Under the pieces are notes generated by a model. That model had not been told where the DNA came from. It worked only from the letters and a program-made list of their open reading frames with translations, and did no database searches. This document shows, one piece after another, positions 1 to 64,000 of a stretch of DNA of 64,000 bases. The stretch is taken from NCBI GenBank assembly GCA_964432765.1, contig CAYSOT010000002.1:38220-102219 (forward strand). The letters are read 5' to 3'. The position numbers and the translations under genes were made by a program. How positions within the stretch are numbered: the first letter of the stretch is position 1; each line of letters opens with the position of its first letter. Origin of the DNA: an uncultured Candidatus Saccharibacteria bacterium (lineage in GTDB: Bacteria > Patescibacteriota > SICC01 > CAYSOT01).

Positions 1-802
1 CACATCTAAGACACGGTTCTCCGGTACGGTGATAAACTCGTGCGTTTTTCAAATAATCCCCCTTTTCACCGCGAATTGATACATAGCTGTTATCCGACGT
101 ACCGCCGAGCTCGAGGGAGCGCAGCAATACTGTGCGAATCGCCGAAAAAAGCACCTTACGCTGAACGCTTGTTAGTGATCCGGCGCGCTTTAGCGGGTGC
201 AACTTGGCAAGATTAAGTGCTTCATCGACATAAATATTGCCAAGGCCTGCTATGAAGGTTTGATCAAGCAAAAGGGGTTTGAGCTTAGCGTTTGGACGCT
301 TATTTATGCGTTTTGAAAAATCGGCCGCAGTAAAATCATCCGCCAGTGGCTCTGGCCCAAACTTTGCCATAATTGGAACCGCCATAACATCTTCATCTGG
401 AACGAGTTTGAGGTATCCAAATTGACGAAGATCATTAAAGAACAGTTCGCTTCCATCATCAAACACAAAAATCGCGTGCGTTGTCTTGCCTGGTAGCTCA
501 CCATCTACATACGGCAGCGGGTGGCCTCCGGCAAGTTTGAGCTGTCCTTTGGTTCGAAATATGAGTTGTCCGGTCATTTTGAGGTGAATTAGCAACGTTA
601 CTCCAGTCGACAGTCTAAGTAGTATGACTTTCCCGCGTCGCTCAACTTTTATTACGCGGGCTCCGATAATCCGGGTTTTGCCCTCTGGTCCATCGTGAAT
701 AAACATTTTTTTAAGACGAACATCGAACACCTCAATACACCGACCCGGCAAAACAGTTTGCAAGCCGCGAACAATTGTTTCTACCTCCGGTAACTCTGGC
801 AT
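1..802 (-). CDS. mutM: Formamidopyrimidine-DNA glycosylase (Fpg/MutM). The 3' end is truncated by the window edge, so the C-terminal zinc finger runs past position 1.
   Basis: Hand translation of the minus strand from ATG at ~802 gives MPELPEVETIVRGL..., FNDLRQFG, LLDQTFIAGLGNIYVDEAL and a terminal C-L-R-C zinc-finger start. These are hallmark Fpg motifs, including the catalytic P2/E3. The ORF has no stop inside the window and is absent from the ORF track. Confidence 0.8.
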   Translation of the reverse strand, partial: MPELPEVETIVRGLQTVLPGRCIEVFDVRLKKMFIHDGPEGKTRIIGARVIKVERRGKVILLRLSTGVTLLIHLKMTGQLIFRTKGQLKLAGGHPLPYVDGELPGKTTHAIFVFDDGSELFFNDLRQFGYLKLVPDEDVMAVPIMAKFGPEPLADDFTAADFSKRINKRPNAKLKPLLLDQTFIAGLGNIYVDEALNLAKLHPLKRAGSLTSVQRKVLFSAIRTVLLRSLELGGTSDNSYVSIRGEKGDYLKNARVYHRTGEPCLRC

Positions 803-835
803 GCATTCATCATACGATGCCGCACACGGCGTGCT

Positions 836-1222
836 CTACGGAGCGCTTTGGGATATAAAGACCACAGTCCCGGACGAGGCGTGGTAGACAAGCTTTGTCA
901 CATCTTTGCCCTCTACTTGGGCCATCAAGGTAATCACAAAACCTGGTTTCCCGGCAGAGTCTGTTATTTTTGTTTTCTCTAGCTGCGGTCCTACAAATTT
1001 TGCGGGCACCACAGACACAACTTCGATAGTGGCATTTGAGGGTGAGCGACCAATCGCATCTGCCTTTGCCCGCTCAACGAGCCCATTTGTTGAAGCATCT
1101 GGTGTAGCAATGGGTGTTGGTGAGGAAACTGCTTTGTTTGAAGCATTACTCGCTCTCATACCTGCCCAGACGGCAACATAGACGAGCGATAGAATAAAAA
1201 CGATTATCCAGAGTCGCTTCAT
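836..1222 (-). CDS. Hypothetical exported protein with an N-terminal signal/anchor helix.
   Basis: 128-aa ORF with N-terminus MKRLWIIVFILSLVYVAVWAG. The rest is Ser/Thr/Ala-rich. Its 3' end overlaps the start of the downstream PHP gene by 4 nt. Confidence 0.5.
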   Translation of the reverse strand: MKRLWIIVFILSLVYVAVWAGMRASNASNKAVSSPTPIATPDASTNGLVERAKADAIGRSPSNATIEVVSVVPAKFVGPQLEKTKITDSAGKPGFVITLMAQVEGKDVTKLVYHASSGTVVFISQSAP

Positions 1223-2013
1223 GGCTTCACTCGTGCTTTCCTTGAAGTAAGCCTGAAGAGACGCTTTCCTGTTTCGCGAAGTTTCATCTTGGCGTAGAAG
1301 CGAACATATTTCAGGATTTCTCTGATGCGGTACTTTTTGGAAACAGCCTCTGTGGTCTTCTGTTCTATGGAACGTCGGAAGTCTTCTGCGCTTCGTCCAG
1401 GGAAGAGCGTGTATCCCTTGCCGATTGCCTCGAGAATGTGGGAGTCAGACGAACCTGTTTCAGCGCGAAAAATAATACTCCGGTTAAGTAATCTGGCACG
1501 ACGGTTTTCCCGCTTCATCACTGGAGAGGCATTTATGATTTCTACTGCGTCGAATGGCTCCTGCATCAGTACGTCTACTCCGACACCATCGGCCGTCAAC
1601 ATGTCTGGATCAATGTAGCGAAGAATCAGCAATGGATGCGCGGCAATCGCAAGCCCACCCTGTTCATGAATCCGCTTGATGGTTTCGGTTGCCGAAAGCT
1701 CCGAAGGGATCGGCTTGTCTATATAAAGCGCCAGGATGTGGCCTGATTGCGAGGTTACCTCTTGGCCAAGAATCAAATCGAAGCGGTAATTCCCTTCCTT
1801 GTAGATTTTCTCTGCCTCAAAGGCGCCCTCCATCGTGTCGTGGTCTGTAATGGCGATAACATCGAGGTCGGTATGGCTCTCAACATAGTCCAGAATCTCA
1901 CGGGGAGTAGGTTTTCCATCTGAGGCGGTGCTATGAATGTGAATATCCGCCTTACCCGCCGTCGGAATCAGCGTTGAGAATGCACGATCATGACTCTTTT
2001 TCGATTTGCTCAC
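1219..2013 (-). CDS. PHP-domain metal-dependent phosphoesterase.
   Basis: 264 aa with IHIHSTASDG near the N-terminus, then ITDHDT and AHP. This is the PHP-family His/Asp metal-ligand pattern. Confidence 0.8.
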   Translation of the reverse strand: MSKSKKSHDRAFSTLIPTAGKADIHIHSTASDGKPTPREILDYVESHTDLDVIAITDHDTMEGAFEAEKIYKEGNYRFDLILGQEVTSQSGHILALYIDKPIPSELSATETIKRIHEQGGLAIAAHPLLILRYIDPDMLTADGVGVDVLMQEPFDAVEIINASPVMKRENRRARLLNRSIIFRAETGSSDSHILEAIGKGYTLFPGRSAEDFRRSIEQKTTEAVSKKYRIREILKYVRFYAKMKLRETGKRLFRLTSRKARVKP

Positions 2014-2036
2014 CCGCTTAGTATACCGCGCGGTCT

Positions 2037-2303
2037 TTAGCTACTCGTAGCATTCCAGAGATATAGCTTGGGTGATTCGCCCTCAACTAGTTCACAATCA
2101 ATCTCTCTTAATTCCGCCATTGTGAATAATGTTCGTCTGAGAACCCATTCATTTGGAACCCCTGCTGGACTTTCTCTGAGTCTCTCCACCAAGTCATAGA
2201 ACTCTAGTTTTTCTTCGCCCAGAGCCAAAACCACTTGTACGCGCGTCTGCGGAACGAGCTCATCAAGAGCAGCCGTCAACTCTATCTTTTCCTGTTCATC
2301 CAT
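2037..2303 (-). CDS. Small acidic hypothetical protein of 88 aa.
   Basis: Complete ORF packed tightly between polA and the PHP gene on the same strand. No recognisable motif. Confidence 0.4.
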   Translation of the reverse strand: MDEQEKIELTAALDELVPQTRVQVVLALGEEKLEFYDLVERLRESPAGVPNEWVLRRTLFTMAELREIDCELVEGESPKLYLWNATSS

Positions 2304-2328
2304 AGCAGCACAGTGTATCCCAGTAAGA

Positions 2329-5139
2329 TTAGTTCGTCGCCGGGTAGGGCTTCATTTCGCCCCAGTTCTTACCAACTCGCGCGTCTGCCACGATTGGAAC
2401 AGAAAGAGTATACGCTGTTTCCATTTCAGAAATAATCCAAGGGGCGACAGATGCAATGTCTTCTTCGGGCACTTCAAATACGAGCTCATCGTGTACGGTA
2501 AGTATCATTCTTGATTGCGCAGATTGTTTACGAAGACCACGGTGGATGTTCACCATAGCCATTTTTAGAATGTCCGCCTGGCTGCCCTGAACCGGCATGT
2601 TTATCGCCATTCGCTTCGCAGCTTCCCTAACCGGGTGGGTCGATGAGTGGATTTCGGGCAAATAACGGCGACGACCAAAGATCGTTTCCACGAAACCATC
2701 TTGTTTGGCCTTGTCGATCATTCGGTCCATGTAACTCTTTAGTTTTGGATACGTCTTGAAGTAATCATCAATATAAGCGGTCGCTTCAGCGACGCTCATT
2801 CCGGTCGAACGAGCCACTCCGTGAGGGGTTGCTCCATAGAGAATTGAGAAATTCACGGCTTTCGCAGCATAGCGTTGCTCGGGAGTAACTTCTTCGATCT
2901 CCACGCCCGAAACACGTGCCGCTGTTGCCGCATGAATGTCTTGGCCCGATTTGAAAGCCTTACTAAGCGTTTCATCTTCAGAAAGATGGGCCGCAATCCG
3001 CAATTCAAATTGAGAGTAATCAGCAGCAAACAGCATAAATCCGGGATCAGTGATAAACGCCTTGCGAATTTCCCGACCCTGGGCTGTACGCACTGGTATA
3101 TTCTGCAGATTCGGATCTGATGATGAAAGCCTACCGGTTGCGGCAACTGTCTGGTTGAAACTAGTGTGGAGCCTTCCAGTGTCTTTGCGGATTAGCTTTG
3201 GGAGCGCATCAACGTAGGTGCTTTTGAGTTTAGCCAATTCTCGGTAGCGCATAATTAGCGGGACAATTGGGTGAGCATCACGGTACTTTTCGAGCTGATC
3301 AGCCGCTGTCGACTTGTGCGTCCCGCCCCGTTTAGTCATTCCTTTGCCGATGGCCAGCTCATCAAACAAGACCTTTGCGAGTTGAGCCGGGGAATTTAAG
3401 TTAAACTCGTGTCCCGCAAGAGTTTGGACTTCCCGCTCAATATCAGCAAGCTCTGAACCAAACTGGCCATGCAACGCATTCAAGAATGCCGTGTCGAGCC
3501 GTACGCCTGCATGCTCCATATCGGCAATAACCGGAATGAGCGGTAGATCAATCATATCTAAGACTCGGTCGAGCCCCGCATCTCTTAAGTCCTGGTCGAA
3601 CTTTTTGTAGAGACGCCACGTCATCTCGGCGTCTTCCGCTGCATAGAGCGCCACCTCTTCCGACGAAATGTCAGCTAGTGAGCGTTGCGATTTTCCAGTG
3701 CCAATGAGCTCTGTAATTGGTTGCATTGATTCGCCGAGCTCTTGAAACGCGAGGGTGTCGAGCTTGAGAGTTCGTGCACCCGGATTGAGCAGGTAGGAGC
3801 CAAGCAAAGTGTCAAAAATACAACCGCCTAGCTTGATTCCGTAGGCTAGCAGCACCTCATAGTCATACTTTAGATTGTGCGCCACGAGCCGCGGCGTATC
3901 TGCTTCGAGCAGAGGGCGAAGTTGATCCAATGTTTTTTTAAGAGACAACGTAGGTCCACTGGCATGCTCAAGGGCAACGTAATACCCTTCGTGCTCAGAC
4001 CAAGAAAACGAAAGGCCAATTAAATTCTGTGATATCGAATCAAGTTCACGCGTCTCGGTATCAAAGGCCACTACCTCTTGGCTAGCCAATTGCTTGATAA
4101 GCTTTTGAAGCGCTGGCTCATCGGCTACCAGATGGTACTTTTTACCTGCCCATTCACGCTTCGGAGGATCGCTTACATCCGGCTTTTGGCCGTCTTCGTC
4201 TGCAGCCACTTTGCCAAACTCACCAAGACGCTTCATCAAACTGCCAAATTCCAACTCTCCAAATAATCGCTCCGCCCGAGATCGGTCAAAGTGATGGATA
4301 GTCGAGTGCTTTAAGTCAAACGGCAGATCTACATCTGTAATAATTCGGCCAAGGTCACGTGAAAGGTACGCTTGTTCCCGGTACGTATTTAAATTTTCTC
4401 GCATCTTGGGCTTGAAAAGGGGGTGTTGATCGGGCTGCTGTGCAAGCGCATCGTAAATATTTTCAAGCGAATGGTATGTCGCGACCAGACTGGCAGCGGT
4501 CTTTTCTCCGATTCCTGGAACGCCCGGGATGTTGTCAGAGGTATCTCCAACAAGTGCTTTGTATTCCACAAATTCAGCCGCTGTCAGGCCGAGTTGTTCA
4601 TGTAGTAGTGCCGGTGTATACGTGACTATTTCTCGCCCGCCGGGACGCCATTTCAACATGTAGATAAAGACCCTCTCGCCCACAAGCTGCAGCGAGTCTC
4701 TATCTCCAGTGACGATGTATACCTCGACTTCATGATCTTCTGAGGCACGCTTAGCGAGCGTCCCGATGACATCATCTGCCTCGTACCCTGCTTGCTCGTA
4801 GATCGGTATACCGAGCGTTTCAATAACCTCGCGCACTCTACCAAATTGCGATCGCAGCTCGTCCGGCGCTTTTTGCCGTGTCGCTTTATACTCTGCAAAT
4901 TTTTCATGACGAACCGTTGGTTCGGGAAGGTCAAAAGCGGCGGCAATATAGTCGGGCTGCAAATCAGCAACCACCGAAAGCACCGTTGATGTGAATCCGA
5001 AAACTGCGTTTGTGAGCTCTCCCTGCTTCGTCGAAAGAAAAGGGATGGCATGAAATGCACGGTGCACTAATGCCATCGTGTCGATTAAGACGAGACGCTT
5101 CGGTGATGCCATAACCCTATTGTCACTAGTGTTGCGCAC
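2329..5139 (-). CDS. polA: DNA polymerase I.
   Basis: 936 aa with a 5'-3' exonuclease N-terminus (LVLIDTMALVHRAFHA). The C-terminal polymerase domain contains RRxAKxxNFGxxYG-like and YSQIELR-like segments (RYAAKAVNFSILYG, DYSQFELRIAAHLS) and a VHDE motif. The true start may be the internal Met at MASPKRL. Confidence 0.95.
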   Translation of the reverse strand: MRNTSDNRVMASPKRLVLIDTMALVHRAFHAIPFLSTKQGELTNAVFGFTSTVLSVVADLQPDYIAAAFDLPEPTVRHEKFAEYKATRQKAPDELRSQFGRVREVIETLGIPIYEQAGYEADDVIGTLAKRASEDHEVEVYIVTGDRDSLQLVGERVFIYMLKWRPGGREIVTYTPALLHEQLGLTAAEFVEYKALVGDTSDNIPGVPGIGEKTAASLVATYHSLENIYDALAQQPDQHPLFKPKMRENLNTYREQAYLSRDLGRIITDVDLPFDLKHSTIHHFDRSRAERLFGELEFGSLMKRLGEFGKVAADEDGQKPDVSDPPKREWAGKKYHLVADEPALQKLIKQLASQEVVAFDTETRELDSISQNLIGLSFSWSEHEGYYVALEHASGPTLSLKKTLDQLRPLLEADTPRLVAHNLKYDYEVLLAYGIKLGGCIFDTLLGSYLLNPGARTLKLDTLAFQELGESMQPITELIGTGKSQRSLADISSEEVALYAAEDAEMTWRLYKKFDQDLRDAGLDRVLDMIDLPLIPVIADMEHAGVRLDTAFLNALHGQFGSELADIEREVQTLAGHEFNLNSPAQLAKVLFDELAIGKGMTKRGGTHKSTAADQLEKYRDAHPIVPLIMRYRELAKLKSTYVDALPKLIRKDTGRLHTSFNQTVAATGRLSSSDPNLQNIPVRTAQGREIRKAFITDPGFMLFAADYSQFELRIAAHLSEDETLSKAFKSGQDIHAATAARVSGVEIEEVTPEQRYAAKAVNFSILYGATPHGVARSTGMSVAEATAYIDDYFKTYPKLKSYMDRMIDKAKQDGFVETIFGRRRYLPEIHSSTHPVREAAKRMAINMPVQGSQADILKMAMVNIHRGLRKQSAQSRMILTVHDELVFEVPEEDIASVAPWIISEMETAYTLSVPIVADARVGKNWGEMKPYPATN

Positions 5140-5154
5140 TCTGTCGAACTAATT

Positions 5155-5685
5155 CTATGCAGCCCGGCGCGAGGGTTCGGCTGCAAGTTGTTCCCTAACA
5201 TCTTCAAGTGCTGATGCCTCTCGCTGCGCAAGGCCTTCGCGTAACAGGGTCTCCCCAAGGTTGGTGCAGACATTGGATCGTTGATCCCGTGCCGCTTGCC
5301 AAGACAGTTCTTCTATTCTCTCGGGAGAAAGGAGAAGAAATAGATCGCGCGGGATGTCAGTGATCCTTGCAGCCTCGACAATTGCGACGCTACCACCATC
5401 ACGAAGTCGTCTATCAATCTCATCGTGCAGCTGTTTACCTGAAATCATTTCGAGCATTACGGCGCTTACTGCTATGCGAGATGCTCGAATGCTGCGGCGA
5501 TACGAAAGCTCCGTAAAGGAAATGGTGTCGGTACGACGAAGTTCGTCGCGGTAACGATCGTAGGCCGCAATGTGCGCAGACACGGGGGCTTCCACTGTGG
5601 CTGCGCCAGGTTCTAGTTTAAAAAAAGACCCGCTCTGCGGGTCATCGATCCTTCTTTGTTCACCTAATTCATGTATAGAATTCAC
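5155..5685 (-). CDS. Hypothetical protein of 176 aa.
   Basis: Complete ORF 15 nt upstream of polA on the same strand. No motif recognised. Confidence 0.45.
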   Translation of the reverse strand: MNSIHELGEQRRIDDPQSGSFFKLEPGAATVEAPVSAHIAAYDRYRDELRRTDTISFTELSYRRSIRASRIAVSAVMLEMISGKQLHDEIDRRLRDGGSVAIVEAARITDIPRDLFLLLSPERIEELSWQAARDQRSNVCTNLGETLLREGLAQREASALEDVREQLAAEPSRRAA

Positions 5686-5718
5686 TAGATCAACGGTATC
5701 ACGCTGCTCTGCAGGTTT

Positions 5719-7038
5719 CTACCTTTTAATACCGGCGAGGTGTTTCCATTCCTCCGCTGCAACGCCTTGGTCGCTCCATGGCTTCATGCCATCACGATAT
5801 GCCATGACTGTCTCGTGTCCCTTCGCCAGTAAAACAACTGTGTCGCCGGGCCGCGCCTCAGTGAGCGCCTTTCGAATCGCCAGTCGACGATCAACCTCGA
5901 CACTATAGTCAGCCTTACTCGGCAATCCAGGAAGGATTTCGTCGATGATTGCTTGTGGTTCTTCGCTACCTGGATCTTCTTCGGTCAAGATAAGTCGATC
6001 GCAGTATTTCGCAGCCGTCCGACCAAGCTCAGGTCGCTTACCTCGATCACGGTCACCCGTGGCGCCAAAAACCCCAATCAGCCTGCCCTTAGTGAGAGGA
6101 CGGAGCGTTCTGAGTACGTTGTCAAAGGCATCGGGCGTATGCGCGTAATCGACGATTATTTCAAACGGCTGTCCAACGCTCAGCGCCTCCATCCGGCCGG
6201 GCACACCTTTTACTTTGGCGATTCCTGTGGCTATTTGCTGGGGCGTTGCACCATGACCAATACCGACTGCTGCTGCAGCCAAGGCGTTTTCAACATTAAA
6301 CCTGCCGGGAAGTGCGAGGGTAAATTCAAGCTTCTCCCCTCCAAGCTCCGCCGTACATCGACTACTTGTGGGGGTTGCCTTAATGTTCGATGCAATCAGA
6401 GTTTCACCGTTGGCATGTGACTTGCCGCTTGCCGAAAAGAAAATGGTTCTGCTGGCACCAAACGATGCAAAATAGTCTGCCTCTTTGTCGTCTGCGTTTA
6501 TGACAGCGAGCGTATTTATATCCTGATTGTGCGCAAGCCCCACAAATAGTTTGCCTTTTGCTGCACGGTAGTTATCCATCGTTTTATGAAGATCCAAGTG
6601 ATCCCTGGAAAGATTCGTAAAGACTGCTGTTTGAAAGGGGACTTTCCACACTCGATTCCAGTGCAGCGCATGAGAAGACACCTCGATAACCGCGTGAGTA
6701 CATCCGGCATTGACCATCCGACGGAGTAATCGATACGTTCCAAATCGTCCAAGGGATGTCATTTTCGATTCGTTGCGCCACTTTTTATTGCCAATTTTGT
6801 AATTAATCGTCGTCGCTAAACCAACTTCAAAACCGCGCTCTTCAAGGACGCTGGCGATGAGATTGGCTGTGGTGGATTTACCATTCGTCCCTGTTACGCC
6901 AATGACGGTCAATTTTCTACCGGGAAACCGGTAGAAGGTCTCCCCAAGCACTGCGAGCCCAAAATGGTACGCCGGACGAATACCGTCTGCTAAGCGAGTC
7001 GGTACAAGTCTATGGAGCCATCGCAGAAGAGTTTCCAT
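5719..7038 (-). CDS. murE: Mur ligase, MurE-like (UDP-MurNAc-L-Ala-D-Glu to diamino-acid ligase).
   Basis: P-loop VTGTNGKSTT, plus EVSSHAL and TNLSRDHLD, which match MurE-type Mur ligase motifs. Length is 439 aa. Confidence 0.7.
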   Translation of the reverse strand: METLLRWLHRLVPTRLADGIRPAYHFGLAVLGETFYRFPGRKLTVIGVTGTNGKSTTANLIASVLEERGFEVGLATTINYKIGNKKWRNESKMTSLGRFGTYRLLRRMVNAGCTHAVIEVSSHALHWNRVWKVPFQTAVFTNLSRDHLDLHKTMDNYRAAKGKLFVGLAHNQDINTLAVINADDKEADYFASFGASRTIFFSASGKSHANGETLIASNIKATPTSSRCTAELGGEKLEFTLALPGRFNVENALAAAAVGIGHGATPQQIATGIAKVKGVPGRMEALSVGQPFEIIVDYAHTPDAFDNVLRTLRPLTKGRLIGVFGATGDRDRGKRPELGRTAAKYCDRLILTEEDPGSEEPQAIIDEILPGLPSKADYSVEVDRRLAIRKALTEARPGDTVVLLAKGHETVMAYRDGMKPWSDQGVAAEEWKHLAGIKR

Positions 7039-7077
7039 GGTTTCAGTCTAGCGCGCCTAGGCTTCGGCACCATCCCA

Positions 7078-8130
7078 TTAGCGACGTAAAATTCGCCGTG
7101 GCGCCTTTACAATGATTCGGCGAATTCGGTTAGCTGTTGTAAACGCCTTGTACGCAAGTGGTGCGACTGGTAGGTCGTATGCACCAACGAGCCTGACCTC
7201 CTGTCCAAACTTAAGCTTAAACTGGCGAAGTCCTGCCCATGGGTTTGATGGATCATCATCATGCGCAATTCCTGTCATATTGTAGTATTTGCAGCCATGT
7301 TTTCGCGCCTCCTTAATCCCTTCCCACTGAACTGCATACGAACCAAAGACATTTCGATCTTCTTCTGAAGAACCCCCGTAGAGATAAACCGCTTCAGCAC
7401 CGAAATAAGTGACCAAAATTGAGGCAACCGGCCGATCATTGGCAAACGCCGTAATAAACTCTGCCAAACCAGCCGAAATCAAATGTTTGTGGATCCCAGC
7501 AAAATACGCCTTCTCGCGGTAGGTTATCCCTTGGCGCTTTGCTGTCGACTCGAGCAATTGGTAAAAAACTTCAAGGTCTTCCTTTTTAGAACCCCGCCTA
7601 ACGACCACTCCTTTTTTCGCAGAATACCTAATGTTGTAGCGGCCCTTCTGCTTCATCCGAGCCAGGATGTCATCTTCGCTGCCAGACAGATCAACGTGAG
7701 CGACTACTGCAGCTTGCAGGTCTTCAGGTGAATCAACATAACCGTGCGACTCAAACCAATCACCTGGGAGCAGCTCTAGGGGGATATGCGGATCGACTTT
7801 CACAAAAATGGCGCCTCGTTCCCTGGCAAATTTGCCGAGAAATTCTGTAAGCGCTCTCATCGCTGTATCAGCTCTCTTTGATCCCCACTCTTCGGATAGC
7901 ACCGGCCCCTCTGGGCAATACATAAAACCTTTACCAAGTGGTAGTCGCTTTTCCAAAAGTTGTGCTTGTAAGAGGGTCTTTTTCTCGTCGACTACCTCGA
8001 CGCGGTGAACGGTCCATTCGTGTTCGTTACGAAACTCTCCCCATTCGAAGCTTTGCAAAATGCCGCCGCCATTGTGCTTGGCAAACGAGTTCCATGCCTC
8101 TCTGGTTCCCGAAAACTGTTGTACTTGCAT
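7078..8130 (-). CDS. FemAB-family peptidoglycan bridge aminoacyltransferase (FemX-like).
   Basis: Sequence similarity to FemABX-family proteins over the whole length, plus position next to murE. The ORF track extends the start to 8181. The internal Met at MQVQQFSGTREAW (8130) is the likelier start and leaves a 67-bp region for divergent promoters shared with tsaD. Confidence 0.7.
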   Translation of the reverse strand: MQVQQFSGTREAWNSFAKHNGGGILQSFEWGEFRNEHEWTVHRVEVVDEKKTLLQAQLLEKRLPLGKGFMYCPEGPVLSEEWGSKRADTAMRALTEFLGKFARERGAIFVKVDPHIPLELLPGDWFESHGYVDSPEDLQAAVVAHVDLSGSEDDILARMKQKGRYNIRYSAKKGVVVRRGSKKEDLEVFYQLLESTAKRQGITYREKAYFAGIHKHLISAGLAEFITAFANDRPVASILVTYFGAEAVYLYGGSSEEDRNVFGSYAVQWEGIKEARKHGCKYYNMTGIAHDDDPSNPWAGLRQFKLKFGQEVRLVGAYDLPVAPLAYKAFTTANRIRRIIVKAPRRILRR

Positions 8131-8197
8131 ATACCAAGTGTACGGATGAGAGGACCTACTGTCGAAGTGGCACCACATCAAACGCTACACTAGACCT

Positions 8198-9214
8198 ATG
8201 CCAGATTCTTACATTCTTGCCCTAGAAACGTCATGTGACGAAACGTCTGCGGCAGTCGTTGCCGAAAACGGTAAAGTTCTCAGCAATATCGTGTCATCAC
8301 AAATTGATGTACACCGGGCTACGGGGGGTGTGGTGCCGGAGGTAGCGTCACGATTGCAGCTTGAGATGGTCATTCCAGTTATTGACCAAGCGCTTTCTGA
8401 AGCGAAAATTACAAAAGCCTCGATTACTAAAGTAGCCGTTACAAGCGGACCAGGCCTCATCGGGCCGCTACTTGTAGGCACCCAAACCGCGGCTGCTATC
8501 GCGAGCGCTCTTGGCGTTCCGCTGCTACCTATAAACCACCTCGCTGGCCATGTTTATGCATGCCTCTATGGCAAGCGATTTTCGTTTCCCTATCTAGCAC
8601 TCGTCGTTTCTGGTAGTCATACCGAGCTAGTTAGGATGGATGATCATCATTCATTTCACATTCTCGGCTCGACTCGAGACGATGCAGCTGGGGAAGCTTT
8701 TGACAAAGTTGCGAGACTGCTTGGCATGGACTATCCAGGCGGCCCCAAGATCGCTGCGGCCGCAAAGCAGGGCAGAGCCGATGCTTACAAATTTCCCCGC
8801 GCGATGCTTAATCAAGACAACCTTGATTTCTCCTTTTCAGGTTTAAAGTCTGCTGTACGGCGGGAAGTTCTTGGCGCGAACCTTACAGAATCAATATGTG
8901 CAGATATCGCCGCCTCGTTTCAAGAAGCTGTGGTGGATGTTCTGGTTGAGAAAGCTATGCGAGCAGCTAGCCAGATGGAACCCACCGCGATTTTGCTTGG
9001 GGGTGGAGTTGCTGCAAACCAAAGACTGAGAGAGCGTTTACAAAACACGTGTGAAGCTCGAGGTCTTCCGCTCTACTGTGCGCCGCTTGAGCTGGCCACA
9101 GATAACGCAGGGATGATTGGATTAGCCGCTTTGTTTAGCGAGGTTTCCGTCTCGCCTTTTGAGATCGAAGCCGATCCTTCACGTTCGATCGATGCCGGCG
9201 CGGCAAGAGGATAA
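8198..9214 (+). CDS. tsaD: tRNA N6-adenosine threonylcarbamoyltransferase TsaD.
   Basis: N-terminal ILALETSCDETSAAVV and the HLAGH metal-binding motif, the canonical Kae1/TsaD signature. Length is 338 aa. Confidence 0.9.
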   Translation: MPDSYILALETSCDETSAAVVAENGKVLSNIVSSQIDVHRATGGVVPEVASRLQLEMVIPVIDQALSEAKITKASITKVAVTSGPGLIGPLLVGTQTAAAIASALGVPLLPINHLAGHVYACLYGKRFSFPYLALVVSGSHTELVRMDDHHSFHILGSTRDDAAGEAFDKVARLLGMDYPGGPKIAAAAKQGRADAYKFPRAMLNQDNLDFSFSGLKSAVRREVLGANLTESICADIAASFQEAVVDVLVEKAMRAASQMEPTAILLGGGVAANQRLRERLQNTCEARGLPLYCAPLELATDNAGMIGLAALFSEVSVSPFEIEADPSRSIDAGAARG

Positions 9215-11153
9215 CAACAAAACAAGCCAGTATCGCAAGCAGTGAGATTACATTTGGGATTGCCAAATACCACGGTGGTCGGTAGGAAATCTCTAGCTTC
9301 GAAACCTCCCCTGGTGCACTTAGCTGTAGAGTCGCGAGACTCGATTCTCGAGTTGCCAAACTGCGGCCGTCAGCCTTAGCACGTAACCACGGATGGTATG
9401 AAATTGCCAAGGACTGGTCACTTGTCATGATTGTTCCCTTTGGAAATTCGATGACATATTTATTTGGCGTGTATGCGGCACTAAGCGGTACATATCCCGC
9501 CGAGAAACCAAATGGCTGTACACTCTCTCCGAGATCGAAGATGGCAAACTGCTTTCCGGAAAATACCGGGGAGAGGTCCGGCATGTACGCGAGTTCATTA
9601 GCGGTACGTGGATTCGTCGTAACTATGTAGCGCACGCCTCGCTGGCGGAGTTGGGGTAGCTGTTCGCGCAGATACAGTGTCTGCGTAAGCGCTGACGCTG
9701 TTGTCACAGGCCCTTCTGCCGCCTTAGTCCCCTCGGGAAAATTTCCATCAAGATCCCAAATATTTTCATTTAGTAACGGTAAGCGCTGGTTTGCAAAATG
9801 AGGACTACCAAGCGGTATCCGACTATCCCAGTTGAATTCACTCAAAATAAACTCGCCGGGTCGCATATTTTCTTGCAAAAAGTTATTAACCTCGCGGATC
9901 TCACCTGTCAGGGAGTTGTCGGGCACAACACGAACAAATCCCCGCTTTTCATCGAGCGTTGGAAATACCACCAAGAACAGCAGAGAGACTACGGCAGCGG
10001 TGTAGACCGGAGCAACAACGCCAAAACTTGCATAGCGACGGGCGATCACCCAGATTTCGTAGATCCCGTAGGCCGCCAAGATCATCATTAGCCAAGCGAA
10101 GAAGGCATGGAAACGAATAAATTGCGAAGATGCAACTACCGATGAAAACGGGAGTGCGGCATTGATGATATTTAAGGAAAGCAGCAGGGAGAACAGCAGC
10201 GTTCCGGCGAAGAACCCAAAAAGACGCCACTTGCGATGCAATGCCATCGATCCTAGTCCGATGAGAGCGAGTAGCGAAATCGTTATTCCGCCGAAGTCTT
10301 CAGCAAGCACGAGCCCTTTCAATAGTTCGCCAAATGACTGCTGCTGAAGAGAACCGGTTGCCCCCCGGAAGCTTTCAGTCATTAATAATGGTGCCCACCA
10401 GTACGCGGAAACGGCAAGTGCTATCAAAACGATTGTCAGATATCTTTTTATGATTCGTGATGGGTTTTGATTGGCTATAGCGTGGCTTGCCAGCAGGGTA
10501 AGCGAGGCGAGCGCCCACCAGTACGCGGAAAAGGTATGGCTTAGGATGAGGCCGCCCGAAATAAGGCCCGTCATGATCAATTGCCGTCTACCACGATCCG
10601 GATCGTCTAGCTCTCGCTGCATCCGACCAAGGGCCCAGATGGCCATGATGAAACCTAGACCATTTGGCAAAAGCCCGACACCATACAATGCGCCAAGACC
10701 AAGCCCAAACGATGCGTTTAGAGCCAGCAGCAAGGTCGTACCGAGAGCAGCGAAGAAGCGAGGGAGCTTAAAACTTCTCAGAAAATAGTAGGTGACTGGT
10801 ACAAGTCCAATCCACAGCGCTGCCGTGAATATCCTCAGTGCGAGTTCCGCTGGAAATACGAGCGTCAGTGGTCCGAGCAAGTAATAAAGAAGCGGCGGGT
10901 AAAACTGAAACAGCTCAAAACCGCCGTGCCAATTCGGAAACCAGCCGTTTAACAGCCCGCTTGGCAACAATGTGTGGGCAAAAAAGTATGCTTTCAGTAG
11001 GTGCCCGCCTGCATCCCAGCCAGCAAGAAAGCCACTATTTGAAAGGGACGGCCAAATCGCCGCCAGCATTACACCGATCGTTCCACCAAGAATGGCATAT
11101 GCCGAAACCTGTTCCTGGAATCGACGATTTCTTAACTGGCTCATTAAACGCAT
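9135..11153 (-). CDS. Large polytopic membrane protein. The many-TM N-terminal half, extracytoplasmic domain and C-terminal anchor TM resemble a GT-C/YfhO-like architecture.
   Basis: Roughly 670 aa with many hydrophobic helices at the N-terminus (GWDAGGHLLKAYFF..., GWFPNWHGGFELFQFYPP). A soluble domain follows, then a final TM and a basic tail. The ORF track start (11201) overlaps the valS start. The internal Met at MRLMSQLRNRRF (11153) is more plausible. The 3' end overlaps the tsaD 3' end convergently by 80 nt. Confidence 0.55.
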   Translation of the reverse strand: MRLMSQLRNRRFQEQVSAYAILGGTIGVMLAAIWPSLSNSGFLAGWDAGGHLLKAYFFAHTLLPSGLLNGWFPNWHGGFELFQFYPPLLYYLLGPLTLVFPAELALRIFTAALWIGLVPVTYYFLRSFKLPRFFAALGTTLLLALNASFGLGLGALYGVGLLPNGLGFIMAIWALGRMQRELDDPDRGRRQLIMTGLISGGLILSHTFSAYWWALASLTLLASHAIANQNPSRIIKRYLTIVLIALAVSAYWWAPLLMTESFRGATGSLQQQSFGELLKGLVLAEDFGGITISLLALIGLGSMALHRKWRLFGFFAGTLLFSLLLSLNIINAALPFSSVVASSQFIRFHAFFAWLMMILAAYGIYEIWVIARRYASFGVVAPVYTAAVVSLLFLVVFPTLDEKRGFVRVVPDNSLTGEIREVNNFLQENMRPGEFILSEFNWDSRIPLGSPHFANQRLPLLNENIWDLDGNFPEGTKAAEGPVTTASALTQTLYLREQLPQLRQRGVRYIVTTNPRTANELAYMPDLSPVFSGKQFAIFDLGESVQPFGFSAGYVPLSAAYTPNKYVIEFPKGTIMTSDQSLAISYHPWLRAKADGRSLATRESSLATLQLSAPGEVSKLEISYRPPWYLAIPNVISLLAILACFVVILLPRRHRSNVKDRLRSQKARRKPR

Positions 11154-11194
11154 GCTCCCAGCATACCAAGCGGTAACTCCCAAGCCGCGATACA

Positions 11195-13816
11195 ATGACA
11201 AACGTGAAAGAGCTACCTAAAGCATATGATCCAATAGCGACTGAAGAAGCCGTCTATAGGCGCTGGGAAGATGCAAACTCTTTCAAGCCACTGACCGACC
11301 GGGATCCTAGTCTGGCGGCGAGCACACAGCCATACACCATCATCATGCCGCCGCCGAACGCTACCGGCAGACTTCACACTGGTCACGCAATTATGGTTGC
11401 AATCGAAGACGCACTGATTCGTTATCACCGCATGCGAGGTGACGATACGCTTTATCTGCCTGGCACTGACCACGCCGCGATTGCGACGAGCAGTGTGGTT
11501 GACCGTCAACTTGCCCAGGAAGGCATAGACAAACATGACCTCGGCAAAGAAGAGTTTGCGAAGCGCGCGAAGGCATTTGCGCTCGATAATAAGGCGTATA
11601 TAGAAGATCAACTTCGGGCGCTCGGTGCTTCGGCTGATTGGAGTCGTAATGCGTTCACGATGGACGAGAAGCGGGAAGAAGCCGTCAGAACTGCATTTCA
11701 TCGGCTCTATGAAAAGGGTCTAATCTACCGTGGCTCGTACATGGTTAATTGGTGTCCAACATGTCGAACGGTACTCGCTGACGACGAGGTTGAGCATACC
11801 GAACAAGAAGGTGTCCTTTATTACATGAAGTATGGTCCGTTCGAACTTGCGACAACGAGACCCGAAACGAAAGTTGGCGATACGGCGGTCGCAGTACATC
11901 CAGACGATACGCGTTATACGAAATATGTTGGCAAAGAAATCACAGTTAAAACGATTAACGGTGATCGTGAGTTGCGCGTGGTAGCAGACGAAATGGTCGA
12001 TCCTGAATTCGGAACGGGCGTCGTCAAGATCACTCCCTTCCATGATCAAAATGACTATGAGGTTTCAAAAAGGCATCACCTTGAAGCTATCGAGGTAATT
12101 GGAGAAGACGGCAAAATGACCGAGGCTGCAGGGCCCGACCTTGCCGGCCTGGATCGATTCGAAGCGCGCAGCAAGATGGTTGCCTGGCTCAAAGAAAACG
12201 ATCTTCTAATTCGGGAGGAGCTTCACCACAATTCGGTCGGACGCTGCTACCGCAGTGATGATGTCATCGAACCGCGAATTTCAAAGCAGTGGTTCTTGGC
12301 AGTTTCAAAATTGAAAAAGCCGGCACTTGAATTTGTTGATTCCGGGCAGCTTTCATTTGTGCCAAAACGTTTTGAAAAAACATACCGCGCCTGGATTGAG
12401 AATTTGTACGACTGGTGCATTTCACGCCAAGTATGGTTTGGGCATCCACTACCGGTGTACCTAAAGGGCGATGAGGTTTCACTCGAGCCAAAGGATGGAT
12501 TTACCGCATCAACAGATACTCTCGATACCTGGTTTTCATCTGCCCTGTGGCCATTCTCCACTATGGGCTGGCCAGACACCGACGCCCCTGATTTCAAACG
12601 ATTCTTCCCGGGTGATGTGCTCGAAACTGGCTACGACATCATTCCATTTTGGGTTTCTCGAATGATCTTGATGACGATCGCGCTTGATGTACGCAGCGCC
12701 AAAGAAGGTTCACTGCAACCGCCTTTCCATACCACCTACCTCCACGGACTCGTGCGAGATAAGCGGGGGCGCAAGTTTTCGAAGTCGCTTGGCAACGGGG
12801 TGGATCCGCTTGAACTGATTGGAAAATACGGGGCTGATTCACTCAGGTTCATGTTGGCAACCTCAGCATCGCCCGGGAACGACTTAAAGTTCGATGAGGA
12901 CCGTGTGGTTGCAGCACGTAACTTTGCCAATAAGCTCTGGAATATTGCTCGCTTCTGCATCGCTCAAGAGCTGCCACAAGAACCACTTACGAAGCTTCCC
13001 GAAGAAGCTCTAACAGCAATGGACAAGGGAATTCTCTCCAAGCTTGCGCACATCGTTAAACAAACCACAAAACACCTCGAGGAACATCAGCTGGGCTTGG
13101 CTGGCAACGGACTCTACGACTTTATTTGGTCGGACTTTGCTGACTGGTACGTCGAAGCCGCCAAAGTGCAGCTTCGAAATGAAGACACGGCACACTCCAC
13201 GAAAATTATCCTTAGAAACGTGCTTGAGACTGTTCTAAAACTACTTCACCCCTTTATGCCCTTTGTAAGTGAAACCATTTGGTCTGAAGGGCTTGGGCAA
13301 AAAGAAATGCTTATCCTCACCAAGTGGCCAGAAGAAACAAAAGAGTATGATGCCGCTAACTACGAGCTCGTTAAGGGCGTCATCGAGACTATTCGCAGTC
13401 TGCGAGCAGAAAAGCGCGTCGAGGCAGCCGCCTGGATTCAAGCTCACCTTGTGACAGAGAATCCGGAAGTTTTGTTAGATTCTGCCGATGTAATTAATGC
13501 GCTCGGTCGTATTAAAATACTCAAGGTGTCGATGGATCTTCCAGATACCAGCGAGGCGGTAACCGCGGTCCACGGACCAGTTACGGTTATTCTGCCTATG
13601 GCTGGTCTGCTTGATACTTCCAAAGAGGCTGACCGTTTACAGAAAGAGCTTGAGCGCGCCACAATGGAAGTTGAGCGACTACAAGGTCGACTCGACAACA
13701 AGCAGTATGTCAGCAAAGCTCCAGCCAGCGTCGTCGCCGAAACGAAGGAAAAGCTTGCCTCCGCCAAGGAGGAAAGGCAAACAATCGAAGAGCAGCTCGC
13801 GCGCCTTACACGCTAA
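11195..13816 (+). CDS. valS: Valyl-tRNA synthetase.
   Basis: 873 aa with the HIGH-class motif PNATGRLHTGHA, KMSKS-class KFSKSLGNG, and a C-terminal coiled coil typical of ValS. Confidence 0.95.
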   Translation: MTNVKELPKAYDPIATEEAVYRRWEDANSFKPLTDRDPSLAASTQPYTIIMPPPNATGRLHTGHAIMVAIEDALIRYHRMRGDDTLYLPGTDHAAIATSSVVDRQLAQEGIDKHDLGKEEFAKRAKAFALDNKAYIEDQLRALGASADWSRNAFTMDEKREEAVRTAFHRLYEKGLIYRGSYMVNWCPTCRTVLADDEVEHTEQEGVLYYMKYGPFELATTRPETKVGDTAVAVHPDDTRYTKYVGKEITVKTINGDRELRVVADEMVDPEFGTGVVKITPFHDQNDYEVSKRHHLEAIEVIGEDGKMTEAAGPDLAGLDRFEARSKMVAWLKENDLLIREELHHNSVGRCYRSDDVIEPRISKQWFLAVSKLKKPALEFVDSGQLSFVPKRFEKTYRAWIENLYDWCISRQVWFGHPLPVYLKGDEVSLEPKDGFTASTDTLDTWFSSALWPFSTMGWPDTDAPDFKRFFPGDVLETGYDIIPFWVSRMILMTIALDVRSAKEGSLQPPFHTTYLHGLVRDKRGRKFSKSLGNGVDPLELIGKYGADSLRFMLATSASPGNDLKFDEDRVVAARNFANKLWNIARFCIAQELPQEPLTKLPEEALTAMDKGILSKLAHIVKQTTKHLEEHQLGLAGNGLYDFIWSDFADWYVEAAKVQLRNEDTAHSTKIILRNVLETVLKLLHPFMPFVSETIWSEGLGQKEMLILTKWPEETKEYDAANYELVKGVIETIRSLRAEKRVEAAAWIQAHLVTENPEVLLDSADVINALGRIKILKVSMDLPDTSEAVTAVHGPVTVILPMAGLLDTSKEADRLQKELERATMEVERLQGRLDNKQYVSKAPASVVAETKEKLASAKEERQTIEEQLARLTR

Positions 13817-14810
13817 GCGCAGAGGATTAGTTTGGTTAGTGATCGCAGTAGGTCTGCTAATTCTATGTGTCGGCGCGTGGTTTGCCAGTGAGCCGATTCG
13901 TGAAAGCAAAGCATCGCAGTTTGATCGTGATGTCGCTTCCGCACTTTCTCAAAAAAACTATGCGCTTGCTGCTTCGCGCGCACATTATGCCTCAGTGCTT
14001 AGATCGTCGTCGGAGCGGAAACTTACCGAGGCCGCAACGTCGTTCCTTAATGAAGACTACAAAACATCGAGCAAACAGTTCTCGAATATACCTGGCAACG
14101 TCGGGGCAATCGGGCAGCTAGCCGCAGAGACGCGTGGCAAAATGCGGATAAGCAGCCTAGATGCAAATTCCTTAACTGGTGAGGAGCGTGTTGTTGCCAG
14201 CGCGCTCGCGCTCGATCGTGGTGATGTAGAGGAGCTGCGAACAATGCTCACAGGGCTAGCTATCGAGAATGATACAATCGCCGTTCTTGCAGCCTCCGCA
14301 ACTATGGTAGACGATCCAAGCAGGGCAGCTGCAGTGCTGGCTGCGTCACCTGGTGGTATCACGAGAATCAGCTCAAATATGCCTGCTTTCGCGACCATGC
14401 TTAATTCGATACTTGAGCAGTCGGGAGAGTCAATGAAAGCTTATTCTGCCAGATCGGCCGATGCGCAGCGTTCAAATTCAGAACCTTCTCGCTATCTATT
14501 CTTGACTGATGCGCTCTATCGGTCGGGTAAGTACTACAGTGCGGTGGCAATGAGCGAAAAAACCATGAGCCTGGCTCCAAACTCTAGAGATGCATACGTC
14601 GCGCAGGCACTAGGGCTTGCAGCACTCGGCAATCAGAAAGCAGCGAAGCGCTCAATTGAGACTGCACTAGAGATAGACCCTTCGTACGGCTATGCCTGGT
14701 TTATCAAAGGCAGAATCTTAGAGGCGCTTGGAGACACAAAAGGCTCAGCTACATCACAGCAGAACTCTGAGCGCTTTCTCTATACCCCCGCCCCGGAGCC
14801 GACTATATAA
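13806..14810 (+). CDS. Membrane-anchored TPR-like repeat protein.
   Basis: The ORF-track ORF (13611..14810) begins inside valS in another frame. That upstream part is probably not translated. A plausible start is the TTG at 13806 (or TTG 13827/13836 or GTG 13839) just before the signal-anchor KRRGLVWLVIAVGLLILCVGAWF. The C-terminal part has TPR-like helices (DPSYGYAWFIKGRILEALGD). Confidence 0.5.
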   Translation, partial: LHAKRRGLVWLVIAVGLLILCVGAWFASEPIRESKASQFDRDVASALSQKNYALAASRAHYASVLRSSSERKLTEAATSFLNEDYKTSSKQFSNIPGNVGAIGQLAAETRGKMRISSLDANSLTGEERVVASALALDRGDVEELRTMLTGLAIENDTIAVLAASATMVDDPSRAAAVLAASPGGITRISSNMPAFATMLNSILEQSGESMKAYSARSADAQRSNSEPSRYLFLTDALYRSGKYYSAVAMSEKTMSLAPNSRDAYVAQALGLAALGNQKAAKRSIETALEIDPSYGYAWFIKGRILEALGDTKGSATSQQNSERFLYTPAPEPTI

Positions 14811-16278
14811 ATGCGAACAAGGTACTACGCAGCCCCGGATCGCTCCCGGGTGAATATGCATTAAATACCGACTTAAAAGTTGGTCCCGAAACAGTTTTCG
14901 TACCATCTGATCCGATGATTTGCAGTGACGTCACCCTACCCCCAACACCGCGGCCAACAATCTTGATGGTTTGCAGTTGCCCAACGTTCGTTCGGCTGTC
15001 CCGGCTGATGATTGCCTGCATTTGCTCACGACTATAGACAGCCGTACGCCACTCCCAGTGCGGCGAATCAGTCTCCCAAGGCGAAGATGCCCCACGCAAC
15101 CATGGCAGTGGCGTACCACCCCATACATTCTCATTGTTTTCCGTATAACCACCGGACGTTGAATGGAAATAGGCTGGTATGACCTGACCGGCATAGGCCA
15201 GTACCTGCCCGCGTGTTTCTGCAACCGCCCTTCTAGCATTGGCTGTCTGCAGCGACGGCCCAACCCAAGCCTGGGTGCGCGGTGAGTTATCTAGACGACT
15301 GCGGTTGATGTATGCATAGGAACGCGCTGCAACCGCCTGGGCCTTTAATGCTTCCATTGGCCAGTTCGAATTCATTTCCGCTTCAACAACGCCGACAAGA
15401 TATGTCTCCAGGTCTCCCCCGACGTTGACTTGAGGGTTATCACCAATAGTGATTATCGATGTGGCTAGATAATAGTGGCTGAGAATATCCCGATAGTTCT
15501 TGCCTTGCTGAGCCATCCCTTTGGCTCCGTACTGGCTCATCCCTAAACCGTGCTCTGTTCCACCGCCGATAAATGCAAAGCGACCACCGATTGGTTCATT
15601 ATTATTGATCCAGACTCGATTATTTCTGTTGTAATTGCCCGTTAGTCCAGCGAGCGCTGCCTCTAGTGCATTTGCGGCATCCTGATTCGCAGCATTCTCG
15701 GCGAGTTGACGTTGTAAGTCAGAGATTCGTCGTTGCAGGTCGGCAATCTGCGTTTCGATTCCGTTTTGGACTGTCACGACATCACGGCGCTCTTTATCTA
15801 GCTTCTGCAAATTCGCATCGACGTCTTCGAGAATTGAAACTCTTTTCGAAACCATAAACTGCGCGTATTGCCCTCGGCTAAGAAACTCTGTCAGGCTACC
15901 GCTTCCGACTAGTGCTCCGATCAGCGAGTCATTATCGCCTGCGATATACGAAGCAGTCATAAACTGATCCCGCTGTTTCTTCAGAGCGTTCATGCGCTTA
16001 GTTATGTCGTCGACCTTTGCTTTGCTTGCTGCAACCAAACTTTGCTGCTTAGCAAGTTGTGCTTGGAACGCTTGAATGCCTTCACTGGAAGCGCCTAGCT
16101 GCTGCTGTAAATCCCCCGCTTGTGAGGCAAAAATAGTTTGCTGGGTACGAATATCATCAAGCTGCTTAAGCAATGCGTCATCCGACTCAGTCCTCCCGCT
16201 GGATGGAAAAAGGGAGCATGCCAATACTACGCTTAGAAACGCTGAAATTGTCCTTCTAGATGCTCTGCTAAATATCAC
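14803..16278 (-). CDS. Exported protein with an N-terminal coiled-coil domain and a C-terminal SpoIID/LytB domain.
   Basis: Signal peptide, then about 200 aa of heptad-rich coiled coil, then EHGLGMSQYGAKGMAQ. The last matches the SpoIID/LytB GHGVGMSQ(Y/W)GA signature. Confidence 0.75.
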   Translation of the reverse strand: MIFSRASRRTISAFLSVVLACSLFPSSGRTESDDALLKQLDDIRTQQTIFASQAGDLQQQLGASSEGIQAFQAQLAKQQSLVAASKAKVDDITKRMNALKKQRDQFMTASYIAGDNDSLIGALVGSGSLTEFLSRGQYAQFMVSKRVSILEDVDANLQKLDKERRDVVTVQNGIETQIADLQRRISDLQRQLAENAANQDAANALEAALAGLTGNYNRNNRVWINNNEPIGGRFAFIGGGTEHGLGMSQYGAKGMAQQGKNYRDILSHYYLATSIITIGDNPQVNVGGDLETYLVGVVEAEMNSNWPMEALKAQAVAARSYAYINRSRLDNSPRTQAWVGPSLQTANARRAVAETRGQVLAYAGQVIPAYFHSTSGGYTENNENVWGGTPLPWLRGASSPWETDSPHWEWRTAVYSREQMQAIISRDSRTNVGQLQTIKIVGRGVGGRVTSLQIIGSDGTKTVSGPTFKSVFNAYSPGSDPGLRSTLFAFI

Positions 16279-18244
16279 GCGCGACTCGCCAGACTTCTTC
16301 GATGGTCGTTACACCGGTCAAGGCCTTAATTAATCCATCGGCCTCCATCGTCATCATACCGTCCTTCTTGGCAGCTTCAGTGATATCCGAAACTGGGGCA
16401 TGCGCTATCGCCAAGCGTTCAATTTCGTCGCTCGGCACAAGTACTTCATAAATTCCGATCCGTCCGCGGTAGCCCGTGTTGTTGCACTTGGCGCAACCTG
16501 AGCCAAGCAAATATAGCCATTCTTTCTCTGGGGGTAGCGAATCAAGCGCCTTTGGCTCTTCCTTGAGCCGTGCCCGGACTTCGGAAATTACCTCTGGTTC
16601 TGGCTTCACTTCAGATGCACACTCACTACAAACCTTGCGCACGAGTCGCTGCGCAATAACGACGTTCACGGCGTTTGATAGCAAGAATGGTCGCACTCCA
16701 AGATCAATCAGGCGGGGAATCGCCGTCGGGGCATCGTTGGTGTGAAGCGTCGAAAGAACGATATGCCCAGTCAGTGATGCTTGGGTTGCCATCTCGGCGG
16801 TCAGTTGGTCGCGTATCTCACCAACCATCACAATATCTGGGTCGAGTCGCAAAACAGACCTGAAGCCTTCGCCGAAGTCATAGCCTTCATCCGGTTTTAT
16901 TTGTGACTGCATAATTCCTTCCATACGATATTCGACCGGGTCTTCAAGTGTGATTATTTTCTTGCCTGGGTCATTAAGCATGGCGAGCAAGGCGTACAAC
17001 GTTGTCGTCTTACCAGAACCGGTTGGCCCGGACTCGAGCACTAACCCTTGTGGTCGTTTGATCGCTTCGAGCACCTTAGTAAGAGGTTCGCCGGTGAGTC
17101 CGAGAGAATCTATCGATATACTCAAGTTTCCCCGGTCGAGAAGCCTCATTGTAATCGCCTCACCATACTGAACCGGTACCGTGGCCACGCGGATATCAAG
17201 TTCATGTGGCTTATTGTCATACGTATCATTAATCGTAAAACGACCGTCTTGTGGAAGCTTGGCGACATCCAGCTTCAGCTTCGCCAAAAACTTCAGTCGC
17301 GACATAATCGAATTCGTTACATTTGGTGGGAGTTTCACCACATCCTGCAGGACGCCATCGAGTCGATAGCGTATCTTCACTCCATCCTGCACAGGTTCGA
17401 TATGGACATCCGATGCGCCAACAGACACGGCTCCCGTCAGCAAGAGATCAATGAGCTTCGTAGTCGGCACATTCTGGATCTTGTTTTTTAAATCAACCAG
17501 ATTGCGAATTTCCTCGCTGAACTCCTTTTTCGACTCACGCGCCACCGTAACATCGGAAGCTTCTGCTCGTTCGGCAGGTATTTCATCGTAAAGCTTGATG
17601 GCATACTCGTATGAATCGTCGCCGATTACCGATACGAGAAAGTCGAATCCTGTTGCATCGCGTAGCTCTTGGACACGATTGAGTGCTTCTTTGTTGTTTG
17701 GGTTCGTAATACCAAGACGAACTTTCTTACCCGCTTTTAGATAGGAAATAACCCCATTATTCTTAGCCAAATCACGAGGCACGATCGTCAGCACTTCCGG
17801 CGATATTGGATATCCAAGAATCCGCGCAAATGGCAAGTTGGCACGTTTAGCTAGTTCGCGACGCTCCTGCTCGGCAGCCTCGATCTTGAGCCGATCAACC
17901 ACTTTTCCAACGTCGACCCTGGCAAACATGTCGACATCTATATCGTTGTCGTGCTCTGCCTCAACTTGTAGCGGAGCAGCGTCAGGGTCTATGACTGAAG
18001 GCGTTACGTCCCCCAGTTTTTTGGACTGCTCTTGTCTGCTCTGTCGCAAACTGGCTGTCACTTCTTGTGTCTGAATATCGTTAGTGACTGGCGTAGCCAT
18101 ATCTGCACCCGCCGTATCTGTCGGGTTTTGGGCAGACGCTGGAGTCGGCGCAAAGTTAGCGCCGCTTCGCATATCTTTTTGAACGAAGTCTTGGAGCTTA
18201 GCTTGCTCCATAGGTGTCATCTTGTTGAAAAAATCTCGTGCCAT
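16268..18244 (-). CDS. pilB: Type IV pilus / type II secretion assembly ATPase (PilB/GspE family).
   Basis: Walker A SGPTGSGKTTT, Asp box, and His box LSTLHTNDAP. The tetracysteine motif CSECASE...CAKCNNTGYRGR is present. Long GspE-N-type N-terminal domains. Confidence 0.9.
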   Translation of the reverse strand: MARDFFNKMTPMEQAKLQDFVQKDMRSGANFAPTPASAQNPTDTAGADMATPVTNDIQTQEVTASLRQSRQEQSKKLGDVTPSVIDPDAAPLQVEAEHDNDIDVDMFARVDVGKVVDRLKIEAAEQERRELAKRANLPFARILGYPISPEVLTIVPRDLAKNNGVISYLKAGKKVRLGITNPNNKEALNRVQELRDATGFDFLVSVIGDDSYEYAIKLYDEIPAERAEASDVTVARESKKEFSEEIRNLVDLKNKIQNVPTTKLIDLLLTGAVSVGASDVHIEPVQDGVKIRYRLDGVLQDVVKLPPNVTNSIMSRLKFLAKLKLDVAKLPQDGRFTINDTYDNKPHELDIRVATVPVQYGEAITMRLLDRGNLSISIDSLGLTGEPLTKVLEAIKRPQGLVLESGPTGSGKTTTLYALLAMLNDPGKKIITLEDPVEYRMEGIMQSQIKPDEGYDFGEGFRSVLRLDPDIVMVGEIRDQLTAEMATQASLTGHIVLSTLHTNDAPTAIPRLIDLGVRPFLLSNAVNVVIAQRLVRKVCSECASEVKPEPEVISEVRARLKEEPKALDSLPPEKEWLYLLGSGCAKCNNTGYRGRIGIYEVLVPSDEIERLAIAHAPVSDITEAAKKDGMMTMEADGLIKALTGVTTIEEVWRVARDI

Positions 18245-18342
18245 AGGCGTCGTGTCTTTGTCTGTAAATTACGAAACCATACCATTTTTTGACCCAACTG
18301 TCAAGAACTAAGGGTTCAGTATGGCACGCTGTGTAGTCTGTC

Positions 18343-19392
18343 TCAAGATGTAGCGTGGGCAAGCACAACGTCGCCAAGCTGCCTGCGAACGCCGTTGATT
18401 GCATCGCGACTGTTTGGCCGGTGTGGATGCACATGATTTGAAAGCAAAACCCATCCGACTTGTTGCTTTGGCCAAACAACCAATGAACATCCGGTAAATC
18501 CTGTTTTGCCAAAAACCCCAGATGGAATACCCGTAGCCATCCAAGAGCGCTCTAGCTCGAAACCAAACGTTACCCTATCTTCGACCTCAGGAACCTGATC
18601 TTCGCTCAGGAGTGCGATTGTGGAGGGCTTAAGTATTGCCACGTTATTAAACGAACCGTCATGCACAAGCGCTTCAACTGGACGCAACATATCACGCACA
18701 CACGAAAAGAGTCCTGCGTGGCCAGTAGTCTCACCATCGGCAGATAAAGTTCGGGCGCTTTCGTCGTGTACGATGCCATGAAGTGCCCGATCGCCCACTA
18801 TTTCGGTCGGTGCAATTTCTGCTAGTTCTGCAATTGTCGCGGCATGAAAAGACGTTCGCGACATTCCAAGGGGTTTAAATAGTTTTTTGTCTGCGAGTGT
18901 ATCCAGCGGCTCTCCTGCCAAACGCTGGATAACACGTCCGAGCAGATAGGCAGGAAAGTTCGTATAAAGATACTCACTGCCAGGAATACCGCGCAGGGGT
19001 TCGCTCAGGATGCGCTTTCGCAGCGCCTTTGCATCAGAAGCGTATTTTGAGAACGGAAAACCAATCACGGTATAGGTCAAGAGGTGACGAATTTTAATAT
19101 CTGCACCACCCGGGGCCACATATTCCGGAAGGTACTGGGGCACCGACTCATCAAGCGCAAGCTTGCCCGCCTCAATAAGCTGCAAGGCCAATAGCGCAAT
19201 CGGTACAGACTTTGTCAGGGAAGCTACATCGTAAACGGTTTCCGGCTGCACAAGGGGAGCGTTCTCCTCATACGTTATCGCTCCAGCTGTAATGAATGAG
19301 GTTTTTCCGTCACAAATGATACCAACCGCCGCGCCAGGAAACACCTTGGCACTTATTGCGTTGTTTAAAATTGATGCGATTTCGGCGTTCAC
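18343..19392 (-). CDS. Serine hydrolase, beta-lactamase/PBP4* family.
   Basis: SLTKS (SxxK) active-site motif near the N-terminus and a beta-lactamase-fold layout. Length is 349 aa. Confidence 0.7.
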   Translation of the reverse strand: MNAEIASILNNAISAKVFPGAAVGIICDGKTSFITAGAITYEENAPLVQPETVYDVASLTKSVPIALLALQLIEAGKLALDESVPQYLPEYVAPGGADIKIRHLLTYTVIGFPFSKYASDAKALRKRILSEPLRGIPGSEYLYTNFPAYLLGRVIQRLAGEPLDTLADKKLFKPLGMSRTSFHAATIAELAEIAPTEIVGDRALHGIVHDESARTLSADGETTGHAGLFSCVRDMLRPVEALVHDGSFNNVAILKPSTIALLSEDQVPEVEDRVTFGFELERSWMATGIPSGVFGKTGFTGCSLVVWPKQQVGWVLLSNHVHPHRPNSRDAINGVRRQLGDVVLAHATS

Positions 19393-19484
19393 CTGCTCAG
19401 AATACCAGTAATCCCGGAGCAGCTAGTGGCGTTATTATTGGCGGCAAGGTAGCATACACAGTTATCACGATAGATACTTAAGCT

Positions 19485-20666
19485 ATGGACGCCCCTGTTA
19501 GTGCCGAAGAACTACAAGCCCTTGAGGGGGGATTTATCGAGGTTGAAGTAGGTACTGTGGCTGAACCGGTTGATGCACCTTCAGAGGGGCATGACGGGGC
19601 AATCGTTTACGACTTTGAAGCTGCCCAGGTAGAGCGTAACAAAGTAGATGAGTCTCCCGAAATAGAAGAGCCCGGTGACTCCGACGATGAGTCGGTCGAA
19701 GAAGAGGTCGACGAGGCTGATCCCGGCCTATTTGACGACCCAGAGCAAGCGTCCCTAGAAGAAGATATTGAAATCGAGATAGAGAGCGCCGAAGCTCCTA
19801 GAGTTCGCCGAAGCCCGCGAGAGCGGTTGAGTCTGGCCGATGTAGTAGTCTCGGAAAACGCCTTGAACGACTTTATGCGTAAACACGGACGCCACCGCAT
19901 CTTAAGTAGAGCGGAAGAGATATCGCTTGCGAGGCGCCGCGACGCTGGAGACACATCAGCAGTTGAAACCCTTTGCGAGTACAACATAAAGCTGCTGGTA
20001 AAAATTGCGCGCACATTCCAGGGTCGCGGATTACCGTTAATCGATCTGGTACAAGAAGGTTCAGCTGGCCTACTGCGCGCCGCGCAAAAATTCGATCCCG
20101 ACAAGGGGTTTAAGTTTTCAACGTACTCCACCTGGTGGATTAAACAGGCAATCGACCGGGCGCTCGATAATACTGGAAGCACAATCCGCGTACCAGTCCA
20201 TCAGCACGAAAAGCTTGCTAGAGCGATGGCCTTTACCGAAGCCTTTAAGGCGCTTCATGGACGTGAACCGAGTGATCAAGAAACCGAGGAGCACTTCAAC
20301 TGGAAGCCGGGCATTCTACGGTCTGCACGAGCTGCTATTGTGTCGCCGGCCTCGCTTGAGCGCCCAATCGGTGATGAAGAGTCTCAAGCCCTAGGCACCA
20401 TTATTCCTGATACGTCAGTCGATGTTGTTGAGGATGTCGTAGAATTATTGCAACACGCACACCTCGATCAGCTGATTTCATCGCTTCCCTACCACGAGCA
20501 AGTCGTCTTGAAATCATACTTTGGTCTACTCGAAACTCAGCCGATGCGTCTCGATGAAATAGCTAAGAAATATGGGATTACCCGCGAGATGACAGCACGG
20601 GTAAGGGATCGCGCGGTCTTTCACTTGGCGGAAGCCGTTAGAGAGCACGATTACCGCTTGCTATAG
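19485..20666 (+). CDS. rpoD: RNA polymerase sigma-70 family factor, likely the primary sigma (RpoD/SigA-like), with a long acidic N-terminal region.
   Basis: Region 2 (LIDLVQEGSAGLLRAAQKFDPDKGFKFSTYSTWWIKQAIDRAL), region 3, and a region 4 helix-turn-helix at the C-terminus. About 110 aa of Asp/Glu-rich N-terminus. Confidence 0.85.
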   Translation: MDAPVSAEELQALEGGFIEVEVGTVAEPVDAPSEGHDGAIVYDFEAAQVERNKVDESPEIEEPGDSDDESVEEEVDEADPGLFDDPEQASLEEDIEIEIESAEAPRVRRSPRERLSLADVVVSENALNDFMRKHGRHRILSRAEEISLARRRDAGDTSAVETLCEYNIKLLVKIARTFQGRGLPLIDLVQEGSAGLLRAAQKFDPDKGFKFSTYSTWWIKQAIDRALDNTGSTIRVPVHQHEKLARAMAFTEAFKALHGREPSDQETEEHFNWKPGILRSARAAIVSPASLERPIGDEESQALGTIIPDTSVDVVEDVVELLQHAHLDQLISSLPYHEQVVLKSYFGLLETQPMRLDEIAKKYGITREMTARVRDRAVFHLAEAVREHDYRLL

Positions 20667-20684
20667 CAGTGCGCCACAGGTACG

Positions 20685-22478
20685 ATGGTTCGTCATATGT
20701 CGAACCAGCCAAGTGAAAATCCTAGGAGTATCGGACACGCGGATGCTGAAATCAAAGCAGCTGTGTCTTTGCCCGAAGAAGAGCAGCGAATCGATCTCGC
20801 ACTGGTTTCTCGCTATGGCGAAGGTGATTTTGCAGCCCTAGAAGTGCTTGCCGAGCGCTACCAAGAGCTTCTAAAGGGCGCTTATCCGGCCATAACTACC
20901 GATGAGGTTCCGCCACAATTTGTGCTTTTTGAGCAAGCTGCCAGGACATACCGCGAAAAGATGGGAATCCCATTCTCTGAATGGGCCCAGCGGGTAGTGA
21001 CGCGCGAAGGAGTAAGTCCTGATACAAACGAACTACCAACCGACGAGGTAAAAAGCCTTGTGGCTGAGCTTGCAGATGTTAATGGGAAACAGAAAATACG
21101 GTATGTGCTGGCTACGCCCCTCGCCGACAAGTTAGCCGCCATGGAGCAAGAGATCATGTGGCGGCCGTATTTTGCGGAAAAACTTCAGGGGCAAGATTGG
21201 TATCAGACTGCGAGCGATTCAGTACAGCGTTCGGCACTGCGTCAGTTTGTACTACGACTTGGTGAAATTAGCCGTATGAGCGCTGTACATCAACCTGACG
21301 GCAAAGTTACCCCGATGCGCACGTTTGATACGACTACAATGGGTCTTGTTTGTGATCAGCTTTTTGAAATTGAGCTGCCAACAATCCAGAAAGAGGCTCT
21401 TGAGAAACCGAGTAATTCTAGACAAAAAGCCTCTTCGACAGCTGTAGAAAAGGGCACTTCGCACGAGCCTGCCTCGATACTCGAAGGAGAAATTCCCGCC
21501 TTAACCCGCAGCGGCGAGAAAATCAAAGAAAAGCTCGCTCAGGTATTGCCCACTATGATTGGTATGTATCAGGAAGGGGGCAATAAGCCGTCCATACACG
21601 ATCTTTTGCGAGTTGATGGCCGGGCACAATACCAGTTTGCCCATCTGGGCATTCTTGAAGCACTTCGGGACTTTGGTGTCTTCTCAGAGAACGAGCTCGC
21701 TGAGCTTTCGGGCAGAAGCACAGGAGATGACGTTGCTAGAGACATAGAGCTTTTTCGAAGGTCCACCGGACACGACGAACGAACGCGTTTCCTGCACTCT
21801 TTTAATTACGAACGCTTGAAGGAGCTTATCGAAGCGGCTTCGCCCGAGCATACAAGGGAGCTGCTTGAGCGATACGGTCAGAAGTACGCGAAAGAACGTC
21901 CCGAACCGTCAATACAAACGATCATATCGCGCAGGAGAGAGCTCGAGCGCAAAGCTCGACGCTCTAAGGGCAAACCAAAAAGAAAGCGGTCAGCGCGCAA
22001 GATGCCACTGCCTGAAGACGAGCCGCTCACAACGATAATCGAGGTTTCTCCTGAATCGCAGCGCTATGCGGAGGTATTTTTGTCGCTCGTCGACGCAGGC
22101 CTTCGATCAACACAGGGACACCCCTCCAATATCGAGAAGGAGGTCATTGCCAATGAGCTTACGCCGCTTCTGGATAGAGTAGTCGGCGTCGAATCCGATT
22201 TAGAAAACGCCCTTGAGAAATCGTTAATACGGACTGCCAGAAAAGAGGTCTCAAAATTCGTCAGGCTCGCTATCCGCATCGAGACATCAATCAACTCGGA
22301 GCTTGCGGCCGCACGGGAAGCGCTTCCGAGTAATTTTACTGGGCTCAGCGAGCCACAGAGACTTCAAGTCTACCGGCTTTTCATACGACACGTTGGACAA
22401 AATATGCGTCGCAGTCCGATTTCGCAACTTGAGCGTCGACAATTTTTTGACGGTGTCGAAAAGCGACTTGCTGCCTAG
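20685..22478 (+). CDS. Large hypothetical protein of 597 aa.
   Basis: Complete ORF 18 nt downstream of the sigma factor. The N-terminus (LALVSRYGEGDFAALEVLAERYQELLKG) is reminiscent of sigma region 2.1, but nothing else is recognisable. There is a basic KRKRSARK patch. Confidence 0.6.
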   Translation: MVRHMSNQPSENPRSIGHADAEIKAAVSLPEEEQRIDLALVSRYGEGDFAALEVLAERYQELLKGAYPAITTDEVPPQFVLFEQAARTYREKMGIPFSEWAQRVVTREGVSPDTNELPTDEVKSLVAELADVNGKQKIRYVLATPLADKLAAMEQEIMWRPYFAEKLQGQDWYQTASDSVQRSALRQFVLRLGEISRMSAVHQPDGKVTPMRTFDTTTMGLVCDQLFEIELPTIQKEALEKPSNSRQKASSTAVEKGTSHEPASILEGEIPALTRSGEKIKEKLAQVLPTMIGMYQEGGNKPSIHDLLRVDGRAQYQFAHLGILEALRDFGVFSENELAELSGRSTGDDVARDIELFRRSTGHDERTRFLHSFNYERLKELIEAASPEHTRELLERYGQKYAKERPEPSIQTIISRRRELERKARRSKGKPKRKRSARKMPLPEDEPLTTIIEVSPESQRYAEVFLSLVDAGLRSTQGHPSNIEKEVIANELTPLLDRVVGVESDLENALEKSLIRTARKEVSKFVRLAIRIETSINSELAAAREALPSNFTGLSEPQRLQVYRLFIRHVGQNMRRSPISQLERRQFFDGVEKRLAA

Positions 22479-22566
<88 letters not shown>

Positions 22567-22643
22567 TGCTGCTAGTTTAGCGCAATGGAGCTCGCGAAAC
22601 AGCAATATTTGCGAGAGGCCACGCAGCTCCGTATCGTGAGTAT

Positions 22644-23141
22644 GTGAAACACAAGGCACAACTAATCACCATCTTTACGATTTCGATCGGCTTAACAGCG
22701 GCTGTGATCTTTGCCGGGTGGAAGTTGAACGAAAACCTCACAGCCACACCACAACAATCAGCTACACCTGCCCCTTCGGCAACCACAGTAGTGGCCAATC
22801 CAATTGAAGCCAGCCAAGACGATTCCCAAAGGCGAATTCATATAACCTCATATCGTGACGCGCTCCAGAAGTACGGCACAGAAGTTGGCGTGTACCCCGT
22901 TTCGGATACGCCCATTCAAATGAAAGCCGATACACTTCCGTTCACTGCTTTAGCGGGAACATATTTGCCAACTTTCTTAGATGACCCCAGATCCTCAGAT
23001 GGAAGATCATATTACTACGTTGCGACCCAGGCAAAATTCGCTATCTGCGCCAACTTGGCCAGCAAACCTGGATCGCGCTTTGTTGGTTCACCGGATGGAA
23101 CACGCGAGGAGCAAGGAAGCGCCAAGACGTGTACACTATAG
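22644..23141 (+). CDS. Membrane-anchored hypothetical protein (GTG start).
   Basis: 165 aa with N-terminal TM LITIFTISIGLTAAVIFAGW, followed by a Thr/Pro-rich linker. Confidence 0.5.
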   Translation: MKHKAQLITIFTISIGLTAAVIFAGWKLNENLTATPQQSATPAPSATTVVANPIEASQDDSQRRIHITSYRDALQKYGTEVGVYPVSDTPIQMKADTLPFTALAGTYLPTFLDDPRSSDGRSYYYVATQAKFAICANLASKPGSRFVGSPDGTREEQGSAKTCTL

Positions 23142-23151
23142 GCAAACAAAA

Positions 23152-24582
23152 ATGGCTGACAATAATACAGACAATTTGAAATTCGACGTGAGTTATTCTG
23201 CTGACAACCAGCCGAATGCTGGCACGAGTGAGGCCGCTGCTTCAAGCACTCAAGCTGAAGCCCCGCCGCAGCCTGCACCTGCAGCAGACACTCCAAATCC
23301 ATCTTCCCAACCAAGCCACGTGCCACCAAGTAACCCATCCCGAACTAGCGGGGCTTTAAAGAAGGTTCTGGGTATTACTGCGATAGCGGCCGCGATTTTC
23401 GTTCTAGGAGGCGCTGCCTACTATTTCTTGGCGCCAAGCCCCGCCCGTGTGATGGCTAAGATGGCTAAGAAGTTCCCTGAAATAAAGTCGGCCCGGTTTG
23501 GGACCGACTATTCTCTGCTAGTAAAAGAAAAAATAGACTGCAGATATAGATCCAGTTCGTCCAGTGCCACTATATCGCTAGCGGCTCAGACTAATCCATC
23601 GGAGGGATCTTCACCGAGCCCGTCCAGCACCTTAAAGTCTCCCGATTGCAACAATAATGAAACCAGTGACTATCAGATTGATGCCAAGACAAACCTTGCC
23701 GTAAACACCCAAGATATTAAAACGCCAAAGCTTGGGGCCTCACTGGACCTAACGGCAAAGATTAACGGTGAATCCTATAGAGCTGCTGGCGAATTACGAA
23801 CGCTTGGTCAGACGGGCTACGGAAAGATAGACCAGATCCCTTCGCTAGGTGACGTAACCAGTGAATTAGAAAAGATTAAAGGGATTTGGATTAAGTTCGA
23901 CCTTGATCAATCAGATTCAAAAGGGGCCTCTCTTTCTCAAGATCAGCTCGATCGTGTTCGAGATGCTATTCGGACCTCTCAAGCCGTTAAGGTTACCAAG
24001 TCTCTCAAGAGTGAGCAGCTCGACGGTCAAGCCATGTATCACTATCAGTTCAGCATTAATAAAGATGCACTTGTCGACACGCTCGCCAAACTTACTGAGG
24101 TCACCGGCGAAAAGCCTTCGGCGGACGATATAAAGAAAGCAAAAGAGGACCTAAAGGACGTAAAGTTCAAAGACGGAGAAATTTGGATTGGAAAAAAAGA
24201 TTTACTACCCCACAAGATATCTCTGGCACTTGAAGCATCAAACGATTCGACAGGATCGCTCAGCTTAACCACCGCTACAACCCTCAAAGACGTTAATAAA
24301 GATGTTTCGGTTACAGCGCCTGAGAAATGGAAAACCGTCGAAGAGGTTGAGCGAATCTTGAGTGATGATGCCGATGGTGACGGCCTGTCCGCCACAGAAG
24401 AAAGAACGTACGGGACAGATCCAAACAAGGCCGACACTGATGGTGATGGTTTTAGCGACGGCGATGAAGTCTCCGGTGGATTCAACCCGAAAGGTCCTGG
24501 AAAATTAATCGATGAAGAGCCGGTTCCGGTAATTGATGACACTCCTTCCGATACGCCGGAAGATACCTATCCAACCCTTTAG
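23152..24582 (+). CDS. Membrane-anchored surface protein with a proline-rich linker and C-terminal thrombospondin-type-3-like calcium-binding repeats.
   Basis: The ORF track starts at 22981 inside the previous gene. The ATG at 23152 (MADNNTDN) is the likely start. TM at LGITAIAAAIFVLGGAAYYFL. Near the C-terminus are DADGDGLSATEE and DTDGDGFSDGDE, which are DxDxDG repeats. Confidence 0.6.
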   Translation: MADNNTDNLKFDVSYSADNQPNAGTSEAAASSTQAEAPPQPAPAADTPNPSSQPSHVPPSNPSRTSGALKKVLGITAIAAAIFVLGGAAYYFLAPSPARVMAKMAKKFPEIKSARFGTDYSLLVKEKIDCRYRSSSSSATISLAAQTNPSEGSSPSPSSTLKSPDCNNNETSDYQIDAKTNLAVNTQDIKTPKLGASLDLTAKINGESYRAAGELRTLGQTGYGKIDQIPSLGDVTSELEKIKGIWIKFDLDQSDSKGASLSQDQLDRVRDAIRTSQAVKVTKSLKSEQLDGQAMYHYQFSINKDALVDTLAKLTEVTGEKPSADDIKKAKEDLKDVKFKDGEIWIGKKDLLPHKISLALEASNDSTGSLSLTTATTLKDVNKDVSVTAPEKWKTVEEVERILSDDADGDGLSATEERTYGTDPNKADTDGDGFSDGDEVSGGFNPKGPGKLIDEEPVPVIDDTPSDTPEDTYPTL

Positions 24583-24658
24583 CTGATTGAGTCAGATATG
24601 CGCCCCCGGTATGCTTAGTGGTGGCAATGCTTAACAATAGCTGGCTTCACCAGCACAC

Positions 24659-24747
24659 GGAGAGGTACCCAAGAGGCTGAAGGGGCGGGATTGCTAATCC
24701 TGTAGGTCGGAGTAATCCGGCGCGAGAGTTCGAATCTCTCCCTCTCC
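24659..24747 (+). tRNA. tRNA-Ser (anticodon GCT), class II.
   Basis: GGAGAGGTACCCAAGAGGCTGAAGGGGCGGGATTGCTAATCC...GAGTTCGAATCTCTCCCTCTCCG. The anticodon loop TTGCTAA gives anticodon GCU. Long variable arm. Confidence 0.85.
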
Positions 24748-24809
24748 GCATGACGCATTCCAGTGCGCTCTAGCGACAACGAGCACGCTAACAATGACAC
24801 CTCCACAGC

Positions 24810-24838
24810 TTGACAAAGCACATAAAAAGTGCTATGTT
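24810..24838 (+). promoter_or_regulatory. Sigma-70-type promoter: TTGACA, 17-nt spacer, TATGTT.
   Basis: Consensus -35 TTGACA at ~24810-24815 and -10 TATGTT at ~24833-24838 with exactly 17-nt spacing. It lies about 27 nt upstream of the ATG at 24865. Confidence 0.5.
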
Positions 24839-24864
24839 ATGACAATTCTGAAAAACGAAGCGTG

Positions 24865-25407
24865 ATGCCTACTAACCCTGACATAAAGACAGATGAAGTT
24901 CTTGAAGGCGGTGCTGAGCCGATCCTTTCTTGGGAAGCGAAAGAATTTGCCGAATACGCCAGAGACAAGCGGTGGTATACGCTCGTGCTTGGCGGCGGAA
25001 TTCTCCTAACAATCGGGGCAGTCGCACTTGCGCTCTTGAGCAACACGTTGCGAGATGGCCTAAGTTACGGCCTCGTTGCGGCGGTCTTCGCGCTTGGCAC
25101 TTATGTTGTTCTTAAACATGCCGACGATACCCCACGCATGCTGACATACTCTATTTCGAAACTTGGGATAACCGTTGGAGATACGTTTCATCCATACGGT
25201 GAGCTTCGACAATATTGGTTGATTTACAAACCGCCGGTACGAACGCTTCACATCCAGCGGGTTAATCGCTACAAGCCTATCTTGAGAGTCGACATTGCTG
25301 ACGTCGACCCGCTCGCCATCCGCGAAGCACTTAAAAACTACCTACCTGAAGATACAAAGAGAGCTGAGGATTTTCTGGATAGGTTCTCGCGATTCATTAG
25401 GCTTTAG
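24865..25407 (+). CDS. Hypothetical membrane protein with two TM helices.
   Basis: The ORF-track start (24829) lies inside the promoter -10 region. The in-frame ATG at 24865 (MPTNPDIK) is preferred. TM helices at WYTLVLGGGILLTIGAVALALL and GLVAAVFALGTYVVL. Confidence 0.55.
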   Translation: MPTNPDIKTDEVLEGGAEPILSWEAKEFAEYARDKRWYTLVLGGGILLTIGAVALALLSNTLRDGLSYGLVAAVFALGTYVVLKHADDTPRMLTYSISKLGITVGDTFHPYGELRQYWLIYKPPVRTLHIQRVNRYKPILRVDIADVDPLAIREALKNYLPEDTKRAEDFLDRFSRFIRL

Positions 25408-25415
25408 GAGAAACA

Positions 25416-25901
25416 ATGACACACCGCACGCCAGATACCGAACATCCTCTTCCCGAAGGAGCAGATGTCCAACATGCTGAAGCTTTGCGCCCTCGTATAT
25501 CCGAAAGTTTTATCAAGCAAGGCGTACGGCTTGATCAACTTCAGAATGAAGCCGGGTTTGAGAATGGTGTGCGTTTGGCTGCCTCTAGAATACGGCTTGG
25601 CATCGGCAATACAGAGTTTAGAATTCAGCAGCTCAGGCCTCCAGATGTTGAAGAGGCATTTCACCTACAGGTTCCTGAAGGGGTTGCGCTCATTACACAT
25701 GACCCAAAACAAGATGCGTATCAACCAATTACGCCTATTCTCATCCCCTCGGGCGAAAGTATGGTGCTTGGGCGAGAAACCGTTGCTGGCCTAAAAGCAG
25801 ATCCTGAAGTTTCTAGGCAGCATGTCGAGGTTGGCTGCACTGAGGACGGAGAGGTTTGGCTTAAGCATGTCGGCACAACAAATGGCACACGCCTTTCATA
25901 G
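25416..25901 (+). CDS. FHA (forkhead-associated) domain protein.
   Basis: The C-terminal 70 aa match the FHA core LGRE...SRQHVEV...G...W.L.H.GTTNGTRL (conserved G-R, S-R/Q-H, N-G-T). The N-terminal roughly 90 aa are low complexity. Confidence 0.7.
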   Translation: MTHRTPDTEHPLPEGADVQHAEALRPRISESFIKQGVRLDQLQNEAGFENGVRLAASRIRLGIGNTEFRIQQLRPPDVEEAFHLQVPEGVALITHDPKQDAYQPITPILIPSGESMVLGRETVAGLKADPEVSRQHVEVGCTEDGEVWLKHVGTTNGTRLS

Positions 25902-25909
25902 GAGAAACC

Positions 25910-26218
25910 ATGGCAGCACCTGACGCATTTTCAGAATTTACCCCTCCGGCCGCGGAGGCATCGCGAGGAGCAGAAGGCCCAGCAGACGAGCGTTGGAGCA
26001 ACGTAAACGAAACGCTGGCGTATCTTGAGGCAACCGGAAAACAAGACATAGCTTCGGGTATTCGCAAGGCCGCAGAGCTTCTGGGAGAGGGAAACCCCGA
26101 GCAAGAACTTGGTGCTTTTGAGATTCTTTGCAAAACCATCCCGCAATTTGAGTCCGGCGAGTCAGAGTTGACCCCCAAGGCAGCCGCCGGCGAATCCGAT
26201 GCTGAAGACCTGAAGTAG
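25910..26218 (+). CDS. Small acidic hypothetical protein of 102 aa.
   Basis: Complete ORF 9 nt after the FHA gene and probably co-transcribed with it. Confidence 0.45.
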   Translation: MAAPDAFSEFTPPAAEASRGAEGPADERWSNVNETLAYLEATGKQDIASGIRKAAELLGEGNPEQELGAFEILCKTIPQFESGESELTPKAAAGESDAEDLK

Positions 26219-26261
26219 CTTCAGACATTTATTCCACGTAAAATAACTAGCGCATCTTGAT

Positions 26262-26334
26262 GCGCCTGTAGCTCAGTGGATAGAGCGTCGGCTTGCGGAG
26301 CCGGAAGTCGAAGGTTCGAATCCTTCCAGGCGCG
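26262..26334 (+). tRNA. tRNA-Arg (anticodon GCG).
   Basis: GCGCCTGTAGCTCAGTGGATAGAGCGTCGGCTTGCGGAGCCGGAAGTCGAAGGTTCGAATCCTTCCAGGCGCG. The cloverleaf folds cleanly. The anticodon loop UUGCGGA puts G-C-G at positions 34-36. Confidence 0.8.
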
Positions 26335-26378
26335 CAGTACCTACCCTGAAGCAGTCGTGGCTGCGACCCCATAATTAC

Positions 26379-26451
26379 GTCCTCGTAGCTCAGTGGATAG
26401 AGCACTGGCTTCCGGAGCCAGGTGTCGGGGGTTCGAATCCCTCCGAGGACG
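26379..26451 (+). tRNA. tRNA-Arg (anticodon CCG).
   Basis: GTCCTCGTAGCTCAGTGGATAGAGCACTGGCTTCCGGAGCCAGGTGTCGGGGGTTCGAATCCCTCCGAGGACG. The anticodon loop UUCCGGA gives anticodon CCG. Confidence 0.85.
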
Positions 26452-26497
26452 CATGAATAGTGTTTAGCACGGTGCGCAGCTCGGCTATACTTGTGCC

Positions 26498-27148
26498 ATG
26501 AACAAATACTCGCTTTCTATAAGGGCGGCTTATTCTTCTCTCATATTGGGTCTGTTTTCTTTAGTTCTTAGCTTTCTTCTCTGCCCCTCTGAATCCTGCT
26601 CAAACGCCGACGAAGTAATCGTGTTGTCATTTCTGCTGGGCCTTCTGGCAATTTTTGGTCTTGTCGTCGCTGCTATCACGGCGCTCCTAACCGCCCTACC
26701 AGGAACTAATCGTTTTGTCCCTCTTGTATTGTTTGGCCTTGGAATCTTTCTTTTTGTCCTAAAAGTGGTCGATTCATCGATAGCCTGCGAATCTGCACAT
26801 TACACTCTTGGTAGCGGAGGTTGTGCCAATCCCCCAGTACGCGTACATGTTTATGGATGGCTTAGCCTCTTTGCGTTTTTGGGCGGCATATCTTGGCTAT
26901 TTCTATCAAAATTCTGGAAAACGAAGTTTCTTGCGCCCATCATTACTGGATTGACAGGGCTAACGATTCTCCTTGTCAGTATCGGTATTCATGACGACTG
27001 TAAGCACAGAATACGCCCGCTTAGTATGATTTATGAGCCAGAACCTTGCGTACAGGAGCAGCTCGGCAGTATTGGAATAGTTCTTGGGATTGCTCTTTTA
27101 CTAACCTCAGCGCCAACGGCCTTTTTTATCGCACGTTCGGGTAAATGA
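26498..27148 (+). CDS. Cys-containing polytopic membrane protein, hypothetical.
   Basis: 216 aa with about six hydrophobic helices. Several Cys pairs sit in the loops (CPSESC, CESAHYTLGSGGC, DDCKH...PEPC). Confidence 0.55.
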   Translation: MNKYSLSIRAAYSSLILGLFSLVLSFLLCPSESCSNADEVIVLSFLLGLLAIFGLVVAAITALLTALPGTNRFVPLVLFGLGIFLFVLKVVDSSIACESAHYTLGSGGCANPPVRVHVYGWLSLFAFLGGISWLFLSKFWKTKFLAPIITGLTGLTILLVSIGIHDDCKHRIRPLSMIYEPEPCVQEQLGSIGIVLGIALLLTSAPTAFFIARSGK

Positions 27149-27249
27149 TTTTTCACACGGCACATACGCAGCAGTAGGAAACGTCAAATACAAAGTTAGA
27201 TCGGTCGCCTATAACTGTAAATATCGCTATACTAAGCGGTTACTTATTT

Positions 27250-30200
27250 ATGGATACGGAACTTACAGGCTGGGTAGAAAGTGCGCCGGAGGCGACTGAA
27301 GCGATTGTCGATCGGGCCGTCAGGTCGCATTTGCTTGAACATCCAGAATATCTACTACCACTCTGTTTCGAGTTTGAAGAATACGAAACCTACGGTGCGC
27401 TCGATGCGCTCGATATTTCAGCCCATGATCTGGCTAGGCTACCTCTTGGAGTTACGATTGAAAGAATTCCCGGGACAAACCAGCAGAGACTCTTCCGAAC
27501 AGAGCCCGAACATCACGATATGCGGTTGTGGGCTGAAGATGGTGTAGACATTCCAAATCGCGCATCAGCAGTTGACCTTCTTGCGATCCAATACCTTCTT
27601 GATACAACAAGGCCTTCGGGCAAACCGGGACATTTCGACTACACTCCAAACACCGTTCCGGGCGGTTTAGCTAAACCGCGTGAAGTCACAGAAAAAGACA
27701 TCCAAGAGATTTTTAATATTGCCAAAGAGGCACTCTTTGAAGTTGGCTACTCGCTTAATAAGTACGGCAGGCCTTTAATTGAAGAGGCTCAGAATCTGCG
27801 TGACCAAAGACATCCGGAGCTAGCAGGTTCAATTACGTTCCACGAGGAGCTTCTAGAGTTGCTCGAAAAGGGAGGGATTTTAGCGAGGAAGGTCGTCTAT
27901 GGCAAGCCGATCAAATTTGCCATCGACATAGTAACAACAGAACCACAGCGTGTGGCTGCGCTCGTGGATGAGCATCGCGTACACGGCGATCCAGTACTCG
28001 ACTTTACGGGATTCATTAAGAAATCTGTATCCAAAGATCCCGAATTTCAGCAGCATATTCTAGAACCGACAGAGCCTGGACTCGCGCTTGATCTTGATAT
28101 GACCTACTCACCACTCTTTCAGCGCCACATAACCCATGAGTCGTTTGGGAGAGTCACACCGCGAGAGTTGTATGCCGCAGCAGAATGGGCGATCGGCGAC
28201 CAGCTCGCAAAAGCAGCTCTTAGCAAGACCCCCGAATGGGCCGAGGTGCTAGCAAGAGAAAAACCTCTCTTTTATACCCACGACGGTATCAGGTTTGACG
28301 CTAGCCGAGTTGCCCTTGCCTTCTTCACAGTCGGTGCGGAAAAAACCGTCGAACTCCTCGTAGCCGCGGAAGATCGAGAAATTATGCTCGATGGAATTCA
28401 TGAGATGGTACGCCTTGGTAAAGACGCTGTGCTCCGTGAAGCTGGCCTCGAGCAGGCGTCAGAAATTTACCGTGCTGGTCTCATTAAGCGAAGCGGACTA
28501 GATGGTGCTGTTAGGTTTCTTTGGTTCAGCATGACCCGAGTTACGAAATTCCCCCACACTCCTTTTACCGAAGAGCATATTCGGCTTGAGAGGGAACAAG
28601 CAAAGGAGGAGCAGCGCAGGCGCCAACCCAAACTTTACATCGATAATGAGTTAGTTCATCTGCGCTGCGTGCAGATTTTTGAACGGGCCAAGCGCATTTA
28701 TGATATTAATCCGAGCATCTTCCCGAACCTTGGCTCCACAGACACGTTTGAGCAATATCTAACGCGGCAGATACTCTACCCCACGTCGCAAGATAGTCGA
28801 AAGCTTGAGTGGCTTGTTTTTGATGTCGATGTACCCCGAGTTGATGAGGAAACTATCTGTCGCGTTTTAGCTGAAAACGCCCACGTTGTAACCGAATTAC
28901 TTGAGCGAAGGATTTCTGAAAGCGTGTTGGAAGATGGCCTAAGCGAAGAGCGACGCGCTGCGATTCTGCATGACTTTGAGGTCCAGTTTGGTCCAGAGAT
29001 GCGGCAAGAAGCTCAAGCGCTGGTGGTCGACTTAGTAGAAGGGAACGATCTAGTCCTTGCGTTTGAGGGTTTAAAGCAGGCTGCTTTCGTTACGGAACTT
29101 TTTCGAGCAGCGGCTGATAATATCCAGATACCGCGGGAGCGTTTGCTAAAACGGCTCATTGAGAAATCAGCAGAAGTGTATGGAATTGACGCGACCGAGA
29201 TCGAATCGGCCATAACCCCGCAAGAGCTGTTATTCTATTTTGAACACGCGGAGCGCATCAGCGCACTGCGACACTCAACCACTCTGCCAGAGACAGCAGG
29301 ATGGCGAACGGCGAGCAAACCTCGTCCAATCAAAACTCCAGCCGATGAAATATGCTCGTTTGAAGATCTTCACCGAGCGAGACACCTTACTCACCAAACA
29401 GAGCTGGGCCAAGCCTACTACGTAGCAGCTGCACTGTTGCTCGGCCGAAAGACTATCGACAGCTTCTTGTCTCCATCCAGAAAGCGTCTCGGTTTAGTTA
29501 ACGGCGGCCACTATGAAGAGGTCTTGGGCTGGGTAGACTATGCAGTAAAGCTTTCTCCCGAAAACTTGACCGCTGTTCTCGAATCAATTGACTCGGATGT
29601 TGAACAGTTCGAACTTTCTATATATCTGACAAAATATGAACCTGAAAATGATCAACTAGCACAGCGTGGTCCGATTCGCTCGATTCGAGAGCTCAAAGTC
29701 CGCGTCGAGGCTCTAGGGAGAGACTTTTCAGCAATCAAGGACAGGCGCGCCTGGGATGTACTTTCTAAAACACCGGGTATGGACTTCGCAGCGCTCGAGG
29801 AAATGTGCGGACAGAGGGAATTCCACGAGCTGCTCCGTGGAGACTTCGACGCATTCCAACCCTTTTCATCATTCGAGGTGCTGGTTGCTCCAAAGCACGA
29901 TGTAGCAACAATCGTACAAACGTCGCTTGGGTCTAGAAAAAACAATACTCCAGGAACGGCCGCCGACCCGGCAAAGCTTTATCATGACCTCAAACACCTT
30001 ATGAAACGCCGTGGCGTCACTGGATCCCCTGCGGATTTATTTGAATCGGTTCCAAAACAGATAGAAGCAGAAGTGCTCGAGCTTGTACGAGGGCAGGATT
30101 CATACCAAGAAGAGTCAACCGGGCCACTCTACAGGGCAACGCTTCACGACAAATCAGATCCTCTTGGTTGGGTTTGTGGAAATTACACCGATTGCTGCAT

Positions 30201-30588
30201 GCCGTTTGGGCGAAGCCTCAATACAGACTACATGTTCAATCCGGACACGCAGTATTTTACGATTCGACGTAACGGTAGAATCATTGCACAATCAGTCGTT
30301 ATTGCCGCCCAAGACGCAGGCACACATGAGCCAGTTGTTGTGCTTGATGGCCTAGAAATTGCTAACAACTACCGCCATCTTCGCGAAGACATTATCGCCG
30401 TGTACCGAAAGGTCTGGGGTGATACATACGACGGGAAGCCTGTGCTGATTGGGACGTTCCGCAAGGAACACCCGATTACCAGAGAGCCGTACGAAGCATC
30501 AGTTTCCGAGCACTATATTTCGCGTAGTGGCAGCATTGGTTATACCGACGCTTGGGGCTACTTCCTCTTCCCCTTTACGCCATCCTGA
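27250..30588 (+). CDS. Very large orphan hypothetical protein (1112 aa). No signal peptide or TM segment recognised.
   Basis: Single uninterrupted ORF preceded by a possible -10 TATACT. No family-defining motifs recognised. The C-terminal roughly 180 aa contain a Cys cluster WVCGNYTDCCMPFG and conserved-looking aromatics. Confidence 0.7.
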   Translation: MDTELTGWVESAPEATEAIVDRAVRSHLLEHPEYLLPLCFEFEEYETYGALDALDISAHDLARLPLGVTIERIPGTNQQRLFRTEPEHHDMRLWAEDGVDIPNRASAVDLLAIQYLLDTTRPSGKPGHFDYTPNTVPGGLAKPREVTEKDIQEIFNIAKEALFEVGYSLNKYGRPLIEEAQNLRDQRHPELAGSITFHEELLELLEKGGILARKVVYGKPIKFAIDIVTTEPQRVAALVDEHRVHGDPVLDFTGFIKKSVSKDPEFQQHILEPTEPGLALDLDMTYSPLFQRHITHESFGRVTPRELYAAAEWAIGDQLAKAALSKTPEWAEVLAREKPLFYTHDGIRFDASRVALAFFTVGAEKTVELLVAAEDREIMLDGIHEMVRLGKDAVLREAGLEQASEIYRAGLIKRSGLDGAVRFLWFSMTRVTKFPHTPFTEEHIRLEREQAKEEQRRRQPKLYIDNELVHLRCVQIFERAKRIYDINPSIFPNLGSTDTFEQYLTRQILYPTSQDSRKLEWLVFDVDVPRVDEETICRVLAENAHVVTELLERRISESVLEDGLSEERRAAILHDFEVQFGPEMRQEAQALVVDLVEGNDLVLAFEGLKQAAFVTELFRAAADNIQIPRERLLKRLIEKSAEVYGIDATEIESAITPQELLFYFEHAERISALRHSTTLPETAGWRTASKPRPIKTPADEICSFEDLHRARHLTHQTELGQAYYVAAALLLGRKTIDSFLSPSRKRLGLVNGGHYEEVLGWVDYAVKLSPENLTAVLESIDSDVEQFELSIYLTKYEPENDQLAQRGPIRSIRELKVRVEALGRDFSAIKDRRAWDVLSKTPGMDFAALEEMCGQREFHELLRGDFDAFQPFSSFEVLVAPKHDVATIVQTSLGSRKNNTPGTAADPAKLYHDLKHLMKRRGVTGSPADLFESVPKQIEAEVLELVRGQDSYQEESTGPLYRATLHDKSDPLGWVCGNYTDCCMPFGRSLNTDYMFNPDTQYFTIRRNGRIIAQSVVIAAQDAGTHEPVVVLDGLEIANNYRHLREDIIAVYRKVWGDTYDGKPVLIGTFRKEHPITREPYEASVSEHYISRSGSIGYTDAWGYFLFPFTPS

Positions 30589-30845
30589 CTTTTTCTAATC
30601 GCGCTGAAGTGCCACCATGGAAGGCGTTCTCCCGAGTTGATGAAATGAATGGCCGCCGCGAAAACATCTTCCACACACGGATCGTGTCGTCTTCCAGTCT
30701 TGGCACACAGTGCGAGGTACAGTGAATTCGCTGACTTACCCGACAGCTCATTGGGCGTCGCTATACCTAGTAGGGCCAGGTCTGCGGCAGTTGCTTTTCC
30801 AACATTCGGAATGTCGGTGAGTTTGTGGGCTAGTGAAGCCATCAA
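30558..30845 (-). CDS. Small helix-hairpin-helix DNA-binding protein, TfoX C-terminal-domain-like.
   Basis: 95 aa containing LTDIPNVGKATAADLALLGIATPNEL (an HhH motif) followed by HDPCVEDVFAAAIHF, a pattern typical of the TfoX_C / competence-associated HhH domain. The 3' end overlaps the 1112-aa ORF convergently by 31 nt. Confidence 0.5.
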   Translation of the reverse strand: MMASLAHKLTDIPNVGKATAADLALLGIATPNELSGKSANSLYLALCAKTGRRHDPCVEDVFAAAIHFINSGERLPWWHFSAIRKSQDGVKGKRK

Positions 30846-30862
30846 CTACACTATAGAGGTTT

Positions 30863-30952
30863 GGAGAGGTGCCGGAGTGGACGAACGGGGCGGTCTCGAA
30901 AACCGTTAGGCCCGCAAGGGTCTCGAGGGTTCGAATCCCTCCCTCTCCGCCA
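30863..30952 (+). tRNA. tRNA-Ser (anticodon CGA), class II, with encoded 3' CCA.
   Basis: GGAGAGGTGCCGGAGTGGACGAACGGGGCGGTCTCGAAAACCG...GGGTTCGAATCCCTCCCTCTCCGCCA. The anticodon loop CTCGAAA gives anticodon CGA. Its 3' half is almost identical to that of the tRNA-Ser(TGA) at 22.5 kb. Confidence 0.85.
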
Positions 30953-31036
30953 TAACATATCTAAGAAAACCAACAAACAATACTAAACTGAGAGATCTGG
31001 TCACCTCGGTCCAGCCTCGCTTAATCACATAAATTT

Positions 31037-31483
31037 ATGAAACACATACACTTAGAAGGCTCCTGGGTGATAAAGGCCCCACTTCGAAAAGTTTTTGACG
31101 TAGTTACCGATTTCGAAAAAATGCCCGAGCATTTTCCGGCTATTGCTGAGTCGCTCCATATCGTAAAGCGCGATGGTAATACTCTAACTATCGATGCGAG
31201 GGCAAAATCTTTTGGCAGATCGTTTCCTGTGAAAATGAAAACTACGATCATCCCCGGAAAGGGTTTTATTTCTGATAATCAGAGTCAGAAGTTTGGCACA
31301 TCGGGGCACGAGGAAATGATGCTCGAAAAGGTACCGACAGGCACAAAGGTTAACTATGTTTACGAGGTAACTATTCATAAGCCGCTGCTGCGCATTGTGG
31401 CAAAACCTCTTATTGGTTTCTTTGCGATGAGAATGTGGAAGCGTGCGTTCATAGACAAACTAAAAGAGCTTCTGGAAACGTAG
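31037..31483 (+). CDS. SRPBCC-superfamily protein (polyketide cyclase/dehydrase-like, START/Bet v 1 fold).
   Basis: 148 aa with the typical opening IKAPLRKVFDVVTDFEKMPEHFP and overall length and pattern of Polyketide_cyc2-type ligand-binding proteins. Confidence 0.6.
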   Translation: MKHIHLEGSWVIKAPLRKVFDVVTDFEKMPEHFPAIAESLHIVKRDGNTLTIDARAKSFGRSFPVKMKTTIIPGKGFISDNQSQKFGTSGHEEMMLEKVPTGTKVNYVYEVTIHKPLLRIVAKPLIGFFAMRMWKRAFIDKLKELLET

Positions 31484-31536
31484 CCCTACCAGCAAGAACG
31501 AGTCCAAAAAACCATAGAGTAGGTCGCATGAAATGG

Positions 31537-31565
31537 TTGACTGATAGCCAATAAAATGCTATATT
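31537..31565 (+). promoter_or_regulatory. Sigma-70-type promoter: TTGACT, 17-nt spacer, TATATT.
   Basis: -35 TTGACT at ~31537-31542 and -10 TATATT at ~31560-31565 with a 17-nt spacer. It lies about 23 nt upstream of the ATG at 31588. Confidence 0.5.
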
Positions 31566-31587
31566 AAGCCAATTAATTTGTGCGTAC

Positions 31588-32709
31588 ATGTCGAGCATTG
31601 ATACAGAATCGTCCCCCGAAGAGTTTGCCGCCACTTGCGACGAGCTGGCGAGACAGCTTGAGGAGGTTGTCCCCCAGACAGACCCGAATCGCGAGATGAC
31701 CGAGGCGTTCGTCCCTAAAGAAGATGGGGGTTGCTTTGTAATTCGGCGCGCACCGGGGAAAACAATTAAAGAAGCCGGAATCATTTTTGAGTTTGATAGT
31801 CCAGAAGCTGCGCGGTCGACCAAAATGGAATACACGAGTATCTATCGGTTCGACTCGCTCAATGGAATTAAGTCAGATTATTCAGCTGACCTCGATCGAC
31901 CGGCAACAGTAGTGGCAAATGAATTACTCACCCTAGTCCGTACCCGCAGACAGGAGATTAGAGTCGGGGGTATTGGTGCTTTCTATGGCACTGGTGAAGC
32001 GCTGCCAGAAACGAGCATGTCCGAAACAGAACAATTCGAGGCATACCACAGGCTCCAAGTCTTGGCTGGTGAACTTTGTGATGAATCCGACGCTCCAAAT
32101 GATTGCTCATACATACCTGGTGATTCGGAATGGGATACTCCAGTTGGCGGAACAGCCGACATGATGCATCTGCAGATTGACCGCAGCGGAGATACGCTCT
32201 ACATCCAAGAGCGCATACTATCGACACAACCCGACGGAACCTTGGTGGACGATGTGGTGCCATATCAATTCAATCGCACCGGTGGGCTGATCAATCGCAG
32301 AACTAATCGGCCGGTTCCAGACAAAGCTCTCGAATTTGCAGAGCTGATTGAGCTCGATCGGCAAATCAGCGGAAACCCAGAACTTCTTGGGGCATCCGAT
32401 GAACTGTACAAGCAAATTGAGCGTGTTTTCCAAGATGTCGAACCCGGTGAAAATGATGTCATTTATGTCGATTCTCGCGACCCGTCACACTCTGTGTACA
32501 TACATCGCGTTATCGAGCGAGATCGCGCCGGAATGGAATCTGTGCGATTCGGAATTCTTGAAACGAAGGAATCTGGGACGAAAATGTATACTCGGTCATT
32601 TAGCGCCGAAGAAGACAAGAGTCTTGTGCGCTCAGAGACTGAAAAACCAGATGCGCGCGCCGCTGCACGCCTAGCAGACATCATCGAGCACGGTCGACCC
32701 CCTAATTAG
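31588..32709 (+). CDS. Acidic hypothetical protein of 373 aa.
   Basis: Complete ORF behind a near-consensus promoter. No motif recognised. Confidence 0.55.
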   Translation: MSSIDTESSPEEFAATCDELARQLEEVVPQTDPNREMTEAFVPKEDGGCFVIRRAPGKTIKEAGIIFEFDSPEAARSTKMEYTSIYRFDSLNGIKSDYSADLDRPATVVANELLTLVRTRRQEIRVGGIGAFYGTGEALPETSMSETEQFEAYHRLQVLAGELCDESDAPNDCSYIPGDSEWDTPVGGTADMMHLQIDRSGDTLYIQERILSTQPDGTLVDDVVPYQFNRTGGLINRRTNRPVPDKALEFAELIELDRQISGNPELLGASDELYKQIERVFQDVEPGENDVIYVDSRDPSHSVYIHRVIERDRAGMESVRFGILETKESGTKMYTRSFSAEEDKSLVRSETEKPDARAAARLADIIEHGRPPN

Positions 32710-32787
32710 ACTGAAGTTCACCTTTGTTCCAGCAGCTCTGAAAAGAGTCTGCTTGCGGCATAGAAACAAACTCGCAACAATACCAGC

Positions 32788-33207
32788 ATGAACATGTTCA
32801 AACCATCAAGCACCTCGACAAGCAAGGAGTATATTTCCCAATGCCCTCCTCTGCGACAAGAATCTATCAAACAGTTAGACAAGCTTATTCGAGAAGTCGT
32901 GCCAGATCTGAAGCCCCATTTTGCCACTAATATGCTTGGGTATGGGTCGTTTCCTTATAAGAACTACAAGGGGGAGCTGGTCGAATGGCCAACCGTAGCC
33001 CTCGCGAACCAAAAGAACTATCTTAGCCTGTACGTTTGTGCGCTTGATGGAAACCAATACATTGCCGAAAAATATGCCGATGCACTTGGGCGCGTAAAGG
33101 TTGGAAAAAGCTGCATCCGATTCAAGCAATTTTCCGATCTTGATACAGACACGCTGCGGAAGGTCTTAAAAGAAGCCGCTGCAAATCCGGGTTTTGGAGA
33201 ACGATAG
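32788..33207 (+). CDS. DUF1801 (YdhG-like) family protein.
   Basis: 139 aa with a pattern typical of the DUF1801/YdhG family (LIREVVPDLKPHFATNMLGYGSFPYKNYKGELVEWPTVALANQKNYLSLYV). Confidence 0.55.
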   Translation: MNMFKPSSTSTSKEYISQCPPLRQESIKQLDKLIREVVPDLKPHFATNMLGYGSFPYKNYKGELVEWPTVALANQKNYLSLYVCALDGNQYIAEKYADALGRVKVGKSCIRFKQFSDLDTDTLRKVLKEAAANPGFGER

Positions 33208-33261
33208 CACGTCTGCGTTACCTGCTAGCCACCACGGTGTGCTCCCCCGTATGATAAAGGC

Positions 33262-33669
33262 ATGAATACCTCAACATTTTTCAAACTCTACCTCACGGCC
33301 GTGCCTGTCTTCTTCGCAATCGATATGTTCTGGCTTGGTGTTGTCGCCAAGAATCTATACCGGGATAAGCTTGGCTATCTAATGGCCAGCTCCGTCAATT
33401 GGCCTGCCGCTATAAGTTTTTATCTACTATTTCTGGTCGGCCTAGTCGTGTTTGTCATTCAGCCTGCAGTTGCAGATGGATCTTGGGTAAAAGCCGTTGG
33501 CCTCGGTGCGCTTTTTGGCTTAATAACGTATGCGACTTATGACCTAACAAACCTTGCCACGGTGCGCGACTGGCCGCTAAGTATTACCTTGATCGACCTC
33601 GCCTGGGGAACGGTTCTTGCTGCCTCGGTCTCGGGTGTCACCTACCTTATTGCCCAGCGAGTGCTGTAG
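33262..33669 (+). CDS. DUF2177-like small membrane protein with four TM helices.
   Basis: 135 aa, entirely hydrophobic helices. Its stop overlaps the start of the next gene. Confidence 0.55.
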   Translation: MNTSTFFKLYLTAVPVFFAIDMFWLGVVAKNLYRDKLGYLMASSVNWPAAISFYLLFLVGLVVFVIQPAVADGSWVKAVGLGALFGLITYATYDLTNLATVRDWPLSITLIDLAWGTVLAASVSGVTYLIAQRVL

Positions 33670-34460
33670 TGGACTTTTGGTCGCTCTATCTTGTTGCGGT
33701 CTATGTTGTCGGCGCCTTAATGGCTTCGACCTTTTTGATTTCGCTTCTAAAGAAAGACAATAGTATCGTCGATATATCGTGGGGCCTCGGATTCGCGCTC
33801 ATCGCCGGAACCACCTACTACGTTTCGGAAATGTATACGCCGACTGGTCTGGTGGTTAGTATTCTGGCAATTATATGGGGCATCCGCCTGGCTTCCCACA
33901 TTTACTTACGCAAAAGGGGGAAGCCAGAAGATTTCCGCTACGCGAAATGGCGAACGGAGCGGGGAAAAGGATTCGTTATTAGAAGTCTGCTTCAAATTTA
34001 CCTGCTGCAAGGTTTCCTGATGCTTGTAGTGGCAGCTAGTATTATCGCTGTTAATAGTGCTGAGAGCGCTGACTTCGGCATTGCAGCAATGCTTGGATTA
34101 CTTATCTGGCTAGTCGGATTTGGTTTTGAGGTTGTTTCAGATCTCCAGCTTGAACAGTTTCGAAACAAACCAAAAAAGAAGGGTGGGATTATCACGTCTG
34201 GACTCTGGCGCTACAGCCGACATCCAAATTACTTCGGGGAGAGCCTGCTTTGGATTGGGGTTTGGATTATGGTCGCCACAACACCCCACGGCCCGATTGC
34301 TATCATTAGCCCTCTGGTAATTACGCTTCTCCTGCGTTTTGTTTCCGGCGTACCAATGCTTGAGAAAAGATATGCTGGCAACGCCGCATACGCGGCTTAT
34401 GCAGCAAAAACTAATATCTTTGTACCGCTCCCAGCAAGCGGCAATCGGAAAAGCGGATGA
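33669..34460 (+). CDS. DUF1295 family membrane protein (steroid 5-alpha-reductase / ICMT-like fold).
   Basis: The C-terminal motif SGLWRYSRHPNYFGE is diagnostic for the DUF1295 / 3-oxo-5-alpha-steroid 4-dehydrogenase / isoprenylcysteine methyltransferase fold. Multi-TM. Confidence 0.7.
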   Translation: MDFWSLYLVAVYVVGALMASTFLISLLKKDNSIVDISWGLGFALIAGTTYYVSEMYTPTGLVVSILAIIWGIRLASHIYLRKRGKPEDFRYAKWRTERGKGFVIRSLLQIYLLQGFLMLVVAASIIAVNSAESADFGIAAMLGLLIWLVGFGFEVVSDLQLEQFRNKPKKKGGIITSGLWRYSRHPNYFGESLLWIGVWIMVATTPHGPIAIISPLVITLLLRFVSGVPMLEKRYAGNAAYAAYAAKTNIFVPLPASGNRKSG

Positions 34461-35227
34461 CCAAAGATCAGCGTGTCCTAATTACCGGCGCTACGGGTGG
34501 GATTGGCCTTGAGCTTGCCAAGCTGTTTGCCTCAGACGGCTATCAACTAGTGCTTGTGGGTCGTAATTCGGGACGACTTCAAGAGACAGCCAAGGTGCTG
34601 CTTGGACGCGGAGCCACCTCAGTAGAAACCCATGCGATTGACCTGGCACGCGCAGGAGCGGCCGAGAAAGTGGTCGATGCGCTCAAGACGCCTCACGTCG
34701 ATATTTTGGTTAACAACGCTGGCTATGCGACGAATGGAAAATTTAATGAGCTCGACTACGAAAGCGAACTTGGTATGGTTGATCTTAACATTGGCACCCT
34801 CACCGGTCTCACAAAATTACTGCTGCCGGGCATGGTCGAACGAAAGCAAGGCTGGATCTTAAATGTTGCATCAACCGCAGCGTTCCAACCCGGTCCGCTA
34901 ATGAGCGTGTACTACGCGACAAAGGCGTATGTTTTATCGTTCTCTCTTGGAATCCGTGAGGAGGTTAGAAAGGACAATGTTTTTGTAACCGCACTCTGCC
35001 CCGGACCGACAAAAACGGGCTTCGCCACTCGCGCTGGGATGCTTCGCACACGACTTTTCCGAGAGAACGTGATGCCCGCTGAAAAAGTAGCCCAACTTGG
35101 CTATGCTGCGCTCTTCTCTGGCAAAGCGTTCGTTGTCACGGGCACACTTAATAAACTAGCAGCCTTTGCAACGCGGTTTGTGCCTCGCTCCTTGGCCGCC
35201 AAGTTGGCTATGCGAGCACAATCTTAG
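34457..35227 (+). CDS. Short-chain dehydrogenase/reductase (SDR).
   Basis: Rossmann motif TGATGGIG, NNAG, and the catalytic YxxxK (YYATKAY). 4-nt overlap with the upstream DUF1295 gene. Confidence 0.85.
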   Translation: MTKDQRVLITGATGGIGLELAKLFASDGYQLVLVGRNSGRLQETAKVLLGRGATSVETHAIDLARAGAAEKVVDALKTPHVDILVNNAGYATNGKFNELDYESELGMVDLNIGTLTGLTKLLLPGMVERKQGWILNVASTAAFQPGPLMSVYYATKAYVLSFSLGIREEVRKDNVFVTALCPGPTKTGFATRAGMLRTRLFRENVMPAEKVAQLGYAALFSGKAFVVTGTLNKLAAFATRFVPRSLAAKLAMRAQS

Positions 35228-35246
35228 TTACGAAACCTAGTGATTC

Positions 35247-35423
35247 TCAATTGTGTTCGCCAGATCCATCATGAGCTCGGTCATGATGTACGACACGATG
35301 CACAATCAATTTTGTGAGTTCCTCTTCCGAGTACTCACGATTGTCTGGGTGGGTTTGGTTATGCTCGGAAAAGAGCTGTACAGCCTCGTCGAGAGGATCG
35401 TATTTAGCGACAATGAAGTTCAT
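35247..35423 (-). CDS. Possible small protein of 58 aa, below the ORF-track size cut-off.
   Basis: Hand-translated minus-strand ORF MNFIVAKYDPLDEAVQLFSEHNQTHPDNREYSEEELTKLIVHRVVHHDRAHDGSGEHN. Its ATG overlaps the stop of the upstream 129-aa gene in an ATGA arrangement. Low confidence. Confidence 0.25.
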   Translation of the reverse strand: MNFIVAKYDPLDEAVQLFSEHNQTHPDNREYSEEELTKLIVHRVVHHDRAHDGSGEHN

Positions 35424-35809
35424 TGCATGTCCTTCTTTGCGTGACTAGCAATTGATAATCCATTAGCAAGTCGAAACGTCAGAACACGGCTCAGTGTTTC
35501 GCGCAAAGCTTGTTCGTCGTGGATTGCCATAGAGTCGGCTATATCTTGTAGGCGAATCATGTTTTCTTCGATAGCTTTTAATAGTGCGTTATTCCCACGC
35601 TGTAGGTTAAGCTCTAAAACCTGGGTAAACAGATGATCAGTTAAACTTCGCCAGGCTCGTTTGCCAACGACTGCCCGAAGCTCAGGGTATTCCAGATAGT
35701 CCCTCTCGAGTGCCGCTGAACGCTCGAGCAACTCAACCAGTAGCCGTTTCGCTACTTTTGAGCCACGTGGAAAATCCACACTTGTATTGGTGCGTAGGTC
35801 GCTTTTCAT
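35420..35809 (-). CDS. Hypothetical protein of 129 aa.
   Basis: Complete ORF divergent from the phosphoglucomutase gene. No motif recognised. Confidence 0.45.
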   Translation of the reverse strand: MKSDLRTNTSVDFPRGSKVAKRLLVELLERSAALERDYLEYPELRAVVGKRAWRSLTDHLFTQVLELNLQRGNNALLKAIEENMIRLQDIADSMAIHDEQALRETLSRVLTFRLANGLSIASHAKKDMQ

Positions 35810-35927
35810 ACTGATACAGTCCCCGACTGCGTTAGCAGAGTACCATATCTTATATTTTTCCCTGAGTCAAGGGATATATCCGAATAAAAGGGTCTACTAA
35901 GTAGGGACTTTCCGGTATGATACGGCT

Positions 35928-37256
35928 ATGCGGATTGCCCCCGAAACATTCAAAGCATACGACATCAGAGGAGTGGTTCCTGATCAAATCGACGCCGACG
36001 CAGCCGAACAGGTTGCGCGCGCTTTCGCTGCCCTAATAAAACCGCAAAAGGTGATTGTCGGTCGAGACGTACGCTTGAGTGGACCGGAATTCAGAGAGCG
36101 TGTTGTTCACGGACTCACGGCTTCAGGAGTCCACGTGATTGATATTGGGCGGGTTTCTACTGACGAGTTTTACTACGGATGTCTCGAGTACGACTTGCCG
36201 GGAATTATGATCACGGCCTCTCATAACCCTGCCTCCTACAACGGTTTTAAGATGGTTCGCGAGATGCCGACCTTTGTGATGGCAAAGGATTTTAAAGACT
36301 GGGTCGTAGATAAGACCTACGCTGATGCCGCGGAAGCAGGAACTGTTGAGGAACAATCGCTGACAGACGAATTCGTGAAGAAAATGATAGCCATGACTGA
36401 CGTTGCCTCGATCAAGCCTCTTCGCGTGGTTATCGACACATCAAACGGATCGCAAGGTCCGATCTGGGAAAAACTTTCCGCATTCTTACCCATCGACATA
36501 GTCCCCTTAAATTTTGAACCCGATGGTCGATTTCCAAACCATGGTAACGATATTATTCAGCCAGACAATCAGCGGCAAGTCTGTGAAAAAGTAGTTGAAG
36601 AAGAGGCCGACCTTGGACTGATCTTTGATCCAGACGGAGATCGCTGCATCGCGATCGACAATCGCGGGGTCGCTCTTCCGGGTGATTTTATGACCGCCCT
36701 ACTGGCTGTTGCCCAACTAGAAAAACATCCTCATTCCACGATCCTGTACGACACGCGTGCTTCGCAAGCGGTTCCAGACTTAGTGCGATCGGCGGGAGGT
36801 ACACCGTTTATGTGGAAACCTGGTCACGCCTACATCAAGGCAAAGATGAAAGAAATTGGCGCTGTTTTTGGAGGCGAGGTTTCGGGTCACTTCTACTTTA
36901 AAGCCTTCGGCCTGGCTGATTCTGGGATTTTGGCTGGTTTGAGCATGCTCGAGTATGTTAGCGCGCTTGATGGTTCTCTCGGTGAACAAATCGCCAAGCT
37001 TGAAAGCAAGTACCATCTCAGCGGAGAAATTAATTCCACCGTCGCCGATCCACAGGCGGTTCTTGCAGAGATTAAGAAGCGCTACCACGACGGAAAAATA
37101 GACGAGCTTTCCGGAGTGGCCGTAACGTACCCAGATTATCGCTTCGTGGTTCGACCTTCAGACAACGAGCCGCTTGTTAGGTTGACGCTTGAAGCATCCT
37201 CAAAAGAACTGATGCAGCAGAAACGCGATGAGCTGCTTGCGATAATTCGTGCTTAG
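35928..37256 (+). CDS. Phosphoglucomutase/phosphomannomutase family enzyme.
   Basis: The active-site phosphoserine loop TASHNPASYNGFK, the metal-binding DPDGDR, and a GEVSGH sugar-binding loop. Confidence 0.85.
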   Translation: MRIAPETFKAYDIRGVVPDQIDADAAEQVARAFAALIKPQKVIVGRDVRLSGPEFRERVVHGLTASGVHVIDIGRVSTDEFYYGCLEYDLPGIMITASHNPASYNGFKMVREMPTFVMAKDFKDWVVDKTYADAAEAGTVEEQSLTDEFVKKMIAMTDVASIKPLRVVIDTSNGSQGPIWEKLSAFLPIDIVPLNFEPDGRFPNHGNDIIQPDNQRQVCEKVVEEEADLGLIFDPDGDRCIAIDNRGVALPGDFMTALLAVAQLEKHPHSTILYDTRASQAVPDLVRSAGGTPFMWKPGHAYIKAKMKEIGAVFGGEVSGHFYFKAFGLADSGILAGLSMLEYVSALDGSLGEQIAKLESKYHLSGEINSTVADPQAVLAEIKKRYHDGKIDELSGVAVTYPDYRFVVRPSDNEPLVRLTLEASSKELMQQKRDELLAIIRA

Positions 37257-37297
37257 TCTTCTCGACTGAGGACTTTCGGCATATACTACACCTTTGT

Positions 37298-39148
37298 ATG
37301 GCAAAACCTACGACCGGTTCAGGGCTCGACTATGGCATCATCGGTAATTGCGAAACCGCAGCCTTAGTCTCAAAAGAAGGAAGCATTGATTGGTTCTGCT
37401 TTCCGCGGTTCGACTCGCCTTCAGCATTCGGGAAACTTCTCGATGAAAAAATCGGGGGATTCTTTAGTCTGCGCCCGGTAGGCAAAAAGTGGTGGTCAAA
37501 ACAGGAATACATCGAAGACACTAATATTTTGCGCACCACGTTCGTCTCCGACGAAGCCGAAGTGCAGGTAACGGATTTTATGCCAATCTTTTCCGAGCCG
37601 TACCGCACAAGACCGCTACAGCGAATTTGCCGAACCGTTGAAGTTATTCGTGGCAAAGCCGACGTAGAGATGATTCTGATGCCAGCGTTTGACTATGCCC
37701 GCATCAAGCCAAAGTTTGAGTTTCGCAATGGAATCTGGCTTGCACGGGGAGAAGGCCAAACTTTTATACTTTCAGCGAGCGCGCCACTGGTTGACGCCTA
37801 CGAGGAAAAGCAGCAGCGCTTAGAAAAAGTATTCGACCTCAAAGAAGGTGAGCGCGTCGATATAGTCCTTGGCTACCGCAAGAATTTATTCGATGTTTCT
37901 CAGTTTGATGGTGTTGTCGATAATACCGAGCTGTACCAGAAGACGCTTCATTTCTGGAGACAGTGGCTCTGGAAGCTTGAGTACAACGGACCTCACCTCG
38001 ATGTTGTGAAGCGCTCGGCTCTTGCCCTGAAACTTCTTACCTATGCGCCAACTGGTGCCGTAGTGGCCGCTGCCACCACGAGTATTCCGGAAATGCCTGG
38101 TACGCCCAGAACGTGGGACTATCGCTACTGTTGGCTGCGCGATGCTTCATTTACGGTTGATGCACTTTTCCACGTTGGCCTGTATTCTGAAGCGCTCGCC
38201 TTCATGCACTGGGTACGCGAAACGATCACGGAGGCCGGTCCAGAAATTCAGATTATGTACAAAGTCGACGGCGCTGAGGAGATGACTGAGACTGAACTCG
38301 ACCACCTCGCGGGCTACCGTGATTCCAAACCGGTACGTATTGGTAACCGAGCGGCCAATCAGTTACAGCTTGATGCCTTTGGCGAGGTTATCGACGTGGC
38401 TGCAGTCGTGTTTGAGGAAAAGCACTACCTTAGCCCGGATATGTGGAACGTTATTTCAAATCTCGTCGAAGTGATATGTAAGTTCTGGCGCGAACCGGAC
38501 AATGGTATTTGGGAACTTCACGATGATAAATTCAAACTTAATTACACTTCATCAAAGGTCATGGCCTGGGTAGCTGTCGACCGTGGAGTACGGCTCGGCA
38601 GGCGCATGAAAGAAACTGATCGTGCTGATCGCTGGGAAAAGGTTCGTGACGAAATCAAAGATGACATTCTTACGCATGGCTGGAACGAGGAAAAGCAGAC
38701 TTTCACAATTGCCTACGAGCGTACCGAGCTCGACGCGGCCATTTTACATATGCCGCTGTTTGGCTTTATGGACGCCAAAGACCCAAAGATGATCGCTACT
38801 ACGAAGCGAATAATCGAGGAGCTCTCACGTGGCGACTTTATTCGTCGGTACAACATGGAAGATGACCAAGGTGAAACGGAAGCCACTATGCTTATCGTCA
38901 ATCTTTGGCTTGCGCAGGTTCTCGCGTTACAGGGCGAATATGATGATGCAAAACGACGCTTTGAGAATATCCTCGAACATGGAAATCATCTAAACCTCTT
39001 TTCAGAAAATCTAGACCCAAAATCGGGCGAGCTGACCGGCAACTTCCCTCAAGCCTACACTCATATCGCCATCATCAATACTGCTCTTCTACTAGAAGAG
39101 CTCAATCCCAAAAAGAAGAAGCCGAGCGTTTCGAAGAAAGCGCGCTAG
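37298..39148 (+). CDS. Glycoside hydrolase family 15 (glucoamylase / glucodextranase / trehalase-like).
   Basis: N-terminal YGIIGNCETAALVSKEGSIDWFCFPRFDSPSAF and central TTSIPEMPGTPRTWDYRYCWLRDASF are classical GH15 blocks. Length is 616 aa. Confidence 0.8.
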   Translation: MAKPTTGSGLDYGIIGNCETAALVSKEGSIDWFCFPRFDSPSAFGKLLDEKIGGFFSLRPVGKKWWSKQEYIEDTNILRTTFVSDEAEVQVTDFMPIFSEPYRTRPLQRICRTVEVIRGKADVEMILMPAFDYARIKPKFEFRNGIWLARGEGQTFILSASAPLVDAYEEKQQRLEKVFDLKEGERVDIVLGYRKNLFDVSQFDGVVDNTELYQKTLHFWRQWLWKLEYNGPHLDVVKRSALALKLLTYAPTGAVVAAATTSIPEMPGTPRTWDYRYCWLRDASFTVDALFHVGLYSEALAFMHWVRETITEAGPEIQIMYKVDGAEEMTETELDHLAGYRDSKPVRIGNRAANQLQLDAFGEVIDVAAVVFEEKHYLSPDMWNVISNLVEVICKFWREPDNGIWELHDDKFKLNYTSSKVMAWVAVDRGVRLGRRMKETDRADRWEKVRDEIKDDILTHGWNEEKQTFTIAYERTELDAAILHMPLFGFMDAKDPKMIATTKRIIEELSRGDFIRRYNMEDDQGETEATMLIVNLWLAQVLALQGEYDDAKRRFENILEHGNHLNLFSENLDPKSGELTGNFPQAYTHIAIINTALLLEELNPKKKKPSVSKKAR

Positions 39149-40134
39149 GCAAGGCCCATCTTCTGTTTCACAGATAGAAGAGTTTGTGTTGCCTGGGCTT
39201 CTGCTCTCTCTGCACCTGTCTTGAGAATCTGGTTCACTTCATCTGGGGCAGAAATTAGTCCTGTGATCCGCTCTCTAATAGGAGTGAGCGCTTCGATTAC
39301 CACATCAGCTAGAGCCTTCTTAAAATCACCATAACCCCTGGAGGCGTATTCTTCTGCGACATCTGCCGGAGTGCGGTCCTGCAGAAGAGCATAGATTGTC
39401 AGTAGATTCTTTATTGCTGGCTTCTCGTCTGAAAGCTCAATGGTTTCACCGGAGTCGGTTACGGCCTTGCGAATCTTTTTTGAAATTTCGTCGTTTGAAT
39501 CTGTTAAAGAAATAAAATTGTATTCGGACGCTGCGCTTTTTGACATCTTCTTGGTGGGGTCATCGAGCCCCATGATCCGCGCTCCCTCTTCTGCAATGAG
39601 TGGTTGTGGCACTATAAACGTCTCCCCGAAGCGGTTATTGAAACGCTCCGCTAAATCTCGCGTCAGCTCGACGTGTTGCTTTTGATCTGCCCCGACAGGA
39701 ACCACATCCGGCTGATACAGCACAATATCGGCGGCCATTAACGATGGATAGGTGAAAAGTCCGACCCCGACTGACTCTTCCTTGGCAGTGCCGCTCTTAT
39801 CTTTAAACTGTGTCATTCGACGAAGTTCGCCCATCGTCGTAAGCGTTGTCAGAATCCAGCCAAGTTCTGCATGTGCCGCTACATCAGACTGCCTGAAAAG
39901 GGTTGCCCTTTGCGGGTCGAGGCCACAGCCGAGATATGTCGCAGCAACACTGATGATATTCTTTCGTAGATTTTCGGGGGCTTGGGGGACTGTAATTGAA
40001 TGCAGGTCCGCAAGAAAATAGTAGGCATCATATTTGTCTTGAAGGTCTACAAATCTCCGAAGCGCTCCGAGATAATTCCCAAGATGGAGCGTGCCGGATG
40101 TTTGAATTCCTGAAAGGGCTCTCTGTTTGCTCAT
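39145..40134 (-). CDS. trpS: Tryptophanyl-tRNA synthetase.
   Basis: SGIQTSGTLHLGNYLGAL (HIGH region) and KMSKSAASE. The ORF track extends to 40176. The start at MSKQRALSGIQ (40134) is preferred. Confidence 0.9.
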   Translation of the reverse strand: MSKQRALSGIQTSGTLHLGNYLGALRRFVDLQDKYDAYYFLADLHSITVPQAPENLRKNIISVAATYLGCGLDPQRATLFRQSDVAAHAELGWILTTLTTMGELRRMTQFKDKSGTAKEESVGVGLFTYPSLMAADIVLYQPDVVPVGADQKQHVELTRDLAERFNNRFGETFIVPQPLIAEEGARIMGLDDPTKKMSKSAASEYNFISLTDSNDEISKKIRKAVTDSGETIELSDEKPAIKNLLTIYALLQDRTPADVAEEYASRGYGDFKKALADVVIEALTPIRERITGLISAPDEVNQILKTGAERAEAQATQTLLSVKQKMGLA

Positions 40135-40156
40135 ACCTACAGTGTAAAGTGGAAAC

Positions 40157-41077
40157 GTGCAGGAAACCACGAGCAAAAACGATCGCTGGGCTGTAGTGGC
40201 AACACTTGCCTGGTTTGGCGTGCTTAAACGACCGCTTACTGTTGACGAGGTGTCGGAGTGCGCATTCGGGACAGCGATTTCTACAGACCAAGCTCAGAAA
40301 GAACTTACCGCACTCAATAAGCTTGCGAGAAACAAAAATGGATACTGGTCTCTGGCCGACCAAGAGGTCCGCTATGTCACCCCTCAGTCACGCGAACACT
40401 ACGAAAAAAAGTGGCACGTGGCGCTCCGAACAGCGCGAATATTACGACATCTGCCGTTCATTCGGATGGTTGCCGTCGCAAATACCGTAGCAGATGGAAG
40501 CGCTCGTAAAGACAGTGATATCGACGTTTTTATCGTTATTAAAGATGGCAGGCTTTTCCTGACACGCCTAATGATTACCGCCCTGCTGCACATTCTTCGC
40601 CTGAGACGGCACGGCAAATTTGTAGCGAATCGTATTTGTTTGTCGTTTTTTGTTACTGACGCGGCTCTAAATCTCAAATCGCTGGCAATAACTCCTTTTG
40701 ATATTTATCTGCTCTACTGGATCGCTGAACTTAGACCCGTTCTTGATAACGGAACATTCGAAAAATTTCGTCAATCGAACGAATGGGCTCTCCGGCGCTT
40801 TCCAGGACTGAAGCAGCAATACTCGCCTTGTAGGCCCTCTAGACTTTCTGGTTTTATGGAGTTTTTGCTTCGAGGAGCACTGGGCGAGCTCATCGAGAGA
40901 CCACTGCAACGCTGGCAGCTGCAACGAATCAAAAGTCGTCCGAAGAATCCAAATCCCGATGTAAAAATCGTAGCCTCTCCCAGGGTGCTTAAGTTTCACG
41001 AAAAAGATCGCCGAAGAATGTATCGCGAAGCATGGCGTGCGGAGATGCGTAAGCACAACCTAACGGATACCGTATAG
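40157..41077 (+). CDS. Nucleotidyltransferase-fold protein (Pol-beta superfamily-like GS...DxD motif), otherwise uncharacterised.
   Basis: IRMVAVANTVADGSARKDSDIDVFIV at residues ~95-120 resembles the GS-x(n)-DxD NTase motif of minimal or aminoglycoside-type nucleotidyltransferases. A 90-aa N-terminal extension precedes it. Only 22 nt of divergent space to trpS, so the start is uncertain. Confidence 0.5.
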   Translation: MQETTSKNDRWAVVATLAWFGVLKRPLTVDEVSECAFGTAISTDQAQKELTALNKLARNKNGYWSLADQEVRYVTPQSREHYEKKWHVALRTARILRHLPFIRMVAVANTVADGSARKDSDIDVFIVIKDGRLFLTRLMITALLHILRLRRHGKFVANRICLSFFVTDAALNLKSLAITPFDIYLLYWIAELRPVLDNGTFEKFRQSNEWALRRFPGLKQQYSPCRPSRLSGFMEFLLRGALGELIERPLQRWQLQRIKSRPKNPNPDVKIVASPRVLKFHEKDRRRMYREAWRAEMRKHNLTDTV

Positions 41078-41093
41078 ACATCTATATAGCTGC

Positions 41094-41780
41094 TTGCTAT
41101 TATTGGTCGTGTCTTTGCAATCTTTCTTGATTGACTGGTTCTTTCCCGCGAAATGTTTGGGTTGTGCGACTCCGCACACATGGTGGTGCCAACAATGTCA
41201 TACGAGGACCATTTGGTTTACGGCCTCTCGGTGCCAAGTCTGTCAGCGTCTGCAAGAATCTACGCGGTGCTGTTTGGCTTGTCGCAGAAAAACTGGGCTT
41301 AACGGGGTGGTCTCGGTTGGTCGGTATTCAAAAGCCCTACGGCAAGCTGTTACTTCACTCAAATTCCGTTCGTCCTATGCGGGCTGGGATTCTCTTTCCG
41401 TTGAGTGTATCGGTGCAATCCAAAAAATACCGTACACTACTGACTTAGTGCTTGTGCCGGTACCTCTTTCTGCAGAAAGAGTTCGCTTGCGCGGCTACAA
41501 CCAGGCAAAACATTTTGCCACGATGCTTTCAAGGTGGACTGGGTTGACGATGAATACCGGTCTAGAGCGAAGTCGCAACACACAGCCTCAGAGCAGCCTT
41601 GATCGAAGACACCGTCGAGAGAATGTTGTCGAGGCTTTTAGCTGGGACGGGGAGGTCCCAAAACAGGCGGTACTGGTCGACGATGTTGCAACAACCTTCA
41701 GCACTCTGAGCGAGTGCGCTGCTACACTTCGCCGCGCGGGGTGCTTGCACGTATGGGCAATAACGCTGGCGCGCGCCTAA
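41094..41780 (+). CDS. comFC: Competence protein ComFC (double zinc ribbon plus phosphoribosyltransferase fold).
   Basis: N-terminal CxxC...CxxC...CxxC...CxxC zinc ribbons (CLGCATPHTWWCQQC, CQVCQRL...CLAC). C-terminal PRTase loop VLVDDVATTFSTL. Confidence 0.75.
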   Translation: MLLLVVSLQSFLIDWFFPAKCLGCATPHTWWCQQCHTRTIWFTASRCQVCQRLQESTRCCLACRRKTGLNGVVSVGRYSKALRQAVTSLKFRSSYAGWDSLSVECIGAIQKIPYTTDLVLVPVPLSAERVRLRGYNQAKHFATMLSRWTGLTMNTGLERSRNTQPQSSLDRRHRRENVVEAFSWDGEVPKQAVLVDDVATTFSTLSECAATLRRAGCLHVWAITLARA

Positions 41781-43510
41781 TTAAAGCTTCGAGATATTGG
41801 GAATTTAGATTGCGGCAGATATGTCGAGCTAAAAATAGTGTCGATAGGCTCAGCACCACCGGTAACTACGTAGCGAAACGAGGCTGTGCCTCCGTCTTGC
41901 TCGGTCGCGTTGATTGAAACGATTTGTGTACTTGCCTGCCTGCCATCGTTCGTTCCATAGAAGTCGAAGGTTAAACTTTGTCCTACTTCGGCGGTTTGTA
42001 CCAGAATGTATTTTCCAGTGTTGTTGCGGAATTTCATGTCGGGACTTGGAGGATAAATTGTTGCATCCATACCAATTGGGGCATAGTAATGTACTGCGTA
42101 GGCGTGGTTCGTTCGTTCGGCGATCGGCAAGCCCGCGCTCATCGCAGCACGGAACATCGTAGTGGAAACCTGGCAAAGCCCCCCACCGTATTCGGGTACG
42201 GTTTTGTTCTCCTTAATCACAAGCTCTGGCAAGTAGCCGGTTTCCGGTCCAACATCACCGAGGACCTTGTTGAAGGAAAAAGTTTCGCCAGGTTTTATGA
42301 GAATTCCATTAAACTGCTTTGCGCCGACGCCGATGTTGTATGTTCGATTTACGGGACTTCCTCCAAAGTATGTCGTTGCCGTACCAATACGCGTGGTAAT
42401 TCCTAGTTGTGGCAACGTTTCTTGACGGATGTCTGCTTCCTTGCGCACAACCGGAAGTGTCACGGACCGCTCTGTCGACACAAAGCCTTTCCCCATTGCA
42501 CTAACGGCTCCTTTCCTGTCGATGACTGTCCCGTCTACGGCTGCGCCAGTAACGGCAAGCTGGTTGTTTTCGAAGCTCAAACGAGCATTTGTCGGGGGCT
42601 TGTCATACTCTGGTGCAATCTCCGCAACGTATGCGCCAAGTGCGATTTCATTCGGCACTGCATGCAGCGTGCGCACTCCGTCAGCAATTATCGGGGCTTC
42701 AGCTTGTCCAACTCCAAATAATTGATCAATGGTTCCGATAAGATCTTGGTCAACACTTTTTGGTAACTGGCCTGTGTCATGGCGCACGAATGTAACCCAT
42801 GAAGCTTTTTCGTCTGTTGATGGTTCCCGTCTGGCTTCGGCTATATTGATTACAAGAGGAAGGTTTGTTAGTTGCGCCGCGTAGCTTTTAGCCGAGCTTA
42901 GTGTCCTGGCTTGAATATCGGGTAGTTGCGGGCGAATGATGAGCGTACCGCTGGGTTTTAGGTCCTGTAACGCAAGCCTCAGCAACAACAGTGACGCAGG
43001 TGCATCTACCACTGTTCCACTTGCCTCCTGGGTAATGGTGAAGTCGGAACCGCTTCGCACAACGCTGGCATTTCTTGCCGGCTTGCTGAGTTGCTTTGTC
43101 TGCGCAGTAAGCCTGTCTACCGCCACGGCGTTGTTATAAATAACGACCGGCCTAACCGAGGTGGTGTGGAACGGAGAGATTAGAGACTGCCACAGCGCCT
43201 CGAGCGGTGAGCTCTTCCCCTGCCTAGTGGCAACAGCTGCGGTTTGCTGCACATCATATGAGAGACCAATATCCGATGCTTTCAGGGTAAAGTCTTTGCC
43301 TTCGTGCGTAAGGCTAACCTCCTGTATCGCGGCCGTCTTTGCAGTAAGGCGACTGACTATGTCGGCTTTCTTTTGCCCGCTGACGTCCATCCCCGCAACG
43401 CTAGTTCCCGGTAGCGCCCGGCCGTCATACAAGAACCAGACAGCAATGCAAAGTGCCATGACAGTACCGGCCACTACCGCGCATATCTGAAAGGCGCGGC
43501 GCGATGTCAT
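41777..43510 (-). CDS. VanW-family protein with an N-terminal membrane anchor.
   Basis: VanW domain signature PEYGGGLCQVSTTMFRAAM. The ORF track extends 46 aa upstream to 43648. The Met at MTSRRAF (43510) overlaps the stop of the upstream small gene as ATGA and precedes the TM helix. Confidence 0.8.
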   Translation of the reverse strand: MTSRRAFQICAVVAGTVMALCIAVWFLYDGRALPGTSVAGMDVSGQKKADIVSRLTAKTAAIQEVSLTHEGKDFTLKASDIGLSYDVQQTAAVATRQGKSSPLEALWQSLISPFHTTSVRPVVIYNNAVAVDRLTAQTKQLSKPARNASVVRSGSDFTITQEASGTVVDAPASLLLLRLALQDLKPSGTLIIRPQLPDIQARTLSSAKSYAAQLTNLPLVINIAEARREPSTDEKASWVTFVRHDTGQLPKSVDQDLIGTIDQLFGVGQAEAPIIADGVRTLHAVPNEIALGAYVAEIAPEYDKPPTNARLSFENNQLAVTGAAVDGTVIDRKGAVSAMGKGFVSTERSVTLPVVRKEADIRQETLPQLGITTRIGTATTYFGGSPVNRTYNIGVGAKQFNGILIKPGETFSFNKVLGDVGPETGYLPELVIKENKTVPEYGGGLCQVSTTMFRAAMSAGLPIAERTNHAYAVHYYAPIGMDATIYPPSPDMKFRNNTGKYILVQTAEVGQSLTFDFYGTNDGRQASTQIVSINATEQDGGTASFRYVVTGGAEPIDTIFSSTYLPQSKFPISRSFN

Positions 43511-43731
43511 GGGCGGCTCCCGAGAATCTCCGCCAAGATCGCTCGGGCCTGTAGGTGCCTCTCCTCGTTTTCGTCTTCCGTTGTCATCATTTTGAGAGCC
43601 ACGTCGTCGCCAACCCGAACACCATTTGGCACGGCTGAAGCAGGCCATGACATTTCATGACCTTGCACTGAAACAGTAACCCCTTCGTCGTTGATAGTTA
43701 AAATCCTGCCGTGAACTATTGTGTCACCCAT
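43507..43731 (-). CDS. DUF3006-like small protein of 74 aa.
   Basis: MGDTIVHGRILTINDEGVTVSVQGHEMSWPASAVPNGVRVGDDVAL follows the DUF3006 pattern (..fEgd.avve.edg.......LP.ga.eGDvL). Translationally coupled (ATGA) to the VanW gene. Confidence 0.5.
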   Translation of the reverse strand: MGDTIVHGRILTINDEGVTVSVQGHEMSWPASAVPNGVRVGDDVALKMMTTEDENEERHLQARAILAEILGSRP

Positions 43732-43782
43732 AGTGTATAAGGTTGATAACGTACAAGTATAGCCATCTAACCATTATTTGGG

Positions 43783-44904
43783 CTAGCGCTTGTGCCTAAG
43801 CGCTCGTTCATACACCACCAGCATCTTCTTCGCGGTCATCTGCCAGCTAAATTGTTTGACCCTTTCTGCGCCCTTCTCTATGAGCTGCTTACGGAGCCCC
43901 TTATCGACCAGGAGTGACTCTATGCCATTCACCATGTCTTCAGTTGAGCGAGGATTAAAATAGACAGCCGCATCACCCAGAATTTCTGGCATTGGTTCTG
44001 CACTTGAAGAAGCTACAGGAACACCTGCCGCAGTCGCCTCAAGCGGCGTAAAGCCGAAGCCCTCTGCCAGAGAGGGAAATGCGAACACTTCCGCGGCGTT
44101 GTAGTAATTCAACAGTTCATCATCTTCAACAAAATCCGTAAGAATCACGTTTTTTTCGAGTCCGAGATCGGAAATGGTTTGCGGAATTATGGGGAATGCG
44201 GGGTCGACCTTCCCCACCAAAACAAGTTTTAGGTCATGGTGGCGGCGTATTTGCTCAAATGCTTTCAGCAAACGAACCAGGTTCTTGTGCTGTCTCCATT
44301 GGCCTGCGTACATGATATATTTACTGCCATCGGTTTTCTGCTGACGAAATGCCTCTTTTTCAGCATTAGACATGTGCACCGCACTGAAGCGCTGATCTAT
44401 CCCGTTATAAACAACCCGGATTTTCGTCGGATCTGGATGAAAGCCTTCGATAATCAACCGCTTTTGATACTCAGAAATCGTCACAACTTCAATTGCTCTA
44501 CGAAACGCTGAGCGCAACACTGTGCGCATCACCGGAACCTTGGCAGCGGCTGCCCAGCTTTTTCCAGCATGACGAAGCAGCGTCAAATCGTGGATAGTGA
44601 TGACAAATGGACCCTTGTACAAAATGGGGTGATTAAAATTTGTGAAATGCATTAGGTCGACGCGGGCCTTATCGACTTCTCGCTTGAATAACAGCTGTTC
44701 TCTAACTGTATAGTGTTTGGTTTTAGTTTCGATCAGTTCGAATTTATCGTTTTTCGGAAACTGCTTTACATCTTCGGGGTGTATAAATACAACGAAAGTG
44801 TGCTCGTTTTGAAGTTTTCCGAGCTCGCTGAGCAGCTCTTGTGTGTACCTTGCCAGCCCAGCCGATCCTAATCCATAAAAACGTGCGTCGATTCCGATTC
44901 TCAT
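43783..44904 (-). CDS. Glycosyltransferase family 4 (GT-B).
   Basis: C-terminal EGFGFTPLEATAAGVPV motif (E-x7-E region) and N-terminal MRIGIDAR, typical of GT4. Confidence 0.8.
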   Translation of the reverse strand: MRIGIDARFYGLGSAGLARYTQELLSELGKLQNEHTFVVFIHPEDVKQFPKNDKFELIETKTKHYTVREQLLFKREVDKARVDLMHFTNFNHPILYKGPFVITIHDLTLLRHAGKSWAAAAKVPVMRTVLRSAFRRAIEVVTISEYQKRLIIEGFHPDPTKIRVVYNGIDQRFSAVHMSNAEKEAFRQQKTDGSKYIMYAGQWRQHKNLVRLLKAFEQIRRHHDLKLVLVGKVDPAFPIIPQTISDLGLEKNVILTDFVEDDELLNYYNAAEVFAFPSLAEGFGFTPLEATAAGVPVASSSAEPMPEILGDAAVYFNPRSTEDMVNGIESLLVDKGLRKQLIEKGAERVKQFSWQMTAKKMLVVYERALRHKR

Positions 44905-46124
44905 ACTCGCCCTTTCTCGCGAATCATGCCGAGCAGAAGAATGGTTGCAAAAAGCAGTGCTAGGTCGTTCTTAAGTATCGGCGTGTCTACAAGACCGTGA
45001 ACAATAATGGCCGTCATTGCCGCGGCGGCGGCAGCAGGAAAATAAGAGCTCCGTAGCGAGCGCGCAAAAACCGCGAGCAAGAATAGGAATGCTGCCAACG
45101 TCAGAACACCCCACTCAACCCACAACACAAGAAAAATGTTGTGCGGGTTGGGTGCAAACGGCGCAACATACTGCATGAGGTAGTTGTCGTCCTTAACCCT
45201 TCTGGTTACCGCGGCCTGGAACCCGGACGGACCATCGGCAAACACTGGATTTTCTTTTATGCTCTGCTCGGCCTGTTGCCAGAGAACTTTCCGAGTGGCG
45301 TGGGGATCATCTCGACCGACAAGCAACACTGAGAAAACACCAACAATGGTGACAAGTAACACAATTAGCAAAACTCTCAACTTAGGAGCTAACGCCTTCC
45401 AGCTAACAACGATGCCGACTGCCCCGCCTGCAGCAAGCGCGATGAGCCCTCCTCGCGATTGAGATCCAGCAAGCAGTCCAACCGATACAACGCAGCCCGC
45501 TATTCGTGCGAGCAAGAATTCACGTTTCGGCCAAAAAGCGAGGACTAACAAGATTGGCACCAGCAATAGAGCCAAAAAGTTCGCCGACTGGAATGGTCCA
45601 GCTAGTCGGTTGTCGTAGGTAAAGGCCGTCCCGTTAAAGACCGTTACCAATACCCAGGTCGATGTTGTTGCGACTGCTCCGAGCAGCCCCACAACAATTG
45701 CTCGAGGCGAGTAGTTCTTAAATATCGCACTAGCCACAACCAAAAACAAAGCTGGCTCTAGAAAGAAAGCTCGCCACAACCCAAATGCTGTGCGAACATC
45801 ACTGCTCACCAAGACAGCCAGCAATGACATTGTGAGCCATAGGCCGATTGCAACCGCATATGCGCGAGAGATTGAGACCTTTAGAGGTGAAAACGAGGCT
45901 CCCACTAGAAACGCCCACAACAAAATCTCAAGAAGTGTTGTTGGAACACCAAGCGACCCCCGAACTTGGTAGAGAGGAAGAGACGCCAGCACCACAATCA
46001 CCCCATAGTGCGGTCGTTTATATGAAAGGACTGCCGTAGCCATAGCCAGAAGACCAGCAAAGAGCCATGCAAAATTCCCACTTATGCTGACTGTTTGCTC
46101 TACGCCTAGAACGTGCTCAACCAC
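44901..46124 (-). CDS. O-antigen ligase / Wzy_C family polytopic membrane protein, copy 1 of 3.
   Basis: About 10-12 TM helices and a central SQSRGGLIALAAGG loop characteristic of the Wzy_C (O-antigen ligase/polymerase/O-OTase) domain. Confidence 0.7.
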   Translation of the reverse strand: MVEHVLGVEQTVSISGNFAWLFAGLLAMATAVLSYKRPHYGVIVVLASLPLYQVRGSLGVPTTLLEILLWAFLVGASFSPLKVSISRAYAVAIGLWLTMSLLAVLVSSDVRTAFGLWRAFFLEPALFLVVASAIFKNYSPRAIVVGLLGAVATTSTWVLVTVFNGTAFTYDNRLAGPFQSANFLALLLVPILLVLAFWPKREFLLARIAGCVVSVGLLAGSQSRGGLIALAAGGAVGIVVSWKALAPKLRVLLIVLLVTIVGVFSVLLVGRDDPHATRKVLWQQAEQSIKENPVFADGPSGFQAAVTRRVKDDNYLMQYVAPFAPNPHNIFLVLWVEWGVLTLAAFLFLLAVFARSLRSSYFPAAAAAAMTAIIVHGLVDTPILKNDLALLFATILLLGMIREKGRV

Positions 46125-47433
46125 GATTTCCTCCTTGCTGCTTAACGCCGAGCGTTACTGCAACCAGCGCTAACCACGGAGCAAGAATTAGTACATAGAG
46201 AACCGTGTTGTTAAGAAATGACCCGAACAGCCAGGCCACAGTGAAACACATTAGACCCGTGGCAACCCAACGGTAAGATGACAAGCTATCGCGAGACGCC
46301 CTCCAGAGTCGAACCAAAACAGTGCCCATAAAGAGCGTAAATGCGGCGAGTCCAATAATACCGGTTGTCGCCCAAATATTAAGTATTGAGCTGTCTGAAC
46401 CATTTGCCGAATGCTTTTCGAGACGATCACCTGCAGCAAGGTTTTCTTTCACGAGTGCTGCTCCATACGCATTGTAACCAACGCCGGTAATTAAGTGCGT
46501 CTTGGTTAGAGACCAAGCTTGCTGCAATGAATAAATCCGATTCGAGCCGCTTTCATCGCATTTTCCTCCTGTTTTTGCAGCGTCACATCGATATCCTTCT
46601 GGCTTATAGTTTTGTTGATTCGCGAGCTGCTTGGTTTCCGAGAATCGGTCGCTTAACCGTGAGGGAACAAAAAACGCCGCGATGAATATCAGTCCGACCA
46701 AGAGCGCCCAGCGCATGGACCTGAAAAAGACGAGCCCTGTTACGGCTATCGCTCCGACCACCCACGCACTTCGTGAGTATGTTAGGAACAAGGCTACCCA
46801 GGACACGCCAAACACCGCAGCATAAGGCCACGCCTGTCCACGATGGGCTGCAAACGCGCGACCCAAGGCAATACACATAACAAGTACCAAGAAAACACCA
46901 TAGAGGTTTGGATCGAAGAACGTCGAAAGCAGGCGGCCAATATGAGGATCCCAACCGTATCCGGTCATGAATATGAAATTTCCGACAAAAACCAACTGCC
47001 AAAACCCCAGCAGGACCGTAGCGGCCCCGACATATACGAATCCTTCGGTAAGGGCCTCGCGATACCTCTGAGAATCAAGCGCCAGAAGCGCGCCAAAGAT
47101 CACAATTGTTGCGAGCCTAAGCGCGTAAGCCCCGGCAGAGACGACTTCGTGGGAAGTGTAGTCGCCGCTATTAATTGCCAGTGCCAATACAGCCCAAGCG
47201 ACAAACCCAAAAAGTGATACCCACATGACATCACGGAAGATCGGGCGCGTTGATCGACGATCACGAATTAGCCAAAAGACCAGCGCTAGGCTGAGACTCG
47301 CAAGGGCCAGATCTATCAAAATCAACGATCCGCTGCTAGAACCAGCCGATACTCGAAATAACTGACCCGCTGCTACTGAGCCAAGAAATGCACCGGCAAC
47401 GAGCGATTGGCGTGAAATGCGAAGCCCAAACAT
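46117..47433 (-). CDS. O-antigen ligase / Wzy_C family membrane protein, copy 2 of 3.
   Basis: Polytopic, with YSRSAWVVGAIAVTG in the Wzy_C-type loop. An extra C-terminal periplasmic segment follows. Confidence 0.7.
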   Translation of the reverse strand: MFGLRISRQSLVAGAFLGSVAAGQLFRVSAGSSSGSLILIDLALASLSLALVFWLIRDRRSTRPIFRDVMWVSLFGFVAWAVLALAINSGDYTSHEVVSAGAYALRLATIVIFGALLALDSQRYREALTEGFVYVGAATVLLGFWQLVFVGNFIFMTGYGWDPHIGRLLSTFFDPNLYGVFLVLVMCIALGRAFAAHRGQAWPYAAVFGVSWVALFLTYSRSAWVVGAIAVTGLVFFRSMRWALLVGLIFIAAFFVPSRLSDRFSETKQLANQQNYKPEGYRCDAAKTGGKCDESGSNRIYSLQQAWSLTKTHLITGVGYNAYGAALVKENLAAGDRLEKHSANGSDSSILNIWATTGIIGLAAFTLFMGTVLVRLWRASRDSLSSYRWVATGLMCFTVAWLFGSFLNNTVLYVLILAPWLALVAVTLGVKQQGGNRG

Positions 47434-47451
47434 ACATCCATTCTAACCAAT

Positions 47452-48543
47452 TCAGCGCGCGGGAGGGGCGATAGACGCCAAGATCTCAACTATTTGCTTG
47501 GTAGCGCTATCCCACGAGAACTGAGCAGCGCGCTTTACGCCGGCCTTGCTAAGCACGCGCCTCTTTGTATCACTCTGCCATGTTTCATTCATCTTCGCTG
47601 CCAAGACTTTTATCTCGAGCGGTGAGGCAAATACGGCGCCATCGGCTGCTACTTCTCGCAGGGCTGGAATATCAGAACAAACTACGGGTGTTCCTGTTTG
47701 TAGTGCCTCGAGCACCGGTAGTCCAAATCCTTCGTAAAGACTGGGGTATACAAACATTCGTGCTGCTTGAAGCAATGAAACTATGTCCTCTTCAGGTACG
47801 TAATCAAGGTGTCGTATATCAAGCCCTCTATCCCGAGCCTTCTCAAGAGCGTTGATTACTGGTTCTGTTTCCCAACCGAGCTTTCCAACTATAACCAACG
47901 GTGCGCCGATACTCGCCATTTCGTACGCAGCGATGAGCCGTTCGTAGTTCTTTCGGGGCTCAATTGTTCCAAGCGACAAGACAAAATCTGTTGGTAGGTT
48001 GTACTTACTACAAATCTGGTTCGTGTCGTCTTTTTCACTAGCCGGCCTAAATTGCGGACCAGCCGCTAAGGGAACAACATGAACCTTCTCGCCCAGATCC
48101 TTTCCGTAGCGTGCAAGTAAGTCATTTTTTGTGGCCTCGGAATTAACGGCGATTGCAGCAGCATATTTAAGGGCTCTCCCGAGAGCAAGCCGTTCGATAA
48201 TTCGGGCACGGCGCTGTGGGGCAGCTTCTCTGCGAAAGGCGATTAAGTCATGCACAAATAGCAGTGTTGGTATACGCATGAATTGTGGGGTGAGGTAGCT
48301 CGTCGGTGCAAAATATACATCACAGTTTTTTAAAGCATCTCTCGCCACGTTTCGGTGCCAACGGAGGCTTCTCCCTGGTATAACCGTAAGACCACGCTCT
48401 GACTGCGCCGTATCAACATCAGCGTAATAGCGCAGCTTAAGCTCTGGATAATCAGACCGTAGGCGCGGCAGAATCTCTGCCGTCAAGCGTCCTTTGCCAG
48501 CTGGACGACCAAGTGTTTCTCGAACATCAACGCCGACGATCAT
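47452..48543 (-). CDS. Glycosyltransferase family 4.
   Basis: VYPSLYEGFGLPVLEALQTGTPVV. The ORF track extends 109 aa upstream to 48870. The Met at MIVGVDVRE (48543) matches GT4 N-termini and removes most of the overlap with the neighbour. Confidence 0.75.
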   Translation of the reverse strand: MIVGVDVRETLGRPAGKGRLTAEILPRLRSDYPELKLRYYADVDTAQSERGLTVIPGRSLRWHRNVARDALKNCDVYFAPTSYLTPQFMRIPTLLFVHDLIAFRREAAPQRRARIIERLALGRALKYAAAIAVNSEATKNDLLARYGKDLGEKVHVVPLAAGPQFRPASEKDDTNQICSKYNLPTDFVLSLGTIEPRKNYERLIAAYEMASIGAPLVIVGKLGWETEPVINALEKARDRGLDIRHLDYVPEEDIVSLLQAARMFVYPSLYEGFGLPVLEALQTGTPVVCSDIPALREVAADGAVFASPLEIKVLAAKMNETWQSDTKRRVLSKAGVKRAAQFSWDSATKQIVEILASIAPPAR

Positions 48544-49663
48544 GGTGTCTCTTTGCTCCTGCAGCGCGATAGGCTTCCAGGGTCTTTTGGGCCGTTTCGC
48601 GCCAGGTGAATTGTTTTGCCCGTTCGCGCCCCGCACTCGAAAGCCTTTGGCGAAGCGGTGCATCTTCAAGCAGTCTTCGCAATGCATTTCCAAGCGCTTC
48701 GGTATCTTCTGGATCAAAATAGAGAGCCGAGCCCCCACCAACCTCAGGAAGAGAGGCGGCACTCGAGGCAAGCACGGGCGCGCCCGAAGCCATTGCCTCC
48801 AGAATAGGAATTCCAAATCCTTCGTAATGGCTAGGAAAGACAAACGTTTTTGCACCTGCGTAGAGCGCACGCAGGTCGCGATCGGAAACGGCGCCGGTTA
48901 AAATCACTCGCGAACCAAGTCCTAGTTTTTCAAGGAGCTGTCTTGTTTCATCAAATAGCCACCCTTGGTTCCCCACAACGACTAATTGTTCTGTGGTGTG
49001 ACGCCTAATGGCAGCAAATGCGAGCAGGAGGGTTCTGAGGTTTTTCCGTGGCTCAAGCGTTCCGACAGATAGTAGGTATTCACCGTCGATTGAATAGGTG
49101 TCCTTAACTCGGGAAATATCCTCCGGAGCAACCGGCTCAAAAAACCTCTCTCCACAGCCAAGCGGCGTAGTGACAATCTTTTCTTTCTCTCTCGGAAAAT
49201 GCTCTGCGATTGCTTCTGCCGTAAATTCCGAAACGGCAAGTATCTTGCTTGCGGCTCGCAAGGTTTCGGGCACAAACTTCGTTAAATAATCGAGGTTCTT
49301 AGGTTCGACATAATCAGGGTGCTCGATAAAGGTTAGGTCATGCACCGTCACCACAAATGGCTGTTTAGTTGGGGGTGCCACGTAGTTCGTAAAGTGCCAA
49401 ACGTCTGGCTTTGGCCGCATCCAGTCAAGCGGTGGGGCACCAAATGTCTTCCAGGATAGTTGCCAGGCTCGGCGATACCACCCGCCAAACGGATCAACAT
49501 GCGAATTCGTAGTCCCTACATCAAGTGGCGATCCCCAAAAGTGAAACATGTCCTCCTGGTCAATCGCCAAGAGGGCTTTTGCCAGTGATTCAATGTAGGT
49601 CTTCGTCCCACCAGTTGCTGGGTACTCTACCCAGCGCGTGTCGATCGCGTATGTTGCTGCCAT
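48527..49663 (-). CDS. Glycosyltransferase family 4.
   Basis: FVFPSHYEGFGIPILEAMASGAPVL. Confidence 0.8.
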   Translation of the reverse strand: MAATYAIDTRWVEYPATGGTKTYIESLAKALLAIDQEDMFHFWGSPLDVGTTNSHVDPFGGWYRRAWQLSWKTFGAPPLDWMRPKPDVWHFTNYVAPPTKQPFVVTVHDLTFIEHPDYVEPKNLDYLTKFVPETLRAASKILAVSEFTAEAIAEHFPREKEKIVTTPLGCGERFFEPVAPEDISRVKDTYSIDGEYLLSVGTLEPRKNLRTLLLAFAAIRRHTTEQLVVVGNQGWLFDETRQLLEKLGLGSRVILTGAVSDRDLRALYAGAKTFVFPSHYEGFGIPILEAMASGAPVLASSAASLPEVGGGSALYFDPEDTEALGNALRRLLEDAPLRQRLSSAGRERAKQFTWRETAQKTLEAYRAAGAKRHHDRRR

Positions 49664-49674
49664 ATAGTCCTATT

Positions 49675-50826
49675 CTACGCGACGATTCGCTCAAGCAGCT
49701 CATCAAAACGATTGGCGGTGGCTTGCCATGTCCAATGGCCCATCGTCTTTCGTCCCTGTTTTCCGAGTTGTGCCCTTAGTTTTGCATTGTCGATCAATTT
49801 TTCTAACGCACTGGCAAATGCTCCTTCATCGCGCTCAACCAAAAATCCTGTGCTGCCATCGACTACTGTTTCTGCTAAGCCACCTTCGTTGACGGCCACA
49901 ACCGGCGCCTCGGAAGCCATCGCTTCGAGTGCAACTAAGCCAAGAGGCTCTTCATATTGCGCGGCTGCAAAAATCATTGCCCTGCCATAGAGGTCAGTAA
50001 TCTCAGAAAATGGAATTGCTTGCCTAAGATCAAGTTCCACATCAGCCAAAACGGCAAGCGATTCAAGGTGTTGGCCGTAGTCTCCCCGGTCGCCGACCAC
50101 AACCAGTCTGGGGCGTTTCGATCGAGGAATTCGCGCCAGAGCAGCTATCACGAACTGGTGACCCTTTGCAGGATGAAGCGCCCCGACCGAGAGGACAAAA
50201 TTATCTCGCTTCTTGGCGGGTGTGAATGTCGCTGAATCAACACCTCCGTAAACAACCTCTGAGGAGACTCCGTAAATTCGCCTTAGGTTCGCCTGAGTAA
50301 AATGAGAAGTAGTCGATACAAGCGAAGCCGCGCGGATTGAAGCGAGGTCAAATTTGCGCCTTCGTATATTGAGCGGCTTTGTAGCGATTTTTTTGAGTCG
50401 GTCTTTTGCCGAGACCATAGCTTGTTTGTCATACACTTCTCGAAGATATTCGGGAGCAAAGTAGAGCGTTGGAATTGTGATGTGTTTTAGTGGTTCAGGA
50501 GCTTGGGTTACCTGGCTAGCATGAAGAAAAGCGGCGTCAAACCCCCCGTTATTAATCTGATTAGCAATCTCTTTAGCAACACCCGAAACGGCCGCGAACT
50601 GCCTGTACCGAGACGCGAGCGAGGTTGCCGATGGAAGAAAAGTTGAGATCCTATCAGCTCTCTTTAAGAGCGATTGATCGAGACTAGCTGCGGTGGTAGG
50701 TGTGAATAGGGTAATTTCGTGCCCAGCCGTCGTGTGTCGAAGGTATTCTTCCAGTAAACGTAGTGCGCCTCCACTTGGAAGGTTGTGGTAAAGAGCGAGC
50801 TTCATGAGGTTCTCCCCGTGTGCCAA
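49675..50826 (-). CDS. Glycosyltransferase family 4.
   Basis: EEPLGLVALEAMASEAPVVAVNEGGLAETVVDGSTGFLV. Confidence 0.8.
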   Translation of the reverse strand: MAHGENLMKLALYHNLPSGGALRLLEEYLRHTTAGHEITLFTPTTAASLDQSLLKRADRISTFLPSATSLASRYRQFAAVSGVAKEIANQINNGGFDAAFLHASQVTQAPEPLKHITIPTLYFAPEYLREVYDKQAMVSAKDRLKKIATKPLNIRRRKFDLASIRAASLVSTTSHFTQANLRRIYGVSSEVVYGGVDSATFTPAKKRDNFVLSVGALHPAKGHQFVIAALARIPRSKRPRLVVVGDRGDYGQHLESLAVLADVELDLRQAIPFSEITDLYGRAMIFAAAQYEEPLGLVALEAMASEAPVVAVNEGGLAETVVDGSTGFLVERDEGAFASALEKLIDNAKLRAQLGKQGRKTMGHWTWQATANRFDELLERIVA

Positions 50827-51776
50827 TCGAGAACTTGCTTATATAGCGTGCGCTGATTGCGGGCTGCACGAGCTAAACTACCCCGCCTATACCGAGCGCT
50901 TATCCTTGTGGGCAACAGCAGGAGCGTTGCGAGCCCGACTATCAGGATAGAACCAGCGCAGGCTATCGCCTTTTGTACCTTTACGTAGAAAGGACCGTGA
51001 TATTTTCCGTAAAACGCGTACAGGCTCGGAAAATAGTGTGAAAATCTCTTGGTCAGAGTGCCTGCCTTGTCGACACTACCACCCCAGTGGTGAATGACTT
51101 CCAATTCCGGCAGATACCTAATTTTGTACCCGGCTCGCCTGACACGCAGATTAAAATCGGTTTCTTCTAGAAAAAAGAAGAACCTTTCATCGAGCGTTCC
51201 GATCTCTGTAAGCAAACTACTACGGAACGCGAGGCAGGCTCCAATTGCATCGCCGACAGATTGAGGATGTGCCATTTCGGAGGGTGTAAGCAACAGTTTC
51301 CCGGGATACCTTTTGCGGGGAAACAATCGATAGAGCAGCCGGTTGAGCAGTGTGTACTCATAGAGTGAGGTCAAAATTGTCGGCTCAGTCCAAGCAACAG
51401 AAGCCTGCACTTCGCCCTGCCCGTTGATCAGCCGTGGCGCGACGATACCAACTTCCGGATGCTGCACAAGGTAGACACCTAGAGACTCTAGGGTGGTCTT
51501 TGAGGGAAGCTCTGTGTCGCTATTGAGCATAACGACAACATCTCCTGAGATTCGCTCAAATGCCTGGTTGTTTGCAGCAGCAAAGCCTAGATTGTCATCG
51601 TTTTTTATCAAAATGACACCCTTGTAGTCTCGCTCTACCAATTCCGGGCTTCCGTCCTGCGAGCCATTGTCGACAACGATTATTTCTGGCTCAGGGGTTT
51701 GGGCAAGAACGGTTTCGAGACATGCACGAAGTAGCTCTTTGGTGTTGTAAGAAACAATAACAACAGATGTTTTCAT
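50802..51776 (-). CDS. Glycosyltransferase family 2.
   Basis: N-terminal VVIVSYNTKELLRACLETVL...IIVVDNGSQDGS, a GT-A DxD-type start. Confidence 0.8.
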   Translation of the reverse strand: MKTSVVIVSYNTKELLRACLETVLAQTPEPEIIVVDNGSQDGSPELVERDYKGVILIKNDDNLGFAAANNQAFERISGDVVVMLNSDTELPSKTTLESLGVYLVQHPEVGIVAPRLINGQGEVQASVAWTEPTILTSLYEYTLLNRLLYRLFPRKRYPGKLLLTPSEMAHPQSVGDAIGACLAFRSSLLTEIGTLDERFFFFLEETDFNLRVRRAGYKIRYLPELEVIHHWGGSVDKAGTLTKRFSHYFPSLYAFYGKYHGPFYVKVQKAIACAGSILIVGLATLLLLPTRISARYRRGSLARAARNQRTLYKQVLDWHTGRTS

Positions 51777-52921
51777 GCGTTTTCATAGATGTGGCGCAGC
51801 TTCGATGCAAGGGCAGCTGCGCTTCTGGTCTGCTCCATTGTAGCTCGAGCCGCCTGACCAAGCGATGCGCGAAGCCTCTTGTCGCGCATTAGGTGCGAAA
51901 GCTCGTCAGCCAGCGCTTGAGCGTTGCCAGCAGGAAACTCGAGTGCTGTTTTTCCAACAACAATGTCTTGGCGAAGTGACGGCACGTTTGAGCAGATCGT
52001 TGGGGTGCCGCTACTTAGCGCACGGATCAACATTCCGCTGGCCGCACCTCCGAGCTGTGGCTCGTACGGCAAAACAGCAACACTGCTCTCACAAAATGTT
52101 CTCAGCAACTCTTCTTCTGAAAGATATCCTGGCAACTCAACATCGGTGGCGATTCCCAATTGATCAAGCTGAGCTAGAAGTGGCTTCTGGCCATACTGGG
52201 GGTCCTTTCCAACAATATGCAGCTTGAGAGCTTGGCCGGGCTGCTGCATGCGTAGGAGGCGGAATGCCTCAAGTAACGTCTCGAGTCCTTTATGTGGCCC
52301 TATAAAACCGGCGAAAAGTATGTGAAAAGCGTCATCTCGCTCTCTACGTTTTCCACTTGGAAACGCCACATGTGGTACCACCTGGGATCCTGAGATACCC
52401 CATACTTCTTCCAAGTCCCTTCTGCCCCGTAGGCCAAGCACGATGGGCGTTGCAGCCCTGAGAAGGCGTCTGCGTTGAGCTCTGCCATAGTGCTCATCCA
52501 AGATGCGTCGCGCTATTCTGATTGGGCGAGGCTTTGTCTCAAGATTCAAATAGCGATAGGGTCTGTGGACTATTTCGCGGGGCTCGTGCAGCGTCACCAC
52601 AAGCGGTACTTGGGCATAACGTCTTAGTGCTTGGGCATAGAAATATTCACGGTACGTGGCGTGGGCAAGCTCCAGATGAACCAATGAGTACTGTTTGTAG
52701 CGTCCGGTGCGAGTTTCATGGCGCACGTTTCTCCAAATGTCGCGAACTTCTTGCTTGCTTGGCATGCTGACTGGAAAAAATTGATTATCAAAATCGCAGA
52801 CCTCGGAGATGACTTTCCGAAATTGAATTGCGTAGTCAGCAATGCCTCCCTCTTCCCCGGGCCTTGGAGCTACATAGAGAACTTTTTTCACTCGACCTCT
52901 TTGATGAGTCGCGACTTCCAC
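51773..52921 (-). CDS. Glycosyltransferase family 4.
   Basis: GT-B C-terminal domain with LPYEPQLGGAASGMLIRALSSGTPTICS. Confidence 0.75.
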   Translation of the reverse strand: MEVATHQRGRVKKVLYVAPRPGEEGGIADYAIQFRKVISEVCDFDNQFFPVSMPSKQEVRDIWRNVRHETRTGRYKQYSLVHLELAHATYREYFYAQALRRYAQVPLVVTLHEPREIVHRPYRYLNLETKPRPIRIARRILDEHYGRAQRRRLLRAATPIVLGLRGRRDLEEVWGISGSQVVPHVAFPSGKRRERDDAFHILFAGFIGPHKGLETLLEAFRLLRMQQPGQALKLHIVGKDPQYGQKPLLAQLDQLGIATDVELPGYLSEEELLRTFCESSVAVLPYEPQLGGAASGMLIRALSSGTPTICSNVPSLRQDIVVGKTALEFPAGNAQALADELSHLMRDKRLRASLGQAARATMEQTRSAAALASKLRHIYENA

Positions 52922-53874
52922 GGATAGCCGCGGCGAAGCAGTTTTCTAAACTCAGCGGCGGTAATCTTTCTGGTTTTAGCGACCTGGTGGTGCGCCACGA
53001 TGGTGCGCGGCCACGCGATGATAAACGAACCTAGCCCACGCAGATATGCCCATCCGTTCCCGTTTCTAACTTGATGCAACGCAAACCGCGCCTGATGAAA
53101 CAGTAATTTTGGAAAAAGTTTTATCATTGTGGTGTACGGCAGGTTTTTCCAAAGCAACACAAGCTGATTTCTGGTCATATTTCGAACTGTAAATGGCGAA
53201 GTTCTGCCCGACGTGCCTGCTCCAACGTGATACACCTTTGCTTTGGCTGCGAGATAGCCGCGGTATCCAGCCAAATGAGCACGCAGGCACAGATCAGCAT
53301 CCTCGTAATAAAAATAGTATCGTTCGTCCAGGCCGCCCAGAGCCTTCCAGACAGTCCTTGGCACTAGTAATGCGCCCCCGCAACCGATTAGCACCGGAGC
53401 ATCATCTTCAAATTGCCCCTCATCGATGGTGTCCTTTCCGCGAGGATAGTCGACTCCATATTCGTAAAGGTCCTTCCCTGCTTCATCGATCAGCTCACGA
53501 TTGTCGTAGTGGAGCATCTTTGTGGCCACGAAACCTAAGTCCTGCCTTGAATCTGCGAGCAATGTCAGCTCCTTAAGCCAACTTGTGTCTGCCTCGATGT
53601 CATTGTTGAGAAGCGCCAAGTATTTTCCGTTTGCACCTGCTGCAGCGATATTTACAGCCTTGGCGAAACCTTCGTTGCGCGGCAGGGCTATGGTGCGAAC
53701 GTTTGGCCATTTCTTTAAAAACACAAGTGAATCGTCTTCCGAACCATTGTCTATGACGATCGTCTCAAAATCCTGAAAAGTTTGGTTCTTGAGCGAAGGC
53801 AGCACTATTTCCAGAAATTTTCGCCCGTTCCAGTTCGGAATGATAACGCTTACTTTCGGCGCAGCATGTTCCAT
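52888..53874 (-). CDS. Glycosyltransferase family 2.
   Basis: VSVIIPNWNGRKFLEIVLPSL...IVIDNGSEDDS. Confidence 0.8.
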   Translation of the reverse strand: MEHAAPKVSVIIPNWNGRKFLEIVLPSLKNQTFQDFETIVIDNGSEDDSLVFLKKWPNVRTIALPRNEGFAKAVNIAAAGANGKYLALLNNDIEADTSWLKELTLLADSRQDLGFVATKMLHYDNRELIDEAGKDLYEYGVDYPRGKDTIDEGQFEDDAPVLIGCGGALLVPRTVWKALGGLDERYYFYYEDADLCLRAHLAGYRGYLAAKAKVYHVGAGTSGRTSPFTVRNMTRNQLVLLWKNLPYTTMIKLFPKLLFHQARFALHQVRNGNGWAYLRGLGSFIIAWPRTIVAHHQVAKTRKITAAEFRKLLRRGYPWKSRLIKEVE

Positions 53875-55193
53875 GGTTTGGTAACTACCTTTCTGGCTAC
53901 TGCGCCAGGCCCCTGGTTTGCAACTATTGACCGAACTTCATTTGGCCAAGACCGACGAACAGCCTTGCGGATGCCTTTAAGGTCTGGGGCTGATGATTGC
54001 TTCGGTAATTTTTCGAGATAAGACACGAGTGGCAGAGCCGCCTTTTCCCAAGTAAGGTTACGCGCAAGTTTTTCAGCACTTCTAGCACTTCTAGTGCGCA
54101 ACGCAGAATCGTCAACGAGTTCCTTAATTGCTTTAGCGAGCTGCTGTGGTTGCTGCGGAGGAACAACCAGTCCTGCCCTAGCATCAGACACGGCGTCTGC
54201 CAAAGTATCACCAGCTGTTGTTACCGTTGGTAGTCCGGCCCAGAAATAATCGAGTAGTCGCGTCCGAAATGCATACTGTGTCTCAAGATGATCAAAGTGC
54301 GTTGAAATACCAATTGAAGCTTCAAGTAAATAGTTGTGTCTCTCCTCGTAGGGAATCCAGTCATGGTTGATGATCACCACATCTTCAAGCTTCTCCTTCG
54401 CAACAAATTTGAGGGTATCCTCTGTAGCGCGTCGGCCTTCTTCGGGAATTGCTGGTGGCCTACCAACCCCCATGAAAAATAGTTTTATATCTTTTCGTTG
54501 CTTCTTAATAATGGCCATTGCTTCAAGTGCTGTCTTTGGATCAAACCAGTTCCATATGCCACCACCCCACAGCACGACATGATCCCGCGGGCCGATTCCT
54601 GGCCAAACTCCTTTTAGAACCTGTTTTGTGTGTTCTGGGTGCTTGGAGGAGACGCCGAACGGAACAGTGACGATGGACCTGCGGTATCCGGGGTCTTCTT
54701 GGTAGCGCTCGGATGAAAACAGCCCCGACATCATCATTCCTCCCAACCATAAGTCTCGCTGTTTTTCAGAGGCACAAAGGATTAGGTCAGCAGCCATTAT
54801 TTCTGTTTTAAGCATTGTTAGTTGGTCTCGCTTTGCTTGCGACGACTGTTTGCTCTGATGCGCCTCAAGCATTTCTAGTGGCGCTGGGTCATATAAATCG
54901 AGCACGAGTCGAGTTCGTGCCTTGAGTAGTTTGGGTAGAATACGTGGATATATATACTGGGCGATACACACATCAACAACCGAAAGCTCGCGGAGAATTT
55001 GCTGTAGGTTGCCTCTGGAAAATGTCCGTAGCTCTACCCCTGCCATATCCAGCGTTGAGCCTTCGGGAGCAACTATCCGAACATCTGCTACCCCCGACAG
55101 AACGCGAGCCAGCTCGACAACGCGAATAGCCGGTCCGGCCATCTTTTGGCCAATGTGCTCGAGCGTAAAAAACGCGACAGTCTGGCGCATCAA
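53850..55193 (-). CDS. GT-B-fold glycosyltransferase (GT1/GT4-like).
   Basis: Two-Rossmann-domain layout with a conserved C-terminal nucleotide-sugar-binding segment. Weaker motif match than its neighbours. Confidence 0.6.
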   Translation of the reverse strand: MMRQTVAFFTLEHIGQKMAGPAIRVVELARVLSGVADVRIVAPEGSTLDMAGVELRTFSRGNLQQILRELSVVDVCIAQYIYPRILPKLLKARTRLVLDLYDPAPLEMLEAHQSKQSSQAKRDQLTMLKTEIMAADLILCASEKQRDLWLGGMMMSGLFSSERYQEDPGYRRSIVTVPFGVSSKHPEHTKQVLKGVWPGIGPRDHVVLWGGGIWNWFDPKTALEAMAIIKKQRKDIKLFFMGVGRPPAIPEEGRRATEDTLKFVAKEKLEDVVIINHDWIPYEERHNYLLEASIGISTHFDHLETQYAFRTRLLDYFWAGLPTVTTAGDTLADAVSDARAGLVVPPQQPQQLAKAIKELVDDSALRTRSARSAEKLARNLTWEKAALPLVSYLEKLPKQSSAPDLKGIRKAVRRSWPNEVRSIVANQGPGAVARKVVTKPWNMLRRK

Positions 55194-55885
55194 TCCTCCA
55201 GGCGCGCTTCGGCAAGCAGCCGGAAGTAGACACGTGGTTTAATCAGGCGGAGATTATCCGCGAGTCGATAGGCGTAGAAAAGTGGCCTTGGTAATAGTTT
55301 TGCGACGATGCTCCGATCCCAGTTTTCAATCTGGGCAACGCTTACATAGGGGAAGTGCCCGGCCAACAACTCGCGCAGCGACGTTTTGGTGAAAAAGTTC
55401 TTATGATCAACTTCGAGGTTGTGACTGAAGGTAACGGGCGCGGGATCGAAAGAAAACGTACAGTTGGGAACGCTGATGATTACGTTTTTCGCAGTTACTC
55501 GACGGATTTCTGAAAGCAGCTTTTCTGGCTCTGGAACATGCTCGAGAACCTCAAATAAAAAGGTTGTATCAACGGCGTTATCGGCAAGCGGAATCTTTTG
55601 ACCGTCAAAGTGGGCTGCGTTTACACCGAGCTTCTTGGCAATCGCAACATATTCTTCGTTAACATCGAGCGCCTGAACTTTGCACCCGTCGTCTTGTAGT
55701 CTCTTTGAATAGCCACCTGTGCCACAACCGAGGTCTAAGATTTTCGAACCGGCGTGTTCTCGAACGTACGCCAACAGGTTTTCATCGACAATTGCCAATG
55801 GATCAACTCCCGTATACCACTCCGTGGTGTCGCGTGGACCCTTCGGCATTTCTGTTGCTAACTTCTTCTGCGTCTTTGTTGTCAT
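55190..55885 (-). CDS. Class I SAM-dependent methyltransferase.
   Basis: Motif I ILDLGCGTGGY plus an acidic post-I residue. The ORF track starts at 55969 and overlaps rfbD by 65 nt. An internal Met (MTTKTQKK, ~55885) avoids this. Confidence 0.7.
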   Translation of the reverse strand: MTTKTQKKLATEMPKGPRDTTEWYTGVDPLAIVDENLLAYVREHAGSKILDLGCGTGGYSKRLQDDGCKVQALDVNEEYVAIAKKLGVNAAHFDGQKIPLADNAVDTTFLFEVLEHVPEPEKLLSEIRRVTAKNVIISVPNCTFSFDPAPVTFSHNLEVDHKNFFTKTSLRELLAGHFPYVSVAQIENWDRSIVAKLLPRPLFYAYRLADNLRLIKPRVYFRLLAEARLED

Positions 55886-55904
55886 CGTCTTAATTGTTTC
55901 AGGA

Positions 55905-56777
55905 TTATTGCTGCTTTGCCACCTGTGGTACGTCATCTGTGAGCACCCCTCGATCTCGAAGGTACTCAATCAAGCCCTCTTCCCATGATAATAGGCCTGC
56001 GCCGAGAGACCTGGCGCGAGAACTATCTAAAGAGCTTCTGGTAGGGCGCTTGGCTGGCAAATCGTATTCTGCTGCAGTTGTCTTTTCGAGCACGACGGTG
56101 GAACCAACAAGTTCCGCGAGCTTTCGGACGAATTCATACCTGCTTACTTCCCCTTCTGCGGCAAGGTGATAAAGTCCGGCAGCACCCAAATCGAGCAGGC
56201 GGAGCGCACCACGAAGATAATCTCTTGAGTAGGTTGGTGAACCATATTGATCAGAGACGATCGAGAGCTTCTCTCGCTCTGCAAAGTACTTAAGCATTGT
56301 TGAGGCAAGGCTTTTTCCATGTTGCGAGTAAAGCCAACAAACTCGGGTGACGAGCGCTTGAGGATGTACATCCAGCACCGCTTCTTCGCCTGCAAGTTTT
56401 GTCTCTCCGTAATAGTTAATTGGCGTTGCTTTATCCGCTTCGATATACGGAGAGCCTTTTCGACCATCGAATACGTAGTCCGTGCTTGGAAAGAGCAGCG
56501 CTGAGCCTGTGTTTGCGGCTGCCTCTGCGACATTGCGCGCCCCCGTGACATTGACCTCAAAGGCAGCGAGGCGGTCGGTTTCGGCCTGATCAACGTGTGT
56601 GTATCCGGCTGCGTGAATCACAAGATTTGGCTTTTCTGCTTCGATGTCTCGCAGAACTGCCTCGCGATCTGTTATATCCAGATCAACGTGAGATCTACCG
56701 ACAACCTCATCATCGACGAGCGTTTCAAAAACTTCTTGGCCGAGTCCGCCACCTGCTCCGGTCACGAAGACTTTCAT
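55905..56777 (-). CDS. rfbD: dTDP-4-dehydrorhamnose reductase.
   Basis: Start taken at MKVFVTGAGGGLGQ (ATGA overlap with the rfbB stop). Overall RmlD-like sequence. The ORF-track extension of 19 aa is not supported. Confidence 0.85.
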   Translation of the reverse strand: MKVFVTGAGGGLGQEVFETLVDDEVVGRSHVDLDITDREAVLRDIEAEKPNLVIHAAGYTHVDQAETDRLAAFEVNVTGARNVAEAAANTGSALLFPSTDYVFDGRKGSPYIEADKATPINYYGETKLAGEEAVLDVHPQALVTRVCWLYSQHGKSLASTMLKYFAEREKLSIVSDQYGSPTYSRDYLRGALRLLDLGAAGLYHLAAEGEVSRYEFVRKLAELVGSTVVLEKTTAAEYDLPAKRPTRSSLDSSRARSLGAGLLSWEEGLIEYLRDRGVLTDDVPQVAKQQ

Positions 56778-57766
56778 CGCGAGACCAGACGTGCTTTTGC
56801 GCCCTCGACCCATTTTGGATTGTCGCGGTACCACTGGACAGTTTTAGTAAGGGCGTCCTCGAAGTTGTTTGCCGCCCTCCAGCCAAGCTCTGTTTCAATT
56901 TTTGAGGGATCAATGGCATAGCGGAAATCGTGCCCGGGGCGATCCTCCACAAAAGTGATTAGTGACTCAGGTTTACCCAGCGCAGCCAGAATTGCCTTGG
57001 CAACCTGAAGGTTTGTTCTTTCGCTTCTACCGCCGACGTTATAGACCGCTCCAGGCTCTGCTTTGGTCAACACGGTGTGAATAGCGCTGCAGTGGTCTTC
57101 GACGTAGAGCCAGTCGCGAACATTTTGACCGTCACCATAAAGCGGCAGTGGTTGCTCCTCAAGAGCTGCGCCTATCAGAACCGGAATAAGGTTATCCATT
57201 CTTGGAAATGGGCCGAAGTTATTGGAACAGCGCGTAACGGTTACGGGAAAATCATACGTGCGGTGGTAGGCTCGACAAAGCAGGTCGCCGCCCGCCTTGC
57301 TTGCGGAGTAGGGGCTGTTTGGAGCAAGCGGTGTTTCCTCGGTAAAGAATCCTTCCTTACCGAGATGACCGTAGACCTCGTCTGTCGAGACGTAATGAAA
57401 TCTCGAGATTTCAAATTCACGAGCGGCGTCGAGCAAAACCTGCGTACCAAGAACGTTCGTAGTGGTAAAAACTTCTGGCCCTGTAATTGATTTGTCGACT
57501 TGTGCCTCGGCCGCAAAATGTACGATCGTATCGACACCCTGAACGGCCCTTCTGACCACTTCTTGGTCGCGGATATCGCCCTCAATAAATTCATAGTTTG
57601 GCTTATTTGAAACTGCGCTCACATTGTCTGGGTTCCCAGAATACGTGAGGGCATCCAAATTCCGAACGGACAACTCAGGGTAGCGCTCGAGCAACATCCG
57701 CACATAGCAGGAACCAATAAAACCACACCCCCCGGTTACTAAAACCTTCTGTGGCGTATGTGGCAT
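56774..57766 (-). CDS. rfbB: dTDP-glucose 4,6-dehydratase.
   Basis: KVLVTGGCGFIGS, the YSASKAG catalytic YxxxK, and a RmlB-like C-terminus. The ORF track adds a 100-aa N-terminal extension with no similarity. The start at MPHTPQKVLVTGG is preferred. Confidence 0.9.
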   Translation of the reverse strand: MPHTPQKVLVTGGCGFIGSCYVRMLLERYPELSVRNLDALTYSGNPDNVSAVSNKPNYEFIEGDIRDQEVVRRAVQGVDTIVHFAAEAQVDKSITGPEVFTTTNVLGTQVLLDAAREFEISRFHYVSTDEVYGHLGKEGFFTEETPLAPNSPYSASKAGGDLLCRAYHRTYDFPVTVTRCSNNFGPFPRMDNLIPVLIGAALEEQPLPLYGDGQNVRDWLYVEDHCSAIHTVLTKAEPGAVYNVGGRSERTNLQVAKAILAALGKPESLITFVEDRPGHDFRYAIDPSKIETELGWRAANNFEDALTKTVQWYRDNPKWVEGAKARLVSR

Positions 57767-57767
57767 T

Positions 57768-58502
57768 TTAAAGTTTTCCTTGCCTGACCAAATCAGCGAC
57801 CTGGTTGTTCGCCGCAAGAAGCTCATCAAATGAGGAGCCCGCGTCAATCCAGTAACCATCAAGGCGCTCACATTCCATGGTGCCTTCGCGAACATAGACG
57901 TTATTGAGATCTGTGATTTCGAGCTCTCCTCTGCCAGATGGCTTTTGGTCCTTGACGATGTCAAAGACGCGCTCGTCGTACATGTAAATTCCAGTTTGGG
58001 CGAGATTAGACTTTGGAACCTTTGGTTTTTCCTCAATTCCAACGACCCTCTCACCATCAAGCTCAATTACTCCGTAGTGTTCGGTATGTTCCACTTCCGT
58101 AGCAAAAATCATGGCGCCCTTTTCTCGCGCTCTAAAGCGCTCCACGGCCGGTGCTAAATTGTGTGTGAAGATGTTATCGCCAAGAATCATCAACAGCTTG
58201 TCGCCGCGCGCGAACGGCTCAATCAGCTGGATGGGTTCCGCCAGGCCACCGGTGGGATTTTCTTGGATTTCGTAAGTAATTCGCAGCCCCCAATCTTTTC
58301 CGGTGCGTAGCAAGTTAATGAGCTGACCAACATGCTCGGGATTTGTCGTGATAACCACATCAGAAATGCCCGCCTTGGCCATTGCTTCGAGCGGGTAGTA
58401 AATCAGCGGCTTATTGTAAATCGGCAGCAGGTGCTTGTTCGTAACATGCGTCAGTGGACGCAGTCGCGTAGCTCGACCTCCTGCTAAAATCAGTCCCTTC
58501 AC
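57768..58502 (-). CDS. rfbA: Glucose-1-phosphate thymidylyltransferase.
   Basis: MKGLILAGGRATRLRPLT...NKHLLPIYNKP matches the RmlA G-G-x-G-T-R-L motif. Its length is shorter than typical RmlA. Confidence 0.9.
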   Translation of the reverse strand: MKGLILAGGRATRLRPLTHVTNKHLLPIYNKPLIYYPLEAMAKAGISDVVITTNPEHVGQLINLLRTGKDWGLRITYEIQENPTGGLAEPIQLIEPFARGDKLLMILGDNIFTHNLAPAVERFRAREKGAMIFATEVEHTEHYGVIELDGERVVGIEEKPKVPKSNLAQTGIYMYDERVFDIVKDQKPSGRGELEITDLNNVYVREGTMECERLDGYWIDAGSSFDELLAANNQVADLVRQGKL

Positions 58503-58520
58503 GTATTTTATGGTACCACG

Positions 58521-59057
58521 CTAGGGGGTGCCGTAGGCCTCTTTGAGGGTTGGGTTGCGCTGATCCTTATCAGAAACAATCCTGTCCTTTGCCTCAACGG
58601 GCCATGTGATACCGAGTGTCGGATCATCATAGGCAACAGCGGGATAGGGGTTATCTGGGTGCCAGTGCTCAGTTACGAGATACGAATACACCACTCGGTC
58701 GCTAAGAACCGCAAACGAATTGCCGAGACCCTTGGGAACAAAGAGGGCGTTTGTTGTATCAAGATTAAACGTTGCGACCTCCCTAAAAGTCTTGCTCTCT
58801 TTCCTTAGGTCAACAATTGCAGCAAATACCTTGCCCCACGCTATATGAATGTATTTATCCCAGGGCTCTGCATGGATGCCCCTAATTACACCGTACTGGG
58901 ATTCAGAAACATTCATTTGCACGATGTCGAGGGACGGTAAACCAAGGTCTTTTAGCTTGGCAGCTTGGTATGCTTCTCTAAAGCTTCCTCGCTCGTCTTC
59001 AAAAACGTCGAGCTTAATTTCTCGTAACCCCCCTAGGTTTGTCTCGACTATATCCAT
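58521..59057 (-). CDS. rfbC: dTDP-4-dehydrorhamnose 3,5-epimerase.
   Basis: 178 aa cupin. FEDERGSFRE and RGIHAEPWDKY match RmlC catalytic His/Tyr regions. Confidence 0.9.
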   Translation of the reverse strand: MDIVETNLGGLREIKLDVFEDERGSFREAYQAAKLKDLGLPSLDIVQMNVSESQYGVIRGIHAEPWDKYIHIAWGKVFAAIVDLRKESKTFREVATFNLDTTNALFVPKGLGNSFAVLSDRVVYSYLVTEHWHPDNPYPAVAYDDPTLGITWPVEAKDRIVSDKDQRNPTLKEAYGTP

Positions 59058-59959
59058 CAGTCGACTCGTTGCATCCAGAAACCCCCTGGTCGAACAGACT
59101 GGTTAAAGGAGGCGAATGCCGCGGCCACGTCTTTGGGGTGGCGAAGGGTCATGGCGCGACCACTCCAGCGCACTTCGTACGCTGAATTAAAAGCGAGGAA
59201 TGCCTGAAGAAGATACTGCTCGTTCCAGAAACGGTGCTCATCAAGTACCCACTCTTTGGGATACTCCTCGGGGAAGAAGATGTCGTGAACATGTACCCAC
59301 ACCCCCTTCTTTAGCCTGGGCAGAATTTCGAGAAACTCGTACCACACATCACTGCCAATTTTCAAAACGTGGCTCGAGTCGATAAAGAGAACATCGTTTT
59401 CTCCAAGCGCCTCAAACTGCTCGACCGGAACATTTTGAACCGGCTCTTCAATTAACTCCGCCACCTCTGGAATATCGTTTCTGAGCATTGGGGTGGGGTA
59501 GGGCTCAATTGCGGTAATCGACCCTTTGGATCCTTCGACCGTATTCTTCCGCAGTGCTTCCGCGGCTAGCAACGTGGTGTTTCCAGAACCAATCTCGATT
59601 ACCTGTCGCGGCTTAAGGTGGCGCAAAAGTGCGTACAGCACTTCTGCGTCGACAGATTCATACGATCCATTATGGAGATGGAACTGCGTTGGGTCTGAGG
59701 TCTGCTCGCGGGGTAGAGCGTCGTACTCTGTTTTAAAGTTTTGAAGGGCACCCAGAAGCCTTAACTGTTCTGATAGGCGCAGGTCTATCCCGGCAAGGGC
59801 ATCCCTTGCCTTCCAGATTGAATCGTCGAGCGTGCGTGTATCTGGGATTGGTGAATAGTAGTGGTTTGGCAAAACATGAATCCCCGCTTTCTGGAAGCCG
59901 CGGAACACCTTTTTTCCTGTTTTGCCTGAAAAGGCCTGACTGTACCATCGTTTTGCCAC
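59057..59959 (-). CDS. Putative SAM-dependent O-methyltransferase (TylF/MycF-like Methyltransf_24 fold).
   Basis: VIEIGSGNTT glycine-rich loop, acidic residue after beta2, and a length and pattern similar to sugar O-methyltransferases. Assigned on weak motif evidence. Confidence 0.5.
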   Translation of the reverse strand: MAKRWYSQAFSGKTGKKVFRGFQKAGIHVLPNHYYSPIPDTRTLDDSIWKARDALAGIDLRLSEQLRLLGALQNFKTEYDALPREQTSDPTQFHLHNGSYESVDAEVLYALLRHLKPRQVIEIGSGNTTLLAAEALRKNTVEGSKGSITAIEPYPTPMLRNDIPEVAELIEEPVQNVPVEQFEALGENDVLFIDSSHVLKIGSDVWYEFLEILPRLKKGVWVHVHDIFFPEEYPKEWVLDEHRFWNEQYLLQAFLAFNSAYEVRWSGRAMTLRHPKDVAAAFASFNQSVRPGGFWMQRVD

Positions 59960-59976
59960 GATACTAGACTAGCATG

Positions 59977-61284
59977 CTAAGCGCGATCATCAGATGCATC
60001 GAGTCTTGATAGCACTATCGCTACAAAGCCAGCGACGAGCCAGAGTCCTTGTGGCAAGCTCCATAGAAAATGGTCGGCAAACGAAAGTGCGGTAAGTGCT
60101 CCAGCCAGGATAACTAAGGAAAAATGTTGGATCCGCTCGCCTGGAGAGATAATTCGTAACGCATGAAAATCCTTTGCTGTCTTGCCAATAAAGTAGAGGA
60201 TCGCCGCAAATCCCAACCACCCGAGCTCGAGCGCGATCAAGAGAAGTGCGATGTGTGGTGGCTGATGTTGGTAATAAGGTAAGTCTGGTCGCTCATCGCT
60301 GATAGCCGGAACCGCGTTTCCAGCACCCACCCCAAGCGGGTTTTGCAATGTGCTGCTGAGGGCAAATGATATGCCGGCAGCCCTATTGTCTATGCCGGTC
60401 TCCTTGGCGCTATTAAAGTCACTTCTTTGAAGAAGCACTCCCAGCACCAATGTCGTGGTAACTGCCAGTAGGGCAAAAGTAATTATGAGCTCTTTGGGAA
60501 AAGCTAGGCGGAGCTTAAGCGCGTAGACCCCGAGAGCGGCTAGGCCGAGCGCGGCAACTAGAAGGGCACTCCTGGAGTACGTCAAAATTAGTCCGCTTCC
60601 AATGATTCCCAGGCTGAAGGCCAGTCCCACTCGAGCGGCACTGCTTACCTTGGGTCTTGAGAGCAGGATGGCCGTACCCAATATGAGTCCTGTAAGGAAA
60701 TAGCCAGCCAAGATGTTTGGATGGGGGAGGCTCCCATATGCACGCAAGACTACGTCGGCCCCTCCGGCTACCTTGGCAACGCCGAGCATGGTTGTGCTCA
60801 GGCTGCTCTCGCCAAGAAAACGTAGACCCAGGTCGTGCCCCAAAAAGGTTTGCGCTCCACCCCAAAGCGCTTGGAGCACTATGCTTGCCAAGAAAACCAT
60901 AAAAAGCGCCCTGGCGGTTTTTCTGTCGCGAAGCTGCGCCGCAAGAGCACCGGCAAAGACGGTGGCTGCAAGAATATGAAAGGCCGCACTCAGTGCTAAT
61001 TCCGGTTCTCGGGCCCAAAGAGCGGAAAGTGCCGCTAGCGCGGCGCAGCCAAAAAGAGGGGCTAGCCGGATGACTTGATTTCTTTTGGGTCGATAGAGCC
61101 AGAGCACCCCCACCGCAAGCATTAGGAATTCCAGGGGGTAAATTGTCACGTGAAAAAATGCGTTATCGACTGGCCCGAGTTGTTGGCCACGGCTTATAAG
61201 CCAAACTGTCGAAAACGGTGCGCAGAATACGATGAGTTCGACGAGCCACTGCTGTGTTCGCCTAACTACGATTTTTGGCTTCAT
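59977..61284 (-). CDS. O-antigen ligase / Wzy_C family membrane protein, copy 3 of 3.
   Basis: Polytopic. YSRSALLVAALGLAALG loop as in copies 1 and 2. Confidence 0.7.
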   Translation of the reverse strand: MKPKIVVRRTQQWLVELIVFCAPFSTVWLISRGQQLGPVDNAFFHVTIYPLEFLMLAVGVLWLYRPKRNQVIRLAPLFGCAALAALSALWAREPELALSAAFHILAATVFAGALAAQLRDRKTARALFMVFLASIVLQALWGGAQTFLGHDLGLRFLGESSLSTTMLGVAKVAGGADVVLRAYGSLPHPNILAGYFLTGLILGTAILLSRPKVSSAARVGLAFSLGIIGSGLILTYSRSALLVAALGLAALGVYALKLRLAFPKELIITFALLAVTTTLVLGVLLQRSDFNSAKETGIDNRAAGISFALSSTLQNPLGVGAGNAVPAISDERPDLPYYQHQPPHIALLLIALELGWLGFAAILYFIGKTAKDFHALRIISPGERIQHFSLVILAGALTALSFADHFLWSLPQGLWLVAGFVAIVLSRLDASDDRA

Positions 61285-61285
61285 G

Positions 61286-61732
61286 CTAGGCCGGCTTGAT
61301 CACCACGCGGCGCGTCCGGCCTTCGCCGCGCGATTCGCTCTCAACACCGTCGATATCTGCCACCACTGTGTGAATCAGCCGTCGCTCATATGAGGTCATT
61401 GGGGGGAAGCTCGCCTGTTGGCCGGTGTCACGAACTTCTTTTGCCTTTCTCGCAGCTGTCTCTTTAAGGGAGTCGTGTTGCCTGCTTCTGTATCCGTCAA
61501 TATCAACAATTACCGGAAGCCTCTCGCCCTTTGCGAGCATTATCATTCGTACCAGGTGTTGCAGAGCATAAAGCCCTTCTCCTTTGTGGCCGATCAGTCT
61601 CGCTGGATCCTCCATGGCGACAGAGAGTTGAGGTGAAGCTTCGTTTTCAATTACAACACTTGCTTCAAACCCCATCTTGCGAATTATCTCGTCAAGAATC
61701 GTTGCTGCTTGGGTGAGGGGTGTGTCGGCCAT
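61286..61732 (-). CDS. jag: Jag/KhpB-type RNA-binding protein with KH-like and R3H domains.
   Basis: 148 aa with LIGHKGEGLYALQHLV (KH-like GxxG) and C-terminal SYERRLIHTVV (R3H). Canonical position next to yidC. Confidence 0.8.
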   Translation of the reverse strand: MADTPLTQAATILDEIIRKMGFEASVVIENEASPQLSVAMEDPARLIGHKGEGLYALQHLVRMIMLAKGERLPVIVDIDGYRSRQHDSLKETAARKAKEVRDTGQQASFPPMTSYERRLIHTVVADIDGVESESRGEGRTRRVVIKPA

Positions 61733-61733
61733 A

Positions 61734-62537
61734 TTACTTCTTTCGTTTTTTTACATTAACGGTTGTGGAGCCTTTCTTCTTTCCTGGAAGGGCGACTGGA
61801 TCCTCCGGATTCGCTTCGTTCCAATCAATCGCACCCTCCTTGGCAGCCTGCGTAAGTGGCATCTCGGCAATAATGATCCGCTGCTGAATAATCGCGAACA
61901 GAGCTTGGGTTGCCCAGTAAAGCGGCAGTGCGCCTGGAAGAGTGATTGCAAAGACAAAGGTAAGCACAGGGAAAATGTAGACAATCTGCCTGTTAACCGC
62001 CGGTGTTGAGTTGTCCTTTGGCAAAAGCATTTTTGATTGGATGAACTGAAAAACCGCTGCGAGCAGCGCCAACGCGTAAAGGCCTGGGTCTTGTGCGGCG
62101 GTCTGTGAAAGGTTAAGCCCCAAGAAGTTGGGGTTGATTGATTCTGGCCTCGCAACAAAAGAATAAAGCGAGTCGAGGTGCGTGCCCTGAATAGCGTCTC
62201 TAAAGACAAAGAAGAGCGTGGCTAAGACTGGGAGTTGGATAAGTACCGGCAGGCAGCTGCTGGCTGGATTTACACCCTCTCTTTTGTAAAAGGCCATGAG
62301 CTCTTGAGCCAGTTTTTCACGATCGTCCTTATGTTTTTCTTGCAGCTTTTTTAGCTCTGGCTGAAGTGCCTGGAGTCTTCGCTGTGACCGCAGTGCTTTA
62401 TTTGCAAACGGAAGCAGGATGATTCTAATCAGTATGGTCAGCGCAATAATCGCGAGCCCCATATTGCCAAGCACGTTATAAAACGTGATTAGCGCGTTGA
62501 AAATTGGGTCAAAAAAGAGAGTTTTAAGAATTTCCAT
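61734..62537 (-). CDS. yidC: Membrane protein insertase YidC (short Gram-positive type).
   Basis: 267 aa and five TM. Conserved LPVLIQLPVLATLFFVF and C-terminal basic tail KKRKK. Sits within the rnpA-yidD-yidC-jag synteny. Confidence 0.85.
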   Translation of the reverse strand: MEILKTLFFDPIFNALITFYNVLGNMGLAIIALTILIRIILLPFANKALRSQRRLQALQPELKKLQEKHKDDREKLAQELMAFYKREGVNPASSCLPVLIQLPVLATLFFVFRDAIQGTHLDSLYSFVARPESINPNFLGLNLSQTAAQDPGLYALALLAAVFQFIQSKMLLPKDNSTPAVNRQIVYIFPVLTFVFAITLPGALPLYWATQALFAIIQQRIIIAEMPLTQAAKEGAIDWNEANPEDPVALPGKKKGSTTVNVKKRKK

Positions 62538-62770
62538 TAGCGTACTGGGTCATATCCGCCCGCCGCCCTTGGGTGACACCGAGCTACGCGGTGTGCTGCC
62601 AGGCGAGAGCCTTTTAGCGTGCCATACTTTTGGATGGCATCTTTAGCATACTGTGAACATGTTGGATGATAACGGCAAACCCCGTGTGGAAAGGCTCCTT
62701 TAAGCGGGCCGTGATCGGGAGAGAGTGTCTTCTGATAAAGGGTTAGCAGTCCAAGGACTAAAGATTTCAT
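62537..62770 (-). CDS. yidD: Membrane protein insertion efficiency factor YidD.
   Basis: YQKTLSPDHGPLKGAFPHGVCRYHPTCSQYAKDAIQKYG is the YidD signature. The start at MKSLVLGLL (62770) forms an ATGA overlap with the rnpA stop. The 19-aa ORF-track extension is unsupported. Confidence 0.8.
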   Translation of the reverse strand: MKSLVLGLLTLYQKTLSPDHGPLKGAFPHGVCRYHPTCSQYAKDAIQKYGTLKGSRLAAHRVARCHPRAAGGYDPVR

Positions 62771-63105
62771 GCGCGTTTCTTGAGCGCCGACAGAAGGGAG
62801 TCGGTCTCCCTCTGCAGCTGTACCCATTCTACCGCGGTAGCTCCCGGCTTGGCTATCACCACCAAGTGATCACCCGACGTCAATCTATCTACTCTGGTTG
62901 ATAAAAGGGCTCGGAGTTGTCGTTTGAGCCTGTTTCGGCGCGTAGCAAGCAGACTGACTTTTTTTGAGACAACAATTCCGATACTTATCTCTGCATCCTT
63001 CTTATAAAGCCTAGCCACAAAGTGTTCGCTTGCAGCATGTTTTCCATGGCGAAAAACGTCGGCGAAGACGTTACCTTCCTTCATCCGCCATTCTGATTTG
63101 AGCAT
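62767..63105 (-). CDS. rnpA: Ribonuclease P protein component.
   Basis: 112 aa, basic. RNRLKRQLRAL, the RNR-motif region of RnpA. Its start overlaps the rpmH stop (TAATG). Confidence 0.85.
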   Translation of the reverse strand: MLKSEWRMKEGNVFADVFRHGKHAASEHFVARLYKKDAEISIGIVVSKKVSLLATRRNRLKRQLRALLSTRVDRLTSGDHLVVIAKPGATAVEWVQLQRETDSLLSALKKRA

Positions 63106-63245
63106 TACGAAGTCGCGGCAAGCTTTTCGCGACCCTTAGATCTACGACGCTTAAGCACGTCCTGACCCGACTTGGTCTCTTGCCGAGCTCGAAAACCGTG
63201 CTTCTTGGCACGGCGGCGCTTTGATGGCTGATATGTTCGCTTCAT
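63105..63245 (-). CDS. rpmH: 50S ribosomal protein L34.
   Basis: Hand translation gives [46 protein letters not shown], the canonical L34 sequence. It is below the ORF-track size cut-off. Confidence 0.85.
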
Positions 63246-63351
63246 AACCGTCTTAGTGTAGCGAAAGAGACCCCCCACAGCAATGGTTATAGAGTGGAAA
63301 ACTTTTTCTCATTTAACTTTTAATCGCTTGGTTGAGGCAATGTTGTCAGGT

Positions 63352-63360
63352 TGTGGATAA
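63352..63360 (-). promoter_or_regulatory. Consensus DnaA box (TTATCCACA) about 50 nt upstream of dnaA.
   Basis: The plus strand reads TGTGGATAA, which is a perfect 9-mer on the minus strand. Weaker box-like sites are at ~63290 (AGTGGAAAA) and ~63385 (TGTGGAAAG). An AT-rich stretch lies at 63305-63335. Confidence 0.5.
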
Positions 63361-63409
63361 GTTTGCTATGCTTCACCTACTCTGTGGAAAGGAAAACACC
63401 AGCCGCTTT

Positions 63410-64000
63410 ATGATTCCCGAAAAAATATGGCCCGCCGTCCTTGGTGAACTAGAAGTAACGCTCTCGCGCGCAAACTTCACTACGTGGTTTAAGAATACCG
63501 ACCTTGAAGGCGTTCAAGGTGAAACCGCTCGCGTCACTGTGCCAAATGCGTTTACCAAAGAGTGGTTGCGCCGGAAGTATCTAGACGATGTTTTGGAGGC
63601 ACTGAAACGACACGTGCCCGAAGTAGCGTCGGTTGAGTTTGTAGTTGGTAGACCCACCGCTAGCGCCCAGGTTGTTGCTCCCGCCACTGATCCTTCGCCG
63701 CGACCTGCAGACCAGCCAGTACCTGGAGTCGCTCATACGCCTGGTCGAGGCAGAATGCCACAGAACACGTTTGATAACTTCGTGGTTGGTGGCTCTAATC
63801 AACTTGCCCATGCAGCCGCTAAGGCGGTTACTAACGATCCTGGCGGAACCTACAACCCGCTTTTCCTGTACGGGGGCGCTGGGCTCGGCAAGACTCATCT
63901 GATGCAGGCGATTGGTCGTGCCATCGAAGAAACAACCGACAAAAAGGTTCTCTATGTCACGACAGAAAAGTTTACAAACGAGCTAATATCAGCGATATCC
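63410..64000 (+). CDS. dnaA: Chromosomal replication initiator DnaA. This is a 5' fragment that continues past the window end.
   Basis: Hand translation gives MIPEKIWPAVLGELEVTLS... (DnaA N-terminal domain I) and later NPLFLYGGAGLGKTHLMQAIG, the AAA+ Walker A of DnaA. An alternative in-frame ATG lies at 63368. Confidence 0.85.
   Translation, partial: MIPEKIWPAVLGELEVTLSRANFTTWFKNTDLEGVQGETARVTVPNAFTKEWLRRKYLDDVLEALKRHVPEVASVEFVVGRPTASAQVVAPATDPSPRPADQPVPGVAHTPGRGRMPQNTFDNFVVGGSNQLAHAAAKAVTNDPGGTYNPLFLYGGAGLGKTHLMQAIGRAIEETTDKKVLYVTTEKFTNELISAIS

Follow-up and report, generated by a model that had tools for sequence, protein, structure and literature searches.

PcsB of S. pneumoniae, CwlO of B. 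subtilis, RipC of M. tuberculosis and EnvC of E. coli, V. cholerae and P. aeruginosa are built on one plan, in which a signal peptide is followed by a coiled-coil hairpin with a conserved tip, a linker and a peptidoglycan domain. The protein described here has the same plan and shares with them a match to CC_PcsB at the family level. The peptidoglycan domain of the known proteins is a CHAP or NlpC/P60 peptidase/amidase or a degenerate LytM domain, whereas here it is a SpoIID/LytB domain of the lytic transglycosylase type. To our knowledge every characterised FtsEX client acts on peptide bonds by cutting or unmasking them; PcsB, CwlO and RipC do so directly, EnvC via amidases. In the solved complexes two FtsX extracellular domains grip the coiled coil (PMC10694151, PMC11627006), and a review of FtsEX names no client that cleaves glycans (PMC11627006). 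An N-terminal coiled coil of the same type regulates the C-terminal hydrolase RipA of Corynebacteriales and mycobacteria via a membrane complex; RipA is an NlpC/P60 endopeptidase, in place of the SpoIID domain found here, and it works with SteAB rather than FtsEX (PMC12977500). Thus, a PcsB-type module alone does not identify FtsEX.

SpoIID of Bacillus and Clostridioides (4rwr, 5i1t, 5txu) and the proteins of TIGR02669 belong to the same catalytic family as the domain described here, with the Glu and the motifs HGxGMSQ and HSTSGG in common. The solved SpoIID proteins have the canonical segment order, a membrane anchor and the partners SpoIIM and SpoIIP, whereas here the order is permuted, the N-terminus is a coiled coil that is predicted to be secreted, and the host is a CPR bacterium not known to sporulate. 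A SpoIID homolog reportedly acts at the division septum of the non-sporulating Waddlia (Chlamydiales; Jacquier et al. 2019, cited in PMC13104611). The likeness lies in a SpoIID-type lytic transglycosylase for division and in a reduced genome with few other glycan-cleaving enzymes, and lineage and envelope type differ between Waddlia and Saccharimonadia. We know of no PcsB-type coiled coil on the Waddlia homolog. The combination of a PcsB-type coiled coil with SpoIID has not been described before; literature searches returned nothing relevant on such a fusion or on SpoIID in Patescibacteria.

The gene lies in a window of 64 kb, the whole stretch of DNA that was analysed. The ORF list of the window contains an ORF of 491 amino acids with a GTG start on the minus strand at 14803..16278, exactly where the first-pass annotation had placed it, and the two peptides quoted there were located at residues 110-140 (SYIAGDNDSLIGALVGSGSLTEFLSRGQYAQ) and 244-252 (GLGMSQYGA). 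The protein consists of a predicted signal peptide, a two-helix coiled-coil hairpin of about 180 amino acids and a SpoIID/LytB domain. About 36 full-length homolog clusters with 37-89% identity retain this architecture, which argues that the protein is real and under selection. The features of the locus are:

14803..16278, minus strand: whole gene of the putatively secreted coiled-coil-SpoIID/LytB protein, stop codon at 14803-14805 (ORF and conserved full-length family)
16192..16278, minus strand: predicted signal peptide, residues 1-29 (direct reading of the sequence and alignment A1)
15964..16185, minus strand: coiled-coil arm 1, helix alpha-1, residues 32-105 (AlphaFold models)
15859..15963, minus strand: hairpin tip, residues 106-140, FMTASYIAGDNDSLIGALVGSGSLTEFLSRGQYAQ (CC_PcsB match and conservation)
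15646..15858, minus strand: coiled-coil arm 2, helix alpha-2, residues 141-211, antiparallel to arm 1
15586..15645, minus strand: flexible linker, residues 212-231 (low pLDDT at 207-213 and low conservation)
15433..15585, minus strand: segment that is C-terminal in canonical SpoIID, residues 232-282 (aligned to 4rwr, 5i1t and P0098)
14806..15432, minus strand: main SpoIID/LytB catalytic body, residues 283-491 (TIGR02669 and PF08486 matches)
16268..18244, minus strand: gene for a PilB/GspE-class assembly ATPase of 658 amino acids with an MshEN-like N-domain and T2SSE (Pfam T2SSE 1e-114)
18276..18304, minus strand: promoter-like site shortly before the ATPase gene (TTGACA, 17 nt, TG, TATGGT)

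Residues 1-29 begin with SRASRRT, a basic n-region, and continue into a hydrophobic core; in family members this region closes with a Pro and an AxA-like motif (alignment A1). They would act as a signal peptide. Anchoring as a lipoprotein via the Cys of VLAC was also considered, but is unsupported because this Cys varies across the family alignment.

The protein is a member of the SpoIID/LytB family, since profile HMMs score it far over the curated cut-offs (TIGR02669, 211.5 bits against 83.3; PF08486, 78 bits against 23). The earlier description of a C-terminal SpoIID/LytB catalytic unit was therefore right about the family; it is, however, not a plain C-terminal domain but a permuted one. 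The sporulation SpoIID equivalog TIGR02870 scored 162.9 bits, below its cut-off of 234.75, and we know of no sporulation in the host lineage, Saccharimonadia/Patescibacteria. The catalytic body (283-491) holds the motif YLVGVVEAEM, E301 (codon 15376-15378) and the motif HSTSGGYTENNENVWG. E301 is invariant in all 36 aligned family sequences. In the alignment its counterpart in C. difficile SpoIID is E101, which lies in the GEM motif of 5i1t and is the catalytic residue of that enzyme (PMC6221140). The motifs HGLGxSQ and HSTSGGxTE are likewise invariant in the 36 sequences, and the GTEHGLGMSQYGAKG motif in residues 232-282, where HGLGMSQ is encoded at 15532-15552, is nearly so. Since 36/36 sequences keep both the catalytic Glu and the substrate-groove motifs, lytic transglycosylase activity has probably been retained, and action on denuded glycans is expected. 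A Foldseek search with the full-length model returned coiled-coil matches only, with no SpoIID chain among the top 50.

In canonical SpoIID the catalytic Glu is followed by HSTSGG and then by GHGxGMSQ, whereas here HGxGMSQ comes first, followed by the catalytic Glu and HSTSGG. Residues 232-282 align to 276-326 of the solved SpoIID chains 4rwr and 5i1t and to 453-495 of P0098, a homolog with canonical order, and residues 283-491 align to 65-273 of solved SpoIID. The native sequence matches 4rwr, 5i1t and P0098 out of order, whereas the de-permuted sequence aligns collinearly with an E-value of 8e-58. The peptide GLGMSQYGA, which had been quoted for the catalytic unit, falls in the permuted segment, which is first here and C-terminal in canonical SpoIID. 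We had considered the permutation a peculiarity of this fusion, but the permuted order is common to 81 of the 82 scorable matches (about 125 were examined), which come from many phyla and in some cases carry no coiled coil. A large SpoIID subclade has this permuted order, a topological variant still within the SpoIID/LytB family. Literature searches on circular permutation of SpoIID returned nothing relevant. Such a permuted set in non-sporulating phyla matters for annotation and modelling, since PF08486 spans only about 90 residues and masks the permutation.

A bipartite coiled coil at the N-terminus had been proposed in the first-pass annotation, and AlphaFold indeed predicts a pair of long helices running antiparallel, 32-114 and 129-211, with a short tip between them; in the models the first arm appears as helix 2-87 in the coiled-coil construct and as helices 32-61 and 66-114 in the full-length protein. 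This two-helix hairpin resembles those of EnvC, RipC, PcsB and RipA, and as in these it is the N-terminal part of a protein that starts like a signal peptide and ends in a peptidoglycan-active domain. The tip is the best-conserved stretch of the coiled coil. Conservation reaches 0.74/0.68 in residues 121-140 compared to 0.42-0.6 in the arms, with a mean majority frequency of 0.49 for arm 1 in the family alignment. In the tip, Y111 and A122 are invariant, and L123, S126, L129, F132 and Y138 are at least 90% conserved.

The specific resemblance to EnvC and PcsB, which had also been claimed, withstood comparison at the level of the family, although the score of the protein itself is below threshold. 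The Pfam family CC_PcsB (PF24568) matches residues 90-161 with model positions 6-73 of 75, scoring 22.0 bits for the full protein and 24.4 bits for the coiled coil alone, both under the gathering threshold of 27. CC_PcsB is matched by 10 of 23 family members with E<0.01, and the family member P0030 carries a precomputed PF24568 match. A profile of the family coiled coil found 521 proteins at E<1e-3 among 1.84 billion representatives, and 89 of the 115 that were examined match CC_PcsB, with a best E-value of 6.5e-18. In a Foldseek comparison with 350,542 chains the best two matches were RipC in FtsEX/RipC; the coiled-coil model superposes best on EnvC and RipC in FtsEX complexes, and RipA (6ewy, 9hmx) and also 8auc are among the best structural matches. 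The E-values of these structural comparisons are weak, with generic helical hairpins scattered among the specific matches. When PDB sequences were searched with the profile, PcsB, EnvC and RipC were not recovered; the sole related match was 8aud with an E-value of 0.033, besides generic coiled coils, and structure comparison and the large-scale profile search took the place of this search. The coiled coil is homologous to the PcsB-type regulatory module.

The fusion is rare. It was found in 7 of 185,579 species genomes in a scan run with the full-length alignment, the coiled-coil alignment by itself having no sufficiently conserved stretch of 7-10 columns. The survey of relatives that the first-pass annotation had suggested therefore did recover the same fusion, both here and in the homolog clusters mentioned above. 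Its carriers are a small set of ultra-small CPR bacteria in the Saccharimonadia, with longer forms in other CPR lineages. Near-complete genomes with the fusion include GCA_025449535.1 (contig JANWJF010000001.1, 810 kb), JBBDXB010000006.1 (639 kb) and JGI Ga0272434_1000002 (607 kb). These long-form proteins have 565-640 amino acids (P0040-P0060, P0123, P0124, P0161). They are found with the same coiled-coil profile (E 1e-17 to 1e-7), show the permuted SpoIID order and are encoded in the same syntenic slot beside a TPR gene, ValRS, TsaD and FemAB. Unlike the short form, they contain an extra 130 amino acids or so between the HGxGMSQ segment and the catalytic Glu, an insert for which no Pfam family was matched, and upstream of their genes the gene for the PilB-type ATPase is missing.

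Taken as a whole, the protein might be a secreted SpoIID/LytB enzyme that cleaves glycan strands and is gated by a hairpin of the PcsB/EnvC/RipC type, most likely driven by FtsEX; we give this reading a probability of about 0.5. The conserved tip (106-140), the putative docking site for a membrane partner, would dock on a membrane mechanotransmitter, most likely FtsEX, by way of the partner's extracellular domains. At rest the coiled coil would be autoinhibitory, keeping the SpoIID domain inactive or off the wall, and an ATP-driven motion of the membrane partner would free or reposition it. The freed domain could then cut glycan strands whose peptides an amidase has already removed, and it may additionally stimulate that amidase. 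The setting would be septum splitting or wall remodelling in the reduced-genome Saccharimonadia. The constant place of the gene next to genes for wall synthesis, FemAB and a Mur ligase, fits such a role, as does the septal SpoIID homolog of Waddlia.

For FtsEX itself as the membrane partner the balance of the evidence is about even. Published MAG surveys found FtsEX in most Saccharimonadia, with 59 bins of that class reported to have FtsX and 57 to have FtsE (PMC12592800). Among the closest coiled-coil relatives without SpoIID is P0127, a CC_PcsB-M23 protein encoded directly 3' of ftsX. With the FtsX from that locus, which is of Oscillospiraceae origin, as query, 120/120 among the matches listed were Firmicutes-like. 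A scan with an FtsX HMM and an ABC ATPase motif, in which the positive control L012 was detected at an E-value of 5e-137, found no ftsE, ftsX or ABC ATPase in the window, nor within 10 kb in 17 related loci. Many CC_PcsB hydrolases are encoded beside ftsEX, unlike the coiled-coil-SpoIID gene; among FtsEX-controlled hydrolases such linkage is common, though not a requirement.

Saccharimonadia have tiny genomes and few wall hydrolases. If the SpoIID fusion is a true FtsEX client, it would extend FtsEX control to the cleavage of glycan strands and would hint at how Saccharimonadia split the septum. The practical value of this hinges on experiments that have newly become feasible in cultivable Saccharibacteria.

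It might also be that the partner is a membrane complex other than FtsEX, SteAB-like or specific to the lineage, or that the coiled coil is a rigid spacer or oligomerisation stalk that sets the distance between SpoIID and the membrane. We consider this unlikely, though it is the strongest of the alternatives. RipA, a top structural match, is under SteAB control (PMC12977500), ftsEX is near none of the loci examined, and the coiled-coil arms are poorly conserved. However, what is conserved is the tip and not the arms, and the tip has the CC_PcsB signature of FtsEX clients. A pure spacer is disfavoured because it would need no conserved tip. No SteA/SteB-like gene was noticed among the neighbours of the gene, in scans aimed at other genes.

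A different partner is suggested by the genomic neighbourhood. The sole conserved co-oriented neighbour of the coiled-coil-SpoIID gene in the short-form sublineage is the PilB/GspE-type ATPase, not FtsE. This ATPase scores about 480 bits with TIGR02538 and TIGR02533, under both equivalog cut-offs. Its gene is adjacent upstream on the same strand in all 11 assessable short-form loci (hydrolase identity 38-89%) and in neither of the two long-form loci. In the window the final 11 nt of the ATPase gene overlap the start of the hydrolase gene, so the two are probably co-transcribed, and no terminator-like site was found between them. The promoter-like site upstream of the ATPase gene is a possible start of this two-gene transcript; it is only suggested as a promoter, since such sites are no commoner in the region than shuffled expectation.

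Specialised lytic transglycosylases open the wall for other envelope-spanning machines. The hydrolase could thus partner the ATPase in opening the peptidoglycan locally for a type IV pilus or a secretion-like apparatus, with the coiled coil as a tether, a reading to which the gene adjacency and overlap lend some weight and which we regard as improbable. Saccharimonadia are notable for type IV pili (PMC12592800). Against this partnership, no ATPase gene accompanies the long-form orthologs, which sit in the same ValRS-TsaD-FemAB slot, and the adjacency may be mere inheritance because the whole region is syntenic throughout. No genes for PilC, PilM, PilN, PilO or pilins were found in the window or in the related loci, and two intervening genes at the related locus L006, considered as prepilins, encode a protein with two TM segments and a surface protein with Laminin_G_3 instead. 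The idea of a pilus operon was demoted to a minor alternative on these grounds. In addition, we know of no CC_PcsB module that pairs with a T2SSE ATPase, and this ATPase is cytoplasmic, with no gene for a membrane transducer beside it.

Less probable still is that the SpoIID domain chiefly activates a partner amidase, in which case the protein would be functionally analogous to EnvC. Precedents for such a role are the stimulation of SpoIIP by SpoIID in B. subtilis and the modifier action of LytB on the amidase LytC. SpoIID also needs prior amidase action on the peptidoglycan (PMC6221140). In contrast to the degenerate LytM domain of EnvC, however, the catalytic Glu and the groove motifs are invariant throughout the family. 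The roles of activator and of lytic transglycosylase are compatible with each other.

We hold it highly improbable that the pilus/type II secretion-class ATPase itself powers the coiled-coil hydrolase via a putative membrane transducer, a reading that is weakened by the lack of the ATPase in the long form and of platform or pilin genes nearby; if true, an ATPase-driven hydrolase would be a pairing of regulator and client never described and would tie pilus/secretion machinery to controlled glycan cleavage in CPR bacteria. That the coiled coil is a generic one whose likeness to EnvC/PcsB is a compositional artefact is effectively refuted by the coiled-coil profile search, even though many unrelated coiled-coil Pfam and PDB entries score weakly too and SMC, chemoreceptor and toxin hairpins are among the structural matches.

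The PcsB-type coiled coil is a regulatory handle in wide reuse, which makes it useful as a marker for regulated autolysins in uncultured bacteria. The partner domains in the survey with the coiled-coil profile were M23 (47), NlpC/P60 (19), Hydrolase_2 (12), SpoIID (8), 3D (5) and CHAP (4).

The coiled-coil-SpoIID/LytB gene and the parts of its product are as follows:

14803-16278, minus strand: coiled-coil-SpoIID/LytB gene, ORF of 491 aa with a GTG start
Residues 1-29: putative signal peptide, judged from a basic n-region followed by a hydrophobic core
Residues 32-211: predicted coiled coil, two long antiparallel helices with a short connecting tip
Residues 212-231: linker, poorly conserved and of low model confidence
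Residues 232-491: SpoIID/LytB domain, matched by TIGR02669 and PF08486

The long bipartite coiled coil described in the first-pass annotation was recovered in the predicted models (pLDDT 79 for the coiled coil modelled alone, 77 for the full-length protein). The assignment of the C-terminal unit to SpoIID/LytB also stands, with scores well above the cut-offs (TIGR02669, 211.5 bits against 83.3; PF08486, 78 bits against 23), but the domain is circularly permuted. E301 aligns with the catalytic residue E101 of SpoIID from C. difficile (PMC6221140), and since E301 and the motifs HGLGxSQ and HSTSGGxTE are unchanged throughout the family, an active enzyme seems more likely than a degenerate one.

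In solved SpoIID structures and in TIGR02669 the GHGxGMSQ segment is C-terminal, whereas in the target domain (14806-15585, minus strand) it precedes the catalytic body and thus the catalytic Glu. Sequence alignment with 4rwr pairs target residues 234-280 with 276-322 and residues 289-409 with 67-205. P0098, the single homolog of canonical order among the matches, likewise gives two out-of-order matches (289-490 to 200-400 and 236-278 to 453-495), which become one single match with an E-value of 8e-58 when the target is artificially de-permuted. The two strands on either side of the cut, LRSTLFAFI (C-terminal in the target) and RFAFIGGG…HG (at the start of its SpoIID domain), are consecutive in P0098, an order consistent with a classical circular permutation. 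The permutation is not a speciality of the fusion, being present in 81 of 82 scorable matches (about 125 examined; loci L020-L092). Contiguous matches over residues ~232-490 were found in Obscuribacterales/Melainabacteria, Thermoleophilaceae, Limnocylindrales, Spirochaetota, Clostridia and Anoxybacillus, and coiled-coil-free proteins of these groups show the permuted order as well. A literature search found no description of such an order for SpoIID/LytB.

The resemblance of the coiled coil to EnvC/PcsB modules, noticed at first reading, is borne out by the family profile. The target itself scores 22-24 bits against Pfam CC_PcsB, under the threshold of 27, over model positions 6-73 of 75 and centred on the segment quoted at that time; CC_PcsB is the commonest Pfam match among the coiled coils of the family (10 of 23 members). 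Decisive was a profile search in which an HMM built only from the coiled-coil region was run against 1.84 billion representative proteins. It retrieved 521 proteins at E<1e-3, and 89 of the 115 examined matched CC_PcsB (best E-value 6.5e-18). P0127 (CC_PcsB with M23), among the nearest relatives without a SpoIID domain, is encoded directly downstream of ftsX. At the level of family profiles, on which the claim rests, the coiled coil is specifically EnvC/PcsB-like. The structure comparison proposed earlier agrees: in a Foldseek search of 350,542 chains with the coiled-coil model, ranks 1 and 2 went to RipC in FtsEX/RipC and the next to RipA, and the full-length model additionally brought up PcsB and EnvC. 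With weak E-values and generic helical hairpins interspersed among these specific matches, the structural similarity lends support to the claim but does not decide it.

The examined relatives carry Peptidase_M23 (47), NlpC/P60 (19), Hydrolase_2 (12), SpoIID (8), 3D (5) or CHAP (4) domains; the PcsB-type module is evidently promiscuous in its catalytic partners. Hydrolase_2 (SleB-like; 12/115) and 3D (5/115), seen in alignment A3 of P0126-P0262, are further glycan-active or atypical partners besides the well-known M23, NlpC/P60 and CHAP fusions.

The same fusion was indeed found in related genomes: its full-length homologs form about 36 clusters (37-89% identity), all of identical architecture. 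Homologs with names in the sources are SpoIID/LytB domain proteins of Patescibacteria. In a scan of 185,579 species, one genome each, the full-length fusion was present in 7 genomes only, labelled Candidatus Saccharimonadia, Candidatus Saccharibacteria, Patescibacteria group or 'bacterium'. The GC content of the window (~50%) and its genes (YidC, RnpA, FemAB, Mur ligase, PolA, and rhamnose and glycosyltransferase clusters) fit a Saccharimonadia/Patescibacteria-type genome.

We consider it probable (roughly 85%) that the target is a regulated glycan-cleaving wall enzyme. It would be a secreted SpoIID-type lytic transglycosylase gated via its PcsB-type coiled coil. If PcsB, CwlO, RipC and EnvC are a guide, the conserved tip would bind a mechanotransmitter in the membrane, with FtsEX the likeliest candidate; ATP-driven movement of the partner would then free or reposition the catalytic domain (PMC11627006). 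The tip (residues 121-140) is the best-conserved part of the coiled coil (majority frequency ~0.7 versus 0.42-0.6 in the arms), as would be expected of a docking surface, and in solved complexes the coiled coil is held between two FtsX extracellular domains (PMC10694151, PMC11627006). A precedent for a role in division is the chlamydial SpoIID homolog (Jacquier 2019, as cited in PMC13104611).

That FtsEX is the regulator is, by this analogy, about an even bet. An HMM search with a positive control found no FtsX homolog in the window or in 17 family loci, and motif searches, with Pfam scans of the window, found no ORF with ABC ATPase motifs there. A MAG survey reported FtsX in 59 and FtsE in 57 Saccharimonadia bins (PMC12592800), and FtsEX genes are reported in other Patescibacteria (PMC11809585, PMC13059738); an FtsEX partner is probably present in the genome of the target. 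It appears unlikely that the coiled coil serves another membrane partner or acts purely as a spacer: the empty searches at these loci would suit this reading, the conserved tip would suit docking.

Coupling of the hydrolase to the adjacent ATPase is an improbable alternative suggested by gene order:

16268-18244, minus strand: PilB/GspE-class ATPase gene, 658 aa, its last 11 nt overlapped by the GTG start of the hydrolase gene

The ATPase carries a ~130-aa low-complexity N-terminal extension and scores alike for PilB and GspE, under both equivalog cut-offs. It is kept beside the hydrolase gene in related genomes (55-59% identity), and the order ATPase, then hydrolase holds in all 11 assessable loci of this short form, the most divergent of which has two non-pilin genes between the pair. 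Since no platform, PilM/N/O or pilin genes were found anywhere in the 64-kb window, the ATPase looks like an orphan. The neighbourhood is syntenic throughout (TPR protein, ValRS, TsaD, FemAB, Mur ligase, PolA). In other CPR contigs the same slot is occupied, without an ATPase upstream, by a long form of 565-640 aa, for example:

L093:10001-11776: long-form gene
L094:10001-11698: long-form gene, flanked by conjugation/T4SS-like genes (TrbL, PrgI, TraC, VirB4-like)

The long form shares the coiled-coil profile and the permutation; in addition, ~130 aa that match no Pfam family are inserted after its HGxGMSQ segment, ahead of the catalytic Glu. Thus, the fusion arose before the ATPase gene became its neighbour, and their adjacency is most readily taken as an arrangement particular to this sublineage.

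Since SpoIID enzymes require peptide-stripped glycans (PMC6221140), the glycan-cleaving enzyme we propose should act after an amidase, perhaps stimulating it; that activating an amidase is its main role is quite improbable, given the invariant catalytic residues. A generic coiled coil without specific relation to PcsB or EnvC, which the interspersed hairpins might suggest, is effectively refuted by the profile matches.

The component families of the target are already known. Searches of the accessible literature found no description of the SpoIID fusion, of its restriction to few Saccharimonadia lineages or of coiled-coil-gated glycan cleavage, and the client list of an FtsEX review includes no lytic transglycosylase (PMC11627006). 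The fusion would bring glycan cleavage under the control of a coiled-coil gate; its observation is solid, and FtsEX control is the hypothesis we put forward by analogy.

Further genes flank the hydrolase and ATPase genes. A convergent gene (13611-14810, plus strand) overlaps the 3' end of the hydrolase gene by 8 nt and encodes a 399-aa protein with TPR repeats in its C-terminal part and a TM segment in its N-terminal part; in relatives a shorter ORF is called (326 aa in L001), and a TPR protein is found 3' of the hydrolase in several related loci (L001, L006, L009, L094). The ATPase gene is closely preceded, on its own strand, by the gene of a serine beta-lactamase/PBP4B-like protein (18343-19392, minus strand; Pfam Beta-lactamase, 1e-50), possibly a wall DD-peptidase; as a neighbour it is shared only with the closest relative, L001, and absent from loci farther removed.

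A VanW-like protein of 623 aa with PG_binding_4 domains (41777-43648, minus strand) is another wall-associated protein of the window. In a long same-strand cluster (43783-61284, minus strand), a complete dTDP-rhamnose pathway (RmlA, RmlB, RmlC, RmlD) is accompanied by GT4 and GT2 glycosyltransferases, methyltransferases and three Wzy_C/O-antigen-ligase-like proteins. The cluster is in keeping with a wall polysaccharide that contains rhamnose, of the kind inferred for other Patescibacteria (PMC11809585). Three ORFs of 688, 597 and 1112 aa (9135-11201, minus; 20685-22478, plus; 27250-30588, plus) have no Pfam match, and NCBIfam, run on the 688-aa ORF only, gave none either. This ORF may encode a membrane glycosyltransferase, since it is syntenic with ~670-770-aa proteins of relatives that have weak PMT, PTPS_related or DUF6541 matches. 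A tandem pair of tRNA-Arg genes (26262-26452, plus strand) has the anticodons GCG and CCG, and three tRNA-Ser genes are scattered over 22.4-31 kb.

Follow-up and report, generated by a model that had tools for sequence, protein, structure and literature searches.

Gene Content of the Locus

The window, a 64-kb stretch of a Patescibacteria (CPR) genome, carries a glycan locus at positions 43783-61284 of the minus strand, with the first gene starting at 61284 and the last stopping at 43783. Its 17 ORFs are co-oriented and tightly spaced (-34 to +19 nt between neighbours), and the locus continues directly from rnpA-yidD-yidC-jag; yidC, jag and W1, the first gene of the locus, run on with 1-nt gaps (Table 1). 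Coordinates and shared orientation match exactly those of an earlier description made from the letters alone (the sequence-only reading). By Pfam, the locus encodes three Wzy_C-family proteins (W1, W2 and W3), RmlABCD, two methyltransferases, six GT4-type and two family 2 glycosyltransferases. The sequence-only reading had listed 18 genes with nine glycosyltransferases; we find 17 ORFs and eight glycosyltransferases, with its separate "GT1-like" enzyme (GTa) being one of the six Glycos_transf_1 proteins, but the remaining inventory was correct. Its rfbA, rfbB, rfbC and rfbD are borne out by Pfam domains and best NCBIfam models for all four rml functions. RmlB and RmlD exceed the NCBIfam equivalog cutoffs, and the top NCBIfam match of RmlA and RmlC is their own equivalog model, with scores under the cutoff. 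The product of this 17-gene operon is most likely a rhamnose-containing surface sugar chain.

Table 1. Genes of the locus and of its flanks, in order of transcription (L001, L003, L006 and L087, loci of relatives)
Gene	Position	Strand	Assignment and features
yidC (flank)	61734-62537	-	Pfam 60KD_IMP
jag/khpB (flank)	61286-61732	-	Pfam R3H/KH
W1	59977-61284	-	Wzy_C polytopic membrane protein, 435 aa; Pfam E = 3e-14; ∼12 hydrophobic segments
MT24	59057-59959	-	SAM-dependent methyltransferase, Methyltransf_24, Pfam E = 1.7e-14; variable cassette; 88% identity in L006, missing from L001 and L003
rmlC	58521-59057	-	dTDP-4-dehydrorhamnose 3,5-epimerase; Pfam dTDP_sugar_isom E = 4e-44; TIGR01221 133.6 bits, slightly under cutoff (155.75)
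rmlA	57768-58502	-	glucose-1-phosphate thymidylyltransferase, short form, 244 aa; Pfam NTP_transferase E = 1e-56; TIGR01207 234.8 bits, under cutoff (360.65)
rmlB	56774-57766	-	dTDP-glucose 4,6-dehydratase; Pfam dehydratase/epimerase; TIGR01181 437 bits (cutoff 365); start refined to ATG 57766, preceded by Shine-Dalgarno-like AGGAAA; L006 ortholog 333 aa
rmlD	55905-56777	-	dTDP-4-dehydrorhamnose reductase; TIGR01214 269.7 bits (cutoff 224); Pfam RmlD_sub_bind; start probably ATG 56777, longest ORF reaching 56834
MT11	55190-55885	-	SAM-dependent methyltransferase, Methyltransf_11, Pfam E = 2.5e-19; L006 ortholog 232 aa, 83% identity
GTa	53850-55190 (or 55193)	-	Glycos_transf_1 (GT4-type), Pfam E = 8e-13; N-terminal half without family assignment; no predicted TM segment
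GT2a	52888-53874	-	family 2 glycosyltransferase, Pfam Glycos_transf_2 E = 4e-24; NCBIfam matches generic only, among them a weak rhamnosyltransferase-subfamily match
GT4b	51773-52921	-	GT4, Pfam Glycos_transf_1 E = 8e-22; last gene of variable cassette; 76% identity in L006 and L087
GT2b	50802-51776	-	family 2 glycosyltransferase, Pfam E = 5e-26; semi-conserved core; 55% identity in L003
GT4c	49675-50826	-	GT4, Pfam E = 1.4e-30; 48% identity in L003
GT4d	48527-49663	-	GT4, conserved core, Pfam E = 2e-35; 59% identity in L001 and L003
GT4e	47452-48543	-	GT4, conserved core, Pfam E = 7e-27; start refined to ATG 48543, preceded by Shine-Dalgarno AGGAG; 42-44% identity in L001 and L003
W2	46117-47433	-	Wzy_C family, Pfam E = 6e-19
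W3	44901-46124	-	Wzy_C family, Pfam E = 3e-16; 8-nt overlap with the end of W2; GTG start preceded by Shine-Dalgarno AAGGAGG
GT4f	43783-44904	-	GT4, conserved core, final gene, Pfam E = 3e-34; 54-56% identity in L001 and L003
VanW-domain gene (flank)	41777-43648	-	PG_binding_4 + VanW (Pfam VanW E = 3e-43); probable peptidoglycan L,D-transpeptidase

The Three Wzy_C Proteins

W1, W2 and W3 score 53.5, 68.8 and 59.8 bits, respectively, above the Pfam Wzy_C gathering score of 31.7 bits. Mutual BLASTP gave no match at E < 1e-3, although comparison of their profiles shows clear homology (hhalign probability 99.6-99.8), and each protein has separate orthologs in Patescibacteria metagenomes. W1, W2 and W3 represent three ancient subfamilies without recent paralogy. 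The presence of three Wzy_C proteins in one locus had been called unusual; three are indeed present, but they are old subfamilies rather than recent paralogs, and three per locus recur in the clade (L001, L008, L013, L014, L035, L058 and L069).

The WaaL ligase (7TPG) is the sole PDB relative by profile, with E = 1e-9, 1e-10 and 2e-8 for the three families (2e-8 for W1). The invariant R238, R301 and H344 of W1 align with R191, R265 and H313 of WaaL, and the invariant R278 and H328 of W3 with R265 and H313. In W2 the alignment of the catalytic His is ambiguous, with Asp347 opposite WaaL His313 by HMMER and His341 opposite the W3 His by hhalign. Every family-invariant residue is kept in the window proteins, and they therefore look functional. 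The W2 alignment has 25 invariant residues and the signature GWDPHxGRLLSTFFDPN; a scan with this motif returned 287 species, and among the matches listed 68 of 80 loci carry an explicit CPR label, suggesting that the subfamily is mainly CPR.

In Foldseek, the AF2 model of W2 (pLDDT 88) matched 7TPG best (E = 6e-8), followed by FtsW and RodA, and 7TPG was also the top PDB match of the W3 model (pLDDT 92.6). Both models resemble WaaL equally modestly (TM 0.54-0.62). No NCBIfam model passes its cutoff for any of the three proteins, and W3 alone shows an RfaL-equivalog signal (16.5 bits). Within the Wzy_C superfamily, ligase, polymerase and protein O-oligosaccharyltransferase are inseparable by sequence and fold; W3 and W1 appear the more WaaL-like.

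Conserved Frame, Variable Middle and Wzx Linkage in Relatives

Saccharimonadia-like relatives share a common frame, dnaA-rnpA-yidC-jag-W1 ... GT4-GT4-W2-W3-GT4-VanW, with a variable middle. W1 orthologs lie directly behind yidC-jag, with dnaA upstream, in L005 and L006. In the window, W1 forms the oriC-proximal part of the frame and GT2b-GT4c-GT4d-GT4e-W2-W3-GT4f the distal part; MT24, rmlCABD, MT11, GTa, GT2a and GT4b make up a lineage-specific cassette. The three Wzy_C proteins are conserved members of a gene cluster common to the Patescibacteria group.

Adjacent W2 and W3 form a conserved pair. Among 22 species-level loci with an adjacent pair and sufficient flank, a Wzx gene (Polysacc_synt) lies within 10 kb in 21, at a median of 957 bp, and the flippase identity was checked by Pfam and NCBIfam (top match Wzx_EPS). 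The minimal operon is Wzx-GT2-W2-W3, with overlapping stops and starts, an order that by analogy with O-antigen assembly would correspond to flippase, polymerase and ligase.

On this linkage, the best fit is the alternative given in the sequence-only reading, in which the Wzy_C proteins serve a cell-wall polysaccharide as polymerase or ligase. We consider it somewhat probable that the locus directs the assembly of an envelope glycan in blocks on undecaprenyl, carried out by a polymerase and one or more ligases, with flippase and primer encoded elsewhere, in a monoderm Saccharimonadia-like Patescibacterium. RmlABCD would supply dTDP-L-rhamnose, and the soluble GT4 and GT2 enzymes would assemble, on the inner side of the membrane, an oligosaccharide that is carried by polyprenyl diphosphate and probably O-methylated. 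After flipping to the outer face, the unit would be polymerised by Wzy_C proteins and then transferred en bloc to the final acceptor, using outward-facing Arg/Arg/His-type residues as in WaaL; of W2 and W3, one may polymerise and the other ligate.

The Wzx/Wzy/WaaL O-antigen system offers several parallels: Wzx, two Wzy_C proteins and glycosyltransferases in the relatives; the WaaL-like profiles of W1-W3, the WaaL-like AF2 fold of W2 and W3 and the outward Arg/Arg/His positions (ambiguous for the W2 His); and a fixed frame around a variable, serotype-like middle with rml genes. In contrast, the window has no Wzz, Wzx or primer, the NCBIfam WaaL and Wzy cutoffs are unreached, and the polymerase-like and ligase-like genes lie in the conserved frame, outside the variable part. 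CPR hosts are taken to be monoderm, without the lipid A-core acceptor of O-antigen hosts.

Pneumococcal TacL is a Wzy_C ligase that transfers an Und-PP-built polymer to Glc-diacylglycerol in a monoderm (PMC5727136), and on this model the acceptor would more likely be a glycolipid of the membrane or part of the wall than a protein. The teichoic acid pathway of Streptococcus pneumoniae comprises the TacF flippase, a repeat-unit polymerase and the TacL lipoteichoic acid ligase (PMC5727136). There, a Wzy_C protein of ∼400 aa moves the polymer onto a GT4-made glycolipid, and the pathway may be the closest functional parallel to W3 or W1 combined with GT4f. However, choline and ribitol-phosphate genes are absent from the locus, the pneumococcal genes are scattered whereas those of the locus form one operon, and GT4f resembles glycolipid-anchor synthases weakly (IagA/BgsA, 66.6 bits; Dgs; Mgs), far under the NCBIfam cutoffs.

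Flippase, Exporter and Primer Genes

In the window, as in a single metagenome contig of a congener, the middle is the rml/methyltransferase/glycosyltransferase cassette and Wzx is missing. This congener (L006 and L087) and the window are the exception among W2-W3 loci and count against envelope glycan assembly as set out above, as does the presence of three transferases, which exceeds the strict need of one polymer.

Pfam detected no Polysacc_synt/MurJ, ABC, Bac_transf, MraY/WecA-type, Wzz or LCP domain in any other ORF of at least 120 aa in the 64-kb window. For Wzx, an HMM was also trained on 44 CPR sequences of this flippase; searched with --max against all stop-to-stop ORFs of the six reading frames of the same 64 kb, it reached at most 2.9 bits. 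The earlier statement that Wzx, Wzz, an ABC exporter and a primer are missing from the window is therefore upheld by the domain scan and, for Wzx, also by the HMM. Nor do Wzx and a priming glycosyltransferase lie just outside in the congener, where only dnaA, dnaN, recF and similar genes were found upstream of the locus (L006). The primer was missing from each relative's locus examined. We presume that the genes for the flippase and the priming phosphoglycosyl transferase are located at other sites of the genome.

Such dispersal has a parallel in Southlakia epibionticum, a cultured Saccharibacterium compared here by gene family only, which has Wzx, a Wzy-like protein, an O-antigen-ligase-family protein and GT2/GT4 enzymes. 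Wzx, Wzy-like, O-antigen-ligase-family and Bac_transf primer genes are fitness-relevant in this species (PMC10633639 supplement), and its EPS genes scored as essential or growth-defective in Tn-seq (PMC10633639). They occupy two sites ∼740 kb apart (SEML1_0079-0083 and SEML1_0863-0864; PMC10633639), and scattered components are therefore normal in the Saccharibacteria group. Bac_transf primers adjoin the Southlakia EPS genes, whereas the window has none.

The lack of Wzx in the window and its congener, against its presence in 21 of the 22 other W2-W3 loci, would suit a changed export route: the polymer would be fully elongated in the cytoplasm, perhaps methyl-capped, and leave through an ABC transporter whose genes lie elsewhere, with the Wzy_C proteins as ligases only. 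On this reading a rhamnose/methyl cassette would have taken the place of a Wzx-containing middle, and the cassette does combine rmlABCD, two methyltransferases and many GT4/GT2 enzymes. This combination is characteristic of ABC-dependent rhamnan systems, for example the slg cluster of Geobacillus stearothermophilus and streptococcal Rgp/Gac, which combine rmlABCD with several rhamnosyltransferase-type GT2/GT4 enzymes and a methyltransferase; slg includes a Wzy_C-type transferase, and the streptococcal primer lies outside the cluster. Chain-end methyl caps occur in ABC-transporter-dependent O-antigens and S-layer rhamnans, and WaaL-type ligases take products of either export route. However, slg and Rgp/Gac have an in-cluster ABC transporter and at most one Wzy_C protein, whereas the window has three Wzy_C proteins and no ABC_tran or ABC2_membrane gene in the whole 64 kb (Pfam). 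W2 and W3 retain all family-invariant residues, and an unseen transporter is required here just as an unseen Wzx is required by polymerase-and-ligase assembly. We regard a change of export route as quite unlikely.

Less Likely Readings: Protein O-Glycosylation and Single-Sugar Transfer

The lead hypothesis of the sequence-only reading was that at least one Wzy_C protein is an O-oligosaccharyltransferase placing the rhamnose glycan on type IV pilins, S-layer or other surface proteins. It found no positive support and we consider it unlikely, with W1, an extra, lineage-restricted and fast-diverging enzyme, as the best candidate: a polymerase and a single ligase account for just two of the three Wzy_C proteins, and W1 is 60% identical between congeners (L006) versus 77-95% for its neighbours. 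The superfamily includes PglL, PglS and TfpO, which share lipid-linked donor chemistry and the WaaL-type catalytic His/Arg constellation (PMC12800693); W1 and W3 keep these residues, and saccharibacterial pilins are predicted to be O-glycosylated (10.1101/2024.11.25.624915). The pilB ATPase gene reported earlier is indeed in the window (16268-18244; Pfam T2SSE E = 1e-114), but 25.5 kb from the locus, with unrelated housekeeping genes and tRNAs between; the window has no pilin gene, and a prepilin motif is missing from all of its ORFs. The TfpO gene, by contrast, adjoins its own pilin gene. PglL-type enzymes have an extra C-terminal periplasmic region (Wzy_C_2/PglL_A), which is missing from W1-W3 even at E ≤ 5 (Pfam), and the length of the three proteins (407-438 aa) fits WaaL and TacL more closely than PglL/PglS. 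What is conserved beside W2 and W3 in relatives is Wzx and glycosyltransferases rather than pilins.

GT2b has a single C-terminal TM helix (residues 270-288), which is kept in its orthologs, and the orthologous genes adjoin Wzx in the minimal operon; the Foldseek neighbours of W2 and W3 are membrane glycosyltransferases of the SEDS and WaaL types. Both observations would suit a GtrB/flippase/GT-C-like scheme, in which GT2b makes a lipid-linked sugar and the Wzy_C proteins act as outer-face glycosyltransferases moving single sugars from polyprenyl-monophosphate. We judge this highly improbable: the GtrB-type enzymes known have two TM helices, roughly half of the GT2 proteins encoded in minimal operons lack any such helix, and the GT2b match to an Und-P transferase is very weak (NCBIfam ArnC, 28 bits). 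All characterised Wzy_C enzymes, to our knowledge, use diphosphate-linked donors. The conserved Arg pair corresponds to WaaL residues proposed to coordinate pyrophosphate (PMC12800693).

The VanW Flank

A VanW gene lies within the flank of 17 of the 22 W2-W3 loci, and the VanW domain of C. difficile is an LD-transpeptidase (PMC11348318). In Kerfeldbacteria RuvB separates VanW from the operon, so VanW may be tied to the locus by synteny only.

Gene content and layout of the glycan locus

The region 43783-61284 is filled by 17 ORFs, all on the minus strand. Families were assigned by Pfam, and overlapping longest-ORF calls were settled by start codons preceded by a Shine-Dalgarno sequence and by ortholog lengths. 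Gene count aside (18 genes with nine glycosyltransferases in the sequence-only reading vs. 17 with eight here), the rhamnose-glycan locus proved to be real and correctly described, and all other items of that inventory stood.

Genes of the locus, and flanking VanW, with their families (Pfam) and, for members of the conserved frame, protein identity to the related loci L001 and L003
Gene	Position	Strand	Family	Class	Identity to L001/L003
W1	59977-61284	-	Wzy_C		
MT24	59057-59959	-	Methyltransf_24		
rmlC	58521-59057	-	dTDP_sugar_isom		
rmlA	57768-58502	-	NTP_transferase		
rmlB	56774-57766	-	dehydratase/epimerase		
rmlD	55905-56777	-	RmlD_sub_bind		
MT11	55190-55885	-	Methyltransf_11		
GTa	53850-55190	-	Glycos_transf_1		
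GT2a	52888-53874	-	Glycos_transf_2		
GT4b	51773-52921	-	GT4 type		
GT2b	50802-51776	-	Glycos_transf_2	conserved frame	55%
GT4c	49675-50826	-	GT4 type	conserved frame	48%
GT4d	48527-49663	-	GT4 type	conserved frame	59%
GT4e	47452-48543	-	GT4 type	conserved frame	42-44%
W2	46117-47433	-	Wzy_C	conserved frame	about 42%
W3	44901-46124	-	Wzy_C	conserved frame	42-44%
GT4f	43783-44904	-	GT4 type	conserved frame	54-56%
VanW				conserved frame	43-49%

The intergenic gaps range from -34 to +19 nt, and the locus continues unbroken from rnpA-yidD-yidC-jag, with a gap of 1 nt between jag and W1. The jag-W1 junction is retained in the related metagenome loci L005 and L006. The genes to which the glycan locus is fused, by 1-nt gaps (window 61286-63105), adjoin dnaA in the same two loci. 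A scan for promoter and terminator consensus sequences gave no excess over shuffled sequence.

All four dTDP-L-rhamnose enzymes (RmlABCD) are encoded in the locus. RmlB and RmlD passed the NCBIfam equivalog cutoffs; RmlA and RmlC scored below theirs, though the same models were their best matches and Pfam support was strong. RmlA is a short form (244 aa), and it falls below its cutoff because its alignment ends at position 240 of the canonical RfbA model, which has 286 positions.

W1, W2 and W3 are predicted WaaL-fold enzymes

The three membrane proteins W1, W2 and W3 scored 53.5, 68.8 and 59.8 bits, respectively, against Wzy_C (PF04932, gathering cutoff 31.7), and with 10-13 hydrophobic segments each they are polytopic. 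Single-sequence searches of the PDB with W1, W2 and W3 gave no match, and the only match of the family profiles was the Cupriavidus WaaL ligase 7TPG (E = 2.1e-8 for W1, 1.2e-9 for W2 and 9.8e-11 for W3). AlphaFold2 models were obtained for W2 (pLDDT 88.3) and W3 (pLDDT 92.6). With both models the best Foldseek match in the PDB was WaaL 7TPG (E = 6e-8 and 5e-5; TM 0.54-0.62), followed by FtsW and RodA, a comparison that does not separate ligases from polymerases, as no relative other than WaaL has a solved structure.

The Arg/Arg/His residues with a role in WaaL, PglS and PglL (PMC12800693) are retained to different extents. Invariant R238, R301 and H344 of W1 align to WaaL R191, R265 and H313, and invariant R278 and H328 of W3 align to R265 and H313; the Arg opposite WaaL R191 is present in the W3 protein of the window, but is not universal across the W3 family. 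In W2 both Arg positions are invariant (R221, R299), and either H341 or D347 may occupy the position of the His. The W2 subfamily also has a near-invariant outward loop, GWDPHxGRLLSTFFDPN, and the further motifs TYSRS and HSxxGSDSS.

No curated WaaL/RfaL equivalog model was matched at its cutoff: NCBIfam gave no match for W1 or W2, W3 scored 16.5 bits against the RfaL model PRK15487 (cutoff 277), and no model was reached by any of the three. The W1, W2 and W3 profiles are mutually homologous (hhalign probability 99.6-99.8). A recent triplication of one Wzy_C gene was rejected, since pairwise BLASTP gave no match among the three at E < 1e-3.

By alignment, and for W2 and W3 by model, the three are well-formed enzymes of the WaaL fold whose active sites face outwards; they represent three old subfamilies.

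A conserved frame surrounds a variable middle

To the related loci L001 and L003 the genes fall into two conservation classes: those of the frame (see table), and MT24, rmlC, rmlD, GTa and GT4b, which are not conserved there. The locus thus consists of a frame of conserved genes that encloses a variable middle. What relatives have in the middle is Wzx (the MOP-family flippase), Methyltransf_21 genes and two epimerase/dehydratase genes; what the window and L006, its congener, have there is an rml/methyltransferase/glycosyltransferase cassette without Wzx.

ORFs were called in all fetched loci and classified with custom HMMs, and linkage was counted in the 45 W2 loci whose flanks extend to at least 6 kb upstream and 3 kb downstream. 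W3 directly adjoins W2 in 22 of them; a Wzx gene lies in the 10-kb flank of 21 of these 22 pairs, at a median distance of 957 bp, and VanW lies in the flank of 17. Kerfeldbacteria-type loci have a minimal operon, bPH_2-Wzx-GT2-W2-W3, in which the stop codons overlap the next start codons. The bPH_2 gene, for a 208-aa bacterial PH-domain protein, is always found just upstream of Wzx-GT2-W2-W3 in L016, L019, L022 and L029, and may be a member of the ancestral operon. The idea that VanW belongs to the operon was rejected: in Kerfeldbacteria-type loci RuvB stands between the two, so that the VanW link may be one of synteny only. The Saccharimonadia-like order is W1-Wzx-GT2b-GT4-W2-W3-GT4f ... VanW (L035, L058, L069), and L005 reads dnaA-rnpA-yidD-yidC-jag-W1-...-Wzx-.... 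Two distinct O-antigen-ligase-like proteins, W2 and W3, are paired across many CPR (Patescibacteria) lineages, usually with a flippase; in Saccharimonadia-like genomes the two frame a locus next to oriC, the middle of which is variable in the manner of a serotype cassette. An arrangement unlike that of the window was seen in L013 (9875-13692) and L014 (9962-13650), where three adjacent Wzy_C genes stand in a row before GT4f: W2, W3 and a divergent third, a Wzy_C-like ORF that scores 82-89 bits against the W3 model.

The congeneric L006 (an ENA metagenome contig) has an identical gene order from dnaA to GT4e, and its proteins are 95.5% (YidC), 95.3% (Jag), 88% (MT24), 95% (RmlA) and 94% (GT4d) identical to those of the window. 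W1 shares only 60% identity with its L006 ortholog (L006:10001-11314), as against 77-95% for the flanking genes, and GT4e about 60% (partial alignment, 291 aa). W1 and GT4e mark a hot spot of local divergence or recombination in an operon that is conserved elsewhere. A metagenome scan based on GT4b yielded only one close contig, L087, which seems to come from the organism of L006.

The window lacks a recognisable flippase, exporter or priming transferase

The absence of flippase, exporter and primer, noted earlier from the sequence, was upheld by Pfam and by an unfiltered six-frame search. Among the window ORFs of at least 120 aa Pfam revealed no MOP flippase, Wzz or LCP protein, no priming transferase (Bac_transf, or Glycos_transf_4 of the MraY/WecA type) and no ABC domain. 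The locus therefore differs from ABC-dependent rhamnan and S-layer glycan clusters, which carry a Wzm/Wzt pair (ABC2_membrane plus ABC_tran). A Wzx HMM derived from 44 Patescibacteria proteins and run unfiltered against all stop-to-stop ORFs of the window gave a maximum of 2.9 bits, which also rules out a Wzx pseudogene or remnant. Unlike Wzx/Wzy-dependent loci, the window thus has no Wzx, although 21/22 related W2-W3 loci do, and a WbaP/PglC- or WecA-type primer was found neither in the window nor in any relative's locus examined. The missing Wzx sets the window lineage apart within its clade, and is explained most economically by a flippase gene that lies outside the window.

The EPS genes of the cultured Saccharibacterium Southlakia epibionticum are split over two sites ~740 kb apart: Wzx (SEML1_0083) is essential and Wzy-like SEML1_0081 gives a growth defect, as does the O-antigen-ligase-family gene SEML1_0863, which adjoins an essential Bac_transf 'sugar transferase', SEML1_0864 (PMC10633639 supplement). 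The flippase and primer of the window organism would likewise be encoded elsewhere in its genome.

Taxonomic spread of the module

Homologs of W1, W2 and W3 occur almost solely in Patescibacteria/CPR metagenome bins. A scan with the W2 motif reached 287 species; among the 80 loci listed, an explicit CPR label (Saccharimonadia, Kerfeld-, Peregrini-/Peri-, Gracili- and Berkelbacteria, WWE3, Minisyncoccia) is given for 68, the label Gammaproteobacteria for six and no classification for the other six. Among the GTDB representatives that the scan reached, which do not include the window species, the best W2 identity was 43%. Bins labelled Saccharimonadia, Saccharibacteria or Patescibacteria share with the window the gene order that leads from the locus to PGM by way of VanW, a ComF-like gene, TrpRS and GH15.

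Six bins labelled 'uncultured Gammaproteobacteria' (L019, L021, L036, L037, L063 and L086) match the W2 family. Five of them, all except L086, have the CPR-type Wzx-(GT2)-W2-W3 order, with VanW in three of the five; in L086 W2 alone was seen. These labels are probably wrong, because the loci have the Kerfeldbacteria-type gene order.

The locus is the form taken in this lineage by a glycan-assembly module that occurs widely in CPR. To our knowledge, CPR envelope glycans are essentially uncharacterised, and our search of the literature on CPR, Patescibacteria or Saccharibacteria and O-antigen ligase, Wzy/Wzx or envelope glycosyltransferases did not find the module described.

A putative pathway for glycan assembly

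From gene content, the linkage to Wzx in relatives, and the precedents of TacL and of Gram-negative Wzx/Wzy/WaaL systems, we infer a pathway in which the eight glycosyltransferases (soluble or TM-anchored) would build a rhamnose-containing, probably O-methylated oligosaccharide on polyprenyl diphosphate. The oligosaccharide would then be flipped across the membrane, and the Wzy_C proteins would polymerise and ligate the flipped units. TacL, the Wzy_C ligase of a monoderm, transfers a polymer made on Und-PP to a glycolipid (PMC5727136). When compared with that system, GT4f matched the glycolipid synthases IagA/BgsA, Dgs and Mgs weakly (66.6, 42.5 and 40.4 bits; cutoffs 400-500).

W1, W2 and W3 alike are candidates for the repeat-unit polymerase; NCBIfam, profile and fold comparisons did not tell polymerase from ligase. 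Since the canonical Arg/Arg/His set is retained in W3 and W1, and the sole RfaL trace is in W3, these two may be the more ligase-like, which would tentatively leave W2 as the more likely polymerase.

Protein O-glycosylation as an alternative role

The hypothesis favoured in the sequence-only reading, O-glycosylation of pilin or S-layer proteins, gained no positive support. It is possible that one of the three Wzy_C enzymes is a protein O-oligosaccharyltransferase acting on such acceptors, most plausibly W1, which is surplus to a polymerase/ligase pair, was found only in Saccharimonadia-like loci among those examined, and diverges faster between congeners than its neighbours. Pilin glycosylation in Saccharibacteria has so far only been predicted (10.1101/2024.11.25.624915). 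However, no pilin gene and no prepilin motif was found in any window ORF, and pilB lies 25.5 kb from the locus, with housekeeping genes and five tRNAs in between. The linkage of PglL, PglS and TfpO to an acceptor pilin or a protein-glycosylation island is likewise not found here; the neighbours in relatives are Wzx, glycosyltransferases and VanW. Their extra C-terminal periplasmic domain (Wzy_C_2/PglL_A) was not found in W1-W3 (Pfam, E <= 5), for which Wzy_C was the sole Wzy-type model reported, and the W2 and W3 models stop a few residues past the last TM helix.

A more ambitious reading joins both roles: W2-W3 with Wzx and GT2 would form an undescribed CPR envelope-glycan machine, an O-antigen-like polymerase and ligase system of ultra-small bacteria that have no outer membrane; the additional, fast-diverging W1 would be an O-oligosaccharyltransferase for pili or a surface layer; and the window lineage, without a dedicated Wzx, would borrow another flippase or use a different export route. 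We regard this combination as improbable.

The locus raises the questions of how polymers of this kind are anchored in monoderms and whether the pathway can operate without its own flippase. CPR surfaces mediate obligate attachment to host bacteria, and Tn-seq in tractable Saccharibacteria has already shown that a Wzx, a Wzy-like and an O-antigen-ligase-family gene matter for growth. The main value of W1, W2 and W3 is that they offer concrete, conserved targets for genetics in the few tractable Saccharibacteria, and with them a clear test for CPR surface-glycan biology.

Other genes of the window

The other window ORFs of at least 120 aa include, by Pfam, DNA polymerase I, Mur ligase, FemAB, TsaD, ValRS, SpoIID, PilB, a beta-lactamase-fold protein, a sigma factor, PGM, GH15 and TrpRS, among others. 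CPR bacteria are generally regarded as monoderm, and no lpx or waa gene was found in the window (Pfam). The Mur ligase, FemAB and SpoIID-domain genes, scattered through the window, are cell-wall genes typical of a monoderm. Within 5719-8181 and 14803-18244, the Mur ligase and the FemAB-family gene suggest peptide-bridge peptidoglycan chemistry, and the SpoIID-domain gene directly adjoins pilB.

A 688-aa ORF (9135-11201, minus strand) is predicted to cross the membrane ~11 times within residues 1-415, followed by a soluble part of ~230 aa and a C-terminal TM helix. This architecture recalls GT-C glycosyltransferases or oligosaccharyltransferases; no match was found in Pfam (E <= 5), NCBIfam (E <= 1e-5) or PDB sequences. 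It was rejected as a hidden flippase or Wzy_C protein, since it gave no signal to either HMM and no family match. Finally, the regions 20685-24582 and 27250-30588 hold large ORFs of 597 and 1112 aa without family assignment and a 533-aa ORF with bacterial TSP3 repeats, interspersed with five tRNA genes; these three ORFs could encode surface proteins.
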